From IMG/VR virus record IMGVR_UViG_3300043449_002710, positions 1 through 64,000 of that record: a stretch of DNA of 64,000 nt; one strand, given 5' to 3'. A model generated the notes under the pieces. The model was not told the DNA's origin and searched no databases. It was given only the letters and a program-made list of their open reading frames with translations. Shown here piece by piece: positions 1-64,000 of the stretch. Position 1 is the stretch's first letter; the number at the start of each line of letters is the position of its first letter. The position numbers and the translations under genes were made by a program.

Positions 1-439
1 CGACTGGGGTTGCTAATAATATCGTGGTTCCAAATGCGGGTCTTTTGAATATCACGCTTTTGGCTTCTTCTTACTCGGCAGCTCCTGTTACTCGGCAGCT
101 CCTGGGCTAACTTCTATCCTCGATGCGTCAGCTCAAGGCGCGAATACCGGAAACGGAACGACTAATCCGACGATCAGTTTGACGACGACTGAAAATGGGT
201 GCGCGGTGGTGAGCGTGATTATGGATGCCAATGGAACTTTAACGGCTGGCCAAACAGCATTGTTCTCAGGGGCGGCAGGAGCAGCTACTGACCAATATGG
301 CAGTCAGTATGCCTTACAAGCCACTGCGGGCGCTATCGCCATGAATTGGACGAACGCGACCTCGGCTCGTTGGGCAACTAACGCCGCCGCTTTTAGAGAA
401 ACTTCGCGCAATTCGATGCTGACCGGGGTAGGGTCTTAA
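1..439 (+). pseudogene. C-terminal part of a Gly/Ala/Thr/Asn-rich tail-fibre-like/virion protein, frameshifted by a 17-nt tandem duplication at 71-104
   Basis: The frame from nt 3 reads ...LLASSYSAAP and then hits TAA at 108-110. Removing one copy of TTACTCGGCAGCTCCTG joins it to the frame containing the 179..439 ORF. Confidence 0.55.
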
Positions 440-603
440 AAATTTTCTTGGGTTGTTTATTTTGATCGAGTATGGAAGGTGAATTCACTTAAGGAATCAC
501 CCCATGGAAACTTTTTTCAAAAGCCTGAGATCTCTTTTTAGAGCTTACCGTTATTGGAAGCTCAAAAGACAAAGACAGCAACTGATTCAGATCTAGTATC
601 TGA

Positions 604-930
604 TTACTTAGATTTTTTTCTCAGTTTCCAGACTCGAATCAACCGCGAGTGATTGGTTTTTCGAGCACTTTTCCGAAAGCGGCCTGTCCACGCCCATTCA
701 AATTGGCTTTTGAAAATGCTGCCTGCCGAATTGCCGAGATCAATTCCCATCTCGATCAGACGGGCTTGCACTTGATCGGCATCGCAGGTGTGGTCGGGGG
801 ATTTCAGCGCGATTTCGCGAGCGATCCTCCTGGCGATATCGAGTTCCGCAGTCCTAGAAGTTGCGGCAAAAAGCATCCCGAGTTCTTTAAGTGCTTCACC
901 TTCGGCTAAATCGAAATCTTTTTTATCCAT
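604..930 (-). CDS. hypothetical protein, possible winged-helix DNA-binding protein
   Basis: Clean ORF with a basic C-terminus (HSRLIRVWKL); AGTAAA motif upstream. Confidence 0.6.
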   Translation of the reverse strand: MDKKDFDLAEGEALKELGMLFAATSRTAELDIARRIAREIALKSPDHTCDADQVQARLIEMGIDLGNSAGSIFKSQFEWAWTGRFRKSARKTNHSRLIRVWKLRKKSK

Positions 931-1195
931 GGCTTATGATTTACTGAATTAGCACAAAGACTTTGATCCACAAGAAAGAAGGAAGTAACGCTCAGCATAT
1001 AATTAGTTTTTGTTGCCATTGGTCTAAACTTCTTTTATATTCCGAACTCTCTCAAATTGTAGCAGAAGCATTTGTTCATCACTCGTTTGTTTTGTGTACT
1101 CTGACTTCTCCCTCTTAGGTTTTACGTTTTTTGTTTCCTAAGAGGGAGAATCTCCTAAAAAATCAATCTCATTTCAAAACAGTAAAAACCAGGGG

Positions 1196-2122
1196 ATGAT
1201 CTCCGATAAAATTATTTACTGTTTGAACAGTGCTGCCGTGGGCGATCTCGTGGCTTCTGCCCCGGCTTTGAAATGGGCGATTGAGACTTGTCATAAAAGG
1301 GCCGAATACCGAGTCGCCTTGCTCCCAGAGTTCAGGGAGTTGTTCCCCTTTGTTCCCGGCGACAAAATCATCCCTTTGGCCGAGAAATATGACCCGAATT
1401 TTTCCGTTCGGAAATTGAATCTCGATGGAGGCGGTGGAAACATCACTAGGCTCACGCCTTCTCGGTTCAAGCTCACGCACTATGCTTGTATCGGTCTTTT
1501 GGCTCGGATTATTCCTGACCAGCATTTAAAATACGTGCCTTTGCCTGAGGTGGATATTTCGCGCTACAACGTGGACTTCACGAATGCCGCTGTTTTCATC
1601 GTCACTTACCGAGACATCACTCGTGCTTGGAAAGGCGATGAGATCATCAAAACTGCCGAGCATGTTTATAAAAAAGGCTTCACTCCGATCTTTATCGGAA
1701 AACTCGGCGGCATCTCGATCTGGAAGACACTGGCGGTTTCGGATTTCGTTTACCCGGGCTTCGGCGTGGATCTGACCAATCAGACCACCTTCCTAGAGAT
1801 GGCCACGATCATGAAAAAATCCAAAGTGGTTTTCGGGATGGATTCAGGACCGGTCCATATCGCTTTCTCGACGGACACGTCTGTCATCGCAGGTTACACC
1901 AATGTCGCCCCGCAATTTCGAATCCCGCCTAGGAACCCTGGGATCAAAACGGTGGCAGTCACACCAGGAATTCTTTGCCAGTTCTGTCAGAGCGATTGGA
2001 ATTTGGATTTCTGGAATTTCCAGAAATGCCCAAGAGGCCAAGATGTACCCGATTGTACCAAGGCCATGGTGTCGCAGAGCTTTATTGAGGCCTTTGATAA
2101 ATTACAACTGAGTCTGAGTTGA
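1196..2122 (+). CDS. glycosyltransferase family 9 (ADP-heptose:LPS heptosyltransferase-like)
   Basis: Typical GT9 motifs AVGDLVASAP, DLTNQTTFLE and GMDSGPVHIA, plus the C-terminal CxxC...C cluster. Confidence 0.85.
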   Translation: MISDKIIYCLNSAAVGDLVASAPALKWAIETCHKRAEYRVALLPEFRELFPFVPGDKIIPLAEKYDPNFSVRKLNLDGGGGNITRLTPSRFKLTHYACIGLLARIIPDQHLKYVPLPEVDISRYNVDFTNAAVFIVTYRDITRAWKGDEIIKTAEHVYKKGFTPIFIGKLGGISIWKTLAVSDFVYPGFGVDLTNQTTFLEMATIMKKSKVVFGMDSGPVHIAFSTDTSVIAGYTNVAPQFRIPPRNPGIKTVAVTPGILCQFCQSDWNLDFWNFQKCPRGQDVPDCTKAMVSQSFIEAFDKLQLSLS

Positions 2123-2260
2123 TCGGATCTTCTCATGAAATCCTATGAAGCCAAGTGTCTGAACGAGAGCTGTGATAAAGCCACGTCCCATTCGACAGGT
2201 TATTGTAAAGAGCATAGGCTTCATAAGTGTGAAGTTCCCCCTTGCCCGAGGCGGATCGGG

Positions 2261-2510
2261 CATGAACACAAAAGGTGCCAAAGGCATCGAAAGAAAAAGA
2301 CAGAGGCTTAGCGTGGGCGTCGATCAAGAACTTGAAAAGAGACTCAAGGAAGAGCAAAAAATTACCGCTCAAGTTCTAGAGCTGTGTAAAAAGAAAAAGA
2401 AAAAAACCCCGCTCTCGTTGGAAGCAGCCAAGCAATACTATTTGACTCTGGGGTTTTTAAGCGGAATCAAGTTCGCTTTAAAAATCCTCAAGCAGATCCG
2501 AAAGTTCTGA
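2261..2510 (+). CDS. hypothetical basic protein
   Basis: ORF from ATG 2261; composition only. Confidence 0.5.
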
Positions 2511-2612
2511 GCGATAGATCTCGTAGTGTAGAGACACGCGGGTTCTAATTCATGGCGGAAACGGCCATGAGCAATAATCTGCAAGTGCTAGTCGGAGTCG
2601 CGACCGACCCTC

Positions 2613-3680
2613 TCACACTTCTTCTTCTTCTTCTTTCTTGTAACGCCTTAAGTGTGGCGTCACCCAGATCAGTTTGACTTGAGAGTTCCTAGTTCCGCAT
2701 CTCTGCCATCTCAAGAAGGTTTCGATGAAAGTGGAATCCACATGGTATTGAACCGGCTTGTGATAGTTCCATGAAACCAAGGTCACAGGCACCGAACACT
2801 CGTTGATGGGTTTTCCAGCATCGCGCCTTTCTTTGAGCTGCTTATTGGAAAGGTGATTGGTTGTCGGTGCTTCAATCAAATCTGGGTCAATCGAGTTGAC
2901 GAACAAAACAAGATTGATCAGGGTTCTAAAGACCGTGTTTCGAGCTTCAACTTCCTTTTCACTCATCTGCACGTTAGCGCCGTCGATGAAATCAATCGTC
3001 TTGTATTGGTTTGCTAATTTGGAGAATTTCTCGTTTTTCAACTCGATCAGAAGCTTGGAGATCCCCATGAAATTGAAAAGCCTAGGCACCCCGTTTCGAT
3101 CTGGGCCAAGCATGGCTTTGTATCCTTGCTCTCGCTTGATCTTGTCTTTGCAGACATAAGAAATCCAGATCACTTTTTCGGATTCCACTGCACCGGGTTT
3201 TAAAGTGCTTTCTTCGGCGGGACCAATAAAAACATAAGCCCCTTGAACCTCATCACTGTCATCGAAGATTGCCCCTTCGGCAAAAGAAAAATAGCCAAAG
3301 AACCTCTCGGGCAAAAGATCGACCGGGATCTCTCGGTCCACTTTCATCAAAGCTTGTGTGAAATCCTTGGGGATATGATAGATCTTGGGCTTGGATTTCT
3401 TAGGGAGTTTTAAAAACTCGTGCTTGAATTTCCAAGTTAGGAAAAAATGAGTCGAGAGGTTGGGATCGAAATTTTCCCAAACGGGTATAAATTGCAAAGA
3501 GGGGTTAAACTGTTTCCAGGCAGTATCTTGTTTTTCGATGGGGAGCGCATACGCTGCGAACCTACGCGCTTCCAAGTCATAAGCGATGTTGTTATACAAA
3601 CGCTTATAGATATCGATCATGTCCTTTGGACCCCTTTGGCCCAAAACAATCTCTGGATGTAAAATCTTATTTATTTTCAC
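2613..3680 (-). CDS. hypothetical phage protein
   Basis: 355-aa ORF. The C-terminal RWQRCG...KLIWVTPH segment resembles a motif common in large-phage proteins. Confidence 0.7.
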   Translation of the reverse strand: MKINKILHPEIVLGQRGPKDMIDIYKRLYNNIAYDLEARRFAAYALPIEKQDTAWKQFNPSLQFIPVWENFDPNLSTHFFLTWKFKHEFLKLPKKSKPKIYHIPKDFTQALMKVDREIPVDLLPERFFGYFSFAEGAIFDDSDEVQGAYVFIGPAEESTLKPGAVESEKVIWISYVCKDKIKREQGYKAMLGPDRNGVPRLFNFMGISKLLIELKNEKFSKLANQYKTIDFIDGANVQMSEKEVEARNTVFRTLINLVLFVNSIDPDLIEAPTTNHLSNKQLKERRDAGKPINECSVPVTLVSWNYHKPVQYHVDSTFIETFLRWQRCGTRNSQVKLIWVTPHLRRYKKEEEEEV

Positions 3681-3870
3681 GGCTGTAATTCTCCTGAAGA
3701 GAAACGTTGTGGGTAAAGAAAGCTTGGGCCGATTTGAGGTCGGAGAACTCTTTTTTCAGCTCTTTGTTCTGCAAGAGATTCTTGGCGATCACATAATACC
3801 GCCCTTGATCTTGCGCTAAGGTCAAAACTAACAAAGCTTCGGCATAAGTTTTTTGTTCTAGGATTTTCAT
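3667..3870 (-). CDS. hypothetical protein
   Basis: ATG at 3870 immediately after the upstream stop; overlaps the next gene's start. Confidence 0.55.
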   Translation of the reverse strand: MKILEQKTYAEALLVLTLAQDQGRYYVIAKNLLQNKELKKEFSDLKSAQAFFTHNVSLQENYSRENK

Positions 3871-3871
3871 G

Positions 3872-4486
3872 TCATTCCTTCCGACAACGAATGGACCAGC
3901 CCTCGTTGTTTTTCTCTCGGAGCCCGGGCTCCAATTTTCCACTCCAGCGTTTTAAGATGAGCCCCTCAAAGAGATTCAGACTTTGATACTTCGAGAAAAG
4001 CTCACCCCAGTTGTTTTGAAAATTGGTCGCAACCCAAACTCCCGGGGCCAAAGCTTCAGCGAATTCATAGGGAGTGGAGATTCTTTGGGAGAAGATCTCA
4101 GTGAGAATCTTTTGGCGGTCTTGAACGGTGGTGTTCACAAGCCATTCCCCACGGTAGACCAAGATGTCAAAAACGTAGCAGAGGTTTTTCCAATCCTTGG
4201 TCTGACGATGGATCAGCTCAAAGTTTAAAACGATCGGGGCATAAGCCTTCAAGGATCTGAAAAAATCCTTTTGCTCCTCGGTAAGCTGATGGGCGATTGC
4301 CGCATTGTGCCTATTGAATAGCTCAGGATCGGTATCGATCAGGACCATCTGAGTGTTAGCACCCTTTAACTTCGCTTGAGCAAACCAATCGGAGTCTTGC
4401 TCTAGCTTCTTAAACCAAGAGCCTTGGGGCTGAACCAAACCTGTTTGGGGCCTTGGAGGCCAAATGTATTGCCCTCGGTACTTCAT
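3872..4486 (-). CDS. ATP-dependent DNA ligase/capping-enzyme-like nucleotidyltransferase (adenylation domain only)
   Basis: Motif I QAKLKG, III FELI, IIIa YVFDIL and IV EGLILKR are present; no OB-fold domain. Confidence 0.75.
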   Translation of the reverse strand: MKYRGQYIWPPRPQTGLVQPQGSWFKKLEQDSDWFAQAKLKGANTQMVLIDTDPELFNRHNAAIAHQLTEEQKDFFRSLKAYAPIVLNFELIHRQTKDWKNLCYVFDILVYRGEWLVNTTVQDRQKILTEIFSQRISTPYEFAEALAPGVWVATNFQNNWGELFSKYQSLNLFEGLILKRWSGKLEPGLREKNNEGWSIRCRKE

Positions 4487-4767
4487 GCGGCCCCCTTCAT
4501 GACAATCCAGGTGCTACCGCCGTAGAAGGAAAAATAGTTTTTGACCTTCTGAATCCGATACCCGGTGAAGCCCCGTTGGTATTCGATGACTTCGTGCTCG
4601 GTGTCAAAGATGGGTGAAACCCGGTGACCTGAGGCGTTAACTGCGCAATACCCAAATAGGATCTCGTCTTTGCTTAAGCTTGACGATGTCATTGTTTCCC
4701 TAGCATCATTGGACTTGGAACAAGTGGTTTGTGCCATTTCTATTTTATTCTCCTTTTGCCCGGGCAC
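4483..4767 (-). CDS. hypothetical protein
   Basis: Coupled by ATGA overlap to the downstream ligase-like gene. Confidence 0.55.
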   Translation of the reverse strand: MPGQKENKIEMAQTTCSKSNDARETMTSSSLSKDEILFGYCAVNASGHRVSPIFDTEHEVIEYQRGFTGYRIQKVKNYFSFYGGSTWIVMKGAA

Positions 4768-4805
4768 ACGGACTGCGCCCGGGCATTGTTTTTCAGAGAA
4801 TCAGC

Positions 4806-5402
4806 TCAGCTCGTGCGGATTTGCTGCACCGGCTCAAGAAGTTTGAAGGCCGAGGTTACGAGTTCTTTCTTGCCCTTCGAGGCGATTTCGCTCAGGGCGT
4901 TGTCCTTGACCTTGTACTGCGTTTCAAAGAGGCTCAGAGCTTCCTTGATGCCGAACTCCTTGGCCAAGGCTTGAAGGATGCGCTCTTGGGTCTTGGCATC
5001 CAAGCCATCGCGAAGCTGGATCTGGTCACGCTCGATATACTCGCCCAAGCCCTCAACTTCGAGCACTTGTTTCTTTTCTTCAGAAACGGTTTTAAAATTG
5101 TTTTGAACGATGAAGGTGACCGCTCCGGTGTTGCCGACCAGTTTCAGGTTTTCGAACTGCCCCATCACAGCGCGAGAAGCGTAGAGGTCTTGGCCGATTT
5201 CCTTCACTTCGGAGTTCAGGGAGTTCTTGCGGGCTTCGAGGTCTTTGATTTGAGCGCAGACGGTGCGGTACTCGTCCACGAGTTCGGCTTGGTTGTCTTC
5301 CAAAACGATTTGCGGGTTCTGGGATTTCTTTGCGGGGTTCTTGGTTTCGATCTGATCGAGCAGAGAGGGGATTGAGGCGGCGGACTTCTTTGGCTTAGGC
5401 AT
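4806..5402 (-). CDS. hypothetical coiled-coil protein, likely early and highly expressed
   Basis: Strong codon bias, AAGGAAG RBS-like element and an AT-rich promoter motif upstream. Confidence 0.75.
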   Translation of the reverse strand: MPKPKKSAASIPSLLDQIETKNPAKKSQNPQIVLEDNQAELVDEYRTVCAQIKDLEARKNSLNSEVKEIGQDLYASRAVMGQFENLKLVGNTGAVTFIVQNNFKTVSEEKKQVLEVEGLGEYIERDQIQLRDGLDAKTQERILQALAKEFGIKEALSLFETQYKVKDNALSEIASKGKKELVTSAFKLLEPVQQIRTS

Positions 5403-5542
5403 TTGGGTACTTCCTTGTGAAGCGGGGGTTTGGCGAGGATTTTAATTTCCAGCCGTGTTCCGCTTACAAATCCAGAATACTATAAATATAAATATATTCA
5501 AACAAAAAATATCAAGAATTATTATTCAATGAAATTGAGATA

Positions 5543-5938
5543 TTAGGTCAAATGGGGTGGGATCGAAAGCAAGTGAGCTTGCCCTTCTTTAGTGACTTCC
5601 TGAGCTAAGTCGAGTTCACTGTTTTCTGTGAGGGCGGCTTGGGCTTTCACGACCGGGCAAACGTGCTTGAGGTCGTCGTGGTGGTTTGCACCCTTGGATG
5701 AATAGCCGCTGCCTCCCATATCGCAATAAAGACACGCTGAGTTATCTCCGTCGTGCGGGGATTGTTCGATCAGGAACTTCAAGGCTTCTTGGAACTGGAT
5801 ATGTTTTTCTCGGTAAAAACGTAGACCCGCGAAAAACCCTGCTTTAAAAGAGCCTCGGTCGGGAGTGAACCCTTCGTTGTCTTGGGATGGGTAATCTTCC
5901 CATGCTTTTTTGAACGCTTCAAACTCTTGTTGGGTCAT
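5543..5938 (-). CDS. hypothetical protein with a CxxC...H..C cluster
   Basis: ORF composition. Confidence 0.6.
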   Translation of the reverse strand: MTQQEFEAFKKAWEDYPSQDNEGFTPDRGSFKAGFFAGLRFYREKHIQFQEALKFLIEQSPHDGDNSACLYCDMGGSGYSSKGANHHDDLKHVCPVVKAQAALTENSELDLAQEVTKEGQAHLLSIPPHLT

Positions 5939-5975
5939 GTAGGAAAACTAACCCGCAAATTTTCCGCCGTAAAGT

Positions 5976-6006
5976 AAAAAAGGGGAGCCGGTGTGACCGA
6001 CTCCCT
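5976..6006 (-). terminator. intrinsic terminator
   Basis: Minus strand: GGGAGTCGGT-CAC-ACCGGCTCCC followed by a T-run. Confidence 0.75.
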
Positions 6007-6107
6007 GTGTGGGATTTATTTCAATTCGGAAAGAGGTTGATTCAGCCAAGCGTTGGCGATCCGAGAAGAACCAAAGATGCCGATCAATTTGTTGAGGATG
6101 AAGTCTT

Positions 6108-6654
6108 TCATTCCGTTCGCTTTCTTCCGCGCTGCTGTGTACTGGAATAAATTTTCCACTGTTGTTCTTTGCGTGCTGAAAGTTTTTGAGATGCTACGAA
6201 AAGATCCCACACGTAAATGGACATGGAATAATCTTCAGCGGCAGCTTTCTTGATTTTCGCTTTCAAAAACTGCAAATTCTTTGGGATGTAAAGAGAGAAC
6301 TTCTCATGGATTCCGCCGCGAGAAGGTTTGGATTTTTTCTCTTCTCTTGATTCGGTGGCTTCGATCTCGTCGGGAGAAAGCATCTTTCTTTTTTTCATGT
6401 TTTCTATGATGAGATCAATCAGCACCGAGGACAAAGACTTCTCGCCTTTCGTGGTCGTTTGGTTCAGCAGGTCTTGGAACCAATCCAGTTGGGGCACAAA
6501 GAGCATAATAAAAGGAGTGCTTTTAACTGGAGCTTGTTGTTGCTTGCTAGTGGTCATAGGTGTGGTTTTACTGGATTCCGTTAAGCTAGGCATCTGTTTT
6601 TTTATTTTATTGAGGCACCGGCTTCCAACCCAATAGATCTTTTCCGCGCCATTC
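6108..6654 (-). CDS. hypothetical protein, possibly tandem ribbon-helix-helix DNA-binding domains
   Basis: Two similar units (MLFVP...SLSSVLIDLI and FSLYIP...SMSIYVWDLF); start position uncertain. Confidence 0.5.
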
Positions 6655-6660
6655 ATAAAA

Positions 6661-7272
6661 TTACTCCAGAATGTTGGTGTTCTTGTATTGAAACCCATCG
6701 AAGTGAGAGACTTCATTGTCTTTGATCACTACGCTACAAGAGGAGTAAGGTTGGGTTCTGCAGAAAGGCTGATTCCTGTAATAGAAGATCCATTGATTGT
6801 TGCCCGCATCTAGAACTTGAGTGGGTTCCCCAAAGCGCGCCAAGACTTCGCGTTTAGATAAACCCTTTTCGATCTTTGCTTCTTCTGGAGGAGGAGGGGG
6901 CGAATCTAGCTCGGTCGAATCGTCGTTATCGATTCCTGGAATCGCTTTTGGCACAAACGAAAAGCTCACCATCCTACGGCACTCGACTTTGTCGTTTTTC
7001 TTTTCGCAAGTCGTCCGTTTGGGATCGGCAAAGACAGGTCTTCCTTGGCAATCACTAGAAGCTTGGCAGAGAACATTGAATTCGATCTGAGCGTGAGCAA
7101 GAGCCTTCAGCTTGGCCTCGGATTCATCTGCGCCTAAGCCCACGCCACACGCCTGGATCGTGGTTCCTGACCGACGAGTGGAGGATTCCGTGCAAAGCCA
7201 AGACTCCGAAGCCAGAACTTCAGGGATGGACTGTGCAATCAGAAAGCCTAGGTAAAAAAGAATCGTTCTCAT
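6661..7272 (-). CDS. exported protein with a C-terminal SmpA/BamE-like domain
   Basis: Signal peptide MRTILFYLGFLIA..., Cys-rich N-domain, poly-Pro linker and KGLSKREVLARFGEP...WIFYY; AGGAG RBS. Confidence 0.65.
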   Translation of the reverse strand: MRTILFYLGFLIAQSIPEVLASESWLCTESSTRRSGTTIQACGVGLGADESEAKLKALAHAQIEFNVLCQASSDCQGRPVFADPKRTTCEKKNDKVECRRMVSFSFVPKAIPGIDNDDSTELDSPPPPPEEAKIEKGLSKREVLARFGEPTQVLDAGNNQWIFYYRNQPFCRTQPYSSCSVVIKDNEVSHFDGFQYKNTNILE

Positions 7273-7355
7273 ACATTCACTCCTATTTATATTTATAATA
7301 GGAGTAAATATACTTATAATCAAATCTTTTATTTATTATGCTTAAACTATCGTTT

Positions 7356-7886
7356 TTATTTGATTTTCTTTTTAGGTCGCTTTGTGGCTTTCAGCTTTGC
7401 CCTTGTTTTCTTGGCCACTTTTCTGGGCTTTTTGGCCAAACCGTGGTCGATGGCCCATTGCTGCCTAGTTTCATCCGACCATTGTTTGTAAAGCGGGTAG
7501 ACTTTGGAGATGGGTTGGGGGGATGCCTCGTCGCCGCAGTAGCCTAGCCAAAGATCCTCAGTGTCGCTCGACCAAACCGGCTTTTGTCCTGACTCCTTGA
7601 ATAATTCCAAGGTGCCGTCAAAGAGCTTGGCGACCCTAGCTATGGCGGATTTCTGGTTGTAAATGTCCAGATCCCCATCCCAGACCATCTCTGGCTTTTC
7701 CTCAGGATGTTTTTTAAAATAAAGACGCGAGTTGCAGATGCAAAGCGGTGGGGCCAAGCGCTTGGAAAAAAGCGTAGGCCGATAACCGAGCACCGAAATT
7801 AACACCTCACCCAAAGCGACTTCCTTTTTTGGGCCCTCGACTCGGTGCTGAAAAAAAGGATTTATTTTTTCTTTTTCCTTATCCAT
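7356..7886 (-). CDS. hypothetical protein with a Lys-rich tail
   Basis: Start overlaps the GT2 gene stop. Confidence 0.65.
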   Translation of the reverse strand: MDKEKEKINPFFQHRVEGPKKEVALGEVLISVLGYRPTLFSKRLAPPLCICNSRLYFKKHPEEKPEMVWDGDLDIYNQKSAIARVAKLFDGTLELFKESGQKPVWSSDTEDLWLGYCGDEASPQPISKVYPLYKQWSDETRQQWAIDHGLAKKPRKVAKKTRAKLKATKRPKKKIK

Positions 7887-8610
7887 GAAACGCACCTTGC
7901 TCCAATAATTCTTTAAAAGCTTTTTCGTCTTCTTTAACGATGATTTGAACCTCGTGGTTAATCTCTTTGCTGCCTACTGATTTACTCACGGAGCCGCGCA
8001 CCTTGGCTCCGACATAGCAATAGTGTTGCCCAGGGATTTTGGCGAAAAGATAATTGTCGTTGAAATAGATTCGAATATTGCTTGGGATCTCTGGGTACTT
8101 GCTCTTGAGAAAAAACATGCAGCAGCCAAAAGCAAAGGGAAGATTGTGGATCGGAGAGGCCAGCCTTTTTAAAGGCATCACTTTATCGGAGTGCTCCAAA
8201 TTCGAATAACATCCAGGGTGAAGCCCAATGATCCCTACTTTAGGGTTCATGGCCGCTTCTATAAATTCAAAGGCCTTGGGATCAACCACAATGTCATCGT
8301 TGAGAAGACAAAGCGTTTCGGTCTTGGCTAGGAAAGCCCCTAGGTTCCAAGACTCGCTCACATAAAGATTATGCGGTGGGGTCACGACGAGAAATTTCCC
8401 GAACTTTTCTGTCTGCATCACGCGACCGTGATATTCTAGTTCCCCAGCGTGAGCCAATTCCCCATACTCAGCAAACTCGATGTTCTTAAAATTTTTGCGA
8501 TTGTTGATCACAATCACTTCTTCAACAGCATTGTTGTGCCTAAGCTCGTCACAGCTTCGCTTTAAAACTTCGCTTAGCCAAAGAGTCGGAATAATTGCGG
8601 TGATTTTCAT
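7879..8610 (-). CDS. glycosyltransferase family 2 (GT-A fold)
   Basis: Motifs ITAIIPT, EVIVINN, SESWNLG, LCLLNDDI and GCCMF...YFND. Confidence 0.85.
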   Translation of the reverse strand: MKITAIIPTLWLSEVLKRSCDELRHNNAVEEVIVINNRKNFKNIEFAEYGELAHAGELEYHGRVMQTEKFGKFLVVTPPHNLYVSESWNLGAFLAKTETLCLLNDDIVVDPKAFEFIEAAMNPKVGIIGLHPGCYSNLEHSDKVMPLKRLASPIHNLPFAFGCCMFFLKSKYPEIPSNIRIYFNDNYLFAKIPGQHYCYVGAKVRGSVSKSVGSKEINHEVQIIVKEDEKAFKELLEQGAFHG

Positions 8611-8738
8611 GGAGGCAAAAACTCTATCATCCTAGTTGTTATACACCAAGCATAACGCCCATAGTCAAAACTATTTATTTTGACGCAGAGTAGTTGGTTC
8701 GGTAGACCATTCTAGAAACACAACCAAGGGGTTTTAGG

Positions 8739-11228
8739 GTGATTGTTTTTTCCAGGTTCCGTGTAACCAACGCAGGCCCGTTTAAAAAGATCGATCTTGA
8801 TTTGAACAAACGAGGTTTGGTCCGGTTAACCGGTCCAAACGGTATAGGCAAATCGAGCGCTTTTCATCTTTTCACTCAGACCATCTATTCGACTAATCCC
8901 AACGGGGCCAAGAAAACAGATCTTCAATTTGAGCACGATGAAAATTTTTTAATCGAGATCACCTTCACTAGAAACCAGTCCGAGTACGTGGCGGCGCAAG
9001 CCATCAAGTCAAAATCCCTTTCACCTGAAGGGAAGAAATACGGCACTGGGGTTTATCTTTTCCGAGATGGTCAAGACATCTCCATGCACCGTGACCCAGA
9101 CACTCAAAAGTTGATTCGTCAAACCTTGGGGTGGTCCTTGGAAGAGTGGTACGGGTATGTCTATCTGGCGCAGAAATCCACGCACACTCTGATCGAGGGC
9201 ACTCGTTCGGAGCGGCAAACTTATCTATCCGCGCTGTTTAATCTCACCCCGCTTGATGTGTTGGCCAAGCATTTCTCAGAACAAGAAAAAGAGATTGCTG
9301 AAAAAATCGAGATCGTAGGGCGGTGCAAAGAAGAATATAATACCAAGATCTCTTTGCTAGCCGGGAGAACCCAAACCGCTTTGCAGCAAAAGCTGCAAGA
9401 GCTGGACTCCAACATTGAGCACCTAGAAGAATCCCTGGAAGTTTTCCAAGCCAAACAGGTCAAGTACGAACGCGCACAGAGTTTGCTAAATGAGATTTCA
9501 GATTTTCCCGATACACGTGAAGTACCTTTACTCGATAATCTCCTTTCAGATTTCAGGGGTCTTCAAGCCGAGTATGAAGCTTATCGGAAAATAAAACGGG
9601 GAATGGAGGAAAAGCTCAATGATTTGGTGGAAGTTCCCAACACTCAGATCCCCCTCGACTTTCAGCATATCCTCCGTTCCCCAGATTATGACGAGGTCGG
9701 TCTTAGACAAGAGCTATCGGCTCTGGATCAGATTCAAAAATCTTTACAGGGTGTGCAAGCTCCGACTGACCCACACCTGCCAGAAGATTATGAGTCAGTA
9801 TTAGCTTCACCTGACATCGATTCTGCCGCTGTCCTTAAAACCACGCAGACGATCGAGGGTAGACCCGCTGCTCCAAAAGAACAGCGACCTCTTCCAGAGC
9901 AGATCGAAATTTATAACAGCTTGGTTTTGTCGCTCACGGAATCCATCGCTAGCCTCAAAGCCGAGATCAAGCCTTTAGAGTTTGGGGGCTCAGTCTGCAC
10001 GACTTGTGGAACCCAGCTTGATTGCGAAGACCGGAGCGAAAAGCTTCAGTCTAAAAAAGAAGAGTTGGCTCAATTTCAAATCGATCTGAAAAAGACGCAA
10101 GCGGATCTAAACGACAGTTTAATTCGGGATAGGTCTTGGAGAGCTTACGATGCGCTGGGGCCGGATCGGTCGCACGAACTTCCCGCACTCAAAGTCTCTC
10201 TGGCTTTGTTTGATAAAAAAACCGCTTACAAAAAGCTTCGAGAACAAAAAGAAGCCTTCAAAAAATACGAGCAGAAGCTTGAAGAACTGAAGAAGATCCC
10301 GCCCCTAAAGGAAAAGCTTTCTCTTTATCAGAAGAAAAAGGAATACCTGAAACTTCAAGAGCAAGCGGCTCAATATCAAAAGTATATCGAAGAAAAGACA
10401 AACTTAGAAAACGAGCTTCAAAAGCTTTCTCTTCAAGGGTTGAAAGACCACTCCAAGGAGATCGAAGCTTTGCAGCAAGAGCACACCCAAGCTTTGAAAC
10501 TAGAGCGGATGGAAGCCGAACTTTTAAAGCTCAAGGGATCACGGGATCAGTCCGCAAAGATCCAAGCCGTCAAAACGGAACTTGCTTCCGCGCAGACGCT
10601 CAAAGGGTCCTTGCAGCAAGAGATCACTGAGATTGAAACTCTTTCAACTTCCATTCAAGACCTTCAAGGCAAGATTGACGCAGGCGAGCCTCTTTATGTG
10701 AGGCAAAAGCTTTATCAGATCCTAGCCAAAGGCTACGGCAAAGCCGGGCAGCTTAGAGAAAGGCAGCTTGCCAAGTTTTCCCACTACCTAGAGCAGGCTC
10801 TGTTGGCCCACACGGCTCGCCAGCTCCCCCAGCACCGCTTTAAGATCGTCGTGGATGATGGGATCGATATCTTGGCGAGCAAGAACGGTGGGAAGCCCTA
10901 TGACGTGAAGTTTATGTCAGGCGGCGAGAAAGGGGCCTTGTCGGTCGCTTTCTTGTTTGCCTTAGACGACCTTCTCCCCCCAGACCGAAGAACCTCGATT
11001 AAGATTTGTGATGAAGTCGAAAGCGCTTTTGACAAAGAGCGAAGAGCCGATTTCATTGCCCACACTTTGCCTGAACTCAGGAAAAGGGCTGAGACGGTGA
11101 TTGTCATTTCCCATGCTTCTGAAGCCAACGACTCTTTGTTTGACGCCACCTGGGAAGTGAAAAACGGAAGCATCGTGGAGAAAGTTTCTGAAAGAAGAGA
11201 ATTTGAATTTGAGGAGATGGAATTATGA
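8739..11228 (+). CDS. sbcC: SbcC/Rad50-like (gp46-type) recombination ATPase
   Basis: Walker A GPNGIGKS, coiled coils, zinc hook CTTC, signature MSGGE, Walker B ICDE and H-loop VISH. Confidence 0.9.
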   Translation: MIVFSRFRVTNAGPFKKIDLDLNKRGLVRLTGPNGIGKSSAFHLFTQTIYSTNPNGAKKTDLQFEHDENFLIEITFTRNQSEYVAAQAIKSKSLSPEGKKYGTGVYLFRDGQDISMHRDPDTQKLIRQTLGWSLEEWYGYVYLAQKSTHTLIEGTRSERQTYLSALFNLTPLDVLAKHFSEQEKEIAEKIEIVGRCKEEYNTKISLLAGRTQTALQQKLQELDSNIEHLEESLEVFQAKQVKYERAQSLLNEISDFPDTREVPLLDNLLSDFRGLQAEYEAYRKIKRGMEEKLNDLVEVPNTQIPLDFQHILRSPDYDEVGLRQELSALDQIQKSLQGVQAPTDPHLPEDYESVLASPDIDSAAVLKTTQTIEGRPAAPKEQRPLPEQIEIYNSLVLSLTESIASLKAEIKPLEFGGSVCTTCGTQLDCEDRSEKLQSKKEELAQFQIDLKKTQADLNDSLIRDRSWRAYDALGPDRSHELPALKVSLALFDKKTAYKKLREQKEAFKKYEQKLEELKKIPPLKEKLSLYQKKKEYLKLQEQAAQYQKYIEEKTNLENELQKLSLQGLKDHSKEIEALQQEHTQALKLERMEAELLKLKGSRDQSAKIQAVKTELASAQTLKGSLQQEITEIETLSTSIQDLQGKIDAGEPLYVRQKLYQILAKGYGKAGQLRERQLAKFSHYLEQALLAHTARQLPQHRFKIVVDDGIDILASKNGGKPYDVKFMSGGEKGALSVAFLFALDDLLPPDRRTSIKICDEVESAFDKERRADFIAHTLPELRKRAETVIVISHASEANDSLFDATWEVKNGSIVEKVSERREFEFEEMEL

Positions 11229-11503
11229 AGTTACAAGAGTTTAGAAAACAAGCTTGTGTCGGTCAGAAGTGGGCGATCTACCACCATATCTTGGATAAAA
11301 ATCTTGGCGAGCGAGAAATCTCCAGACTCATTCCTCGCGGTGTGGCTTTTAAAGACGACAAGGGAGAACTCTTGCTCTACTACCCTAAGCCCACCTCCGT
11401 TTACTCCTCTTGGAAATCCGTGGATGAGAATACGTTTCAGATCTATCAGCAAAAGGAATTGGTGATGACTTACAAGAGATTGTGTGGGGACGACCTGCAG
11501 TAG
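11225..11503 (+). CDS. hypothetical protein
   Basis: ATGA-coupled to sbcC. Confidence 0.65.
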   Translation: MKLQEFRKQACVGQKWAIYHHILDKNLGEREISRLIPRGVAFKDDKGELLLYYPKPTSVYSSWKSVDENTFQIYQQKELVMTYKRLCGDDLQ

Positions 11504-11975
11504 GAGGATTGATTTTTTGGGAACAAATTTTTACGTTCGTGGGTTTAAAAGTTCGGATTACCCAGGCGGGCATCTTGGAAAAAGAAGCGCGAGTGGGCTA
11601 TTCTGTTGGACCTGTCAGGTTTCTCTTTTTAAGACAGAGAAAAAATGCTTCCAGTGTGGAGCCGAATACCAAGAGAACTTTGAGGACAGTTCGGTCGGAA
11701 GAGAGCTTGGGTTTAATATAAAACAACCTGCGGTTAAGACGGGTGTGGCCTCTTGCTCTTCTTTCACATGGGCGATTGAACCTGAGGATCTAGAACTTTG
11801 CTTGGAGAAATATGGGGGTGGCCTTACTTGCCCTTGTTGTGACCGAAGGTATGAAGACATCGGCAAAGTGATTGAAGACGAGTACGGTCGTCTTTACTCC
11901 TTGGAGGAGTTCAAGCAAGTGCTGTTAGAGTGTCCGATTGAGTATTTGGATATGGTGGGGAAAGTCTTTTTTTAA
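11484..11975 (+). CDS. hypothetical zinc-ribbon protein
   Basis: CxxC pairs; IEDEYG motif. Confidence 0.65.
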   Translation: MGTTCSRRIDFLGTNFYVRGFKSSDYPGGHLGKRSASGLFCWTCQVSLFKTEKKCFQCGAEYQENFEDSSVGRELGFNIKQPAVKTGVASCSSFTWAIEPEDLELCLEKYGGGLTCPCCDRRYEDIGKVIEDEYGRLYSLEEFKQVLLECPIEYLDMVGKVFF

Positions 11976-11977
11976 AG

Positions 11978-12011
11978 TGGAGCTGGTGATAGGGGTCGAA
12001 CCTACGGCCTG
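11978..12011 (-). pseudogene. 3' fragment of a tRNA (T-arm, acceptor strand and CCA), Thr-like
   Basis: Minus strand reads GTAGGTTCGACCCCTAT-CACCAGC-T-CCA; no matching 5' half upstream. Confidence 0.65.
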
Positions 12012-12068
12012 TCAAAACCCCATAAAATTTTTAGCGTAGAGCACATTTGGTTATTGCCATAAATAAAA

Positions 12069-12154
12069 TGGAGCTACGGGCGAGATTCGAACTCGCGTGG
12101 GCTTTCGCCGCTGGTTTACAAAACCAGTCCAATCAACCACTATGGGACCGTAGC
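12069..12154 (-). tRNA. trnT: tRNA-Thr(UGU) with a long variable arm
   Basis: Acceptor GCTACGG/CCGTAGC-T-CCA, anticodon arm CTGGT-TT(TGT)AA-ACCAG, V-arm GGC-GAAA-GCC, T-arm GCGAG-TTCGAAT-CTCGC. Confidence 0.85.
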
Positions 12155-12230
12155 GATGTGCTAATAGCTTGTATCACAAGATGATTTTAGTAAAGAGCAA
12201 AAAGGCCCATAAGTTTAGACTTGAGTAATT

Positions 12231-12587
12231 ATGAAAGTAAATGAATCGTTCGATCCAGAGTTAAAAGCCGCCATGGAAGAGATAAAACCCATATTGGAAA
12301 AATACGATTGTATGGCTAGTATGGTTCTCATCTCTCCTACCCATAGTGAATTTTTGTATCATCTCACTACTTCATGGTCGGTCATGAAATTGGAATCCGA
12401 GAGTTTGAGATTCAGAAGCAAGAAAGAAGATTGGCCGTCTGTAGAGATTCAAAATGAGGCAACTCAGAGCAGCGTTCACGCGCTCACAACCATTATCGAA
12501 TGGACTCGCAAGACCAATTCGGCATTTAGAAGCATTGTCGAACAACTCGGTAAACACATGAAGATCGCCTGGGAGACTTGGGAATGA
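12231..12587 (+). CDS. hypothetical phage protein
   Basis: Clean 118-aa ORF. Confidence 0.7.
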   Translation: MKVNESFDPELKAAMEEIKPILEKYDCMASMVLISPTHSEFLYHLTTSWSVMKLESESLRFRSKKEDWPSVEIQNEATQSSVHALTTIIEWTRKTNSAFRSIVEQLGKHMKIAWETWE

Positions 12588-12776
12588 TTGTGTCTCACTG
12601 TCCTGAAGAAATTGCCCGCGCCGCGCTGGAAATGATGGAACGCCACTCCGACATACCGTCAATGCAATCTACCGCACCCCATCCCAACGGATGCGCTACG
12701 AGGCTTCCATGATTGACAGTAAGGATGCCGCTATCCGAGCGCTTCGAGCTGCCTTGGGTGGTGAGGTCTTACTGTC

Positions 12777-13019
12777 ATGAAATTCAGAAAGAAGCCAGTC
12801 ATCATCGAAGCCATGCAGTTTGACGGGAGTGATAAAAGCGCCCTAGAAATTTGTTTCTGGTCCGGAATGTCATCTCTTTTCGATGAAGGCACACTAAAGA
12901 TTGAAACTCTTGAAGGAACCCTGACGGCTAGCCCAGGCGATTGGATTATCAAAGGCATCAAAGGGGAATTTTATCCATGCAAGCCGGATATCTTTGAATC
13001 GACCTACGAGGCTGTGTAG
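12777..13019 (+). CDS. conserved small phage protein (RKKPV...TLEG...GDWIIKG...FYPCKPDIF family)
   Basis: Recognisable motif set of a widespread phage family. Confidence 0.85.
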   Translation: MKFRKKPVIIEAMQFDGSDKSALEICFWSGMSSLFDEGTLKIETLEGTLTASPGDWIIKGIKGEFYPCKPDIFESTYEAV

Positions 13020-13332
13020 AGGAGACTCTAAATTGACCTATCGATTCGTGGCTGCAGTCGAGCATTACCCTAATTGCAGGTCGTGTGACTGTGGCTACGC
13101 TTCGGGCCTTCGGTTCTTCAAGTCCCTCCGCGAAGTCCTAGAGTGGGCAAAAGAAAACCGGCGTGACTATGCTTTGTCTGAAGTCTACGGCGTTAAAACC
13201 GGGAGAGTCCGGTTTGAAGTCGGGTACGAACTCGGGAGGCATTGCTGTACTGGGGTTACTTTTAAAGCTAAGGGGCTTTCAATTCGCACCATCGATAACG
13301 GCAAGGGGGATCTGATATGGGCAGCGGAGTAG
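12994..13332 (+). CDS. hypothetical protein
   Basis: ORF in the operon; start uncertain. Confidence 0.45.
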   Translation: MNRPTRLCRGDSKLTYRFVAAVEHYPNCRSCDCGYASGLRFFKSLREVLEWAKENRRDYALSEVYGVKTGRVRFEVGYELGRHCCTGVTFKAKGLSIRTIDNGKGDLIWAAE

Positions 13333-13541
13333 AGAAAAGGATGCCTTGGGACTTAGACCCCCTTCAGCTTAATTGGTTCGGTATGGCTATTGGGGCAGGG
13401 TTTTCCATCACAACCCCTCTCTTTAGGTTGCGTTATGCCGACCCTGAAGTGTATCGTTGTTTCTCTCTTGTGATCCATTTCATGGGATTTCAGCTTTGCA
13501 TCACAATCCCTCTTTGGATCGAGTACAGTGGCATGAGGTGA
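13317..13541 (+). CDS. hypothetical hydrophobic protein
   Basis: ORF in the operon with an AGGGG RBS. Confidence 0.5.
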   Translation: MGSGVEKRMPWDLDPLQLNWFGMAIGAGFSITTPLFRLRYADPEVYRCFSLVIHFMGFQLCITIPLWIEYSGMR

Positions 13542-13548
13542 GGTTCTT

Positions 13549-13622
13549 TGGGGAATCGTCCAATGGCAGGACACCAGATTTTGATTCTGGTTATCTAGGT
13601 TCGAATCCTAGTTCCCCAACCA
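13549..13622 (+). tRNA. trnQ: tRNA-Gln(UUG)
   Basis: Acceptor TGGGGAA/TTCCCCA, anticodon arm CCAGA-TT(TTG)AT-TCTGG, TTCGAAT T-loop and encoded CCA. Confidence 0.95.
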
Positions 13623-13644
13623 ACTGCTCTCATTCTTAGCCACT

Positions 13645-13830
13645 CTAATTCGAAGTAAAGGTTTGGCTAGCTTCATCGTATCTCCAGCCAATATGAGGGA
13701 TAACTTCTAAGTGATCCACTCGGATGCAGTGATCCCAGTCTTTAAACAATTCAAGGACACTAGGATCATCAATGACTATGATGTTTTTAATGACTCCATC
13801 TTTAATTAAAGCGTAGTTCATTTTATTCAA
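13645..13830 (-). CDS. small tail-fibre-associated protein
   Basis: YALIKDGVIKNIIV...IGWRYD...F pattern, typical of the small gene next to Gly-rich fibre genes. Confidence 0.75.
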   Translation of the reverse strand: MNKMNYALIKDGVIKNIIVIDDPSVLELFKDWDHCIRVDHLEVIPHIGWRYDEASQTFTSN

Positions 13831-14743
13831 TCCATTCGATCACGATAAGACCCGCAGAACCTGCGTAGCCCCCACCACCAAGGTAACCGTTGCTTGCGGA
13901 ACCAGCACCGCCAATACCGCCGCCTCCACCGCCCCCACCTCGACCCAAAGTGCCTGCACCAACGCTCGTAGCATCCGCTCCGGTTCCAATCCCATAACCC
14001 GCGCCACCACCTTGACCCCCACCACCGCTTGGGGTTCCCAACCCAAATTGATTAAATGTGTCTACCAACGCAGCCGAACCCCCAGCCCCGCCTGAGGGCT
14101 GAGACCCATTGTTCAGACTCGTAGCTAGGGTGGCTCGACTTCCTCCGAAACGATCATAAACAGAACTGCCACTCAAGGCAGAGCTTCCACCACCTCCGAT
14201 CCCCGTAGCTCCGGCACCGGCTGTTGCGGCTGAAGAAAAAGCCGCAGCTTCTCCGTAATGGTTTGTGTTGGTGCTGCCTGCTGTGCCACCGGTTCCATTA
14301 CCCGCAACGTTACGACTACTTCCCCCAGATCCGCCAGTGCCCCCAGGTGCTCCTACCCCGGTGGAGAAATGACTGAAGGTCACAACGCCTTGAATGCTAC
14401 TGTAACCCCCATTACCCCCATTACCCCCACTACCACCCGAAGTAGGCCCACTATAAGAACCGCTAGAACCATAGCTCCCACCTGTACCGCCAGCCCCGAT
14501 GGTTATGGTGTAGCTTGTGCCGGGTGTAAGAGTGACCGCGACTCTTTGAAGCTGGCAAGAGGCTCCCGCACCGCCACCGCCACCCCCACCGCCATAAGCA
14601 CCACTCACAGACGAACCCCCACCGCCTCCACCGCCTCCACCACCACCCGCACCCGGCCTACCGTAAACAATGTATTCGGTGATGCCTGCTGGGGCAGTGA
14701 AAGTTCCAGAAGACTGAAATATTTTTCTAGTGATCTTACTCAT
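13823..14743 (-). CDS. glycine-rich tail-fibre-like protein
   Basis: SSGTFTAPAG...GAGGGGG...TPGTSYTITIGAGG...GLIVIEW. Confidence 0.85.
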   Translation of the reverse strand: MSKITRKIFQSSGTFTAPAGITEYIVYGRPGAGGGGGGGGGGGSSVSGAYGGGGGGGGAGASCQLQRVAVTLTPGTSYTITIGAGGTGGSYGSSGSYSGPTSGGSGGNGGNGGYSSIQGVVTFSHFSTGVGAPGGTGGSGGSSRNVAGNGTGGTAGSTNTNHYGEAAAFSSAATAGAGATGIGGGGSSALSGSSVYDRFGGSRATLATSLNNGSQPSGGAGGSAALVDTFNQFGLGTPSGGGGQGGGAGYGIGTGADATSVGAGTLGRGGGGGGGGIGGAGSASNGYLGGGGYAGSAGLIVIEWIE

Positions 14744-14748
14744 TGTTG

Positions 14749-15201
14749 TTACACCATGAACCAATCTGTACCGTTACAGATAAAATTCCAAACACCCCAA
14801 TTTGTCCCTAAATACCTATTCGCGTTTACTCCATCTATTTTGTTTGTCCCTGCTGGAACAAGAGTAATGTTATTGGCTGAAGCTGTCCCTATAGAATCTT
14901 TGATTATGACTAGCATCCCAGAAGAGCTAGCAGCACTAGGGAGGTTGATCGTTTTTGCAGAAGATGTATTTACTAAATAGTAGCCTGCGGAAGTAATCCA
15001 ATAAGGGGTTGACGTGACCGAAATCAAGTTAATCGATCCACCCCCGGATAAATTCCCATCCACGATCGCTTGCTTCAGCGTCTTGTTGAGAGAATTGGCT
15101 GTAATAAAGATCTTATCGTCATTAGGTAGATTAGATGCCGTCAGCCCCTGGGACTGAAGTTCTGTGACGCTTTTAATATCTTCATTTTGGATTTTGGACA
15201 T
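14749..15201 (-). CDS. tail-fibre/virion-associated protein
   Basis: TINLPSAA...IIKDS.G.ASANNIT...IDG...W domain typical of phage fibre proteins. Confidence 0.75.
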   Translation of the reverse strand: MSKIQNEDIKSVTELQSQGLTASNLPNDDKIFITANSLNKTLKQAIVDGNLSGGGSINLISVTSTPYWITSAGYYLVNTSSAKTINLPSAASSSGMLVIIKDSIGTASANNITLVPAGTNKIDGVNANRYLGTNWGVWNFICNGTDWFMV

Positions 15202-15255
15202 ATTTATTAAAATAATACCTTTTAGTGCGACTTTTTGCTAACATCTTAAGTAAGA

Positions 15256-15798
15256 ATGATGCTTCAAAATCCCTTAGTGCTCCAAGCGAGAGAGTTTGCC
15301 GAAAGCGCCCATCAAAACCAAAAACGAAAATATACGGGGCTACCTTATTTCACTCATTGTGAGGAAGTCGCTCAGATCGTGGCTTTTCACCAAGGCACCC
15401 CAGAGGAGATCGCGGCAGCCTACTTGCACGATACTGTCGAAGATTGTAATGTGACTTTGGATGAGATCGAAGCCTCTTTCGGAAAAGAGGTCAGAGATCT
15501 CGTCGATCAGCTCACGGATGTCTCTCGGCCCGAGGATGGTAATCGCGCCAAGCGTAAGGCCATGGATCGTGAACACTACCGAAATGCTTCTCCTGGGGCT
15601 TGTACGATTAAGCTTGCGGATCTGATCTCCAACAGCCGCACCCTTGCCGAGCACGACCCGAAATTCGCTAAAGTCTATTTTGCTGAGAAGAAGCAATTGC
15701 TTCCGTTCTTAGCTTCAGGGCACCCGAGCCTTCTGGCTCAGGCTGAGTTTTTGCTCTGGACACACTTGATTATCGATGACGAGGCCCACCATGTCTAA
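15256..15798 (+). CDS. HD-domain (p)ppGpp hydrolase-like protein (small alarmone hydrolase/Mesh1-like)
   Basis: Motifs AH.NQKRK...PYFTH, AAYLHDTVED and IKLADLISN. Confidence 0.9.
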   Translation: MMLQNPLVLQAREFAESAHQNQKRKYTGLPYFTHCEEVAQIVAFHQGTPEEIAAAYLHDTVEDCNVTLDEIEASFGKEVRDLVDQLTDVSRPEDGNRAKRKAMDREHYRNASPGACTIKLADLISNSRTLAEHDPKFAKVYFAEKKQLLPFLASGHPSLLAQAEFLLWTHLIIDDEAHHV

Positions 15799-16033
15799 AA
15801 AGAAAAAAGAAGCCGTGACAGCTCGGTTTGATCAGGGCTATTGGATCTGCGACACCTGCGCCAAAGAGCGCGGCGGCAAATGGCCCGAAGGCCATGTCGC
15901 CACTCTTGCTGTGAAAAAGTGCGGCTACTGCGATGGAAAAAACCACGGCGTCAAAGAGGCAATTGCTCCGTGGGTGGATTATAACTGGACGAATAAAGAA
16001 TTAACTCATATCGCAAAAGTGCGCCGAGACTAA
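15791..16033 (+). CDS. small Cys-containing hypothetical protein
   Basis: CxxC twice; GAGG RBS. Confidence 0.6.
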   Translation: MSKKKKEAVTARFDQGYWICDTCAKERGGKWPEGHVATLAVKKCGYCDGKNHGVKEAIAPWVDYNWTNKELTHIAKVRRD

Positions 16034-16242
16034 AAAACAAAGATCGGATCGAAATTACTGCTCACGTCAAAATGTAATTTCATGTCATCTCGAATGACAA
16101 ATACGTTGCCCGATTCGAGAGCACAGACAAAGCCGTTTCCTTCCTTGTACTGGGATTTGAGATGCTGCACCAAATCCGAAGCAGAGTTGAAAACGTATTG
16201 CTTAAACAGAGAATCCGATTGTTTCTCGAACAACTGAATCAT
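16030..16242 (-). CDS. hypothetical protein
   Basis: AAGGTG RBS. Confidence 0.55.
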   Translation of the reverse strand: MIQLFEKQSDSLFKQYVFNSASDLVQHLKSQYKEGNGFVCALESGNVFVIRDDMKLHFDVSSNFDPIFVF

Positions 16243-16322
16243 ACGGCACCTTTATCTGAGGAGTGAAGATTTAATCTTCAGACAAAAATGGCGCACCGTA
16301 AAGACGGTTGCTGAAATTTATT

Positions 16323-19300
16323 TCACAACAAATCTAGTCCAGATTGAGCACGCTTCTGGTTTAAGATCCCAGCCACGCTCTTTCGATAATCTTCCGTAAG
16401 TTGCAGATCCAAAAGGATTTTGGACAACAGTTCTTGGAAGTCTTGGAAAGTGACGCAGCCCATTGCTTTCCCTTCTTGCTGAAATACCTGAGCGCGTTTA
16501 GCGTCATCTAAACTGAAATCATCGAGGGGGGTTGGGAGAACGTGCTCGGGCAGATCCCAATCTTTCTTCTTGGCGGCCAAAATTTGATGAGCTTCAATCG
16601 GTGTGTGTTCTGGGTAGGTATCTCCGTTAAGCTGAGATAAAGCGCTGAGTTTTTGATCTTCAGGTATCAAGAATCTTTTGGAGTTCGCTACACTTCGAGT
16701 CAAACCACTCAGGGTTGGCGTATCCGAGCTGGAGTAATTGCTCTCGGTTTTCTCGGAGATTTCGAAGCGCTCTAGCCACGCTTTCTCGTTCTCTTGGCGA
16801 GAGGGGTTCGCGCTCGTCGATAGATTTGCTTTCGATGATTTTTCGGTCTTCCATCTTGTCCTCATTCTATCACAAGCGTCTTTTGACGCAACAGCTAATA
16901 AACTTTCGCTATTTTCTAAACAACCGTCTAAATCTTGGACAGCCGCTTGGGTTTTCGATTCCTTAAGGATTTGATCCACCAAGGAAGCTTTGGCTGGCAA
17001 GACCTCTACAACAATCCCGCCTAAGATTTTCTTAGTCCTGCCTTTAATTTTATAAGCCACTTTTTTAGCTAGATTCGAATCCCTGAAATACAGGTGGTGT
17101 TTCAAAACTTGCGCTTTGGGTTTTTTACCGAGCGGAATCAGGATTTGATTTCCACCATCCACGTCTTCTCCGGTAACGAGCACTCCATCAAAGCCTTTCT
17201 TTTTGGCTAGATCTGAAATATCCCAGCCGTCAATCTCACCTTCGAAAAGAGGATTTTTACCTTTGCTAGTAAACTCAGAATCCCAAAGACCTTGGGTATT
17301 TTCGTCGTTGATCTCAGCGAGCCGATTGAAAGTCAGGTTGTACTCCGTGACAATCATCCAATTTTCTGGGTTATCGTCTTCTTCGTAATCTGGATCTGCC
17401 CAATCCATTGTGGTGGGCAAGGCTTCTTCTGCTGGCCGCAGATAGGTTCCTTGGCCCAACACCCCATCTCCTGGGTAGTAGGGATCGGCCTGAGAAATGA
17501 GAATGTCTCGCACAAAGCGCCAAGCCTTCAAGGTCCTAGGCTCGGCTTTGCTTTCGACTTTTCTTTTTTCCCAAAAACGCTTTGCATCCATCGAGCGGTC
17601 TTCGCTAGGTTCCACAGACAGCCCACGATCCTCCTCGACCAGATCCATCATTTTGGACATGAGGCCTTGGCGTCGATAGCTATCGAGAACCCACATATTT
17701 TCAGACGTGAAATGACTCTCGTGCTCACTAAGCCTGAGCCCAGCCACGATATCTTGATCTCGGATGGCAAGCACTCGGAAGCATCGCTCACCCTCGTAAG
17801 AACCGTAGCCACCCACCAAGCGGAAGCCGTTCCAGTTCTCGTCAAAATGGATTTCTGTTATTTCTTCTTCGATGATTTTTTCAAGCCCAGAAAACACACA
17901 CGCAGCCACCACCTCGGGCAAGAGCACCTTCATGTAGTGGTTGAGTTCCTTGAGCTGGTTGCGACAATCGACCAAGGCGTCATGGATGTTTTCCTCGTCG
18001 TAGCCTGCAAGCTCTTTTCTGTCTTCCTTGGCCCCAGTCCGGTGGCGTGCCATGGCTTTCAAGGGGTTGAGATCGAACGTCTCATAGTGGAAGGTGCCCG
18101 GGATTGGCCCCCCATCTCCAATGTCAGCTCGATCCAAAAGGCCATTCTCGTACAAGAAGGCAAGATCTGTGTGAACGCAATCTCCGCAAGGGGTCACCTT
18201 GCCTTTGAGTTCCCCAAGCCAGTCACAGATCTTTTCTTTAGCTTCCCCAGGCTGAAGGTTGGATTCGTTGCAGCGCTCAAAGATATGCTCTAGGTGCTCT
18301 CGGTGGAAATCATTCTCAGGCTTCCCATCGTGTCTGAGGTACAAGACCAAAGGCTCGCCCACCTCTTCGTACTGGTTGTCCTTGAGCTTGAGTTTGAGCA
18401 TCGCGATCTGAAGAAGCTTGTCGCGGCTTGGGATGACGCCTGTCATCTCGCAATCTAGCATCAAGAGATCTTCGGGGAGAAAACCAGACGATGTTTCATC
18501 GAGAGTAGCTGTCGTAGTATATTTTCCAAAAGGACGATTTGGTTGAGCCCACAATTTCTTTGCGTCCTCAGTACGGTCGTCGGATGGGATGAGTTTTCTG
18601 CCAGAAGCTTTCTCGGCATGGAGATACATAGCGGTCGCTATTCCTTGCCGCTGAAAATCTTCTAGAACATAGGTCCCAGCGTCCAAACTAAATTCTATTG
18701 CGTCTTTATCAGAGATGGGTTGAATCGTTTCTTGATCTAAAACCCTAAAAGCAGAGTATCCAACCTCTTTATTTTTAAAATTAGCCCAAACGCAAAATAT
18801 ACCGTTTGTATCTGCTAAAGTATTAAAAAGGTTGTAGCGCCCGTGTTTGGTTTTGATTTTTAATACAGGCTCTTTTTTCTTAGAAATTGCTGCTTTGACT
18901 TTGAGATCGAGATCCTTGAGAAAATACCCTTCGCCGTTAAAAAGAGCGTTGGCCCAAGGAAGGGAAACCACAAACGCATCGATCGTTTTTCTTTTCTTTT
19001 CGTAAGCTGTGATGAGCCTATGCGATCCGTCGAGAACCGAATAGTAATCCCCTACCTTAGCCACGATAATAGGATTTTTTAGGTGTTCTTCTTCGACCCT
19101 TCTACCGTGATCAAAGACTTCGAAATTTTCAGCGACAAACTCCATGGGGAACGAAACGGTTTTTCCAGCCGATACCGCTTTATCCCACTTGTCTCTAAAG
19201 ATAGCCTCTTCTTCTGGGGGAACATTTCCATCGTCGTCCATATCCGCGATCATCAGAAGAACAGAAAAGGCATCTTCCAAATCGGGCTGATAGGGCTTTA

Positions 19301-21260
19301 CCGCTGTTAGAACTGGATCTTTTTTCGATTCGACGTGATCTTCTTCAGTCCAATCGAAAGTCCTGACGGGTTTCACACAGCTCTTATCGTAGACCTCAAA
19401 AGAGATATGCCCGTTGAAGTTCTCGTCTTCCACCGCGCCACAAAACCCCAAGTCTCGAATCACGGTATGAATCAAACTCAGAGCTTCGTCATGAGTGGCT
19501 TGAGGCAACCCCAATGGGCCCTGAGTCAGTTTAGCAACGACATCGGGGCCGAATTTTTCTTCCACAAGCTTCTGATGCTCAGGCTTTCTCATGTCGAGAA
19601 TCCTAGACAGATCGAGATGAAATTCATGGATACGCAGCGCAAACTCTTTGGCAAAATCGAGGCTATCGGTGAAATAAGCGCCCGCATCCCCATCCCCAGA
19701 GGGGATCTGACCTTCAGGCAGGAAGTCTGAACCGTGGTAGACTGTTATCGTAGAGTTTTCTAAGGAAGCTTCCGTAGAGACTCCGTCGATTTTTTTCCAA
19801 AGCTTACGGTAATAAAACTCCGATCCATCACCCAAAGCTTCTGGGCTTTGAATTTGCTTGAGTTCTTTGTATTGGGGATCTTTTTTGAAGACGTGTGGAA
19901 AATCTAAATCGGGATCAAATTGCCTTGCGGTGAAATCATAAAAAGTGTCTTTGATCTTAACAAGAGTATGCCCGATTTCTTCTCCTTGATTTAGTTCACC
20001 GATATCCGATCTAAGGGTAACCTTCGAAGACCAAAGTTTTATTGGTAACCCCATACTCTGAGCCATGTAAACGACAGCGTTGGAAAAGTCGGAGCATTGC
20101 CAGTAAGCTTTATCTGGAAAAGCAAATCCACTCTCAGCCGCAACTTCTTTTACAGTGTTGAGGAACTCATCTATGGGGTTAGATGCTGCAGACATTCTAC
20201 CCATGCCGTGTGACGGGGCGCTGCTTTTTATTGGGGTTAACTCTTCGTATTTTTCAATCGAGTGATCAAAAAATCTTTCAAACTCAAGAACTACGTGGTT
20301 GGGTAGGCTTGAAACCCAGTACCCATTAAAGATCATTCGATAAGTGGATGCCGTGCTGGTTTTCACTTCCACTTTAAATTCGGCGTACCGAACTAAACCT
20401 TCAATCGGATCTTGCTCGGGTTCGTAATTGAGGATTTGACCGTTGGGTACGATCGCTACTTTTGATTCTCCAGAAACTTTAAACGGTGTTGGAGAAACGA
20501 TCCAATTTAAAAACTCTTTTTTAGTTTGTTCAGGCAGGTCAGCGTTTTCGATGAGCGACTTGAGGTTTTGATTTTTCTCGCTCGTCTGAAGCAGAGAGAC
20601 TTCGCTCGATAACGCCTCTTGTAGCGTCAGCTTCTTTCTGCGAGATCTTGCCTTGCTGGAGTAAATCTTTAGTGGCTTTTCCGAATACTCGCTTGAATCG
20701 TTCCAGAATCTGCTTGTTGATAGTGGCGGCCATACTTTCCCCAATATATCATTTTTTTGACTTGACGCAACAAATAAACCACGTTCATTTAAATCTAGGG
20801 ATTCTCTGAACTTCTTTCCGTCTGGGGTTTGCATATCCCCAGGCAAGATTTTCTTGCCCGAGGCTTTCTCGATCTCCTGATACATGAGGGTGGCAAGACC
20901 TTTTCTGCGGTGCGCTTCACCCACCATCAAATCCCATGCCTTCAAATTCTTAGGGTCTTTGACAAGACTTGTGATCGCTTGCTCTTGGATCTCGCTGCAT
21001 CCATTGCCGGTGGCTTTCATCTCTTGAACGAACTGATCGGCAGCTTCGCGAGATTCAAAGACGTAGCGGCCACCGTCAGGCCCATCGTAAACGTCCACGG
21101 CAAACTCTAGATCCCCTTCTTTGGGTTCGAGCATATTGGGGATCGCCCGAGCAAAGCCCACGGACTCGCCTCCAAAGTAAACTTCGGCGTTCCAGTAGTC
21201 GGTGCCGTTTTGTTTGTCTTCCCAAACTTCGATAGTATATCCAGGCGGAAGCTGCTTCAT
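16323..21260 (-). CDS. polyvalent protein, 1645 aa (GNAT, papain-like, ART-like, ParB-like, GNAT, DEDDh exonuclease, GNAT, ART-like)
   Basis: Three R(R/Q)xGxA/M acetyl-CoA motifs (HRRKGLAT, FQRQGIAT, YRRQGLMS); QC..F...GHT...DFTARQF; VYHGS...AYFT; LDGSHRL; LDCEMTG...HDALVD; LGQGTYL...GFDGV. Confidence 0.85.
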   Translation of the reverse strand: MKQLPPGYTIEVWEDKQNGTDYWNAEVYFGGESVGFARAIPNMLEPKEGDLEFAVDVYDGPDGGRYVFESREAADQFVQEMKATGNGCSEIQEQAITSLVKDPKNLKAWDLMVGEAHRRKGLATLMYQEIEKASGKKILPGDMQTPDGKKFRESLDLNERGLFVASSQKNDILGKVWPPLSTSRFWNDSSEYSEKPLKIYSSKARSRRKKLTLQEALSSEVSLLQTSEKNQNLKSLIENADLPEQTKKEFLNWIVSPTPFKVSGESKVAIVPNGQILNYEPEQDPIEGLVRYAEFKVEVKTSTASTYRMIFNGYWVSSLPNHVVLEFERFFDHSIEKYEELTPIKSSAPSHGMGRMSAASNPIDEFLNTVKEVAAESGFAFPDKAYWQCSDFSNAVVYMAQSMGLPIKLWSSKVTLRSDIGELNQGEEIGHTLVKIKDTFYDFTARQFDPDLDFPHVFKKDPQYKELKQIQSPEALGDGSEFYYRKLWKKIDGVSTEASLENSTITVYHGSDFLPEGQIPSGDGDAGAYFTDSLDFAKEFALRIHEFHLDLSRILDMRKPEHQKLVEEKFGPDVVAKLTQGPLGLPQATHDEALSLIHTVIRDLGFCGAVEDENFNGHISFEVYDKSCVKPVRTFDWTEEDHVESKKDPVLTAVKPYQPDLEDAFSVLLMIADMDDDGNVPPEEEAIFRDKWDKAVSAGKTVSFPMEFVAENFEVFDHGRRVEEEHLKNPIIVAKVGDYYSVLDGSHRLITAYEKKRKTIDAFVVSLPWANALFNGEGYFLKDLDLKVKAAISKKKEPVLKIKTKHGRYNLFNTLADTNGIFCVWANFKNKEVGYSAFRVLDQETIQPISDKDAIEFSLDAGTYVLEDFQRQGIATAMYLHAEKASGRKLIPSDDRTEDAKKLWAQPNRPFGKYTTTATLDETSSGFLPEDLLMLDCEMTGVIPSRDKLLQIAMLKLKLKDNQYEEVGEPLVLYLRHDGKPENDFHREHLEHIFERCNESNLQPGEAKEKICDWLGELKGKVTPCGDCVHTDLAFLYENGLLDRADIGDGGPIPGTFHYETFDLNPLKAMARHRTGAKEDRKELAGYDEENIHDALVDCRNQLKELNHYMKVLLPEVVAACVFSGLEKIIEEEITEIHFDENWNGFRLVGGYGSYEGERCFRVLAIRDQDIVAGLRLSEHESHFTSENMWVLDSYRRQGLMSKMMDLVEEDRGLSVEPSEDRSMDAKRFWEKRKVESKAEPRTLKAWRFVRDILISQADPYYPGDGVLGQGTYLRPAEEALPTTMDWADPDYEEDDNPENWMIVTEYNLTFNRLAEINDENTQGLWDSEFTSKGKNPLFEGEIDGWDISDLAKKKGFDGVLVTGEDVDGGNQILIPLGKKPKAQVLKHHLYFRDSNLAKKVAYKIKGRTKKILGGIVVEVLPAKASLVDQILKESKTQAAVQDLDGCLENSESLLAVASKDACDRMRTRWKTEKSSKANLSTSANPSRQENEKAWLERFEISEKTESNYSSSDTPTLSGLTRSVANSKRFLIPEDQKLSALSQLNGDTYPEHTPIEAHQILAAKKKDWDLPEHVLPTPLDDFSLDDAKRAQVFQQEGKAMGCVTFQDFQELLSKILLDLQLTEDYRKSVAGILNQKRAQSGLDLL
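16660..16854 (-). CDS. nested (overprinted) 64-aa gene inside the polyvalent-protein gene
   Basis: Protein-like helical sequence; the host frame here is S/T/K-rich junk; own promoter 9 nt upstream. Confidence 0.7.
   Translation of the reverse strand: MEDRKIIESKSIDEREPLSPRERESVARALRNLRENREQLLQLGYANPEWFDSKCSELQKILDT
16864..16891 (-). promoter_or_regulatory. internal sigma70-type promoter for nested gene 16660..16854
   Basis: TTGCGT-N16-TAGAAT with extended -10 TG. Confidence 0.65.
20539..20733 (-). CDS. nested (overprinted) 64-aa gene inside the polyvalent-protein gene
   Basis: Helical, protein-like sequence; the host frame is S/K-rich; promoter 9 nt upstream. Confidence 0.65.
   Translation of the reverse strand: MAATINKQILERFKRVFGKATKDLLQQGKISQKEADATRGVIERSLSASDEREKSKPQVAHRKR
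20743..20770 (-). promoter_or_regulatory. internal sigma70-type promoter for nested gene 20539..20733
   Basis: TTGCGT-N16-TATATT with extended -10 TG; same TTGCGTCAA as the promoter at 16864-16891. Confidence 0.65.
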
Positions 21261-22678
21261 GTTTTAACCAGCCATTTCTTTTTCAGAAACTCAGCAAATT
21301 CTTTGACGTTCTTGAGCTTTTCTTTTCTTAAGATATCAACTAAATCGGCAATGCCTGCATCGGGATCTTTTTTGTAATTGTGGATATCGGCTAGCAAAGA
21401 AGAGACGAAATCTTGAAAGTACCAAGACAAGCTATAGAGCTTCTTCTGAGCTTCATTGGAAAGCTCTTCTTCTGAAGACTTGTTGTATAGTTCTAGGATT
21501 GGTTCGATGTATTTTCGCTTGGAGCTACTTTGGTATTCGTAAGGGTTTTTGACTTCCAAGTCCAAGGACTCCAATGGAACCGTTTTGGTTTTGTCCAAAA
21601 CCTCAAATGCTTTTTGGTCTTCGTAAAGGTAGATCGGAATGTTTTTCTCTTGAGCAATCGCGTAAGCGTTTTTGATCCAGTTTTTCCAATTATCGTAAGT
21701 CAGATTCTTGAAGTTCACTAGGATATGGATCTCTTTAATGTACTGATCCGCGTTCTTGATCTGAGGCTCGCGAGACCAGAGGCGGTCTTCCATTTCATTT
21801 TTTCTTGGGTCGGCTTTTTTAAATGCAGGTCCCCAGTAATCCACCGCTTCGCCGGGGTATTTCTGGTTTAATTTCTCCCCATCCAAGACGAGTTGAACAT
21901 CGCGGCTTTTGTTGTAGTGCCCGATCTTGGATCGAGACGTGGAGAAGAAGTAGAAATATCCCTCAGGTCTTTTGATGTCGTCCGATGCGGTGCCTAGCAT
22001 CGTTGAAAGTTGGAAGGCGTTTTGGGTCAAGATCTTCTCTAGGCTATGAAGGCTTGTACCATGGTAAAGGATTTTTGAGAGACCGGCTTCTACCGTTTGG
22101 GCATGGGCAGCAGCCCTGCCAGCCTTAGTATCCAAGACTCGATAAGCGATACCCGCTTTCTTGAGCACTTCAATCGCCTCAGGCATCCACTTGGCGTTGT
22201 AGTTAGGAACCGTGGGGTCGTTGAAAAGATCCACCCTGAGGACGTAGGGCTTGATATTGAGGCTATCCATCCCTTCGGGCAGGATCACTGCCTCCTCGGC
22301 CTCTTCTCTGCCTGTGTGGGAAGCTTCTGTCTCTAGGTCGGTGGTCGGCAAAACCTTGTTGTGATTGGAAAGCTTAGTGCCATCGATAACGATCCTAGCG
22401 TTCGCGTTGAAACCCACCTTGTCTTCGTTGGAATAGCCCGCATTGAATTCCAGGCGGGGGTTCCGTGTGAAGGAAAGAAACTTCCGCCCCTCGTAAGGGC
22501 CGTACTGCACTCTTCGTTCACTGAATAGAGCGCCGTTTTTGAAGATCCCGACAATTTGGCCGACTGGGGTGAAATGATAAAGAGTCCCCACTTGCTTGGC
22601 TGAAAGAACCAAGCTCGATTGAGCGGAATCTCCGAACAACTGCTCTACTGCCCATTTAACGCCAGGGTGAATTTTCAT
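21257..22678 (-). CDS. protein with two ADP-ribosyltransferase-like domains
   Basis: LYHFT...LSFTR...EAEE and LYHGT...FSTSR...EMEDRL; ATGA-coupled to the 1645-aa gene. Confidence 0.7.
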   Translation of the reverse strand: MKIHPGVKWAVEQLFGDSAQSSLVLSAKQVGTLYHFTPVGQIVGIFKNGALFSERRVQYGPYEGRKFLSFTRNPRLEFNAGYSNEDKVGFNANARIVIDGTKLSNHNKVLPTTDLETEASHTGREEAEEAVILPEGMDSLNIKPYVLRVDLFNDPTVPNYNAKWMPEAIEVLKKAGIAYRVLDTKAGRAAAHAQTVEAGLSKILYHGTSLHSLEKILTQNAFQLSTMLGTASDDIKRPEGYFYFFSTSRSKIGHYNKSRDVQLVLDGEKLNQKYPGEAVDYWGPAFKKADPRKNEMEDRLWSREPQIKNADQYIKEIHILVNFKNLTYDNWKNWIKNAYAIAQEKNIPIYLYEDQKAFEVLDKTKTVPLESLDLEVKNPYEYQSSSKRKYIEPILELYNKSSEEELSNEAQKKLYSLSWYFQDFVSSLLADIHNYKKDPDAGIADLVDILRKEKLKNVKEFAEFLKKKWLVKT

Positions 22679-22748
22679 GTGATTACCTACGTTAAAAATA
22701 ACACTAAACCAAATTGACTTACTGCGTTATATCTGCCAATCTACTAAG

Positions 22749-23507
22749 ATGATTCGTCAAACCACACCCGCCCAAATTACGGATAAAATCAAAAACTTCT
22801 GCCAGGGCGTGGCTCAGAAAGAACCTTTTTACGTCAAAGTAAAGCCCTCGGGAAAACACCAGGAATGCTTCTTCAACTGCTCTAGGTTCCTATCCACCCA
22901 CCCAGGGTACAAAATCGTTTTTGGTTGGATCATTTGGGAAGCTCCTTGGATATTAGAAATGGAGCAGCACTCTATTATTCAAACTCCAGATGGCGATTTT
23001 TTGGATGTAACGCCACAAGCAGACGGCGAGGAATCCATCTTGTTCCTACCCGATGACTCAGCAGCCCCCTCTTTCATACTCGTGGTGGATCGGCCCGATG
23101 ACATTGTCACTTGCCGTAAAGCCAACATCACATTCCCTAAGACACAGTCAAAAACCCAATGGGTCATTACTAACGTGGGGCTCTCTCAATTCAAAAATTC
23201 TCTTTCTGGGCTGAACGTTCAAGGGCCAAAATCACTCGAAGAAATTAATGCCACCTATGATTCTTTGTCGGGGCGGAAGCTGAACACCTTTTCAGATACG
23301 CTCGAAGACATCGTCTCGATGCTAGAAGGAGGCTCGGTGCTAGGAGGCCGCCACAGCATCAAAAAAACAAACCAGCCGCTTTCTTGTCTCAGCCATTTGT
23401 CGAACCCCAGCAAAGAAAAGCTGCCTAGAAATTCCCCTTGCCATTGTGGGAGCGGTGAAAAATATAAAAAATGCTGTCTCGAAAAAGATTTAAAGGGCTC
23501 AGTTTAA
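22749..23507 (+). CDS. SEC-C motif protein
   Basis: C-terminal RNSPCHCGSGEKYKKCC; N-terminal ECFFN...GWIIW...H...DVTP (transglutaminase/papain-like) domain. Confidence 0.85.
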   Translation: MIRQTTPAQITDKIKNFCQGVAQKEPFYVKVKPSGKHQECFFNCSRFLSTHPGYKIVFGWIIWEAPWILEMEQHSIIQTPDGDFLDVTPQADGEESILFLPDDSAAPSFILVVDRPDDIVTCRKANITFPKTQSKTQWVITNVGLSQFKNSLSGLNVQGPKSLEEINATYDSLSGRKLNTFSDTLEDIVSMLEGGSVLGGRHSIKKTNQPLSCLSHLSNPSKEKLPRNSPCHCGSGEKYKKCCLEKDLKGSV

Positions 23508-26500
23508 GAGCCCAAAATTTCTTTGATCTTCACCCACGCAAAATCCGTGTGCTCATTATTCAAAATGGGATTGAACTTCTCGGCCACCTCGAACAAGAAA
23601 GTCGTGTACTTGAACGAACCCTTTTGAAACACCGTCTTCTTTCCGGTGTCATGGTAGGCAGGGATCATTCCAATCTCCTCCTCAGTCTCCTTCAAAGCCG
23701 AAGCCTTGATATCCGTGGGGTTGCCCTTGGGATCGACGGGCACGGCACCCCCAGGGATGCCCCAGGTATACGGGTCCATGACCCAATGCGAGCGCTTTAA
23801 GAGCAAGATATCATCTTGACACCTGAACATGATGCCCGAGGCCTGAGAACCCCAGAAATCTCCCACGTGCCCTTCGTCTTCGTATTCAGAAGATGACAAG
23901 GTCTCAAATGGATCTGCAGTTGAAAACGCCTCTGCAGGTAAGGGCGTTTTGACTACGAGATATGCGGGAGTTTCTCGGTTCAATTCATCGTCAACGGTAG
24001 GACCAATCCCATCTTCTGGGTCCACGCCAAGTTGTGATTTTTTTACTTTCACTTTTAAGACTGTATTGCAACCACGCTCTTGTGCGAACCAAAGTGCGTT
24101 ATCGTACTCATTTGTAACGTAAAGATACTTACTTTGCCCCCCGTGAGCCCCTGTTGGGCTTTTTCCATTCCACCCACGTTCCAAAAGAGAAGCGGCATTC
24201 TGGTTACAAGTTCCATGGAAAAGTTCCAACACCAGATCCTCGGCAGGGGATGAATGAATGCGATCTCCATCCTTCCACTCGGATAAATAAATGACCTTGG
24301 CAGGGATTGAACCCGGTCGCAGAATAACTTCCGACTCCTCAAGTCTGAGATCAAATAAGCTTGCAAGATCTTCTGGGATAAGATTCAGATCCACTAACAC
24401 CTGTTCGGGAGAAACCGTGGCCTCAAGGATTAAGCCCTTCTGGCAGATCTCATCGCAAGCAAATTCGCTTTGCTTGAGCCAACCCAAATCGGTCGTCCAA
24501 GAACTCGGGCGCGAGTCTCGATAGGTCACGTCTTTCTTTTCAAAAGTGTCTAGACCCAAAGAGCGCAAAAGATGGCCTTCATGCCCACCTTCGGAAGCTC
24601 TGAGACCTCGGTAGATTGTCACGGGGGCTTTTGGTCGATACTGGCTTAAAAAAGCTTCCACTTCAGGGTATTTCGAATACTGATCCGCTTTTTCGTTACC
24701 CCAGTAATCCCAGGACCGAAAGAAGTTGATGATATGCCTAGAAATTCCGTTGATATCTTCTTTTTCACCGCTCGGAATATCATCCGAGTAGTCGGAGCTT
24801 TCCTCCTTAAAAGACGCCTGAACGGTGGGTGAAAGCCTTTTAATGAGCCATCCGTTTTCTAAGCTCGAATCCAGACCGTAGTATCTTTCACCTTTTTGAA
24901 GCTTAACAAGTCTCTCGGTTGTGATTTTAAAATCGAGTGGCAAAACCTTCACTCGCACAGTCTCATCGCCATTGACAATGACCTGTAATAGTCTGTGGTG
25001 CCCATCAGACACGACGAATTTGTTCTTGTAGGGATAGACCTCGATGGGGTCCTGAGTTTGCGCCAACATGCCCTTGTGTAAAGAGTCCACAGCAACTTCC
25101 ATGTTGTTTTTGTCAGGCCAGATTTTGTCTATGGCTACTTCTCTCGTTGTGGGGGATTTAGAAGACTGAACCCCAAAAGGCCGATTGGGCTGATCCCAAA
25201 GCAAACGCCCTTCTCGACTTTTCGACAGATTCGGGGCAAACTTCATCCCAGTCTCTTTTTCCACGAAAACATAAAGAGCGTTGGCGAGACCTTGTCTGCG
25301 AAACTCAGGCTCAATGTAGGTATCTGTCGAGACTAAAAACCCAGGCTTATTCCAGGCCGCCCCATAAAGGAGCTGACCTACGGGTTTATCGCCTAGAAGA
25401 ACAAAAGCGCGGCCCTCTCGGATCGAGTCATTATCCCCACGCATGGTGATTTGGTTTTCAAACTTGAACTCTTCATGAGTTTTTGGATTATCGAGAACAT
25501 TATCCTTATTTGTTGCTGTGGTTGCGTAAACCACTGACGAGAGCGTCGTATTCGGCTTGCCCGTGCTGCTGAATAATTCTTGCTTTGAACTCAGGCTGTT
25601 CGAGTCGGTGAAGGGCTTTTTCGAAATCCCGGGTGTCAGGCTCTGGGAGTTCCTTAAGCTTTTTGTCGATGATTTGGTCAGCCAGTTTTTCTTTTTCGTC
25701 CATACAGCGCCTTTATAAAAGCTCTCGATGACCAGCGATGACGAGGTCGTAATTTTCTTTGCCGTACATTTGGATATATTTTTCTGGATTAGCGAGCATG
25801 TCTCTATACTCGGCTCGCTCCTCTTCGAGGATATCTCGGTTGGCAAGCCCGTATTCATCGACAACATCTTTGTCGAGGAGTTCATCGAGGGCTTCGCTAT
25901 GAGGTTTGAGTTTTTTGTCCATACAGCGCCTTTATTATATTTATTTGGATTAAAAAAGTCAAGATTATCCAAGTCGTTGAAACTAGACAATATTATTTCG
26001 TTTTCGATCTCAGAGAAAGGAACTCCTTGGTCCATGTCCGAATCTTGATCTTCTGGTATCTTGCCTAAGATCTCGAATTGGCTGCCTGGGATTTTCCCTT
26101 CTTTTCTGACAAAGACGGTATAGCCCGCACCATCGTCTTCAATCTCGATGTCTTTTTCGGTCGGAAAGAATTCTAGGATCGTATCGCCATAGCCAGAATA
26201 GACCTTGTCTCGACCCACCCACATCAAAGTCCAGTCGGTTCCGAAATGACTTTTAATTACGTCCCTGAAAAATCGAGCACGATCTTGTTCACTCAAGTCG
26301 TCATCATGCAAAGTTTTCTGAAGCTCTTTGACTTCCTCGTCTGAAAAAAGCTCAAAAAACAAGTGATAGTAATTGAACCAATCGTGAAGGATCGAGTCGT
26401 CGCTGAAAGAGAATCGATTTTTGCCATCGTACCATTCAGCCCCTCGGGTGTGACTGAACCCATTTCTCAAAATTTCTTTTGCTGCTTTCTCAGTGGTGAC

Positions 26501-29500
26501 GTGAAAATACCTTGGCAGACTCGCTGCCAAAGTCTTGGTCGAACCCCAGTCTTTCTTGAGGACATCTCGGTCTTTGAACTGAAGGGGCAACACCTTCACG
26601 CGAAGATCCCCCGGGAGAAGCTTCTCCTCTTTCACTCTTTCCCAAATATCATCCGACACCGTGATATGGGGACGGTAGGTGGGATAGTCGTCCTTACGCA
26701 CAACTTCCAAGGCGTTGTGCATGTCCTCGATTCGAGAAGGCAAGCCCTTCAATTCAAGAACACGCACCTTCCCGTTTTGTTTGGAGTCAAACTCGACAGG
26801 CTCCCAAGTGAAGCTTGTGGGTGGGCTTAAGTCTTTACCTTTCAAGATCTCCTCGATCTTGTCTACTGTCACAGGCTCTTCGCCAAAGAACTTGACTGTG
26901 ATGTGCGCTTCATCCACGCCTTCCATCTCTACTGGGTAGTAGAGGAAAGAAGTGGTGTTGGCGTACTTGTCTCGGATCTCTTCTTTGGTTGCCTCTTCCA
27001 CTTTGGAAGCTTTTATCTTTTTGCTGACATCGACTAGCAAGACTTTTGGTGTCACCCCTAAGATGAAAGCCGCGTCCAAGCGAGTGTTTCCGCTCAAGAC
27101 CTGATAGCCCTCGGGGGTTTTTAAAACGATCGGGTAGGGAATAGGATCGTTGTTTTCAAACCCTTTCACAATCCGTTTCACGTCGCGAGGAAACGAGTAG
27201 CCAGAAACCAACTCTTCGAGTTCTTCAATCGAGTCCGTATGGCTTCTCATTCGAGTCTGGTGATCAAGATCTGGAGTCCAAGTAACGGCCTGGGATTTAT
27301 TGACGGACTTTTTAAAGTCCTCGATGTCTTCAAAGTATTCTGGAATCCATCCCTTTTTGACCTGCTTGATGACTTCCCATTCCCACTCTTGCTCGATCTG
27401 TTTTGTAGTGAGATTCACCCAGTTGGTGAATTCATAGGCCGCTGCCCCGAGCGATAAGCGGTAGACTTTAGAGTCTGGTTCATTTTCTTCTCTAGGGCCC
27501 CACTCAATGACATCTGGATTAAAGATGATGAGCTGGTCGGGCTCTCCACTATAGATAATTTCTTGATCATCTTCGATGCCATCGATCCCGAGATCTTTCC
27601 AAAACTGAGTGAATTTTTTTCTATCGTGGAAATAAGAGCGAAGGGTTGTAAACCAAAGGTAATCGCTAGGACCGTCCCCGAGCGCTTTTTGAATATCTTC
27701 TTCAGTTGGGTCATTGATGTTTCCGCCACTATTTTCAAGAAAGCTATTCCACTCGGAGATATCTTTTCTTTGCTTGGCGGCATTGAAAGCATCTAAACCT
27801 GTCTTGATTCCGGCTTTTTTCCAAATCTCCCACTTTTCAGTAGAGGTAAAACCACTGAGAAGTTTAATCTTGGTACCGGGCTTCAGCTTGGCATCCCAAC
27901 GGTATTTCTTGGCAGACCACTCGCTTACATCGATGTAAGTTCCCTTTTTGAAGAGATAGATTCCCTCGGGGTCAAAATAAATACGACCCGATTCCGAGTG
28001 AACACTTGGTATCTCTGGGTGATTGGAGACATGGAAATAGGGGTAATCCACGTCCTTGATTCCAGCGGTATTCTTCTGACTAGACGTAGCCAAATCGTCT
28101 TTTAAAACTTTTTTGAGCTTCAGGTTCTGAACGGTGGTCACATCAAAGACCACCTGATCTTCGTAGTCGGTGTTGTGGTAGGCTTTCACTGCATAAGGCA
28201 CCGTGAATTCAAAAAGATTGGGCCCGTATTTCAAAGACATTTCTTCAATATCTTTTTTGGTCTTGATATCTTTTTTCTCAAAAGCAAACGCTAGATCTCC
28301 GTGCCCAGCATACTCATGGTGAGTGAGTCCCAATCTTTCTGGTGCTTTTCCTTTGAACCCGGTTTTTAATACTTCATCTGGCTTTGCGGGGGTGAATCGA
28401 TAGAGGGTGGTTCTTCCTAAGATTTTAGGGTTTTCAAAGTAGACTAAAGACGAATCTTCATCTTCTTCCTTTTGTTGGATGTATTGCGTCTCAAAGTAGG
28501 CGAGTCTTTTTTGTCTTCTTTTTTCAGGGGAAAGCTTTTTCAGTTCTTCCAGATACTCTTCGTAATCCCAGTTAGCTTGGTGGAAATAAAGTTCGATATC
28601 TCCGTCGATCGTCTCGTCGTCTAAATTCTCGAATTCTTCTTTAGCCTCTTCCAGCCATTGCTTTTCGTTTTCTTGGCGGTCGGCCATGTAATAGAACGTT
28701 AAAAGCTCGGGGCTGTTTTTGAGTTTCTCTTCTGGTGATATTTTCTTGGCCGCCTCGATTTCCAAGTCGGCCCTGGCTTGCTTGGGCAATTCAATCTCAA
28801 GCTGAGTTTCCCCGGGCTTGAGAATCTGGATGGGTTCGATCTTGGCTCTAGGCTTTAATTCGAACTCGCGTTCGTTCTCAAAGTGGTCGTACCCTCTCCA
28901 GACAAGCTTTCTAAGAGTCTTTCCAAAATTGATGGATTGAAAGGGAACCCGAGCCTTGACGATCCAAAGAGGCAGATGCGAGTTTCTGCCTGAGTAGTTA
29001 TCGGCTTTGTGGTAGTCCCAGGTCCAATAAATGCCAAGCTTTTTAAAATCGATTGTGTCTGGGCTCTCTGCGCTGATCCCACGGTACAAGAGAACTGCAT
29101 CTCCGTCGAACTCGCCCGAGTATTCTAGCTCTTGCATCCAGCGCGGATAGTCTTCTTGGAAGGCTCGGTCCAAGACAAATTCTTTTTGGGCTTCCTTGTT
29201 TACTAAATTATCAGGCAGATCCTGCCAGTTCATCGTGTCGCTTAAGATCAAGTCTTGGACTTTTTTATCTCGCATCGCAGCCGCGAAATGCTCGTTTAAT
29301 TTGCCCAAGAAGGCCGCTTCGACGGGTATTAAGTTTGAAGTGATCTCCGCTTTAAAGTCTTCGTATGTGTCGTCATACCGGCACTTTAGAGCAACTAATT
29401 TCTCAAGAACAAATCTATTAACTTGTTGCCCGCGAGTGTCTCGGTAAATCCACTTCCCAAAAACGAACAAACGTAATGGGGTTTGGAATTTATTTAGCTT

Positions 29501-30859
29501 TATTCTAAAATATCCACGCTCGACAACACCTTCCAGCCGCGTTAAACCGGAAACTTGCTCAATATCTAATTTGGCTAGGTTCTTCGTAGATAGTGCCCCA
29601 GTTAATTCTTCGTGGCACTTGGCAATTTTTTTGCTGCTGTATTGTTCGCTACCCTTCAGATTCAGAGGTGGAAGCGGCGGTTGGAATAGACCCGTAAAGC
29701 TTTTTATAGCGAGCGAGGAGATCGTCGTAAACATCTTGTCCGAGGGCTTCGATGTAGGCTTGTGGGTTGGATACCATGCGGGCGTAACTTTCCCGGTCAT
29801 CGGTTTCCCATTGTCCGCTGAATTCTTTTTTGAATTCCTCGTCCAAGAGTCTATCGTATTTAGATTCATCTCTTGCCATACATCTCCTATGCTATCAAAG
29901 TTTATGCCGCTGTGCAACACGGGACTTGAGTCGTAACCAATTGGAACTAATTGTGTTTTATTTTCTACACGATTGGAGTCATCCGCCCAAACGGTATCCA
30001 TCGTTTTTTTGACAGTCTTCTCTAGCTCCTTCATGTCCATGGGCTTTTTATCCGCGCCCCGACCAAAGCGTTCGATCGATTCACCGACACTGTAATTAAA
30101 GCGGTGGCTGCCAGAGTAGTAGACGGATATCTCAGAGGGACGAGCCTGATTTAAATCGTGTGCTCTCGGGGATACCTTCCAGCTTGCATAATGGCCGGTG
30201 TAGGGCTTAGGACCATCGTAGACATGGACAATCCCTTCAAAGGTCTTCACACCCCATTCGGTTTTCCTTCGAGGCAAGACAAAATCGACTTTGCCATAGG
30301 GGGCGACCAATTCCTTGATCCGCTCCATGACCTTGATGGTATCCTCGTAACCCGTATCTTTGAGATCGATTCTTTTGACCACCTTGATTTTGGTCGGATC
30401 TAAAACCAAAAGCTGCTCTTCCCAAGCATGGATGACTTCGATGTCATCGAACACAGCGTCATAACCGAGATTACGCAGCGCCTTATTCCAGGCCCCTGCA
30501 CTTCGGTAGCCTTTCAAGATGAAATGATTCTTCATCAGCTCCCAAAACGAATCAATTGAGAGCGTGAATTCTTTCTCTGGGATTTCAATTTCAAGCTGCC
30601 TTAAGATTTCTTTAGCCTGATCCAAAGTCAATCGGCCCAAATCCAAGATTCGAAGCGATGGGTCAATCTCCACCTCAAACTTGTAGGGCATGACTTGCCA
30701 GAAGGGCGCAGGGTTGAAGTCACTAGGGAACAAATAGATCCCGGCAGGGTCTTGATGAAACCCCTTAGGATTGATTGTGACCTGGGGTACTTTGGAATAG
30801 TGGACCCAAATCTTATCGTTAGCGTGCTCTGAGAAGTCTGCAAAGGTGAGAGTAGCCAT
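23504..30859 (-). CDS. polyvalent protein, 2451 aa (multiple ART-like domains, two ParB-like, 2H phosphoesterase, GNAT, C-terminal NUDIX)
   Basis: PAGIYLF/PEGIYLF...G.D...DD units; LYRGI..IYWT..EREF; IYRGL..SSWT..ESEV; LFHGT; LSGNTRL and SDGHHRL; HITV twice; FRRQGLA; WGIPGG...ALKETEEEIG; AGGAG RBS. Confidence 0.88.
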   Translation of the reverse strand: MATLTFADFSEHANDKIWVHYSKVPQVTINPKGFHQDPAGIYLFPSDFNPAPFWQVMPYKFEVEIDPSLRILDLGRLTLDQAKEILRQLEIEIPEKEFTLSIDSFWELMKNHFILKGYRSAGAWNKALRNLGYDAVFDDIEVIHAWEEQLLVLDPTKIKVVKRIDLKDTGYEDTIKVMERIKELVAPYGKVDFVLPRRKTEWGVKTFEGIVHVYDGPKPYTGHYASWKVSPRAHDLNQARPSEISVYYSGSHRFNYSVGESIERFGRGADKKPMDMKELEKTVKKTMDTVWADDSNRVENKTQLVPIGYDSSPVLHSGINFDSIGDVWQEMNLNTIDSWTRNSKKNSADNGKPMTGKVTPAWYPTHKPTSKPSDKMFTTISSLAIKSFTGLFQPPLPPLNLKGSEQYSSKKIAKCHEELTGALSTKNLAKLDIEQVSGLTRLEGVVERGYFRIKLNKFQTPLRLFVFGKWIYRDTRGQQVNRFVLEKLVALKCRYDDTYEDFKAEITSNLIPVEAAFLGKLNEHFAAAMRDKKVQDLILSDTMNWQDLPDNLVNKEAQKEFVLDRAFQEDYPRWMQELEYSGEFDGDAVLLYRGISAESPDTIDFKKLGIYWTWDYHKADNYSGRNSHLPLWIVKARVPFQSINFGKTLRKLVWRGYDHFENEREFELKPRAKIEPIQILKPGETQLEIELPKQARADLEIEAAKKISPEEKLKNSPELLTFYYMADRQENEKQWLEEAKEEFENLDDETIDGDIELYFHQANWDYEEYLEELKKLSPEKRRQKRLAYFETQYIQQKEEDEDSSLVYFENPKILGRTTLYRFTPAKPDEVLKTGFKGKAPERLGLTHHEYAGHGDLAFAFEKKDIKTKKDIEEMSLKYGPNLFEFTVPYAVKAYHNTDYEDQVVFDVTTVQNLKLKKVLKDDLATSSQKNTAGIKDVDYPYFHVSNHPEIPSVHSESGRIYFDPEGIYLFKKGTYIDVSEWSAKKYRWDAKLKPGTKIKLLSGFTSTEKWEIWKKAGIKTGLDAFNAAKQRKDISEWNSFLENSGGNINDPTEEDIQKALGDGPSDYLWFTTLRSYFHDRKKFTQFWKDLGIDGIEDDQEIIYSGEPDQLIIFNPDVIEWGPREENEPDSKVYRLSLGAAAYEFTNWVNLTTKQIEQEWEWEVIKQVKKGWIPEYFEDIEDFKKSVNKSQAVTWTPDLDHQTRMRSHTDSIEELEELVSGYSFPRDVKRIVKGFENNDPIPYPIVLKTPEGYQVLSGNTRLDAAFILGVTPKVLLVDVSKKIKASKVEEATKEEIRDKYANTTSFLYYPVEMEGVDEAHITVKFFGEEPVTVDKIEEILKGKDLSPPTSFTWEPVEFDSKQNGKVRVLELKGLPSRIEDMHNALEVVRKDDYPTYRPHITVSDDIWERVKEEKLLPGDLRVKVLPLQFKDRDVLKKDWGSTKTLAASLPRYFHVTTEKAAKEILRNGFSHTRGAEWYDGKNRFSFSDDSILHDWFNYYHLFFELFSDEEVKELQKTLHDDDLSEQDRARFFRDVIKSHFGTDWTLMWVGRDKVYSGYGDTILEFFPTEKDIEIEDDGAGYTVFVRKEGKIPGSQFEILGKIPEDQDSDMDQGVPFSEIENEIILSSFNDLDNLDFFNPNKYNKGAVWTKNSNLIAKPSMNSSTKMLSMNTGLPTEISSKRSEPSIETCSLIQKNISKCTAKKITTSSSLVIESFYKGAVWTKKKNWLTKSSTKSLRNSQSLTPGISKKPFTDSNSLSSKQELFSSTGKPNTTLSSVVYATTATNKDNVLDNPKTHEEFKFENQITMRGDNDSIREGRAFVLLGDKPVGQLLYGAAWNKPGFLVSTDTYIEPEFRRQGLANALYVFVEKETGMKFAPNLSKSREGRLLWDQPNRPFGVQSSKSPTTREVAIDKIWPDKNNMEVAVDSLHKGMLAQTQDPIEVYPYKNKFVVSDGHHRLLQVIVNGDETVRVKVLPLDFKITTERLVKLQKGERYYGLDSSLENGWLIKRLSPTVQASFKEESSDYSDDIPSGEKEDINGISRHIINFFRSWDYWGNEKADQYSKYPEVEAFLSQYRPKAPVTIYRGLRASEGGHEGHLLRSLGLDTFEKKDVTYRDSRPSSWTTDLGWLKQSEFACDEICQKGLILEATVSPEQVLVDLNLIPEDLASLFDLRLEESEVILRPGSIPAKVIYLSEWKDGDRIHSSPAEDLVLELFHGTCNQNAASLLERGWNGKSPTGAHGGQSKYLYVTNEYDNALWFAQERGCNTVLKVKVKKSQLGVDPEDGIGPTVDDELNRETPAYLVVKTPLPAEAFSTADPFETLSSSEYEDEGHVGDFWGSQASGIMFRCQDDILLLKRSHWVMDPYTWGIPGGAVPVDPKGNPTDIKASALKETEEEIGMIPAYHDTGKKTVFQKGSFKYTTFLFEVAEKFNPILNNEHTDFAWVKIKEILGS
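25506..25703 (-). CDS. nested 65-aa gene (second of a nested pair), paralogue family G...YD.L
   Basis: Same shifted frame; leader TAAAGGCGCTGTATGGAC is identical to that of 25713..25922. Confidence 0.8.
   Translation of the reverse strand: MDEKEKLADQIIDKKLKELPEPDTRDFEKALHRLEQPEFKARIIQQHGQAEYDALVSGLRNHSNK
25713..25922 (-). CDS. nested 69-aa acidic gene, paralogue of 29649..29879
   Basis: YRDMLANPEKYIQMYGKENYD aligns with YARMVSNPQAYIEALGQDVYD; near-consensus promoter upstream. Confidence 0.85.
   Translation of the reverse strand: MDKKLKPHSEALDELLDKDVVDEYGLANRDILEEERAEYRDMLANPEKYIQMYGKENYDLVIAGHRELL
25934..25962 (-). promoter_or_regulatory. near-consensus sigma70 promoter embedded in the polyvalent CDS
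   Basis: TTGACT-N17-TATAAT, 11 nt upstream of the ATG at 25922. Confidence 0.85.
29649..29879 (-). CDS. nested 76-aa acidic gene
   Basis: AGGAG immediately upstream, own promoter, and paralogy to 25713..25922. Confidence 0.85.
   Translation of the reverse strand: MARDESKYDRLLDEEFKKEFSGQWETDDRESYARMVSNPQAYIEALGQDVYDDLLARYKKLYGSIPTAASTSESEG
29889..29917 (-). promoter_or_regulatory. internal sigma70-type promoter for nested gene 29649..29879
   Basis: TTGCAC-N17-TAGCAT with extended -10 TG. Confidence 0.7.
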
Positions 30860-30935
30860 CTCCTAAAAAATAACTCCAGGTGTTGGAATAAAATATGAAT
30901 ATAGCGGGGGCTTAACTACTGGCTTGGAGAAATTT

Positions 30936-31214
30936 ATGGAACGCACACTAGCTAACGTATTAGGTCAAAGAGTTGAACGTGAACGTCCTACTCGAATCAC
31001 AAAAGAAGAATTAAAATGCACAGTTGGATTTAATTCTTATTTAACCGTTTTTTCGATCCAATTAGTGCATCGATTTCCTGTCGTTACTGATTTAACTGGA
31101 ATTCCTTACGATGAAGTGCAAAAAATAGCTGATTTTTCTGCAGCAAGCTCTTTGATTGCTTTAGAAACTTGGGGGCGAGTGACTGAAGAGCAATACAAGC
31201 AGCAAGCAGCGTAA
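30936..31214 (+). CDS. hypothetical protein
   Basis: GGAG RBS; followed by a terminator. Confidence 0.65.
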   Translation: MERTLANVLGQRVERERPTRITKEELKCTVGFNSYLTVFSIQLVHRFPVVTDLTGIPYDEVQKIADFSAASSLIALETWGRVTEEQYKQQAA

Positions 31215-31218
31215 AATT

Positions 31219-31253
31219 TAGCGGAGATGGGAAACCGTCTCCGCTATTTTTTT
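31219..31253 (+). terminator. intrinsic terminator
   Basis: GCGGAGATGG-GAAA-CCGTCTCCGC followed by TATTTTTTT. Confidence 0.85.
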
Positions 31254-32020
31254 AATAGGGTCAGTATTAAAAGTTTTAACGCACACCAAAAACCAACTCT
31301 GCCTACCTGAATCAAATCCTCGCCGTGCGCGTAATCGAGCCAGTAGAGGCAAAAAAGGTTGACGTTTTGGTCAGGATAGCGGGGAAGTTTCCTTAGGTCC
31401 GTCTCAAACCCCATCTCTTTACTCTTAGAAGTCAGAACAAAACGTTTTTTATCAAATGTGTTTTTCCCAGAGAAATACTTTTCCACGTAGCGTTTGAAGA
31501 CTAGCTCCGCGATCTCCACATATTTTTTGGGGGGCTTAAGCTGATTGGCTTTGTCGCTCGGCCAAACCTGCGTGTAAAGATCCGTGAAGGTCCCAATGAT
31601 CGATGGCGTGGAGGAGATGTTGGTGTAATAATAAGAACCAAACTCTTTCCACTGGTAGTAACTCAGGTAGCTGTAAGGGATGCTTAAAAGATCCACCCCT
31701 TTGTTTTTGGTGATCAATACCAAACCAGCATGGATCACGACATCCGGTATGATTTGAAGAATGACGTTGTAAAAGAAACCGATGGCTTCATTTGTATTGT
31801 CATAGATCAAACAGATGTTTGCAGATTGAAAAAACTCGATCAGCTCAGTGCAAGAGATCTCGGGATCTAAAATACCGTAGGAGAGATTCCTTTTAGAAGA
31901 TTCGTTGATGTATTGTATTTCTTCTTTCAGCCAATTCAGTTCGGCTGATTTCATCCAGAGCCCCGGGCGGAATAAATAGTGTAGGGTGTAACCCTTGTAG
32001 CTTTTAGTTATCCGTTTCAC
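31244..32020 (-). CDS. conserved hypothetical protein, GNAT-like fold suspected
   Basis: RPGLW...VIHAGLVLI...LDY..GEDLIQVG pattern; overlaps the kinase stop. Confidence 0.6.
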   Translation of the reverse strand: MKRITKSYKGYTLHYLFRPGLWMKSAELNWLKEEIQYINESSKRNLSYGILDPEISCTELIEFFQSANICLIYDNTNEAIGFFYNVILQIIPDVVIHAGLVLITKNKGVDLLSIPYSYLSYYQWKEFGSYYYTNISSTPSIIGTFTDLYTQVWPSDKANQLKPPKKYVEIAELVFKRYVEKYFSGKNTFDKKRFVLTSKSKEMGFETDLRKLPRYPDQNVNLFCLYWLDYAHGEDLIQVGRVGFWCALKLLILTLLKK

Positions 32021-33188
32021 TCACCTGAAATAACAAGGGGCCGGTTGTGATTTTAATGATCGCACCGCCTTCAGGGTGATTTGCAAACTTCATTTTTTGA
32101 CCTCTTGCTTCCACAAGATTCTGAATCAGAAATAACCCAATTGAATTTCCCTGAGCCTTGGTGGTTTGAATCCATTTCCCAGAATTCAATTTTTGAATCT
32201 GCTCTTTTTGAAACCCATTTCCATTGTCTCGAATAAACAAACAACTGTCTTTAATACCGATCTCAATTCTGCTTGCCTTTATTTCCACGGCATTGATGAT
32301 CAGATTGTATAGAATTTTTGTGATCAAGTTTTTGTTTCCGACAACCACAGAATCCTTTTCAAGTACGATTTCCGCGCCTTGGAGCTGAGATCTCAATATG
32401 ATTTTTAAGCTCTCTAGAATCTCGGAGAGCTTAAAATTTTCGGTCGTATTGTATGGCTTACTCAGACGGTTGATCTCTTCGATATAGGCCAACAAAAACT
32501 TGGAATCTCGATATAAAATCTCTATCAATTTTTTATTGTTGTCGTTATTTTCTAATCTCTTTAACAAGAAAATGGCATTGATCGGTGAGGTTAAAAGATT
32601 TTTAAAGTCGTGAAGAATGAGACTAGAGTGACAACCGATGTCCAAGAATTTTTCTGCGAGCGCGTCTTTTTGCTTTCGGGTGATGCTAACAAAGTTGTAC
32701 CCGACAAAGGATAACAAGGTGGTGATAAGCACCCCGGCTGTGGCATCAAAGTGAAATTTACTAATAGCAGCAAGGTTAGTTGTTTCATAGACCGAAGCTG
32801 GGCTTAGAAAAATCATCGTAATCATTCCAGCCGCTGAGACGCCCATCGAAGGGTAAAAAACTTTTTTGGGGGCCATGAAAAAGATCCCAATCGGGATCAC
32901 AGCTTCCATGTAGGCCAAGTAGTAGCAAGGAAAATAATATTGACCGTGAATCGAATAAGCTGCAATCGTCAGTAAAAACCCCGGCAGATGCCATTGACGA
33001 TATTTTTTAAAATGGATTTGAACAATGATGACCAGACAAATGAACGCTGTTAAAACTCTCCCCAAAACATAAGAAAATCTCAAATAGTCTGGTAACTGGG
33101 GAGTATCCAAGAAAATCATGACCAGTGGTATGACAAGACCGAAATAAGTAACCGCTTTTAATGTTTTAGGTTCATAATCTAACATCAT
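32004..33188 (-). CDS. membrane sensor histidine kinase
   Basis: About 6 TM helices; H-box LHDFKN, N-box NLIINA, G1 DNGNG and G2 GNSIGL. Confidence 0.9.
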   Translation of the reverse strand: MMLDYEPKTLKAVTYFGLVIPLVMIFLDTPQLPDYLRFSYVLGRVLTAFICLVIIVQIHFKKYRQWHLPGFLLTIAAYSIHGQYYFPCYYLAYMEAVIPIGIFFMAPKKVFYPSMGVSAAGMITMIFLSPASVYETTNLAAISKFHFDATAGVLITTLLSFVGYNFVSITRKQKDALAEKFLDIGCHSSLILHDFKNLLTSPINAIFLLKRLENNDNNKKLIEILYRDSKFLLAYIEEINRLSKPYNTTENFKLSEILESLKIILRSQLQGAEIVLEKDSVVVGNKNLITKILYNLIINAVEIKASRIEIGIKDSCLFIRDNGNGFQKEQIQKLNSGKWIQTTKAQGNSIGLFLIQNLVEARGQKMKFANHPEGGAIIKITTGPLLFQVSETDN

Positions 33189-33239
33189 TTATATTTATAA
33201 AATACCTAACTTTATTACTCAAGAAAATTAAGGGAATTT

Positions 33240-33977
33240 ATGTTTTCTAGAAATTGGTTGTTTATTTCCGAGGCGACCCAAAAAACTCTTTCAGACCAGA
33301 TGGTTCTGATCGTGGGGACTGGGCTTGGCAGTAAAATAGCGGAGTTAGCTGTAAGAACAGGCTTTAAAAAATTCATTATTGCGGATGGGGATCAAGTAGA
33401 ATTGTCGAATTTAAACCGACAGAATTTCAATCTAGAATCCGTAGGGCAAAACAAAGCGGCGGCCACCAAAGAGGCCCTGCTGAAAATCAACCCAGACGCT
33501 CAGATTCTCGATTTGCCTGCTTTCTTCGACCAAGAGGATCTAGAGCGTTGGGTTCCGAGAGCCAACTTCGTTATCAACACGATTGACTTCGAAAACGACA
33601 GCTTCCGGCACTGCAGCCAGATTTGTCGTAAGTACGAAAAGATTGAACTCTTCCCTACCAATTTAGGCTTTGGGGGGTCTTTGGTCGCCTTCAATTCGAA
33701 GAGCCCTACTTTCAGTGAGTTCTTTAAGACCGAGGATTCCGTTGTCTTGAAAAAGAAGATTCTAGAGTATTTGATCCTCAACAAAAAGGCCCCGACCTAC
33801 ATGAAGGAGGCTTACTCTCGATACCTTCTTCAGAAAGTGGGTAAACCCGACCCACAACTTGGGATCGGCGCAGCCATGACCTCGGCTTTGACGGTAACCA
33901 CGATGGTCCGAGTTGTGTCTGGGGAAACCATTAAAACATTTCCCCAGGATTTTTATTACGTGGATGGCTCCTATTAG
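33240..33977 (+). CDS. ThiF/E1-like adenylyltransferase
   Basis: GTGLGS, DGDQVELSNLNRQ, GQNKA and INTID motifs; no C-terminal CxxC pair. Confidence 0.9.
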   Translation: MFSRNWLFISEATQKTLSDQMVLIVGTGLGSKIAELAVRTGFKKFIIADGDQVELSNLNRQNFNLESVGQNKAAATKEALLKINPDAQILDLPAFFDQEDLERWVPRANFVINTIDFENDSFRHCSQICRKYEKIELFPTNLGFGGSLVAFNSKSPTFSEFFKTEDSVVLKKKILEYLILNKKAPTYMKEAYSRYLLQKVGKPDPQLGIGAAMTSALTVTTMVRVVSGETIKTFPQDFYYVDGSY

Positions 33978-35227
33978 AGCAGCCCGATTTTAGTCAGGGT
34001 GTTCATCAATAGTGCATTCGATCCCACCGAAGAGATCTTGTAGGTGTAGTTATACATATTGCGGTAGGAGTAGCTTCTGCCCGCATAGGTGCCCACACCT
34101 CTGGCTTTTCGCACGTAAGCCATTTTGGCTGGGCCGATCTGCTTGTTGAACTCATCCATCATCCGAGAGGCTGCAGAATCCAAACCAGACGCCCGGCTCA
34201 CGCTCAAAGTGACGCTTTGGCCCGAGAAGGAGAAATCGAGTTCAGTTTCCAGAATGCTTTGAGCCTGAAGCGCATACCAGCCAGCGGCCAAAAGCACCAA
34301 AGGCTGAAAGTCATCTGGGCATTGATCCATAATGTAAGTCGTGGTCGGGTAGGAAAGATTCACCATCCGCAAGCCCTGCGAGATGTACTCCAAGAGATCG
34401 GAGTCTTCATACGCTTGAAGACGGCCCAAGCGCTTTTGAAACTTGTCGATTAGCATTCTGAGATAGGTGATCAGAGGCAAGATGTTGGTGGAAACGGCAA
34501 TCAGAATTTGAAACTGGGTGACTGGGATCGAGAACTCGGTTTCTTGAATCTTCCAAAGCGGAAGGTAGGCCGTATTCTTTTGGGTGACCCCCTGAGCCAC
34601 GTCTTTGTAGATGACATAGCTGTCGCCATCTCGCCCGATCTTTAATCCGCCTTGTAAGGGCCCTGGCGGCTGCGTGGAGTCGTAAAAATCCACGACCACA
34701 GGGTTATCCTCATTCCCGCGCACGATCATCTTAAAATCGACTCTGTAAGGGATGACCGACGAGCGGTACATGACGCGGACGGCATCGCCCGCCATCGTCA
34801 TATACTTGAGTTCTCTGCTCTGGCTTTGAGTGATGGCCGTATCCCTGACATCAAACTCTTCGACAAACGAGACTTGGAAATTCTCCGCCGTCAGCATGAC
34901 CCATTCGATTCGGTAGCGCGAATCGTTAGCTGAGAGGGGTTGGCCTTGCCCCTCGTTTCCATAGCGCTGGGGGGCCTGCTGAAAGTAAGAGAGCGGGGCA
35001 TCTTTAGGAACTAAGAAATCAGCAGCATAGTTGCCCGCACTTCTCAGAGTCCCAGTGCCTGTTTGAATTGGAGTGCCTTCCAAGTTGTAGATTGTGTAGG
35101 CCGGGTAGCTTGGGTCGATAGGAACAAGAGCCTCGGTCTTGGCTTCATCAGCAAAAAACCCCACACGAAACTGAGTGGTTTCGCCGCGAGTTAAAATCCT
35201 AGGTGTTTGTTGCGAATCGGTTGCCAT
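33974..35227 (-). CDS. putative virion neck/head-tail adaptor protein
   Basis: Beta-rich N-domain; C-terminal LRMLID...DSDLLEYI...FSFSGQSVTLSVSR resembles adaptor proteins (inference). Confidence 0.55.
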   Translation of the reverse strand: MATDSQQTPRILTRGETTQFRVGFFADEAKTEALVPIDPSYPAYTIYNLEGTPIQTGTGTLRSAGNYAADFLVPKDAPLSYFQQAPQRYGNEGQGQPLSANDSRYRIEWVMLTAENFQVSFVEEFDVRDTAITQSQSRELKYMTMAGDAVRVMYRSSVIPYRVDFKMIVRGNEDNPVVVDFYDSTQPPGPLQGGLKIGRDGDSYVIYKDVAQGVTQKNTAYLPLWKIQETEFSIPVTQFQILIAVSTNILPLITYLRMLIDKFQKRLGRLQAYEDSDLLEYISQGLRMVNLSYPTTTYIMDQCPDDFQPLVLLAAGWYALQAQSILETELDFSFSGQSVTLSVSRASGLDSAASRMMDEFNKQIGPAKMAYVRKARGVGTYAGRSYSYRNMYNYTYKISSVGSNALLMNTLTKIGLL

Positions 35228-35265
35228 GAGCCCCTCAAATTCTGTCGAATTAGTAAAAATCTTTC

Positions 35266-35997
35266 GTGTCTGACTCGTCTGCTTATATAAAAATAATCGA
35301 CAAGCTCGACCAGTACGAGGTTTTATCCGTATTGGAGCGCAAGGACTTGCTTTTGGATATCCAAAAGGTAGCCGAGCTGCATTTGGAACCCGAGGTTATT
35401 GAGCCTGATTCGGTTTGTCCGGTAACCAAGCAAGAGGTCATCATCCCGTGTCAGCTCACCCAATGCCGCTATTGGGTGGAACATCAGTGGACTAAAAACT
35501 GTGCTTTGAATTTTATGGCATCCCAAGAAGTCGATCAGCTCTCAGTTGAGCAAGTGAGCTTCTTGTATCGGAAGTCCGTGGAGCGAGTGAACTCCATCTA
35601 TAATCGCTCGTTCAAGGTCTTGCAGCGCCACTACTTGCGAGACATGCTTAGGAACAAAGGGGTGCCTCAGTTTTCTTTTGTTCCAGGGTTTTGTGTCTCT
35701 TGCCAAAGCAAACTCTGGGAAGAAGATCTAGCCGATGGGAACCTCAGGCTGACCGACCAATTCGGCTATTGCTCGGTGGAGTGCAAGAAACAGCTACCCC
35801 CGCAATACTTTGAGATCGAGCATTTCTTTCAAGCCGATTTTTATGAGATCGTTAAGCTCGGGTCGGAGCTTTTTAACTTTTACTATCTAGAAGACATCTT
35901 GGGATTTCAGCCCAACGTGCTACGCAATCGCTTAGAAAAACTTCGAGACTCTTCCGAATCTAACGACAATAAAAAGAAAAAAAAGAAAGCCTTTTAA
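35266..35997 (+). CDS. Cys-rich protein with a sigma-region-4-like HTH
   Basis: LSVEQVSFLYRKSVERVNSIYNRSFKVL; several CxxC and YCSVEC. Confidence 0.55.
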   Translation: MSDSSAYIKIIDKLDQYEVLSVLERKDLLLDIQKVAELHLEPEVIEPDSVCPVTKQEVIIPCQLTQCRYWVEHQWTKNCALNFMASQEVDQLSVEQVSFLYRKSVERVNSIYNRSFKVLQRHYLRDMLRNKGVPQFSFVPGFCVSCQSKLWEEDLADGNLRLTDQFGYCSVECKKQLPPQYFEIEHFFQADFYEIVKLGSELFNFYYLEDILGFQPNVLRNRLEKLRDSSESNDNKKKKKKAF

Positions 35998-36059
35998 GCC
36001 TGCACGTTTTTTATCAGCCAGTGCAAAGAGTCCCATTGTGCTGGGGTCATTTCCTGGTG

Positions 36060-36130
36060 ACTCGACGCAGTTAAGCCTTGTAAGGTAAGCTCGCTACGTT
36101 TTTAATGTCATCATTCTGAATCTTGGACAT
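36060..36130 (-). pseudogene. degenerate 5' fragment paralogous to 14749..15201
   Basis: Reads MSKIQNDDIKNVA then, after a 1-nt shift, ELTLQGLTAS; the intact gene reads MSKIQNEDIKSVTELQSQGLTAS. Confidence 0.7.
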
Positions 36131-36171
36131 AAGCTAATGCAAATACTTCAAACCCCTATTATTTTCATAGT

Positions 36172-37572
36172 ATGAAGCGCTCCAAGAAACTGTACGTTGC
36201 CAGAAGAAGCTCCTCCGTATTAAGTCGATTCATGCTCTCCCCGCGCAAACGCTTCGTGCGGTCTTCTTTGTACGAGGGCTTTCCTACCTTAGCTGAAGTG
36301 ATCTTGGCCCGTAATGTTGCCAATACAACAGAGATTGAAAAGTTTCTGAATGACTTCCACGTGGAAGACTTGCCCAACTTGAATGAGTGGCTCGATTCCA
36401 CCATGCGCAAATACCTGATCAATAAATATGACAGAACCCGAGGTTATACCCCTAAGGCTTCTGACCCAGATTGGATGCAAGGCAAGACGGATCTTGAAAC
36501 GGTCATCTTGGACAACGCGCTCACGGATAAGCTTCAGCATTTAGTAGATTTTTTAAAGAACAAAATGACCACTGAACCTAACTTCAACCTCAAGTCTTTC
36601 CAGGCCGAAGAGGCCATGAAGCAATCTCAAGAATGGCTCGATCGACTCAAAAAGAAAAAGAGCGAAGAAGAGCAAGAGGGTGTGGATTACAAAGTCCTGA
36701 TGGACTTAGGCAACGGCTGGAAGTGGGTGGATCTGATTTCTCAGAACGCCTTAACCCGCGAAGGTCAGAAAATGGGCCATTGCGTAGGCGGTTATTGGGA
36801 TCGGGTCAAAACCGGAAGAGAAAAGATCTTCTCACTCAGGGATTCTGATAACCAACCTCATGCCACTATCGAATACGTCCCAGGCCAAGCTTCCATCGAT
36901 CAGATCAAAGGCAAACAGAACAAAGGCGTGATCCAAGAGTACATGCCTTATGTTTTGGCGTTCTTGAAGTCCCCGCCTGTCAAAGTCAAAAAGATCAACG
37001 ATTACGAATTGAACTTAAACGGTCTTTTGAAAACCAATGATGGATACATTTCAGTCAGTTTGATTCCAGAAGGAACCATCTTAGATCAGAACTTGGATCT
37101 CAAGAAATTTGATGACATTAAGCTTCCCAAGAATCTCACCATCAAAGGCGATCTCATTGTTCCATCGGGTCAGGAATCCTTGCCTGAAAACTTAACTGTC
37201 ACGGGCACTTTGAACTTGGCAAAAACTCTGATTCGAGAACTCCCCACGGGCATGAAAGTGGGCTCTTTGAATCTCTTTGGCTTGAGCAGGCTGACTTCCT
37301 TGCCCGCAGACATTCAGATCACCAAGGATCTCAACGCAGAGTTCTCAGGTTTGGAGTCGATCCCGCCTCTGAAATTAAAAGGCGATCTCGTTTTAAGTGA
37401 CACAGATATTCAGTCTCTCCCAGAAGGTTTGAGCGTGGGTGGCGAACTCGATATCATGAACACCGCGATCAAGACTCTGCCTAAGAAGTTGAAAGTAGGA
37501 ACCGCCATCTTCGTGGATGACGTGGATGCTTTTGAAGGGGTTTCACCAGCTCTGAAAGCGCTTTTACACTAA
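36172..37572 (+). CDS. PcfJ-like domain plus leucine-rich-repeat-like protein
   Basis: EGQKMGHCVG...IFSLRD...PHATIE...QIKGKQN, followed by LPxxLxVxGxLxL repeats. Confidence 0.85.
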   Translation: MKRSKKLYVARRSSSVLSRFMLSPRKRFVRSSLYEGFPTLAEVILARNVANTTEIEKFLNDFHVEDLPNLNEWLDSTMRKYLINKYDRTRGYTPKASDPDWMQGKTDLETVILDNALTDKLQHLVDFLKNKMTTEPNFNLKSFQAEEAMKQSQEWLDRLKKKKSEEEQEGVDYKVLMDLGNGWKWVDLISQNALTREGQKMGHCVGGYWDRVKTGREKIFSLRDSDNQPHATIEYVPGQASIDQIKGKQNKGVIQEYMPYVLAFLKSPPVKVKKINDYELNLNGLLKTNDGYISVSLIPEGTILDQNLDLKKFDDIKLPKNLTIKGDLIVPSGQESLPENLTVTGTLNLAKTLIRELPTGMKVGSLNLFGLSRLTSLPADIQITKDLNAEFSGLESIPPLKLKGDLVLSDTDIQSLPEGLSVGGELDIMNTAIKTLPKKLKVGTAIFVDDVDAFEGVSPALKALLH

Positions 37573-37581
37573 GGGGGACTT

Positions 37582-38943
37582 GTGGAAGATATCAAACTTT
37601 CCGATGTCCAGAAAAACGAGATCGTTAAGCTCCTGAACGAGCGATACGCGAGAACAGCTCCGGAATACGCCCGCCCGAGACACGAGGATTTTAAATTTGG
37701 CAATAAAGCCAAAGAAAAATTCAAAGGCAAGATTCGAACTTTTCTTTCCAAAGCAAAGAGTTTGCCTGCCCCAAAAGAGGAAAGTGAAGATTCCCAACTG
37801 AGCTTGCTTCCGGCAGCTACACCGATCGAGATTTACTCTTCCTTGGAACATCTGCTTGGCCCAGAAAAGATGGGGAAATTTGTGGGCTCTTTTGTTCACT
37901 CTGAGATCAAAGATAGTCCTGAGCCTGAAGAAAATACTTTTTTCACAATCGAAGGCCCCAATGAAAAAGAAATTTACATGAGCGTTGCGGGTTGGGACTT
38001 GAGTACAGTCTCTGAGATTACAACAGATCACCCCGAGACCAAATACGGCAATTTTTTAGACTACATTTCCGATGAAGACCGAAACGATATCGTTTCTAAA
38101 CTCGATTTTGATGCTGAGTGGAAACAGTACAGTGATAAAAGCGGGTACGCGCTTCATGTCAAGGCCCCTCTTACTAAAGGCTATTTGACCTATTCTTTTA
38201 ATCTTCCAGAGTTTATTGACGCTGCCAAGAAACGATTGGCAAGAGAGCAGTCTACTCAAGATATCGACAGAGACGAACTGATTGAAAAGATCGCTGAAAT
38301 CATCGATCGCTACGCCGAGCAGGAATCGGAATACCAAAAATCAGACGAAGCTAGGCTAGAAGACGCGGATAATTACCCAGCCGAAGATGCTGCTAATAAT
38401 AGCCTGCCGGAGATGAAAAGAAATTTAGATGACGAGATTGTCGAGTATATCGATAAGCTCGAATCCTTTGGCGTGGATGAAGACGATATCAAAGAGGCTT
38501 TGATCGATTCTGGTGAAAATGAAGTGACTGGAATTTATCGAGTCGATAATGCGATTGGCTCTTATTCTTGTCGCAGTGAAGATCAAATCGATTGGAGCGA
38601 CCATAGGACTCCAGAGGACTGGTTAAAAGAAGCGGGCCTCCCCTATACTGAAAGCCTCAATGACAACATCGCTCTTCTTGATGACGACGAAGTCGAGAAA
38701 TTAAAAAAATCTTTGAGAGAATGCAGCGCTCGCATCGAGTGGGATAACTCTTTGGACGGGTACAGTCTCAGGTATGTCGATATCTGGTTGGGAGATAACG
38801 ACTCCGTTTCTCTGATTGTAGATCCGCAGAAATTCATCTCTAAAGCCAAGAGAATGATCAAAGATAAAAAGCTTGAGAAAAAGGCCGATACTTCTTACTC
38901 AACTCTTTCGAAAATTTTAGGTAATAACTATGGCTCTCACTAG
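37582..38943 (+). CDS. acidic hypothetical protein, paralogue of the next gene
   Basis: Shared blocks with 38930..40810 (SLLPAA.P.EIYSSLE.LLGPEKMG, KLDF.AEWKQY.DKSGYALH, VDPQ.FISKAKR). Confidence 0.85.
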   Translation: MEDIKLSDVQKNEIVKLLNERYARTAPEYARPRHEDFKFGNKAKEKFKGKIRTFLSKAKSLPAPKEESEDSQLSLLPAATPIEIYSSLEHLLGPEKMGKFVGSFVHSEIKDSPEPEENTFFTIEGPNEKEIYMSVAGWDLSTVSEITTDHPETKYGNFLDYISDEDRNDIVSKLDFDAEWKQYSDKSGYALHVKAPLTKGYLTYSFNLPEFIDAAKKRLAREQSTQDIDRDELIEKIAEIIDRYAEQESEYQKSDEARLEDADNYPAEDAANNSLPEMKRNLDDEIVEYIDKLESFGVDEDDIKEALIDSGENEVTGIYRVDNAIGSYSCRSEDQIDWSDHRTPEDWLKEAGLPYTESLNDNIALLDDDEVEKLKKSLRECSARIEWDNSLDGYSLRYVDIWLGDNDSVSLIVDPQKFISKAKRMIKDKKLEKKADTSYSTLSKILGNNYGSH

Positions 38944-40810
38944 AAAACAAAAACAAGAAGTGATTGATACTCTCAATAAGAAGTACAAAAAGGAAGCCAA
39001 AGACGAGAGACAAGTTTCTTTTATTGATTTTAATATCGACAAAGAAAACAGTAAATTCAAAGGTAAGATTAAGTCTTTTTTGTCCAAGCTTCCTTCGTTA
39101 CCACCTGCGCCCAGCGAAGAATCACAGCAGAGTCTGCTTCCGGCAGCAGCTCCCCTTGAGATCTACTCTTCTTTGGAGTCCCTTCTGGGCCCAGAAAAAA
39201 TGGGAGCTTTTGTTGGTGGTTTTGTTCAGAGACAGGTTGAGAACAAGATACCCAAAGATGACCAGAATGTTTTCTTCACTATTGAAAGCCCAAAAGAAAA
39301 AGAAATTACAGTACCGCTTTACGGTTGGGAATTGAGCTGGCTGGAAAATGCGCCTACTAATTACACTAAAGATTTTTTAAAAACCATTTCTGCCTCCGAC
39401 AGAAAAGATATTATCTCTAAGCTCGATTTTGCTGCGGAATGGAAACAATACGGTGACAAAAGTGGCTATGCACTACACACGAAAATTTCCACTGCAAAAG
39501 CCTACTTGGTTTACACTTTCCAATTGCCTGAGTTTTTAGAAGCCGCCAAAAAAAGGCTTGCTCGTGAAAATTTTGAATTGGGAATGGACAGAGAAGATCT
39601 CGTCGAAAAACTTGCTGAAGTCCTCGATGCTTATGCTGAAAAAGAGCATGAATATTATTCTTCTGACGACTATCTTTTAGAGTCCGCTGACGAATATCCA
39701 GCAGAAGATGCTAGGAACGAAGATTTTGAAATAGTCAAAAAAGAACTAGATGAAGAAATTATCGACTATATCGATCAGCTTGAATCCATAGGTATGGAGG
39801 AAGATGACATCGTCGAGATGCTCATCGATTCTGGGGAATATGAAGTCGCTAGCTATTACACCGTGGATAACGAGATCGGTTCCTACATCGCTTCGAGCGA
39901 TCACCAAATAGATGACTTGGATTGGTCGATGCAGGGTTTTGAGCCTTTTAAAAACTCAGGATTGCCTTACACGGATAAAATCAACGACAATGTTCATCTT
40001 CTAACTGAAGAAGAGGCTAAGGAACTCAAACACGCTGTCAGTGAATGTCACCTGTATGTGCAATGGTCGAATGAGGCGGATGGCTACGAAATTAGGTATA
40101 TGACCGTCTACACTTCAGACAATGACCGCGTGGTCTTAGTAGTCGATCCCCAGACTTTCATTTCGAAAGCCAAACGAAAAATCAAAGACAGAAAACTAGA
40201 AGTAAACCAGAAAAAAATCGGCAAGAAAAAGGCCGCAAGCTTAGAGGGTGAGAAGATGAAAAAGTATTCGGCTTTGTCGAAGGTTCTGGCTTCCAAGGTT
40301 CAAGCAGATGCCGACATCATGAAAAAGACGGAAAACCTTCCGCCTGTGGCCAAGCGCGAGATGATTGCCACCCTCTATGAAGCCATCGCACGAAATGTCC
40401 TCCCCATGGATGAAAATAGAATCCAGTGGATGGTTCACTACATTCACAACAACATGAGCGACAACGAGATCAACTCGGAATGGGAGTTCATCCGTAAGGG
40501 CCATGTTCAAAAGCTTGTGAAGCTCTTCAAACAGCTTGAAGCCCCGGGCATGATGGAAAAGCACGCCGACAAAATGTTAGACCTGCAAAGGCTTCATCAG
40601 GAGATCTCCGAAGGCATCATGCGGACCAAGGAAGCTGGCTCAGAAGTCGATCCCAAGACCTTTGATGCAATCGAAAAGATTGTCATAGACTTCGCTGATG
40701 ACTTCGCTGATGAAATCGCTGGTAAGAAAAAGCTTCCTGGAGGAAAGAAACAAACTCTTCTTAAAGGCTATTCGGCTCTTTCTAAGGTATTAGATAAGAA
40801 GGGCAACTAA
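38930..40810 (+). CDS. acidic hypothetical protein (paralogue of the previous gene) fused to an extra C-terminal domain
   Basis: Paralogy as above; possible internal start at 40256 (GAGGGTG..ATG, MKKYSALSKVLAS). Confidence 0.85.
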   Translation: MALTRKQKQEVIDTLNKKYKKEAKDERQVSFIDFNIDKENSKFKGKIKSFLSKLPSLPPAPSEESQQSLLPAAAPLEIYSSLESLLGPEKMGAFVGGFVQRQVENKIPKDDQNVFFTIESPKEKEITVPLYGWELSWLENAPTNYTKDFLKTISASDRKDIISKLDFAAEWKQYGDKSGYALHTKISTAKAYLVYTFQLPEFLEAAKKRLARENFELGMDREDLVEKLAEVLDAYAEKEHEYYSSDDYLLESADEYPAEDARNEDFEIVKKELDEEIIDYIDQLESIGMEEDDIVEMLIDSGEYEVASYYTVDNEIGSYIASSDHQIDDLDWSMQGFEPFKNSGLPYTDKINDNVHLLTEEEAKELKHAVSECHLYVQWSNEADGYEIRYMTVYTSDNDRVVLVVDPQTFISKAKRKIKDRKLEVNQKKIGKKKAASLEGEKMKKYSALSKVLASKVQADADIMKKTENLPPVAKREMIATLYEAIARNVLPMDENRIQWMVHYIHNNMSDNEINSEWEFIRKGHVQKLVKLFKQLEAPGMMEKHADKMLDLQRLHQEISEGIMRTKEAGSEVDPKTFDAIEKIVIDFADDFADEIAGKKKLPGGKKQTLLKGYSALSKVLDKKGN

Positions 40811-40811
40811 T

Positions 40812-40985
40812 ATGAAACAAAAATACCCTGCTTTAGCAAAAGTTTTAGCCCAGGCTTCTATTGAGATAGACGGCAAGCCCTACTCTCTTGAGCAGTTAAA
40901 TGCGATGGATGAGATTGAAGTAAGGGGAGTTTTCGTTTGCCTTCTTGGAAACCCCCAGGTTAAATCGGCTCCCCATGCCACCTAA
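40812..40985 (+). CDS. 57-aa ORF beginning with the shared tag (MKQKYPALAKVLAQAS); possibly truncated
   Basis: Below the ORF-track cutoff; translated manually. AAGGG RBS. Confidence 0.65.
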   Translation: MKQKYPALAKVLAQASIEIDGKPYSLEQLNAMDEIEVRGVFVCLLGNPQVKSAPHAT

Positions 40986-43900
40986 TAAACTGTATCTAAA
41001 ACCGCTTGGAGGTTTGCCCTTTAGCTGCCAAGCCAAGAGCTGCCCCAAGAAGCAAGACTCTTATGATCTCAGACTCTTTCGAGATGCGAACCTGAACTTT
41101 GATACTTTCAAGCCTCAGGGCTGCATGGAATATAAAACTCATGTCGTCGGGGCATGGACCCAGGTTTTATCCCAAGACGAATGGGAGCAGGCCCCTCTGA
41201 TTGGCTGCATCTTGCCTTGCCCAGATGCTACCGGAGCACAAGGCTCAGCGGGGGGTTTCGGCGCTGGCAAAGACATTCTGATCGATGCTTTAGTGCGCGA
41301 GTTCAATCAGCCTGTTCGGATCGCTTTTTTCTTTCTCACGCGAGGCTATAGCTTCAGCAAAGCCACCCGAGGGGATATTGTTCAACAGCCTGTGAACAAG
41401 GCCGCTATCTCCAACTGCTACCCTTATCTTTTGAATGACTTGGAAAAGCTCAAGCCTACGAAGCTTTTGCTCTGTGGGCAGGAAGCATGTGAAACCTTTT
41501 TCAAAGGTTCCGTCGATGTGCCCACCTTGAGAAGAAAAAAGGGACTCTCGGTTCGGATTGGAAACAAGAGTTATCCCATTCAAGTCACCTACTCTCCGCA
41601 TTACGCCATCATGATGCCTGTTTACATCCAGTCGATCCGAGAGGATGCGGGCAAGCTTGCAGGCAAGGGCTATACTTTTCAAGGCGGCAGCGCACGAATC
41701 CTAAAGACCTTAGATGAAACCTTAGATTACTTGGATTTCTTATCCGAGCACGAAGGGTTCATCGCGTTTGACACCGAGACTGAAAACCTCAACCGCAAGG
41801 CCCCAAACAAATTGGGAACCTTGCAGTTTGCCACCGACGATCAGCTTGGGGTGGTTTTGCCCTATCAGCACAAAGAAACACCGTTTGGTCCAGATGAGCT
41901 GGTGCTGATCAAAAAAAGGCTCAGCCTTCTTTTTTCAAAAAAGATCAAAGCCGCAGGCTGGGTGATCCACAACGCCAAATTCGAACACACCGTGTGTAAG
42001 AACCACTTCGGAACGTTCGTGGATTCAGCTCCGGTCTTTGACACGCAAGCCATGGCGTTTCTTTTGGACGAGACTAGATCTGAAAGGAAGATGGACATCC
42101 CCAAGGGCACTCGCGGGATCTATTCTTTAAAAGCCCTCTCACGCGATTACTTAGGCTTCTCTGGCTACGACCAAGGAGTTCTCCAAGCGCGAGAAGAAGG
42201 CACCTTGATGGATCTCACCTTGGATAACTTGGCTGACTATGGGTGCTTTACAAAAGGAAATAAGGTCTTATTAGCTGGAGGTAGAGTCAAAGACATTTCC
42301 GAAGTTAAAGTTGGGGATTTAGTAGTCACACATAAAAATAGATTAAGAAAAGTGGTAAAAACTTGGGTGAAACCATACCAAGGAAAACTTTATAATCTCT
42401 ATTTTAAAAATGGGTTTAGTATTGAGGGGGTTACTCCAAACCACCCCATTTTAGTGCAAACAGAATCTGGGCAGAAATGGTCTCGTGTGGATGAATTAAA
42501 CTTAGGATGCTTGTGTTTTAAACAAGGGGACAACACACAAATTCCCCAAAAAGAGGCTTGGTTAGAAATTCTAAATACAGCTAAGAATATTTTAATTGAA
42601 GAAAATAAACAAAAAAGTGCCCGCGCCAGATCCCAATCCTGTAGCGCAGATCAAATAGATGCCCTAGCTTCACACTTTGAACATCCCGATTTTTGGTGGT
42701 TTTTGGGGCTATGTTTGGCAGAGGGTTCCGTAAGGCACAAGCTGCGGGGCGGCCTTAGGGTCGCCGCAGCTTTGAGCCTAGCTTTACATCAAAAAGAATT
42801 AGAAGAGGCTAAGAAAATAATAGGCGAAATTTTCCCAGGCATACATCTCTCTATAGTGGGAAGAAAAAATAACCTGGGAGTTGAAATCGTTATTTGCAAT
42901 AGGGCTTTAGCTATAGTTTTTGACGTTTTATTACAGACAATGAATAAAGTAGAAAAAAAAGCATCTACTATAGTACATCTTCATCCCAGTCTTTTTTATT
43001 CGTTATCCAAAGGCCAAGCTTGCGAGGTGTTGAGTGGATACTTTGACGGAGATGGTCACTTCAAAATAACGACCCAAGATGCTATCCAAGCTATTTCTAA
43101 CACTACAAGTATAAACCTATCAACTCAGTTACAATTATTACTTCAAAAGGTGGATTCGCACTACACTAAGAAAACTATTTTTCATGGAACCAAATACGGG
43201 AAATGCAAAGCCCAAAAAAATACCAGCTATTGGCTTACAATATTTGGGGGATCTTGTTTCTGGTGGAATTCTCGTTTTGATAAAATCAAAAAAAAGCCAA
43301 GCGCTTTACTCGCAAAAAAACATAGTCCTTATTTAGAACTCGACTACATTGAAACTTGCGAGGCTGATACCGAAGTTTATAATTGCGAAGTTGAAGAAGA
43401 TAACTCTTACGTCTGTAACGGGATTCGCGTACACAATTCCATGGATGCCTATGTGACTTTTGCCCTGTACGAAAGAATTCAAGAATTGGCCTCCGAGCAA
43501 GGCTACCTCAAGCAGCTTATGAAGCTCACGGAGCATTACTATAGTCCTGCTATTCGCTTGATTGCTCTTGTCGAGATGACGGGCTTTAAAACCGATCTCA
43601 AACAGCTCAGGCTATTGGCTAGCCGCAGAGGGCCCCTTGAAACCAAGATCATGGCTTTGGAAGAAAAGATGAAAGCCATGCCCGCTTTCCAAGAAGCCAA
43701 CTTAAAAGCAGTCAAAAGAAGGAACGCCAACCATACGATGGGCGCTCGCGGCAACGTCCCTTGGGTCTTTGACTTCGCCAAAGACGAGGACAAAAAGACC
43801 GTGTTCTTTAACGTGTTAGGCTTAGAGCCTGTGAGCTTTTCAGAAAAAACCGGGCAGCCTGCCATCGATGACGAGTTCTTCGAAGAGTACAGCGAGGAGA

Positions 43901-45039
43901 ACCCCGAGGTCGCGGCTTACGCGGAGTACACTGAAGCCAAAAAGATGCGCGACACATTTATCAGCAAAATGCTTGAGCGCGTCGATCCTGAGACGGGCGA
44001 CCCCGACTGCAAGCTGGATCAAAGAATTAGGTCCAATATCTGGTACGCAAGGCTTGTGACCGGGCGCTGGGCGATGACTGAGCCCAATATGCACGCCATC
44101 CCAAAAGCCGAGGAAGGCGGTTCTGAAACAGACTTCTTGGTCAGAAAATCCGTCAAAGACATCTTCACCGTCGATCCTGGCTATGCGCTGATGCAAGTGG
44201 ATTACAAGGTCAACGAAGTGAGGTGGGCTGGGATTTTATCTCAAGACAAGGCGTTGGCTAAGATCTTCAACGATGCCGATTTGCTGATGAAAGAAGCAAG
44301 ACTGTCTGAAGATCCCGCAAGATTGAAGGACGCTGCCTTCAAAGAAGACATCCATAGAAACACAGCGAGTGAAACTTTCGGAGTGCCTTTGAGTCAGGTC
44401 TCAAAAGCGCAGAGACAAGCGAGCAAAAGTATTACTTTCGGAATTATGTTCCAAAGCTCGGCTAACTCGATTGCGACTTCCCTTGGGATCGAGCTGCAGC
44501 AAGCCGAGGAGTACATCAAAAAGTTCTTCAATAAGATGTCGGGAGTGGACTCTTGGATCAAACGGATCAAGTTTTTTGCCGCTCAAAATGGGTATGTGGA
44601 AACTCCAACCGGAAGACGGCGCAGGTTTTGGTCTTACGAGCTGCCTGAATCCTATAGAAATAAAAGATCCCACACCGCTCGGAACGATCGGCAATCGGTG
44701 AATGCCCCAATTCAAGGCATCGCCAACGATGGCAGTATGCTGGGCGGGGCCTGCTCGCTGCATGACTACATTGAAGCGCACCAGAAGGACTGGAAGATTC
44801 AGAATCTGGTTCATGACTCTTGCTTGATTCAAATGCCGATTGAAGACGTAGCCGATGCGATTTTAGCCATGGAATCCATCTTTGTGGATCAGGCAATGAG
44901 AAGGCTTGAGAAGCTTGGGGTTCAATTCAACCTGCCTTTGGCTATTGATGTCGAAGTGGGCTTTAACTGGGGCAGCTTGAATAAGTGGTCAGGCACCCGA
45001 TCTCACGCCTTTGAGTTACAACAGTCTCTCCGCAAATAG
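40975..45039 (+). CDS. polA: family A DNA polymerase with a UDG-like N-domain, 3'-5' exonuclease and intein
   Basis: ExoI FDTET, ExoII HNAKFE, ExoIII Y...D split by the intein; TGRW...PN; motif A DYKVNE; motif B RQASKSITFG; motif C VHDS. Likely start is ATG 40975. Confidence 0.93.
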   Translation: MPPNKLYLKPLGGLPFSCQAKSCPKKQDSYDLRLFRDANLNFDTFKPQGCMEYKTHVVGAWTQVLSQDEWEQAPLIGCILPCPDATGAQGSAGGFGAGKDILIDALVREFNQPVRIAFFFLTRGYSFSKATRGDIVQQPVNKAAISNCYPYLLNDLEKLKPTKLLLCGQEACETFFKGSVDVPTLRRKKGLSVRIGNKSYPIQVTYSPHYAIMMPVYIQSIREDAGKLAGKGYTFQGGSARILKTLDETLDYLDFLSEHEGFIAFDTETENLNRKAPNKLGTLQFATDDQLGVVLPYQHKETPFGPDELVLIKKRLSLLFSKKIKAAGWVIHNAKFEHTVCKNHFGTFVDSAPVFDTQAMAFLLDETRSERKMDIPKGTRGIYSLKALSRDYLGFSGYDQGVLQAREEGTLMDLTLDNLADYGCFTKGNKVLLAGGRVKDISEVKVGDLVVTHKNRLRKVVKTWVKPYQGKLYNLYFKNGFSIEGVTPNHPILVQTESGQKWSRVDELNLGCLCFKQGDNTQIPQKEAWLEILNTAKNILIEENKQKSARARSQSCSADQIDALASHFEHPDFWWFLGLCLAEGSVRHKLRGGLRVAAALSLALHQKELEEAKKIIGEIFPGIHLSIVGRKNNLGVEIVICNRALAIVFDVLLQTMNKVEKKASTIVHLHPSLFYSLSKGQACEVLSGYFDGDGHFKITTQDAIQAISNTTSINLSTQLQLLLQKVDSHYTKKTIFHGTKYGKCKAQKNTSYWLTIFGGSCFWWNSRFDKIKKKPSALLAKKHSPYLELDYIETCEADTEVYNCEVEEDNSYVCNGIRVHNSMDAYVTFALYERIQELASEQGYLKQLMKLTEHYYSPAIRLIALVEMTGFKTDLKQLRLLASRRGPLETKIMALEEKMKAMPAFQEANLKAVKRRNANHTMGARGNVPWVFDFAKDEDKKTVFFNVLGLEPVSFSEKTGQPAIDDEFFEEYSEENPEVAAYAEYTEAKKMRDTFISKMLERVDPETGDPDCKLDQRIRSNIWYARLVTGRWAMTEPNMHAIPKAEEGGSETDFLVRKSVKDIFTVDPGYALMQVDYKVNEVRWAGILSQDKALAKIFNDADLLMKEARLSEDPARLKDAAFKEDIHRNTASETFGVPLSQVSKAQRQASKSITFGIMFQSSANSIATSLGIELQQAEEYIKKFFNKMSGVDSWIKRIKFFAAQNGYVETPTGRRRRFWSYELPESYRNKRSHTARNDRQSVNAPIQGIANDGSMLGGACSLHDYIEAHQKDWKIQNLVHDSCLIQMPIEDVADAILAMESIFVDQAMRRLEKLGVQFNLPLAIDVEVGFNWGSLNKWSGTRSHAFELQQSLRK
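42244..43437 (+). mobile_element. intein (398 aa) with a LAGLIDADG homing endonuclease
   Basis: Starts CFTKG, has block B VTPNHP, LAGLIDADG-like LGLCLAEG and LSGYFDGDG, and ends VHN|S. More AT-rich than the flanks. Confidence 0.93.
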
Positions 45040-45124
45040 TTGACCTGACTAAACTGTTAAACGTGGAACATTCGCCTCAGGTGAAAACACGCATTCTGCC
45101 GCTCGAATCAGTAAAAGCGGAGTA

Positions 45125-45676
45125 ATGCGCAAAACTAGGTTGATGGAAATTGCTGAGCGTTATGGGGATCACGGGGCTGGGGCTTTAAATCCAAGAACCA
45201 TCGACGCGGTGGTGTATCAGATCACCGAACTTGGAGAGCAGGCTTTTGGGCCCAAGTTCACCGAAGCCTTGGAAGAAGACATTTCACTAACTGAAGCAAG
45301 CTACCCTAAGAGCAAAGCTTTGGAGTTTCTCGCTTCAGCTTTTGTTCAAAAGTATGTCTCTCAGGCTTTGAATCGAAATCAGATCGAATTGGGCCAGAGG
45401 GTAGGGAATCTTCCGCCTCTGACTCGCGATACCTACGTCGATTACTTCATGGCGCTCACGACTTTGGAGCGGGCTACCTTCAGGACCCCCCTTCAGAACA
45501 CCGCAGTCAATGTCCAGGCTGTCTTGGCGGGCTACTCCACCGAGACGAGCTACCCTGTTTGTGAAGGAATTGTGAAGTTCTTCAAAGACACCAAAAACCA
45601 AGTGGGCCTTTACCTTCTGATCAAGGCGCTTTGCGAAAAGATCAAACGCGAGTCCAAACCTCATGACCACGAGTAA
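45125..45676 (+). CDS. hypothetical protein
   Basis: Clean ORF with a GGAG RBS. Confidence 0.7.
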   Translation: MRKTRLMEIAERYGDHGAGALNPRTIDAVVYQITELGEQAFGPKFTEALEEDISLTEASYPKSKALEFLASAFVQKYVSQALNRNQIELGQRVGNLPPLTRDTYVDYFMALTTLERATFRTPLQNTAVNVQAVLAGYSTETSYPVCEGIVKFFKDTKNQVGLYLLIKALCEKIKRESKPHDHE

Positions 45677-46622
45677 GCTCAAAAACTTTGTCAAAAAGTT
45701 CAAAAACAAGAAGGTCTTGGTGCTCGGAGATATCGGGGTAGATCGGTATCTCCTGGGCAAGGTGGAGAGAATCTCACCTGAAGCCCCAGTGCCTGTATTT
45801 GAGCCCACGGGCTTCGAAGACAGGCTTGGGCTAGCCTCCAACGTGGCCAACAACATCAGAGCCTTTGGCGGGCATCCTGTGCTGTTATCGATCATCGGGG
45901 CCGATGCTATGGGGGAAAGAGTCAAAGTCCTTTTGGATCAAGCTCGGATTGAACATCACCTTCTGATGGATGCGGATCGGAAGACGACTTTGAAGACGCG
46001 CTTTGTCGTAGATAAGCATTTCTTACTTCGGATGGACGAAGAAAGCACGGAAGCCGTCCCAGGCCGGTTGGTCGGAGAAGTGATTGAGTTTTTAGATCAA
46101 AGGCTCTCTGACTTTGATGCGGTGATCTTTGAGGACTACGGTAAAGGTTTCTTAAGTTACGCCGTGGTGGAGATGACCTTAAGAAAAGCTAAGGACAAGC
46201 TCACGATCTTAGATCCAACATCTAAGACGAACATGCACCCGTATGCCGGGCTCAAGTACATGACGCCTAATTGCAAAGAGGCGGTGGCACTCACCGGGTT
46301 TTTAAGTTCCGACCCGATCTTGCTTGCGATGGAGCTTTTGAGAAAGTTCTCGTTGGAGGGATCGGTTCTGACCTTAGGCGGCAATGGGATCATGGTCTGT
46401 GAAAAGAATAGTAAGATATCCCACCACATTGAGGCGCAAGAAAAGCAGGTCTTTGACGTATGCGGAGCTGGCGACACGGTGGTTGCGGCGATGACTTTGG
46501 CTTTGTGCGCTGGAGCTAGTTTGATCGAAGCGTGCGAGATCGCCAACGTAGCAGCAGGAATTCAGGTCAGTAAATTTGGGACCGCCACGGTATCTACCGA
46601 CGAGCTATTACGCGAGCTGTAA
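45663..46622 (+). CDS. rfaE1: D-glycero-D-manno-heptose-7-phosphate kinase (RfaE/HldE domain I, PfkB family)
   Basis: VLVLGD..VD.Y..G.VERISPEAPVPV, EDYGKG and VFDVCGAGDTV. Confidence 0.92.
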   Translation: MTTSKLKNFVKKFKNKKVLVLGDIGVDRYLLGKVERISPEAPVPVFEPTGFEDRLGLASNVANNIRAFGGHPVLLSIIGADAMGERVKVLLDQARIEHHLLMDADRKTTLKTRFVVDKHFLLRMDEESTEAVPGRLVGEVIEFLDQRLSDFDAVIFEDYGKGFLSYAVVEMTLRKAKDKLTILDPTSKTNMHPYAGLKYMTPNCKEAVALTGFLSSDPILLAMELLRKFSLEGSVLTLGGNGIMVCEKNSKISHHIEAQEKQVFDVCGAGDTVVAAMTLALCAGASLIEACEIANVAAGIQVSKFGTATVSTDELLREL

Positions 46623-46629
46623 TATTACA

Positions 46630-47037
46630 TTACATCAAGCTTTTAGCCTGCTCGGTTTTTAAGAACTCCAGAAGCTTTTCGAGGGAACCTTCAAAAAGAA
46701 GGTCGTCTGTCATCATTCCTTCGGAGTCTAAGGCGTAGGCTTCAAACCTGTCGGGCCAAACGTAAACAAGCAGCCTGCCTTTAGTGGCAGAAGCCGTCTC
46801 GTCGTTGGCCCAAGAAGTATCGGTGAACCCTAAATCGACCAGCTCTTGTGGGAACAAGATATGCGAGTGTTCCTTGAAAGGCACTCCCTTAGAAGCCTGA
46901 ACGCCCTTGCACCAATTGGAGTGCATGTCACTCCCAGTGGAGGTTGCCCCACAGTCGCATTGTCCCTTTGGGACAGACTTATTGATGTAACTCAGCACCT
47001 GAGAGAGCTTTGGGAATTTCTTTGAGTTTAATTTCAC
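46630..47037 (-). CDS. hypothetical protein with the N-terminal tag FPKLSQVL
   Basis: GGGGAG RBS and GTG start. Confidence 0.7.
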   Translation of the reverse strand: MKLNSKKFPKLSQVLSYINKSVPKGQCDCGATSTGSDMHSNWCKGVQASKGVPFKEHSHILFPQELVDLGFTDTSWANDETASATKGRLLVYVWPDRFEAYALDSEGMMTDDLLFEGSLEKLLEFLKTEQAKSLM

Positions 47038-47065
47038 AGCTTAATCTCCCCGGCAACGTTACAGA

Positions 47066-47230
47066 CTTTTCTCACATCTTCTTCTGTGAACTGCTTGCGG
47101 TTATGGGAGCAATAAAAGTTTTCACCCACTTCTTTGGGTGCGCCTTCAAGCGAAGTAAGTCGATTGGAAGAACAAAAACTGGGCTACTAGATTGTGCTTT
47201 AGGCGACATTCTGTAATCCTCTCAGGGGTT
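47066..47230 (-). ncRNA. putative TnpB omegaRNA/right end with adjacent guide
   Basis: Non-coding stretch after tnpB with hairpin CACCCA-AAGAAG-TGGGTG, ending GCAGTTCAC at 47086 as in IS200/IS605-type right ends; boundaries inferred. Confidence 0.45.
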
Positions 47231-48248
47231 TTATCGCCTTCTTACGAAGGCTCTCCTGACCCTTCCGAGCTATATTGATGCTGGCGTTATAGTCAGCATT
47301 CAATTCCTTTTTACAGGACGAGCACTTAAAGGTGCTCTGATTCACTCGACTTTGCTTGTCTGTAACACCACAGCGAGAACAAGTAATTGAGGTATATGCG
47401 GGGTTAACCCAGATAGTATACACTCCAAACTCACTGGCTCTTTCTGAGGCTCGATTTGCAAAGTAAGACCTAGCCCAACGATCTAGCCTAAGGTTGGATA
47501 GGACTTTCGGGTGCTCAACTACTAGATTCCATCCCCTGAGCTTACAACGTGTAAGAACTCTGGTGACTTCAGTATCTAGCTGTTGCTTTAATTTTGTTTT
47601 AAATGGTTTTTTCAGATGTTTCTGGCGACTGCGTTCTCTTTGTGAGTCACGCTCCGCTTGCATAATCTTTTTCAGGGATTTTCCGAGGTATTTATCGGAT
47701 CTTGTAACTCCGTGAGCTATTCCTACATCAATACCTATGAAGTGAGGCTTGGGGGTTGGGATCTCTATTTCTTTAGAAACAAATACCCTCACCTGCCATG
47801 TCCCGTTCTTGGCTTGAACCACTTCGCAGTGCTTTGAAAGCTCAAACCCTTCTCGGAGTCTTTCATTGAGTTTTCGATGAGAACGAGCTGGGATCAGGAT
47901 ACGGTTTTTCCACTGAGAAGTGACCGTGACCCAGTAATCAAAAGTCGTATGTTTGGATTCTGAAATTGAAGCCGGACAACTATTGAATTTAATCTCAGGA
48001 CAGTTGGATTTTTCTCCGGTTGCCCTAATTCCTTTCACAATCCCCATAGCCTGTTTCTGAGCTTTGTTGGCTAATGCTCCCATGCCTTGAGTCGAGAAGA
48101 ATTTGATAGAGGGTTTGAAATAAAGCTGGGTAGTAAAGTGCTGGAGAAAAAGTCTGTACCTAGACGCTGAATACCTCAAATCTTCCAACTTTTGAAAGTT
48201 GGGATCAATACTGAGGTGATAAGCTCGGGTAATGACTTTCGTTTTCAT
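47199..48248 (-). mobile_element. tnpB: TnpB RNA-guided endonuclease (IS200/IS605 family), no tnpA nearby
   Basis: RuvC-I IGIDVG, RuvC-II VVE, VNPAYTS, zinc finger CSRC/CSSC and RuvC-III NADYNAS.NI. Confidence 0.9.
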
Positions 48249-48499
48249 TTTTCAGGTATTCTAGCACACAATCTTTTTCAACGATCAATTTCAAAAACTC
48301 AGAACAGTTCGGTTGAACGCAAATCAACTTCTAGAAGAAATGGTTCAAAAATTTCTTCCGGGTTTTTTGAGGTAAAAAAGAATATCAATTCTATCAAATT
48401 TTACTTGCTAATACTAGACTATTGTGGTATGGTATTATAAAGCAGGGCGAAGTCAGCGGAAACTAAACTTTAACCGATTGAAAAAGCGAAGGGACCGGA

Positions 48500-48784
48500 A
48501 TGGCTGATATTAATTTTACCAAGTTTGTTAAACTGGCCAAGTTGGAAGGTAAGAAGTTTTTGATCGTGGAGATCCAAGAGGGTGGGGAATCCAAGGTTTA
48601 TACTACCGAAAGCGTTTCCAAATTTGCCATTATGATGGGCTCTGCTTTGGCTGGATTGTCCAATGCAGTTTACTTATCCTCATCAGCGATTAAAAAATAT
48701 AGCCCCTCCGATATTCTTAATGCCATGCTCTTTACCGCAGTTCCTTTGGCTGAAAAGGAATTGAAAAACAAAGACGCAGCGTAA
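48500..48784 (+). CDS. hypothetical protein
   Basis: Promoter-like sequence and RBS upstream, terminator downstream. Confidence 0.7.
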   Translation: MADINFTKFVKLAKLEGKKFLIVEIQEGGESKVYTTESVSKFAIMMGSALAGLSNAVYLSSSAIKKYSPSDILNAMLFTAVPLAEKELKNKDAA

Positions 48785-48796
48785 CTTCTAATCGAG

Positions 48797-48829
48797 GCCC
48801 CGGGAGTTTTCTCCCGGGGCTTATTTTTT
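48797..48829 (+). terminator. intrinsic terminator
   Basis: GCCCCGGGAG-TTTT-CTCCCGGGGC followed by TTATTTTTT. Confidence 0.85.
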
Positions 48830-48860
48830 AGGTTATTGTTACTAAATGAGGAAACCTATT

Positions 48861-49334
48861 ATGAAACTAAAAAAATATCCAACAGTTACTAAAATTTTAG
48901 CTTCAAAGGGGGGCGCTAGAAAAATTTTGGTAATGGATTTTCTTCGAGACCACGCTAAGCATTTTGGGTTTTTACCCATGGAAGTTGAAATCGATGGGGA
49001 AATATTATCTTGGGATGATTGGCAGGCTTTATTAACGGAGCAAGACCACCAGGAATTGGATCAAATCGAAGCCGCTGCTAAAAATAAAAGAATAGACTGG
49101 TCAAATAAATTAAGCGGAGAAAAGAAAAAAGGTTATATTGATTTACACGACGAAAAGGGAACACCGATTTATAAGTCATCCGTTCCCATTGGTGGACATA
49201 AAAAAGAAATGCACGAAGCTGGACAGAAGTGGTTTAAAAAACTGTCTAAAAAAGAGCAACAAGAATATATTGAATTACACCCACATTCAAGATATAGAAC
49301 ACAAGCCTCCACTTCCGGTTTCCCAAACGACTAG
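48861..49334 (+). CDS. hypothetical protein with the N-terminal tag YPTVTKILAS
   Basis: GAGG RBS before ATG 48861; C-terminal WF..LS.KEQQEYI..HP.S motif. Confidence 0.75.
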   Translation: MKLKKYPTVTKILASKGGARKILVMDFLRDHAKHFGFLPMEVEIDGEILSWDDWQALLTEQDHQELDQIEAAAKNKRIDWSNKLSGEKKKGYIDLHDEKGTPIYKSSVPIGGHKKEMHEAGQKWFKKLSKKEQQEYIELHPHSRYRTQASTSGFPND

Positions 49335-49338
49335 CAGA

Positions 49339-49791
49339 TTAATATTGCCCCAAGAACCGAGAGATTTCTTTTTTCAGAGTTTCCTCAATCGCAGGGATCG
49401 GAACTTGAATCGTGAGTTGGATCGTGAACTCAATCGACGCATCGGTTAAACCAGCTAAGCTTGCGGGCTCTTCGTAATCAATAGAGACATCCACTTTCAC
49501 TGAAGAAAACCCTTGGGAAAACTTTTCACCCAGGGACTCACTCAGCTCTTTTTTGATCTTCTTTTCTTCCGCGTATTTAAAGCTATCAATCGCTAGGATC
49601 TGATCTTCCTCGCTCAAATCCGAGATGTCTTGGTCAAATGCCTTGCTCAAATTCACGTGGCTTTTTTTGTAAGTGACATCGAGAACAATGCTCTCGTCGT
49701 CTTCGTGAAGCCTTAAAGACGGGCTAAAAAAAGTATCGAGATCTTTTTCTGGGAAAGCAGAAAGGATGGTTTCACTTAGCGGATAGCGCAT
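49339..49791 (-). CDS. acidic hypothetical protein (variant tag MRYPLSETILSA)
   Basis: ORF with a TTATTATT motif upstream. Confidence 0.7.
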   Translation of the reverse strand: MRYPLSETILSAFPEKDLDTFFSPSLRLHEDDESIVLDVTYKKSHVNLSKAFDQDISDLSEEDQILAIDSFKYAEEKKIKKELSESLGEKFSQGFSSVKVDVSIDYEEPASLAGLTDASIEFTIQLTIQVPIPAIEETLKKEISRFLGQY

Positions 49792-49890
49792 AAGTTAATA
49801 ATAACCAAGCTCACAACGACATCTATCCGACTCTCGCGGATATGCTGCGTTGGAAATTGGGTCTTCCTAACCGCAGAAAGTAATCTGTTT

Positions 49891-49922
49891 GGGGCTGATA
49901 GAAATATCAGCCCCTTTATTTT
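49891..49922. terminator. hairpin/terminator
   Basis: GGGGCTGATA-GAAA-TATCAGCCCC followed by TTTATTTT. Confidence 0.7.
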
Positions 49923-50122
49923 TCGTCGCTGAAAAGCTTTTGAGGCTCAATCCAGCGAGAGAAATCGACTTGGATCTCAACGATCCCGCAAGAATCCCAG
50001 CAGCTTCGATCGGCCTTTAATTCTTCAAGGCTAGAATAAAAGGGCATCTTCCCTTCAATATCCGCAGCTTCCCCGATTTCGTAAAGCCAATCCACCCCAC
50101 AAACGTACATAGTCTTCATCAT
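49916..50122 (-). CDS. hypothetical phage protein
   Basis: VDW..E.G.A...Y.S.E.L...C..CGIVE pattern. Confidence 0.65.
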   Translation of the reverse strand: MMKTMYVCGVDWLYEIGEAADIEGKMPFYSSLEELKADRSCWDSCGIVEIQVDFSRWIEPQKLFSDEK

Positions 50123-50140
50123 ACTTATAGATTAACTAAA

Positions 50141-50746
50141 TTAATCTAATTTTTTTCTGCGAATAGCTTCCGCCCATTGGCACGCGACTGCCGCCACCTG
50201 GACTAATTCCACGTACAGTTTATTGGGGTCACTCTCGGCTAAAGCCTCATGAAACTCTTCTGCGAGAATATGCCGCCAAGTCAAATTCCCAATCTTAGTT
50301 TCGAAGTCGCAGATCCGCTTGGCCTGAGCCGCGAATTCAATATCGTCTTCTGACCCGGTTCCGTTGGGCCAGTTCTGAACGCCCCATTTTGCGTGCTGTC
50401 TTCGACGCTCAGTAAAGATATCATTAAGCACGTTGCGGCAATCGGATTCCCAGTTTTTTCTCAAGAAAAAGTCTGGGGGGTCTAAAACAAAATGATACTC
50501 ATAGCCCAAGGCGTATTTGGCAAGATCCTCTTTTAAGAACTCCAAGTCGGAGCTGATCCAGCCGCCCAGGAAAGCGCCTTTCTCTGAATAGACCGAACCG
50601 GACACATCTCCGTTTAGATACTCTCGGATTGGAAACCCATAAGCTTTCATAGCTTCCACATCAAAAGAATGAACAAAAAGGTTGGCACTAAAAAGGAAAC
50701 CCAAAGAGTGGCCGAGGAGAATTCCATCATTTTTTAATTTTACCAA
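50141..50746 (-). CDS. protein with a C-terminal MazG-like NTP pyrophosphohydrolase domain
   Basis: ERRRQ..KWG...ILAEEFHEA...ELVQVAAVA. Confidence 0.65.
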   Translation of the reverse strand: MVKLKNDGILLGHSLGFLFSANLFVHSFDVEAMKAYGFPIREYLNGDVSGSVYSEKGAFLGGWISSDLEFLKEDLAKYALGYEYHFVLDPPDFFLRKNWESDCRNVLNDIFTERRRQHAKWGVQNWPNGTGSEDDIEFAAQAKRICDFETKIGNLTWRHILAEEFHEALAESDPNKLYVELVQVAAVACQWAEAIRRKKLD

Positions 50747-50930
50747 ACAGTTTGGGTAACTTCTTATGCAAGTCTTGAATTTCTAGGGTGCCTGGGAAAT
50801 GCTTCAAGTGATCCAAAGCCAGTTGTCGAATCTCTTTTGGGACTCTAGGCGTTTTCTTAGGGTCGTTCAGATCCAAAAGAAATTGTCTCACTTTGAGTAA
50901 AGACCGCGTTCTCTCGTCTGGTAATGTCAT
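50727..50930 (-). CDS. BPSL0761-family protein
   Basis: MTLPDERTRSL...FLLDL...PRVPKEIRQ.A...LKHFP. Confidence 0.8.
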   Translation of the reverse strand: MTLPDERTRSLLKVRQFLLDLNDPKKTPRVPKEIRQLALDHLKHFPGTLEIQDLHKKLPKLFGKIKK

Positions 50931-51214
50931 AGGCTCCCTTGCAGGCCCTCGCGATTCAATCTTCCGATTTTGTGGGATTCCAACCAGCTCAAGCGTTTGT
51001 AAGTATCGGCAGCAATGGTTCTCGTTTTTTCTACGGTCCAATCTTGCCGCAAGGTGATTCTAGCCAGTTCGCATCGGGCATCTGCTAAAGCGCTTTGCAG
51101 TGCCAAGATTTCGTCCACTAAAGTTTGAACTTCATCATTGGTTAAAATCGAAGGCAAAGTTCTTTCCGAGTAGGGATAGGCGGTGGCTTTATTTACGATC
51201 TCTTTAATTTTCAT
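50927..51214 (-). CDS. hypothetical protein
   Basis: GAGG RBS; ATGA overlap with the next gene. Confidence 0.6.
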   Translation of the reverse strand: MKIKEIVNKATAYPYSERTLPSILTNDEVQTLVDEILALQSALADARCELARITLRQDWTVEKTRTIAADTYKRLSWLESHKIGRLNREGLQGSL

Positions 51215-51231
51215 AGTAATACCTCTTAAGA

Positions 51232-51786
51232 CTAGCCGACAGAAATACCGGCGTTTGTGACGGAGAAAAGAAAGTCTGGTTTTACCCCAAGCTTTTCCTG
51301 GGTCCAGATCCAAGGCTGACTGCCGCCTGAGATCACCCAGATCGCAGCTCCATGCGGCGAGCGTACCCAGCGCCGCACGTAGTGGGTTAAAGCATCGTCT
51401 TGAGTATGAGCGCCTAAAAGGATGTAAAGATCTTTCACTTTCTCAGGGTCCTTGGGAATGCTTTCTTGGGGAGAGACAAATTCAAAGCGGGTAAATCCGT
51501 TTTTGTGATGGTGCTTTAAAAGTTCACACACGCATTGCAATGCCCATTGATCTGTCGGGGAAGAATGAAACAAGGCAAAGTGCTGATTCTCGGGTGGGGT
51601 TTTTTGAAACTCGTCGTGCATCTTGCGCTGAACCCCAACGGATAAAACCCCTTTGGATACTTTTTCACTTTTGAAATCCAATTTCTCAGACGGGGTTTTC
51701 AAAAACTGTACTGGCATTCCCGTCAGGTACAAGACCTTCAAATGCGTAGGCAATTTATGAAATTGAGTATCCTTGCGCGGAATCAT
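51232..51786 (-). CDS. hypothetical protein
   Basis: ORF in the helicase operon. Confidence 0.7.
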   Translation of the reverse strand: MIPRKDTQFHKLPTHLKVLYLTGMPVQFLKTPSEKLDFKSEKVSKGVLSVGVQRKMHDEFQKTPPENQHFALFHSSPTDQWALQCVCELLKHHHKNGFTRFEFVSPQESIPKDPEKVKDLYILLGAHTQDDALTHYVRRWVRSPHGAAIWVISGGSQPWIWTQEKLGVKPDFLFSVTNAGISVG

Positions 51787-51794
51787 ACCCGCAC

Positions 51795-51974
51795 CTATTT
51801 CATGTCGGGCGGAGGGGTGTCAAGCTGCTCGATAGACTCTTCTTTTTTCTTTTTCTCGTTTTCTAGATGCTTCAAAATATCGTCAAAGACTTCAGCCTCG
51901 GTGACAATATCCCCAGTGATAACTACTTTAGGCTGCATATCTCGAATTCGTTTCTTTAAAATCGTTTTTGCCAT
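51795..51974 (-). CDS. small hypothetical protein
   Basis: ATG directly after the helicase stop. Confidence 0.55.
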   Translation of the reverse strand: MAKTILKKRIRDMQPKVVITGDIVTEAEVFDDILKHLENEKKKKEESIEQLDTPPPDMK

Positions 51975-51975
51975 G

Positions 51976-53463
51976 TCAGAAAGTGGTGCTGTCCACAGCA
52001 CTCCCTAAATCGAGTTGGTTTTTCTTTTCTTGAGACGCAAGATACGATTTTACCACGGCTCCAAGTTTCGTGTAGGTCTTTTTCCGTCTTCCAAGTGTGG
52101 CATAGCCTATAGCGCAATTATCCACAAAATCTCGAACAATTCCGCACTTTTTCCCAGGGTGGGGCGTGAGTACCCGAGTGCATTGCTGCTCGTATCCGCC
52201 ACCGCCTTCGTATTCCCCCTCTTCTGCGACAGAATTGGCCGAAGGAAGCAGGTTGTAAAAGCAATCGGCTGCCGGAATGTCTAACCCCGTACACATTCCG
52301 CGCATGACAATCAGAACCTTGGTATCGCCATGCCGAATCCCGCCTAAGATTTTTTTTCTTAAATGCCGATCCGACACCGTGCCATTGAAGACCTCGGCAA
52401 CAATTCCTCGTTCACGCAGTTTGTCTCGCAAGTAGACTCCGTGAGGCTTTCGATCTGTGACCGCGATAATCCGGTGACCCTCGCTTACGTCCTTTTGCAT
52501 CCAGCCTAGAATCAGTTCGTTTCGAGCCTCGTGCTGAGAGAGGTAGGATAAGGCTCGGACAAACTGAGTGTCTTTTTTAGGCAAGGTGACATCGGTACTG
52601 ATCGTGGTGACTTCCATCGGAACACAGCCGATCTCAGAGCGCGTGATCTTATGGATAATCCCTCCTAAGATCCCATCCACTACGATATGCAGATTGTCTT
52701 TTCTTCTCGGGGTGGCGGTGACCCCTTGCCGGATTCGGGAATGAAATCGATTGATGAGCTGAGAATAGACTTCTCCCCCAACATAATGCGCTTCGTCAAC
52801 GTAGACTGCCCCAAAGAGTTTCTGAACAACTCTAGCTTTGGATCGATTGATAATATTGTCGAACGTCTGCTTGGTACAAAGAGCAACATCGAGAGTCTCA
52901 AAGTCTTCCATGGACTCTGGGAAGCCCACCACCGGACAGTGGGAAGTTTTGATTTCATTCAGGTTAGTAAACTCCTCGAATGTATCAAAGAGCTGCAAAA
53001 GAAGATCCGTCTGATGAGCAAAGACAATCGCTTTTTCTCGGTTCATGCAGATTGCGGCTGCGATCAAAAGGGTCTTGCCCGACCTCGGCGGAGCTTCCAA
53101 GATTCCATGCTCTTTTTCAGTCATCGCCATCACGGCATCAGGCTGATAGCTGCGCCAAGACTTGCCTGGGTTAAACCTAATTTTCAGAGAGGCTTTCATC
53201 GGAATTGAAATCCGCTGATCAACGATCTCGAAATTAGAAAACACCCGCTGCATCTTGTCCAAGTCGCCTCGGTTAAAAGCGATCATGGATTCGTCGTGGC
53301 TGATCTGAATCCGCTCGTAATGACAAATTTTGCTATAGATCGGTTCCTTCGTGTACGGGTCGGTGCCGATCATAAAAGGCACTTCGTACTCAGAAAGCAT
53401 ATCGTCGGTGACGTAAGCTTCGTTCACATAGAGACGATCCGTAAGTAAAGCTTTAGGATTCAA
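51976..53463 (-). CDS. superfamily 2 helicase (UvsW/DExH-like)
   Basis: Q motif RSYQ, Walker A PRSGKT, DEAH, TATP and GLDIP. Confidence 0.9.
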   Translation of the reverse strand: MNPKALLTDRLYVNEAYVTDDMLSEYEVPFMIGTDPYTKEPIYSKICHYERIQISHDESMIAFNRGDLDKMQRVFSNFEIVDQRISIPMKASLKIRFNPGKSWRSYQPDAVMAMTEKEHGILEAPPRSGKTLLIAAAICMNREKAIVFAHQTDLLLQLFDTFEEFTNLNEIKTSHCPVVGFPESMEDFETLDVALCTKQTFDNIINRSKARVVQKLFGAVYVDEAHYVGGEVYSQLINRFHSRIRQGVTATPRRKDNLHIVVDGILGGIIHKITRSEIGCVPMEVTTISTDVTLPKKDTQFVRALSYLSQHEARNELILGWMQKDVSEGHRIIAVTDRKPHGVYLRDKLRERGIVAEVFNGTVSDRHLRKKILGGIRHGDTKVLIVMRGMCTGLDIPAADCFYNLLPSANSVAEEGEYEGGGGYEQQCTRVLTPHPGKKCGIVRDFVDNCAIGYATLGRRKKTYTKLGAVVKSYLASQEKKNQLDLGSAVDSTTF

Positions 53464-53902
53464 AACTCACTCCTCCGATAGGTAACTTCCCATATCGGCT
53501 AAAAACCAACTGATTGATCGCTTCATTGACATGATGGTGTGCGACCCGAAGTTCTAAGATTCTAGCTAAGATTTTTTTAGACCTACCCGACAAATAGATG
53601 ACCTGTTTATTGTGAATGCCGATTCCAACCACCCAATGGCAAGAACCGATGTATTTACGTTCTTTGTATTGAAAAAGATTCAACCGATCCAGCTCATCTA
53701 GAATTTTTTCATAATCTGCAGGCTTAGGTCGATAAGATAATTGCTGGGAGTGAAATTTTCCTTCCACCCCGGCTAAATAGATATCGGTTAAGTCCACGCT
53801 TTGAATCTGGGTACGGATGTTTTGAAAGACCACGTAATCCCCAGGCGCAGGTTTCCAAAGGATGCGAACAAACTGTTCGGCAATATGGATTTTTTTGCTC
53901 AT
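53453..53902 (-). CDS. hypothetical protein
   Basis: ORF in the operon. Confidence 0.65.
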   Translation of the reverse strand: MSKKIHIAEQFVRILWKPAPGDYVVFQNIRTQIQSVDLTDIYLAGVEGKFHSQQLSYRPKPADYEKILDELDRLNLFQYKERKYIGSCHWVVGIGIHNKQVIYLSGRSKKILARILELRVAHHHVNEAINQLVFSRYGKLPIGGVSFES

Positions 53903-53909
53903 GAACTAC

Positions 53910-55847
53910 CTACTTGGTTGGATTCGAGCTGGTTTGGCGATCCTTTACCGCACAAGATTGAATAATGACACCGCTGGTATCTGGGTTGCCCGTTTTATCT
54001 GGTCTTTCATAAATCGCGTTGTACGAGATGGGCATCGCCTCGCCACCAGCAATCGTTTGGTACTCGATTTTGCTGTTCTTTAAAAGAGGTGTTTTAACGC
54101 AGTTCAAACTCACTGAAATTGCAGGACTTTGATCATAGCTTGGCAAAGAAAGTCTGACCGAAGTGATTCTCCCCACCCGGTTTTTTTCTTGATGTAATAA
54201 AGGGCGGTTGGGGCGAAGGTAGGGCCGATAGGTAAACGTCATGGAGAGTTTATTCGCATCGGCTAATCGTTTTGAGAACTCAATGGCGCTGATCTTCTCT
54301 AAGGCTTGCAAATTGGCCACACCTGTAAAAGTCTGGTTAGCTAATTTGACCCCATATTTGCTCGCAAGTACGTTGGAATAAACTACGGCCCGAACAGGAA
54401 GATCGTAGGTGAGTTGCCCCAAAACAGCTTGGGCTTGGGCGGCTTGGGCAAAGGGTTTCATCATTTCGCCTTGAACCAAAGAAGGAGAAAGACTCTGCGA
54501 CTCTAAGCCTGAGATGACCTCGCCTTCTTCTTCAGAGATCATGTCGCTTTCTAGGTGCTTTTCCACGGTATAAACCGTGTTATGTCCACCGAAGTTTTCT
54601 GGGAGAAAATCATACATGGGAAATTCAAAAATGATATCCCCGTTCCCAGTGACACTCCATTCGTAATCAATCTGCTGGCAGACCTTTGAGATCAAACTGA
54701 ACCGATCCGTCCAATCGGGGGTCGCCATGATGTTGTTCAAGCCCTCAAAACTTGTTCGGATCATGCCAGAGATTTGAAGACCCGAGGCAGGGATGAGAAA
54801 GTGCATCTGTCCGTGTAACGGAGAATGTTTATCCTGCCAGAACGAATTCTCCCCGATAGAGACGCATTCTTTTTTAGTCCAGAAATCACTCTTGGTTCCA
54901 AACAAACAAAGATTATCCCAAGACTCCAAACTGCCGACTTTCCCACTTTCAATCGCTTGAGTGTTCTTTGGGTTGGAATATTTAATAACTTTGCCTGGGC
55001 TGAAAAATCCTGTGCCTTGCCCACCCACCACACCATTGGGACCAGATTTTGATTTTGAGGAGGGGCTTACCCAGTTGTACCGACCCGTGACAATCAGAGA
55101 AACCATATCCACAAAAGAAAACCCAGAGAAGATATGGTCTGTTCCCGCTACACGCTGATTGTTTGTGGGGTAATAATCTTTGAAAAATCCAGCAGCGTCT
55201 GAATCGATAAAGATGGTATTTTTTTTACCACCTTCACTCGTCTGCCACATCGAGTTGTTAAAACCATTCACCGCGATACGCATCCCTGTCATCGTGGCGC
55301 GAATATCGTAACAATGAAGCGAAACCGAACTAGCTCCGGTGACATAGTTGGATGTAACCGGCCTATTTCCGATAGTTCCAGTAAAGGCTGGAATCCAGCG
55401 ATCCGTTGACGGAGAATCATAAGGGTTTTTAATGAAGATCTTTACCGTGTCAAACTTAGAAAAAATACAAGATCCTGGCCCAAACGAGTAGCGTCTCTGA
55501 AAATCTTCCATCGCGCTTTTCGGATCTTTCGAGGACTTATGCCGACTCGTATTATAACGAATGAAAAATTGTTGGGAGAGTTCTTGTTTTCTATTGTAGA
55601 TTTTTAGTTTGGCCTTCTCAGAAAACCTGTCATTTGTGTTTCTGTAGATATTATTGAAATTATCCGAAGTCAAAATCCATTGATTGAACGGATTGGTCAA
55701 AACAATGTCCGCAGATCCAGGCCCGTTTCGATCCGTGTAGGTAATCTCAAGGCTTTGAACCCATGGCGAAATATCCACGCCACAGACAAAAACCATGTAG
55801 TCGTGGTAAAGAACCGTTCTTTGCTGTTCTTTAAAAGAAATAGCCAT
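53910..55847 (-). CDS. putative baseplate hub/tail protein
   Basis: ADIVLTN..., FTG.I, IIFEFPMYD, KYG and RPYLRPNRP motifs fit gpD/gp27-like hubs (inference). Confidence 0.6.
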   Translation of the reverse strand: MAISFKEQQRTVLYHDYMVFVCGVDISPWVQSLEITYTDRNGPGSADIVLTNPFNQWILTSDNFNNIYRNTNDRFSEKAKLKIYNRKQELSQQFFIRYNTSRHKSSKDPKSAMEDFQRRYSFGPGSCIFSKFDTVKIFIKNPYDSPSTDRWIPAFTGTIGNRPVTSNYVTGASSVSLHCYDIRATMTGMRIAVNGFNNSMWQTSEGGKKNTIFIDSDAAGFFKDYYPTNNQRVAGTDHIFSGFSFVDMVSLIVTGRYNWVSPSSKSKSGPNGVVGGQGTGFFSPGKVIKYSNPKNTQAIESGKVGSLESWDNLCLFGTKSDFWTKKECVSIGENSFWQDKHSPLHGQMHFLIPASGLQISGMIRTSFEGLNNIMATPDWTDRFSLISKVCQQIDYEWSVTGNGDIIFEFPMYDFLPENFGGHNTVYTVEKHLESDMISEEEGEVISGLESQSLSPSLVQGEMMKPFAQAAQAQAVLGQLTYDLPVRAVVYSNVLASKYGVKLANQTFTGVANLQALEKISAIEFSKRLADANKLSMTFTYRPYLRPNRPLLHQEKNRVGRITSVRLSLPSYDQSPAISVSLNCVKTPLLKNSKIEYQTIAGGEAMPISYNAIYERPDKTGNPDTSGVIIQSCAVKDRQTSSNPTK

Positions 55848-56527
55848 TAGACATTTGCGACCAGATAATTAAAAAGTTCCTTGGAAAGGATGACTGCTTT
55901 AGGCGAACCGCTCAAGTCATCTAGCGCATAAACACAATGCCGGATGCTTTGACAAACCAGTTCAACAGTCACGCCATCGGCAATCGGCAACCCGGTGTCT
56001 TCTAAAGAGACAACCCCAAGTTGAAGGTCAACGGTGGTGACGGTTAAAGCTCCCCCAGGTTTCCGAGCCGAAACCGATTCGGACGAATCGATTGGGTAGT
56101 TGGCGATGACAGCCCCACCACTTGAAACCTTGGTAGTAACTAAATCGGCAAGTTGGCGTCCTTCTAACCTGAGCTTTTTTTCCACCCCAGTCACTCCCAA
56201 AGAAGGGGCATTGGGGTCAGAGCCCGGGTAATAAGAGAGCCCTGCCACCAAGTGGTAGAGTTCTTCCATCCGCAAAGCGGCTTGAGTGATATCGATGGTC
56301 AAATTGTTGATCAAAACAGGCAACGAAAGAGCCGGATTCAAAGCTCCGAGCATTGCGTTGTAGTGAGACAGGCTCATCAGCTTCATTTCCGCAGAACCTA
56401 CCCACAGTTTCGAGATGTCGTAGATTTTGGTGGGGTTTTTAGCCACATCTCGTACCGCTTTCACTAAGTTGTACGGAATCTTAGCTTCAGATAGAGATAG
56501 TTTCATGGGTTTTTGAATCAAAATCAT
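55847..56527 (-). CDS. putative virion structural protein
   Basis: Between baseplate-like genes; AGGAG RBS and late-type motif. Confidence 0.55.
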   Translation of the reverse strand: MILIQKPMKLSLSEAKIPYNLVKAVRDVAKNPTKIYDISKLWVGSAEMKLMSLSHYNAMLGALNPALSLPVLINNLTIDITQAALRMEELYHLVAGLSYYPGSDPNAPSLGVTGVEKKLRLEGRQLADLVTTKVSSGGAVIANYPIDSSESVSARKPGGALTVTTVDLQLGVVSLEDTGLPIADGVTVELVCQSIRHCVYALDDLSGSPKAVILSKELFNYLVANV

Positions 56528-56554
56528 ACGAGTCTCCTACAGTATAAAATAACT

Positions 56555-57451
56555 TTAAAAGCCATTGGCATTGAAAGCGTTCAGCAAAGTCGCAAAGGAA
56601 TTGGCATTCAACTGCGGCGTCATAGAATAAACCGTGAAATTGGCTGACCACGAGTTCACGGTATTGGGATTGCTTGAGTCATCTAAAAACTGGACCGTGA
56701 CCTGGGGGTCAAAGAAACCCGTGAGTGTGATGGCTGGGAAAATCCTCGACCGATACAAGATATGGATCACGTTGGCTTCACCTTTGGCGGTAAGCTTTGG
56801 CTGATCCACGAGCTGTAGAAACTTATAGAAGTCGCTTAGGCCAGGGGCGATCTTGAGCTGATCTGCTGTCCGATCTTTCCAAAGCTTATCGGGATTGGAG
56901 ACATCATCGACGGTAGGCAAGATGGACCCCGTTTGAAACTGAAAGGTCAGCTTCGGGTCGTCATAATCAGAATTTCGGTATGAGTCGCGGTACACGTGAA
57001 GAACGCTACCTGACTTGTTCTTGGCCTCAGATCCCCTCTGGGAGATGCTCCATTGCACGCTTTTGGGGTTTGTGGACCAGACGATGCTCTTTTCCCCCAA
57101 CGCTTTGCTAGCGTTAATCGTGGTGATTTGATCGGCTGTCGCGTTAAAAAAGTTTATCCCACCGTAATTGGTGATGTCTTCAAAAGTAGCAAAGATCCAA
57201 GGTTCGCGCCTGACATAGTAAGGGCTTCTCGTGCCATTGGAGGCCTCATCCATTAAATTTTTCCTGGCAGTCTTGGCTTCGAGGCTTTCGGCAATCGCCT
57301 CGAATTGCGATTGACCTACATTCACGATCCTAGGCTTCTCAGGGTTGCTCAGGCCGAAGAACGAGGAGATCTCCGAGACTTTCCCCTGGCTGATCATCTT
57401 TTGCCAGTCGCCAGTGGCAACACTTACGTCAAGAGGTTTGGTTTCCGCCAT
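56555..57451 (-). CDS. putative tail-tube initiator/baseplate protein
   Basis: NPKSVQW...LTFQFQTG...LTGFF...WSANFTV pattern typical of tube-like folds. Confidence 0.55.
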   Translation of the reverse strand: MAETKPLDVSVATGDWQKMISQGKVSEISSFFGLSNPEKPRIVNVGQSQFEAIAESLEAKTARKNLMDEASNGTRSPYYVRREPWIFATFEDITNYGGINFFNATADQITTINASKALGEKSIVWSTNPKSVQWSISQRGSEAKNKSGSVLHVYRDSYRNSDYDDPKLTFQFQTGSILPTVDDVSNPDKLWKDRTADQLKIAPGLSDFYKFLQLVDQPKLTAKGEANVIHILYRSRIFPAITLTGFFDPQVTVQFLDDSSNPNTVNSWSANFTVYSMTPQLNANSFATLLNAFNANGF

Positions 57452-57544
57452 GTCTTAAATAATAAACCCCAAAGACCAAAATTTTTGCGAGCTTTTAGTA
57501 AATTAAAATTCACCGCCACAATGGCGGATAAAAGGAGAAATAAA

Positions 57545-57748
57545 ATGCCTGCAAAAAAGAAAACAACTAAGGCCAAGACCAAAAAAACCGCTGCTAAAAC
57601 CAAAGCTACGAAAGCCACAAAAGTTAAGAAAGCTACAAAAGCTAAAGCTAAGGCCAAGACCAAAGCTAAAGCTCCTCGCGCCAAGCGGGCTATCAAAAAG
57701 GCTGCTGTTGCGCCTATGGTGTCTGCTTGTGAAGCGACAACCGCTTAA
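57545..57748 (+). CDS. histone H1-like Lys/Ala-rich DNA-binding protein
   Basis: MPAKKKTTKAKTKK... repeats; AAGGAG RBS; terminator after. Confidence 0.8.
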   Translation: MPAKKKTTKAKTKKTAAKTKATKATKVKKATKAKAKAKTKAKAPRAKRAIKKAAVAPMVSACEATTA

Positions 57749-57760
57749 TTTAAGGTTTTG

Positions 57761-57790
57761 AGGTGCGGGGGCTTTTAGGCCCCCGTGCTC
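57761..57790. terminator. hairpin between convergent genes
   Basis: GCGGGGGC-TTTTAG-GCCCCCGT. Confidence 0.65.
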
Positions 57791-59476
57791 TTAGTAGTGA
57801 CTCGTGGCCTTATAGATCGACTCTAAGAACCACTCTGGGAAATGCTGTCTTGCTCGGTTCATGAAAGGCAAAAACCCGGGGTCGATAAAATAGGTCGTGG
57901 CAAAATCGGTTTCAGATCTCACCCCTCGCCCGGGAGATTGCACCACGGTCATAGCGGTTCGGTAACTGTACCAATGGGGGTTGGCTTCCATCCGCGCTTT
58001 TACCACCGGGTTATTCATTGGCAGATAAGGAACCTTGCACAAAACAGCGAAACGGCAGAGATCTTCCTTCAAATCGACTCCTTCGGTCATACTCGGAGAA
58101 AGAAGGACCGTGTCGGTGGATCGTTCGTGTTCTCGAAGCATCGCGTTTTGTTCGGATGCGTTCTTAGGGTAAAGAAACCTTCTGCCGTATTTTGGACCTA
58201 GCTTTTCTCGGATCGCTTCGGCGATAGCGTAGGTATGGGTATGGATAATCCCTCGTTCATTGGGATGCCGCGCTAAGATCTCATCGATTCTAGCCAAGAG
58301 GTTGGGCATTTCGGACGACAGGTTTTGATAGTTCAAACCTCTAGCCCCGTTTCGCCACCAAAAATAGATGGGGCGGTTCTTGGCTGGAAAAGGGGAATCC
58401 AAACTAAACCAGCCTGTGGTCTCTGGATCAATTCCAATCATTGAGCAAAATCCTTCTCGCGACAGCAAGGTGGCCGAAAGAAACAGAGTAGGAAATTCAA
58501 AAGTGTTTTTGAAAATCGCGTGAACCTGAAGGGGTTTGATCTCAACCTTGTCTAGTTTGTTCTTTTCTGGGCAACTCACATATTGAATTCCAGAATTGAT
58601 GTTACTCAAGGTAAGCCTGAGCTTTTGCTGCAAGCTCTCTAACCGTTTGTATTTTTTCGAATTGCGATCCTGGGGTGGAACTTGGGCCTCAAACTCCATG
58701 TCTGACTCTAGAGACTGCTGAAGTTTTTTCATCCCTCCAATGACAGCCTCGATGTCTTCGATATCCGTGAAGTATCGCTCAAAACGGTGATCAATCGCGG
58801 ACAAAGTTCTGGCATCAATCGAGACAGAGGCTTCTCCGTCTAAGGCGTTTTCAATCCCATGCCCTTCGTCGTAGATGATGAGCAAAGGTTTTGGAAAAGA
58901 TCCGTTACGCAACAAGGTAAGCGCTTTGGCTGCATTTAAAAGAAGAATGGGAGCATTTTTGGCTGCCTCAGTCACCTGATCGTACTCACAAGCGCGAGAG
59001 CAATATTCAGGTGGTTTCCATTGGGTTTTTTTGTCGGGGGCTCGTAAGCGTGCGCAGCGGGATTGTCCGCAGCTCGCATCGTCGTGATAGCAGCGGTAGT
59101 TATCCAAGCCGCGCAGATCAAACAAGTCTTTTTCGAAGTCGCGGTTATATTGGTCCTGCAGCATTTTGTTCTGGGTGATAATCCAGATCTGAAAACCTTC
59201 TGGCGGATCGGGCAGTTCTTGCGCCAAGGAGATAATAGATTTGGCAATCCCCACCGCCATAGGGCTTTTGCCGGTGCCTGTCGGAGAGTCGATTCCAAAG
59301 TAGCTCGCTTTAAAACCGTCTTTGAAAATCTGTTTCAGCCAAGGTGCGACCGCTTCAAACGCATCAAGCTGTCCTGGGCGAATGCTCGGAAAGGGAAAGT
59401 TCTCTCTCAAATGCTTCAGAATCAATTCGTTTGTCATCATGCACCGAAGGTAAACGATGCGATGCGCTTTCTCCAA
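57791..59476 (-). CDS. DinG/XPD-like ATP-dependent helicase
   Basis: RPGQ, PTGTGKS, Fe-S Cys cluster, DEGH, LSATL, EGVD and QSPGRGVRS. Confidence 0.9.
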   Translation of the reverse strand: MEKAHRIVYLRCMMTNELILKHLRENFPFPSIRPGQLDAFEAVAPWLKQIFKDGFKASYFGIDSPTGTGKSPMAVGIAKSIISLAQELPDPPEGFQIWIITQNKMLQDQYNRDFEKDLFDLRGLDNYRCYHDDASCGQSRCARLRAPDKKTQWKPPEYCSRACEYDQVTEAAKNAPILLLNAAKALTLLRNGSFPKPLLIIYDEGHGIENALDGEASVSIDARTLSAIDHRFERYFTDIEDIEAVIGGMKKLQQSLESDMEFEAQVPPQDRNSKKYKRLESLQQKLRLTLSNINSGIQYVSCPEKNKLDKVEIKPLQVHAIFKNTFEFPTLFLSATLLSREGFCSMIGIDPETTGWFSLDSPFPAKNRPIYFWWRNGARGLNYQNLSSEMPNLLARIDEILARHPNERGIIHTHTYAIAEAIREKLGPKYGRRFLYPKNASEQNAMLREHERSTDTVLLSPSMTEGVDLKEDLCRFAVLCKVPYLPMNNPVVKARMEANPHWYSYRTAMTVVQSPGRGVRSETDFATTYFIDPGFLPFMNRARQHFPEWFLESIYKATSHY

Positions 59477-59499
59477 AGAAATTAATTTGACGCTATGAG

Positions 59500-59835
59500 C
59501 TAAGTTCGTAAGACCTTGGAAACGGTCGGGTATTCTTCTAAGGATGACTTAGTGGCGTGCGGTAGTTTATTGCGTAACCGTTCTGGGATTTTTTTGAGAA
59601 CATCCCAGTCACGTAAAGTGAAGGCTTGAAAAAGAGTCAGCAGCGTATAGATATCTTCTCCTTTCACTTCTGTTTTAGGTAAGACTTTTTTAAGATCGTC
59701 TTCTAAGGCTTTCAAAAAATTAGGATATCTTTCGCCTTCACTACTTAATTTGTCGTTAAAAATTTCTTTAAAATTGGGCTCTTTAGCGTTGGCTAGGGCG
59801 TATTCGACCAAGTTTTTAAGCTTCTGTATATTCAT
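59500..59835 (-). CDS. hypothetical protein with the C-terminal tag YPTVSKVL
   Basis: ORF carrying the tag motif. Confidence 0.7.
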   Translation of the reverse strand: MNIQKLKNLVEYALANAKEPNFKEIFNDKLSSEGERYPNFLKALEDDLKKVLPKTEVKGEDIYTLLTLFQAFTLRDWDVLKKIPERLRNKLPHATKSSLEEYPTVSKVLRT

Positions 59836-59951
59836 ATTTTTTCTCTGCCCAATTTTTAGACGGCCTAGGAATAATTGTCCCAGGTTTCATATACTTAAAA
59901 ATAATTACTTTTTCTGTTGGTAGTAGAACTATTTATATTTATAATAGAAGC

Positions 59952-60536
59952 ATGATTAGATGGAAACCAGTTGTTCTACCGAATGTTCATGGCCAAGCTT
60001 ATACGGACAATTTGACTTACATGAACTCCAAGCAAACCCCTTCGCTGGCGCAGATTCAGGCCATGCCTAAAAAGACGCCTATCAGCTTCGTGGACGCTCT
60101 GAAACTGACCCGGTCGGAATTCAACAAGGTGACTTCCTCGGACTACACCCGAGATCAATACCGACAAGCTTTAAAGACCCTGATGGAAGATTGGACCGAT
60201 TGGCTTTCTAATCAAGGCTATCACGTGGAGTTGACAGGAACTGAGTACGAAGTGCTCGCAGATCCGATCGCTGAACTTGCTCAAGCTCAAGATGTTAAAC
60301 CGATCTGGATTCAAGTTTTATCACAAAAGATTTTGACCACCGACAAGCGCCCACCGATTCAATCTGCGCAATGGGTGGACTCAGATCATATCGAGCTGCG
60401 TTATGTGACGGGCGAGAAAGAAATCGCTCGGAAGCTTGTGGCTTCCGATGGTGTGATCTTTGTCCTTTCGAATCTTTTTTCTGAGCGTTTTCTAGGACAG
60501 TCTGAAGCCATCCAAGCCTTTAAGTGGGCTGCCTAA
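59952..60536 (+). CDS. hypothetical protein
   Basis: TATAAT 6 nt upstream of ATG (leaderless-like). Confidence 0.7.
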   Translation: MIRWKPVVLPNVHGQAYTDNLTYMNSKQTPSLAQIQAMPKKTPISFVDALKLTRSEFNKVTSSDYTRDQYRQALKTLMEDWTDWLSNQGYHVELTGTEYEVLADPIAELAQAQDVKPIWIQVLSQKILTTDKRPPIQSAQWVDSDHIELRYVTGEKEIARKLVASDGVIFVLSNLFSERFLGQSEAIQAFKWAA

Positions 60537-60656
60537 TGATTTCAGTCTATTTCGTTAAACGATTTGGAAGGAAGAAAGAGTGGCAGCAGATCGACCTGGC
60601 AATCAAAAAGTTTTCGGGGATCAAACCCTAAAGCGAAAGTTCAAGGGCTTGCTAAA

Positions 60657-60959
60657 TTAAGGAAGAATAAGCCCACTTTTTTTTACGCCCATTTTTTCTC
60701 GAAAGCCATCCAAGGTCTTCTCGATGGCGTCCATCGTTTCTGGTGAAAAAACATTTTCATCCGTGGAGGAAGCGACCTTGTAAAAGTAGTCATTAAAACC
60801 CTTGAGCATCGCAGCTTTGACAATCTCTGAAGTGCCGATTGGAATCTCCAGAAGCAGATCCTCGGTAGCGATTCCGTCCGCAGAATTGGAGAAGTTCACG
60901 ATCTTGATGTGCTCGATTTTTTTGGTTCTGTTCTGCTGCATAATAAAACCATAGCTCAA
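60657..60959 (-). CDS. hypothetical protein
   Basis: ORF only. Confidence 0.55.
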   Translation of the reverse strand: MSYGFIMQQNRTKKIEHIKIVNFSNSADGIATEDLLLEIPIGTSEIVKAAMLKGFNDYFYKVASSTDENVFSPETMDAIEKTLDGFREKMGVKKSGLILP

Positions 60960-61030
60960 TCTTTGGTTGACTTCTAGTCCATTTGGCTGTTCGTTTTGGT
61001 AAAAAGAGATCCTTTAGGGGGGGATATGAA

Positions 61031-61288
61031 ATGAAGAAACCTATTCAGAATCCAACAGCCAAGGTTGCAACCGTTGTAGATGTATCTCCACAAATTCTTC
61101 GCGAGTTTGCGGATCGCTTAGACCAAGCTGCAAAAGTCGCTCGCGTGAAACACGGATCTAATGTGCTGGTGGATTTTACGGATGAGATCACTTTCAGGTT
61201 TAATCCAGAAGTTCCCCTTTCCAAAATGATGAACGGATTCACCGATACAGAAGTAGTACAGCATCTCGATTTTGTGGAAGAGAAATAG
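61031..61288 (+). CDS. hypothetical protein
   Basis: GGGGG RBS-like element. Confidence 0.6.
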   Translation: MKKPIQNPTAKVATVVDVSPQILREFADRLDQAAKVARVKHGSNVLVDFTDEITFRFNPEVPLSKMMNGFTDTEVVQHLDFVEEK

Positions 61289-61375
61289 GGTAATCCTCTT
61301 AAAAATGGGGTAATTTGCTACTATGCGTTACCCTATTTAGTAATATCTTTAAGCGTTTCAACAACTTAAAAATCA

Positions 61376-61410
61376 TTGACTCTCGTTACATTTATATTTA
61401 TATTTATAAT
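61376..61410 (+). promoter_or_regulatory. early-type promoter with ATTTAT repeats
   Basis: TTGACT followed by ATTTATATTTATATTTATAAT, upstream of a run of small genes. Confidence 0.7.
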
Positions 61411-61413
61411 AAT

Positions 61414-61620
61414 ATGAAGAATGTTTTGCAAATTGATGACGTTTTTACTCCAGAACAACTGCAGTTGGCTTCAAAACTTCAGACTGCGAATCTTATTTAC
61501 GAACAGCTCACCAAGCCGTACATCGAGCAGATCAACGAAAAAACCCAGCAAGAAAACGACCCCAAGTATTGGGCTTACCTTTTGGAGTCGGTCTTTTATT
61601 TTCAAGGGAGGAAAAAATGA
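61414..61620 (+). CDS. small hypothetical protein
   Basis: First gene of a small-ORF operon. Confidence 0.65.
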   Translation: MKNVLQIDDVFTPEQLQLASKLQTANLIYEQLTKPYIEQINEKTQQENDPKYWAYLLESVFYFQGRKK

Positions 61621-61844
61621 GCTTTCTTCGAATCTATGTCAAAAACCCTCGGGAATGGGCAGCCAGGATGTGGGATTCTTATGGGTTCGACTACGACATG
61701 GAAAATTTTGGAACCAACTCGGTTTACGCTTGGCCGTTGGAAGGATCGGATCTTTCCGAACTGAAGACTGCGCTTGATGCAGACGGCATCGACTATGACG
61801 ATACCGTGGATATTTACTTTGGGGGCAAGAATGTCGCAGGATGA
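61617..61844 (+). CDS. small acidic hypothetical protein
   Basis: GGAGG RBS and ATGA overlap. Confidence 0.7.
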   Translation: MSFLRIYVKNPREWAARMWDSYGFDYDMENFGTNSVYAWPLEGSDLSELKTALDADGIDYDDTVDIYFGGKNVAG

Positions 61845-62064
61845 TCAGATTCAAGAATTGAAGGCCGTGCTCCAATGGATTATCGAGCGCATTGAGTTTG
61901 AGGCTGAAAAGTCTCGCAGCAGGCAGAAACCCGACTGGAAAAAAGCCGCGCACACGAGTCCGTGGAGGAGGCGTATGCGGCTATTTCAGTTGTGGAGGAG
62001 TGGGAAAAAATCCGCCGCCAATCCAGCGAATAGACTGAGTTTTTATCCTGAATTTTTTTGTTGA
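61831..62064 (+). CDS. small hypothetical protein
   Basis: GGGGG RBS. Confidence 0.5.
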   Translation: MSQDDQIQELKAVLQWIIERIEFEAEKSRSRQKPDWKKAAHTSPWRRRMRLFQLWRSGKKSAANPANRLSFYPEFFC

Positions 62065-62105
62065 TAAATATATTTATATTGATAATATCTTGATAAGGAG
62101 TCGCT

Positions 62106-62366
62106 ATGAGAAACAAAGCCTTTATTGAGTACGTTTTAAGCTTTTATGGTCCTGCTGGGATCTATGGGCGCGAGTTGATTTTTGGCGGGGGAGTTTCCGA
62201 AGAGGAAGTCGTGGCAGCCCTTAAAGTTCGGAAGAAGAACAAGAAGGTTCCTTTTGACGGGGACTCGTTGGATCGCGAGATTGTGCGCGATATCATGCTT
62301 TATCTCCGAGGCAAAAAACACGATCTAGAATATTCCATGAAGCCCTATTTTAGGGGCGCGAAATAA
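62106..62366 (+). CDS. hypothetical phage protein
   Basis: AAGGAG RBS; FIEYV.SFYG..GIY...FDGDS.DRE.VRD motif. Confidence 0.75.
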   Translation: MRNKAFIEYVLSFYGPAGIYGRELIFGGGVSEEEVVAALKVRKKNKKVPFDGDSLDREIVRDIMLYLRGKKHDLEYSMKPYFRGAK

Positions 62367-62379
62367 TCAGGGAGGAAAG

Positions 62380-62691
62380 ATGAAAAAATCATCGTTAAAA
62401 AAAATCATAAGGCTCAAGGCCGACTTCATCGTCCAAGCCGCCAAGATGGAAGGCATCGACCTCCCGCAGTATATGCGCCAGATCGACGAACTAGCCAACA
62501 AGGCACAGCAAATGCCTACCCGGGGCTTCAAGCAACGCGAGCGCAGAGACGCTGTTTACGCAGAGATTGATCAGAAGATCAAAAAACTCATTCTCCGCCT
62601 CGGTAACGCTGTGCTCGATTCTTATCATTTCTGCGGAGCCAACGAGGCGTTGTTGTCAGATGAACAAGTGAAAGAGCTTTTTGGGAAATGA
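62380..62691 (+). CDS. hypothetical protein
   Basis: GGAGG RBS. Confidence 0.7.
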   Translation: MKKSSLKKIIRLKADFIVQAAKMEGIDLPQYMRQIDELANKAQQMPTRGFKQRERRDAVYAEIDQKIKKLILRLGNAVLDSYHFCGANEALLSDEQVKELFGK

Positions 62692-63047
62692 CCATGAAGG
62701 TTTTTGTCTACAAGAACTTGAACAGAGATTGCTGGAGTATCCGCTCCGTGGAAAGCGGGCTTGTCGTTTCTTACCGGCATAAAGTTCTTCTGCGCGATTG
62801 CGTCTTCAAGGTCGGTGAAGGGGGTAGGCAAAGAGTCGTCAAACTCAAATCCAAGTTCGTTCATGCGGGGGTCCAAGGTTTTGTCACCACCTCGCAGGTT
62901 GAAGAAAAAAATTGGGTTCGGATCAATTACAATCCCTATAAGGGTCCTGACTTTTATGAAGTTGAAACTGGCAAACCGATTGTCTCAGCCAAGTTTGTTC
63001 AGTTCCGAGAAGATGGCGTTTATGCCATCGGTTTAGAGTGGAGGTAA
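62688..63047 (+). CDS. conserved phage protein (VY.NL...WS...GRQRV....K.VHA...YNPY family)
   Basis: Recognisable widespread phage motif set. Confidence 0.8.
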   Translation: MTMKVFVYKNLNRDCWSIRSVESGLVVSYRHKVLLRDCVFKVGEGGRQRVVKLKSKFVHAGVQGFVTTSQVEEKNWVRINYNPYKGPDFYEVETGKPIVSAKFVQFREDGVYAIGLEWR

Positions 63048-63185
63048 AATGTTTATTTTGCTGTTTTTCATACTTTTTTACGGAGCCCTTTTTGGAGTAG
63101 CCGTATTTCTTTGGGAAATTCATCCCATCCTCGGAATCATGTTCGCGATTTGGTTTTATCACGATTTGCAGAAGGGAAAGAAAAA

Positions 63186-63404
63186 ATGAAATACTATTGG
63201 GCTGTCGGATTGAACTTTGATTACGATATTCTGCTGCTCGAAGCAGGGGATGAACCCTCGTCTCAAGCGCACGCTTCGATCAAAGGCCCTTTTAAAAATC
63301 TCTCTGACGCAAAAAAACAAGTGAGGGAATGGATCTCTAGTGACCGAAGCCATCTTCAAGACCAGCTTGAAAACATTAACAGCCTAAAAAAAGATTCATT
63401 TTAA
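63186..63404 (+). CDS. hypothetical protein
   Basis: RBS-like purine run before the ATG. Confidence 0.55.
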   Translation: MKYYWAVGLNFDYDILLLEAGDEPSSQAHASIKGPFKNLSDAKKQVREWISSDRSHLQDQLENINSLKKDSF

Positions 63405-63749
63405 AGCTTCAAACTCTTCTTTAGGCAATCTAAAAAGCCTCAACAGGCTTTGAACCTTGATTGTGTACTTTCCAAAATCCGGGTGCGGCAGGTCGATCCA
63501 ATAAAAGACCAGAAGCTCTTGGGTCAGAGTCCTCAAATGCAATAATGCGCTTGGGTCGCACTCTGGGATTTTTGGAAATTGCGTGGGATACATCTCTTGG
63601 ATCTGAAGCGTGAGATCCAAAATATCGTAGCATTCGACAAATTTTTTGACTGGTTCTACTTTGTAACAAGACCGAATCAGGCCCATCGTATCTTGTTTTA
63701 AGTCCTTCAATATCGTCTTCTCATCCATGAGTTTGACAATCTGAGCCAT
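63396..63749 (-). CDS. hypothetical protein
   Basis: AGGAG and AGTAAA motifs upstream. Confidence 0.65.
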   Translation of the reverse strand: MAQIVKLMDEKTILKDLKQDTMGLIRSCYKVEPVKKFVECYDILDLTLQIQEMYPTQFPKIPECDPSALLHLRTLTQELLVFYWIDLPHPDFGKYTIKVQSLLRLFRLPKEEFEALK

Positions 63750-64000
63750 ATCTTCAATTTTTACTCCTACCTATTTTTAACAATAATCTGAAAACGGTAA
63801 AATCAAAGATAGACTCTTATTATCTAGGTTGAGGTGTGTACTTGTGCCGACCATCCATTTTAAAGATTGTTCCATTCAAGGGGATCTCGCGCAGGCGGTC
63901 TTGGACTTGGAACAACAAATTGGAGATATTGCCAAAGAACTGATCGAGCAGATTCAGTCTATCCCAGTGGACACGAGTTTGATCCCGTCTGGTCATGACA

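What the first reader, a model, noticed from the sequence alone, without database searches (positions are those of the whole stretch)
36280..59532. Shared terminal peptide tag [YF][PS]x[LV][SAT][KEQ][VI]L on many unrelated proteins: candidate capsid-targeting signal
Seen in sequence: FPTLAEVIL (~36280, near the N-terminus of the PcfJ-LRR protein), YSTLSKIL (~38896, C-terminus), YSALSKVL twice (~40265 after an internal M, and ~40769 at the C-terminus), YPALAKVL (40824, N-terminus of a 57-aa ORF), FPKLSQVL (N-terminus of 46630..47037), YPTVTKIL (48876, N-terminus) and YPTVSKVL (C-terminus of 59500..59835). A variant, YPLSETIL, starts 49339..49791. The proteins are otherwise mostly unrelated, the codons differ, and the tag sits at or near termini, often followed by A-S or A-x-A. 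Established analogy: T4 internal proteins carry a short capsid-targeting sequence that the prohead protease removes. Inference: a portable amphipathic-helix address label for packaging cargo into the head.
Basis: partly seen in the sequence, partly recalled or inferred. Interest (0 to 1): 0.8.

Follow-up and report, generated by a model that had tools for sequence, protein, structure and literature searches.

The report
Shared docking peptide on jumbo-phage proteins
A short peptide, roughly [K/R]-Y-P-x-(L/V/I)-(S/A/T)-x-(V/I/L)-L, is really shared by a dozen otherwise unrelated accessory proteins of an uncultured freshwater jumbo phage and its relatives, so it looks like a portable address label, but whether the address is the phage head is still unproven.

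Summary
The strict motif occurs 7 times in the six-frame translation, against 0.045 expected, always in real ORFs.

A scoring matrix trained only on other phages' tags recovers the window's copies. It also finds more copies elsewhere in the same 223-kb genome: 17 tags on 15 genes in about 121 kb surveyed. With the tags masked, the carriers fall into about 12 unrelated families.

The tag is conserved across a clade of uncultured jumbo phages. Each lineage has its own flavour, for example YPx[IV]x[AS]LL in one relative. It is absent from 45 loci of more distant phages that have the same protease family.

- YPLSETIL is background.
- FPTLAEVIL is supported by orthologues.
- The 57-aa ORF is a remnant of a tagged LRR gene.
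- Only about half of the tags are terminal.

No recognised replication enzyme, tail protein or giant polyvalent protein carries the tag. That weakens a clamp or replisome reading.

Tagged genes flank, or lie in an operon with, the head-maturation protease in four genomes. The cargo resembles T4 internal proteins. So capsid or prohead targeting is the best guess (about 0.4), with no receptor identified and no cleavage site found.

The parts
36172..37572 (+). PcfJ-like + leucine-rich-repeat protein (466 aa), a tag carrier
   Evidence: Pfam PcfJ, 1.4e-12. The LRR part is modelled with pLDDT above 90. Orthologues in three relatives carry 1-2 tags near the N-terminus.
36280..36306 (+). Tag variant FPTLAEVI(L), residues 37-45 of the PcfJ-LRR protein
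   Evidence: Scores 16.2 bits with the independent matrix. Orthologous tags are YPVVAEII, YPVLADIL and YPILSR.
37582..38943 (+). Fam450a (453 aa): a family of unknown fold with a C-terminal tag
   Evidence: AF2 model with pLDDT 87; no PDB or BFVD fold match. There are 22 representative relatives, and nearly all carry 1-3 tags after KAKRxIKDxKL.
38896..38919 (+). Tag YSTLSKIL, 7 residues from the C-terminus of Fam450a
38930..40810 (+). Fam450b (626 aa): paralogue of Fam450a plus an extra C-terminal domain, with two tags
   Evidence: 52-55% identical to Fam450a. The extra domain and its closing tag are conserved in P0007 and P0009.
40265..40288 (+). Tag YSALSKVL, internal, at the position homologous to the Fam450a C-terminal tag
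40769..40792 (+). Tag YSALSKVL, 5 residues from the C-terminus of Fam450b
40812..40985 (+). 57-aa ORF with an N-terminal tag. It is the N-terminal remnant of a tagged LRR gene, not the start of PolA.
   Evidence: 48% identical over 42 residues (E 3e-9) to the N-terminus of the 286-aa tagged LRR protein at contig 189556-190416. PolA homologues all start at the equivalent of ATG 40972.
40824..40847 (+). Tag YPALAKVL, residues 5-12
   Evidence: 22.2 bits
46630..47037 (-). 135-aa Cys-rich protein with an N-terminal tag. A paralogue (151 aa) lies at contig 190413-190868.
46993..47016 (-). Tag FPKLSQVL, residues 8-15
   Evidence: 12.6 bits
48846..49334 (+). 162-aa orphan protein with an N-terminal tag
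   Evidence: No family hit.
48876..48899 (+). Tag YPTVTKIL, residues 11-18
   Evidence: 21.6 bits
59500..59835 (-). 111-aa protein with a C-terminal tag, the first gene of the helicase/structural block
   Evidence: A 113-aa gene in the corresponding position in L014 (sequence homology not tested) ends in YPALAAVL-KR.
59509..59532 (-). Tag YPTVSKVL, 2 residues from the C-terminus
   Evidence: 22.6 bits

Best explanation
The peptide [K/R]-Y-P-x-(L/V/I)-(S/A/T)-x-(V/I/L)-L is a modular docking helix. The Tyr-Pro starts a short amphipathic helix whose Y1, hydrophobic 4, 7 and 8 and small 5 and 9 form one face. It recruits a diverse, rapidly changing set of accessory proteins to one conserved phage-encoded receptor. 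What is shown: the tag is real, it is portable between unrelated proteins and positions, it is clade-specific, and it drifts in concert within each genome. What is inferred: the receptor most likely lies inside the assembling head (scaffold or core, or the inner capsid surface). Tagged proteins would then be packaged and delivered with the DNA, as T4 internal proteins and Alt are through their capsid-targeting sequence. Unlike T4, the tag here would work from either end or from linkers, in one to three copies, and without obligatory removal.
For: Reality and portability:
- 7 strict hits against 0.045 expected.
- An independent matrix gives 15 hits against 1.3 expected.
- There are 43 tags in 78,000 residues of clade loci, against 1.5 expected in shuffles.
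- There are only 8 hits in 245,000 residues of outgroup loci, and 6 of those are one orthologous position.
- With tags masked, the carriers are unrelated.

Drift in concert within genomes:
- The window phage uses x-K-[VI]-L.
- Relative L011 uses YPx[IV][TN][AS]LL on four different proteins.
- L013 uses x-R-V-L.

Helix: hydrophobic moment 0.41 against 0.27 in shuffles at 100 degrees. The tag is predicted helical with low confidence at the end of Fam450.

Link to the head:
- In the window phage the order is [184-aa tag][286-aa LRR tag][151-aa tag][HNH][head-maturation protease][47-aa tag].
- In L015, L017 and L018 the protease is followed directly, on the same strand, by an 850-900-aa acidic A/E/K-rich protein with tag-like motifs.
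- In L015 and L018 further tagged proteins follow that one.

Cargo type: small orphan ORFs, LRR proteins, PcfJ-LRR, an ART/Tpt1-like enzyme (22.9 bits, below the cut-off) and DUF4160-DUF2442. Non-homologous small tagged ORFs sit at syntenic spots. [quoted passage not shown]

Not on PolA, two helicases, DnaB, the clamp loader, SbcC or the tail-fibre module.
Against: - No receptor was found.
- The one cis-docking test gave only a poor model: the PcfJ-LRR tag region has pLDDT of about 27.
- 29 of 43 tags are C-terminal or internal, unlike the T4 CTS.
- No conserved cleavage motif follows the N-terminal tags.
- The giant polyvalent proteins next door, which the literature predicts to be packaged (PMC5512222), carry no tag.
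- The PcfJ/Fam450/57-aa block runs straight into PolA, and the 111-aa gene runs into a helicase. That suggests co-expression with early or middle genes.
- The protease neighbourhood also holds the clamp loader, so the adjacency does not point only to the head.
- Only 54% of the genome was surveyed, and the capsid, scaffold and portal genes were not located.
Confidence: 0.4

Rival explanations
1. The tag docks onto a non-virion hub inside the infected cell. Candidates are a phage-built assembly, compartment or condensate, or the PcfJ-LRR/Fam450 pair itself. LRR domains are peptide binders, and Fam450 carries 1-3 tags and could be multivalent. The tag would then gather accessory or host-takeover proteins at one site.
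For: - Tags work from any position and in tandem copies, as multivalent linear motifs do.
- PcfJ-LRR and Fam450 are adjacent in three genomes and fused, with tags at the junction, in P0005.
- LRR proteins recur among the carriers.
- Several tagged genes sit in blocks with PolA or helicases.
Against: - There is no sign that the LRR or Fam450 binds the tag: the C-terminal tag in the Fam450 model has low pLDDT, and the PcfJ-LRR model is poor.
- PcfJ-LRR and Fam450 were seen in only 4 of the 9 clade genomes sampled, though the loci are partial.
- It does not explain the tight protease-operon association.
Confidence: 0.3
2. The tag is a clamp- or replisome-interaction peptide, like a PIP box or a beta-clamp-binding motif. 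It would tether proteins to a processivity factor or another replication hub.
For: - The spacing of hydrophobic residues at 1, 4, 7 and 8, with flanking Lys/Arg and terminal placement, resembles a PIP box.
- A clamp loader is encoded within 3-4 kb of tagged genes.
- The window's tags lie among replication genes.
Against: - PolA is untagged: all homologues start at MPPNK.
- Both helicases, DnaB, the clamp loader and SbcC are untagged.
- The consensus does not match Qxx[LIM]xx[FY][FY] or QL[SD]LF.
- No clamp gene was found in 121 kb; the 226-aa candidate looks capsid- or tube-like.
- The carriers are orphan, LRR and ART-like proteins, not DNA enzymes.
Confidence: 0.07
3. The tag is a degron or processing signal. 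A host or phage protease (ClpXP-like, Lon, or a possible PcfJ-associated peptidase) would read it, so that accessory proteins are removed or cut at a set time.
For: - Terminal, exposed, basic-hydrophobic peptides are typical degrons. The lambda O N-terminal ClpX signal (TNTAKIL, from my own knowledge) resembles T-x-[ST]-K-I-L in YPTVTKIL.
- Tags at domain junctions could mark cleavage points.
Against: - The invariant Tyr-Pro and the concerted drift within each phage lineage fit a dedicated receptor better than a general host protease.
- Tandem copies and conservation on long-lived-looking multidomain proteins are not expected of degrons.
- PcfJ has no demonstrated peptidase activity.
Confidence: 0.08
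4. The tag anchors accessory proteins to the outside of the virion (tail, baseplate or capsid decoration). This would resemble the short conserved N-terminal peptides that dock secondary receptor-binding proteins in some Klebsiella and jumbo phages (from my own knowledge).
For: LRR proteins are plausible adhesins. The 111-aa tagged gene heads a block that contains capsid/tube-like and hub-like proteins.
Against: The 20-kb tail-fibre/baseplate module has no tag at all. Most carriers are 47-160-aa orphans or enzymes, not fibre-like proteins.
Confidence: 0.08
5. The tag is a generic membrane-targeting amphipathic helix, or a chance or paralogy artefact.
For: The peptide is a moderately amphipathic, basic helix.
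Against: - Membrane helices do not need an invariant Tyr-Pro or Leu8.
- The enrichment is more than 100-fold over chance.
- The carriers are unrelated once tags are masked.
- Codons differ.
Confidence: 0.03

Closest known systems
T4 capsid-targeting sequence (CTS) of internal proteins IPI-III and Alt
   Same: A short shared peptide is the only common feature of a diverse, fast-evolving set of small accessory proteins plus an NAD-using enzyme. The genes lie near the prohead protease and core genes. The peptide is portable in principle (PMC3012670).
   Different: There is no sequence relationship. The T4 CTS (MKTYQEFIAE, from my own knowledge) is strictly N-terminal and is removed at a gp21 site. 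Here the tags are N-terminal, C-terminal or internal, come in 1-3 copies, and have no cleavage consensus. Packaging is not shown.
Encapsulin cargo-loading peptides and the shared C-terminal capsid-binding helix of phage 80-alpha scaffold and SaPI1 CpmB
   Same: Short terminal peptides dock unrelated proteins onto the inside of an HK97-fold shell. Hitch-hiking by mimicking a scaffold's capsid-binding helix would explain tags on both the scaffold-like acidic proteins and the cargo (own knowledge).
   Different: The consensus differs (encapsulin: a GSL-type extended peptide). No shell partner is identified here, and the scaffold identity of the acidic proteins is only inferred.
Bacterial microcompartment encapsulation peptides
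   Same: Amphipathic helices of about 10-18 residues at either terminus or between domains, joined by a linker, on unrelated enzymes (own knowledge).
   Different: Those have weak sequence conservation, and no shell genes are seen here. This tag has an invariant Tyr-Pro and a tight 8-residue consensus.
PIP box / bacterial clamp-binding motif
   Same: A terminal linear motif with basic flanks and hydrophobic residues at 1, 4, 7 and 8, shared by many proteins.
   Different: The consensus is not met. The polymerase and the other replisome enzymes lack it, and no clamp was found.
Polyvalent-protein / injected-effector systems of phages (Iyer et al. 2017)
   Same: The same genomic neighbourhood: giant NUDIX/ParB/2H/ART-PolyVal proteins lie next to the PcfJ-LRR and Fam450 genes. 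The paper predicts packaging and co-injection of such proteins.
   Different: The polyvalent proteins themselves carry no tag. The paper describes no shared targeting peptide, and a search of it found no mention of PcfJ.

Membership tests
T4-type capsid-targeting sequence | Located at the extreme N-terminus of every cargo protein | tested here: not met
   14 N-terminal, 9 C-terminal and 20 internal tags.
T4-type capsid-targeting sequence | Followed by a prohead-protease cleavage site (L/I-x-E in T4; S/A/G-x-E in phiKZ-like phages) | tested here: not met
   No recurrent x-E site or any other consensus after the tag. Positions +9 and +10 are simply small or acidic.
T4-type capsid-targeting sequence | Sequence similarity to the T4 CTS | tested here: not met
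   The consensus [KR]YPx[LVI][SAT]x[VIL]L is unlike MKTYQEFIAE (own knowledge), apart from an MK.Y start in some copies.
T4-type capsid-targeting sequence | Cargo present inside virions, and the tag sufficient for packaging | not testable with these tools
   The phage is uncultured, and no proteome is available.
T4-type capsid-targeting sequence | The phage encodes a prohead protease or core, with cargo genes nearby | tested here: met
   PHROG head maturation protease, 3.3e-42. Tagged genes flank it or follow it in four genomes.
PIP box / clamp-binding motif | Present on the replicative polymerase and other replisome enzymes | tested here: not met
   PolA starts at MPPNK without a tag. The helicases, DnaB, clamp loader and SbcC are untagged.
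PIP box / clamp-binding motif | Consensus Qxx[LIM]xx[FY][FY] or QL[SD]LF | tested here: not met
   Position 1 is Y/F, position 2 is P, and positions 7-8 are [VIL]L.
PIP box / clamp-binding motif | A sliding clamp is encoded or available | tested here: inconclusive
   A clamp loader is present. No clamp was found in the 121 kb surveyed, and the 226-aa candidate looks capsid- or tube-like.
Encapsulin cargo-loading peptide | A C-terminal GSL-type peptide binding an encapsulin shell encoded next to the cargo | tested here: not met
   The consensus differs. This is a tailed-phage genome with a tail module.
Short linear docking motif (generic) | A short conserved peptide in an exposed or disordered context on unrelated proteins, independent of position | tested here: met
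   (low-pLDDT terminal helix after a K-rich linker).
Short linear docking motif (generic) | A defined binding partner | not testable with these tools
   No multimer prediction was available. The single-chain test on PcfJ-LRR was uninformative.

The most novel reading that the evidence does not exclude
The tag is the address label of a so-far undescribed phage-built body, in a jumbo-phage clade that is not known to form a nucleus. That body could be an internal capsid 'inner body' assembled from multivalent tagged proteins, or an intracellular compartment or condensate. Fam450 and the LRR proteins would be its scaffold, and the orphan ORFs would be exchangeable clients. A single 8-residue peptide would then define a whole organelle-like proteome that can be read straight from sequence.
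Probability: 0.15. Interest if true: 0.85.

Novelty: new variant of a known kind. Interest (0 to 1): 0.62.

Why it matters
If the tag is a cargo-loading or docking signal, the set of delivered or co-localised accessory proteins of a whole clade of uncultured jumbo phages can be listed from sequence alone. That set would include likely host-takeover or counter-defence factors. The rule 'unrelated proteins, one address peptide' would extend beyond T4 to a form that works from either terminus and in tandem copies. An 8-12-residue portable tag would also be a practical handle for loading foreign proteins. The lineage-specific variants offer a natural specificity-swap experiment for finding the receptor.

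Tried and rejected
1. Tag as the N-terminus of PolA through a frameshift. I suspected a +1 shift in a C-run at about 40966-40975. An independent Logan contig is identical over 38800-44800. All PolA homologues start at the equivalent of ATG 40972. Rejected: the 57-aa ORF is a remnant of a tagged LRR gene.

2. Clamp or replisome motif. Rejected as the leading idea once the replisome enzymes proved untagged and no clamp was found.

3. DNA-level repeat. Rejected because the codons differ.

4. YPLSETIL (49339..49791), KLPTHLKVL (51232..51786) and an alternative-frame FSLLSQVL in L008. These score 5.0, 1.5 and 8.6 bits, which is background.

5. Function of Fam450. The AF2 model is good (pLDDT 87), but there is no PDB or BFVD fold neighbour and only weak Atlas leads.

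6. LRR as receptor, through cis-docking in an AF2 model of PcfJ-LRR. The N-terminal 290 residues were poorly modelled, so the test was uninformative.

7. Cultured relatives. There is no megablast or tblastn match for the region or for Fam450 among 50,697 phage records. The PolA of cultured jumbo Erwinia/Dickeya phages is only about 30% identical. There is no protease relative in the GTDB genomes.

8. Identity of the proteins after the protease. There are no PHROG, PDB or Atlas matches.

9. Upstream promoter motifs of the tagged genes. Inspection showed nothing shared.

10. A literature search for a described equivalent. None was found.
Full report
**Source of the window.** The window is the first 64 kb of a 223,260-bp IMG/VR contig, IMGVR_UViG_3300043449_002710, from a freshwater metagenome. 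This is an uncultured jumbo phage. Nothing similar exists among 50,697 deposited phage genomes at the DNA level. An independent Logan assembly of the run that holds it is identical over 38800-44800.

**The observation.**
Shuffled sequence gives 0.045.
- A much looser pattern finds only these seven plus FPTLAEVI in 20,225 residues of called ORFs.
- A matrix built from the seven separates them (27-34 bits) from everything else (7.5 bits or less; shuffles reach at most 13).
- The codons differ, so the conservation is in the peptide.

**Test with an independent matrix.** To avoid circularity I trained a second matrix only on tags from other phages.
- It scores the window's copies at 12.6-22.6 bits and supports FPTLAEVI (16.2 bits). 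It gives 15 hits of 10 bits or more against 1.3 expected.
- YPLSETIL scores 5.0 bits, which is background.
- With tags masked, only Fam450a/b and the 135/151-aa pair are homologous among the first 13 carriers.
- The 57-aa ORF is also an N-terminal fragment of a 286-aa tagged LRR protein.

**What the neighbourhood is.** The region mixes several kinds of gene:
- Replication genes: PolA with an intein, two helicases and, further on, DnaB and a clamp loader.
- A TnpB-like gene and a PfkB kinase.
- Structural-looking genes and many orphans.

I first suspected that the tag on the 57-aa ORF was the real N-terminus of PolA, which would have pointed to a clamp-binding motif. That is wrong. Most of the 27 PolA homologues retrieved begin at the equivalent of MPPNKLYLKPL (ATG 40972), and none of the N-termini listed carries a tag-bearing extension. 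No recognised replication enzyme carries the tag.

**The rest of the genome.** A tag-derived pattern scanned over all of IMG/VR matched only seven stretches; the two confirmed loci both lie on this contig, and the other five were not identified. It led to a second tag cluster near 200 kb. Walking covered contig 1-83,747 and 182,702-219,947, about 121 kb. In all there are 17 tags on 15 genes. Outside the window they are:
- a 184-aa protein (MKKYPTVTKVL);
- a 286-aa LRR protein (KKYPALNRIL);
- a 151-aa protein;
- then an HNH gene and the head-maturation protease (PHROG 3.3e-42), which are untagged;
- a 47-aa ORF (MIHANKYPVVAKAL);
- a 526-aa protein with an ART/Tpt1-like N-terminal domain and two internal tags;
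- 93-aa and 97-aa proteins;
- a 130-aa protein.

The 20-kb tail-fibre/baseplate module at 64-84 kb has none. The giant polyvalent-type proteins (NUDIX, ParB-like, 2H-ligase-like) have none either.

**Relatives.** Fam450 (37582..38943) has one close outside homologue and 22 representative relatives in a profile search. Nearly all carry one to three tags directly after the conserved KAKRxIKDxKL helix, for example YPTVNALL+YPQITALL, FPLLAKVL, YPTIARIV and FPATQKIL+FPATDRVL. One protein is a Fam450-PcfJ-LRR fusion with tags at the N-terminus and at the junction.

Tags on other, unrelated proteins turn up in the contigs of relatives.
- L011 has YPLITSLL+YPVVAEII on the PcfJ-LRR protein, YPAIQAML at the C-terminus of a DUF4160-DUF2442 protein, and YPMLAEVTL on a 69-aa ORF.
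- L013, L014, L015 and L016 also carry them.
- Each genome has its own flavour, shared by its different carriers. That is what a common co-evolving receptor predicts.

**Protease neighbourhoods.** The protease is 65-80% identical across the clade.
- In L015, L017 and L018 it is followed directly, on the same strand, by an 850-900-aa acidic A/E/K-rich protein with tag-like motifs.
- In L015 and L018 further tagged proteins follow that one.
- L019 has a 555-aa protein next to PcfJ with tags at both ends.

**Frequencies and a negative control.** Over all clade loci there are 43 tags of 12 bits or more in 78,432 residues, against 1.5 expected. Fourteen are N-terminal, nine are C-terminal and twenty are internal. 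As a negative control I took 45 loci from phages whose protease is only 27-48% identical. They hold 8 hits in 244,527 residues. Six of those are one orthologous internal position of an actinophage LysM-type protein.

**Nature of the peptide.** The consensus is [KR]-Y-P-[TAV]-[LVI]-[SAT]-x-[VIL]-L-[ASE]. As a helix it is amphipathic (0.41 against 0.27 in shuffles), but not as a strand. In the Fam450 model (pLDDT 87) it is the low-confidence end of the C-terminal helix, after a Lys-rich linker. Fam450 has no fold neighbour in PDB or BFVD.

**Weighing the readings.** A clamp or replisome motif is disfavoured, because the enzymes are untagged, the consensus is not met, and no clamp was found.

Points for the head-targeting reading:
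- the association with the protease operon;
- the scaffold-like acidic multi-tag proteins;
- the T4-like pattern of diverse small proteins that share only a targeting peptide (PMC3012670);
- an ART-like carrier reminiscent of T4 Alt (PMC5512222).

Points against it:
- tags at C-termini and in linkers;
- no cleavage site after the tag;
- untagged polyvalent proteins;
- tagged genes running into PolA or a helicase on the same strand;
- a clamp loader that confounds the protease adjacency.

A non-virion hub, possibly LRR or Fam450, remains a serious rival. The single-chain model of PcfJ-LRR was too poor to test cis-docking. No receptor was identified. Naming one needs multimer prediction or binding experiments.

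**Verdict.** This is a real, clade-specific, portable docking peptide. Capsid or prohead targeting is the best-supported destination (about 0.4) but is unproven.

Noticed in passing
window 40972-45039 (+): The family A DNA polymerase carries a Hint/LAGLIDADG intein at about residues 431-832 of the 40945 ORF, and an N-terminal Cys-rich/UDG-like region. Homologues are intein-free (about 965 aa) or carry one or two inteins (1321-1793 aa).
   Followed up: partly
window 47038-47180 (-) and 47199-48248 (-): Directly after the TnpB-like gene lies the last repeat and C-terminus of an LRR protein (…NRLTSLEGAPKEVGENFYCSHNRKQFTEEDVRKVCNVAGEIKL*). It is homologous to the end of the 286-aa tagged LRR protein at contig 189556-190416. 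The TnpB element appears to have cut a paralogue of a tagged gene. The 57-aa ORF at 40812 is an N-terminal remnant of the same kind of gene.
   Followed up: partly
window 16323-21260 (-) and 23504-30859 (-): Two giant proteins, 1645 and 2451 aa. They have weak matches to ParB-like, GNAT, exonuclease, 2H/RNA-ligase-like and NUDIX domains, that is, 'polyvalent protein' architecture. Relatives have 1082-3105-aa counterparts, one with a faint ART-PolyVal hit. None carries the tag.
   Followed up: partly
window 53910-57451 (-): A conserved 298/226/645/149-aa block sits between two helicase genes. The 226-aa protein has capsid- or tube-like language-model features (score 0.81, a lead only). So structural-looking genes are interleaved with replication genes.
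   Followed up: partly
window 45663-46622 (+): A PfkB-family carbohydrate/nucleoside kinase (1.4e-29) is encoded next to the polymerase.
   Followed up: no
window 8739-11228 (+): An SbcC-like ATPase (PHROG 6.7e-53). In relatives an SbcD-like exonuclease lies beside PolA.
   Followed up: no
L008 about 6541 (-), = contig about 67.2 kb: A strict-pattern match, FSLLSQVL, lies near the end of a 77-codon alternative frame inside a 470-aa gene. It scores 8.6 bits with the clade matrix, so it is probably chance.
   Followed up: partly
L011 16958-17866 and 17950-18558: In the relative L011 the head-maturation protease is followed by a J-domain (DnaJ-like) protein, judged from its sequence (…YRKRASETHPDK…).
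   Followed up: no
L022 4221-5911 (contig 186922-188612): Two adjacent proteins with an SGGxxS PP-loop motif (PAPS-reductase/QueC-like by eye) lie just upstream of the three tagged genes. This may point to DNA or nucleotide modification.
   Followed up: no
L034-L036, L039, L040, L053 (outgroup actinophage-like contigs): A conserved internal YPEL[AS][EQ][VI]L at residue 106 or 119 of a 522-964-aa LysM-related protein resembles the tag. It is a single orthologous position, with no other copies in those loci.
   Followed up: partly
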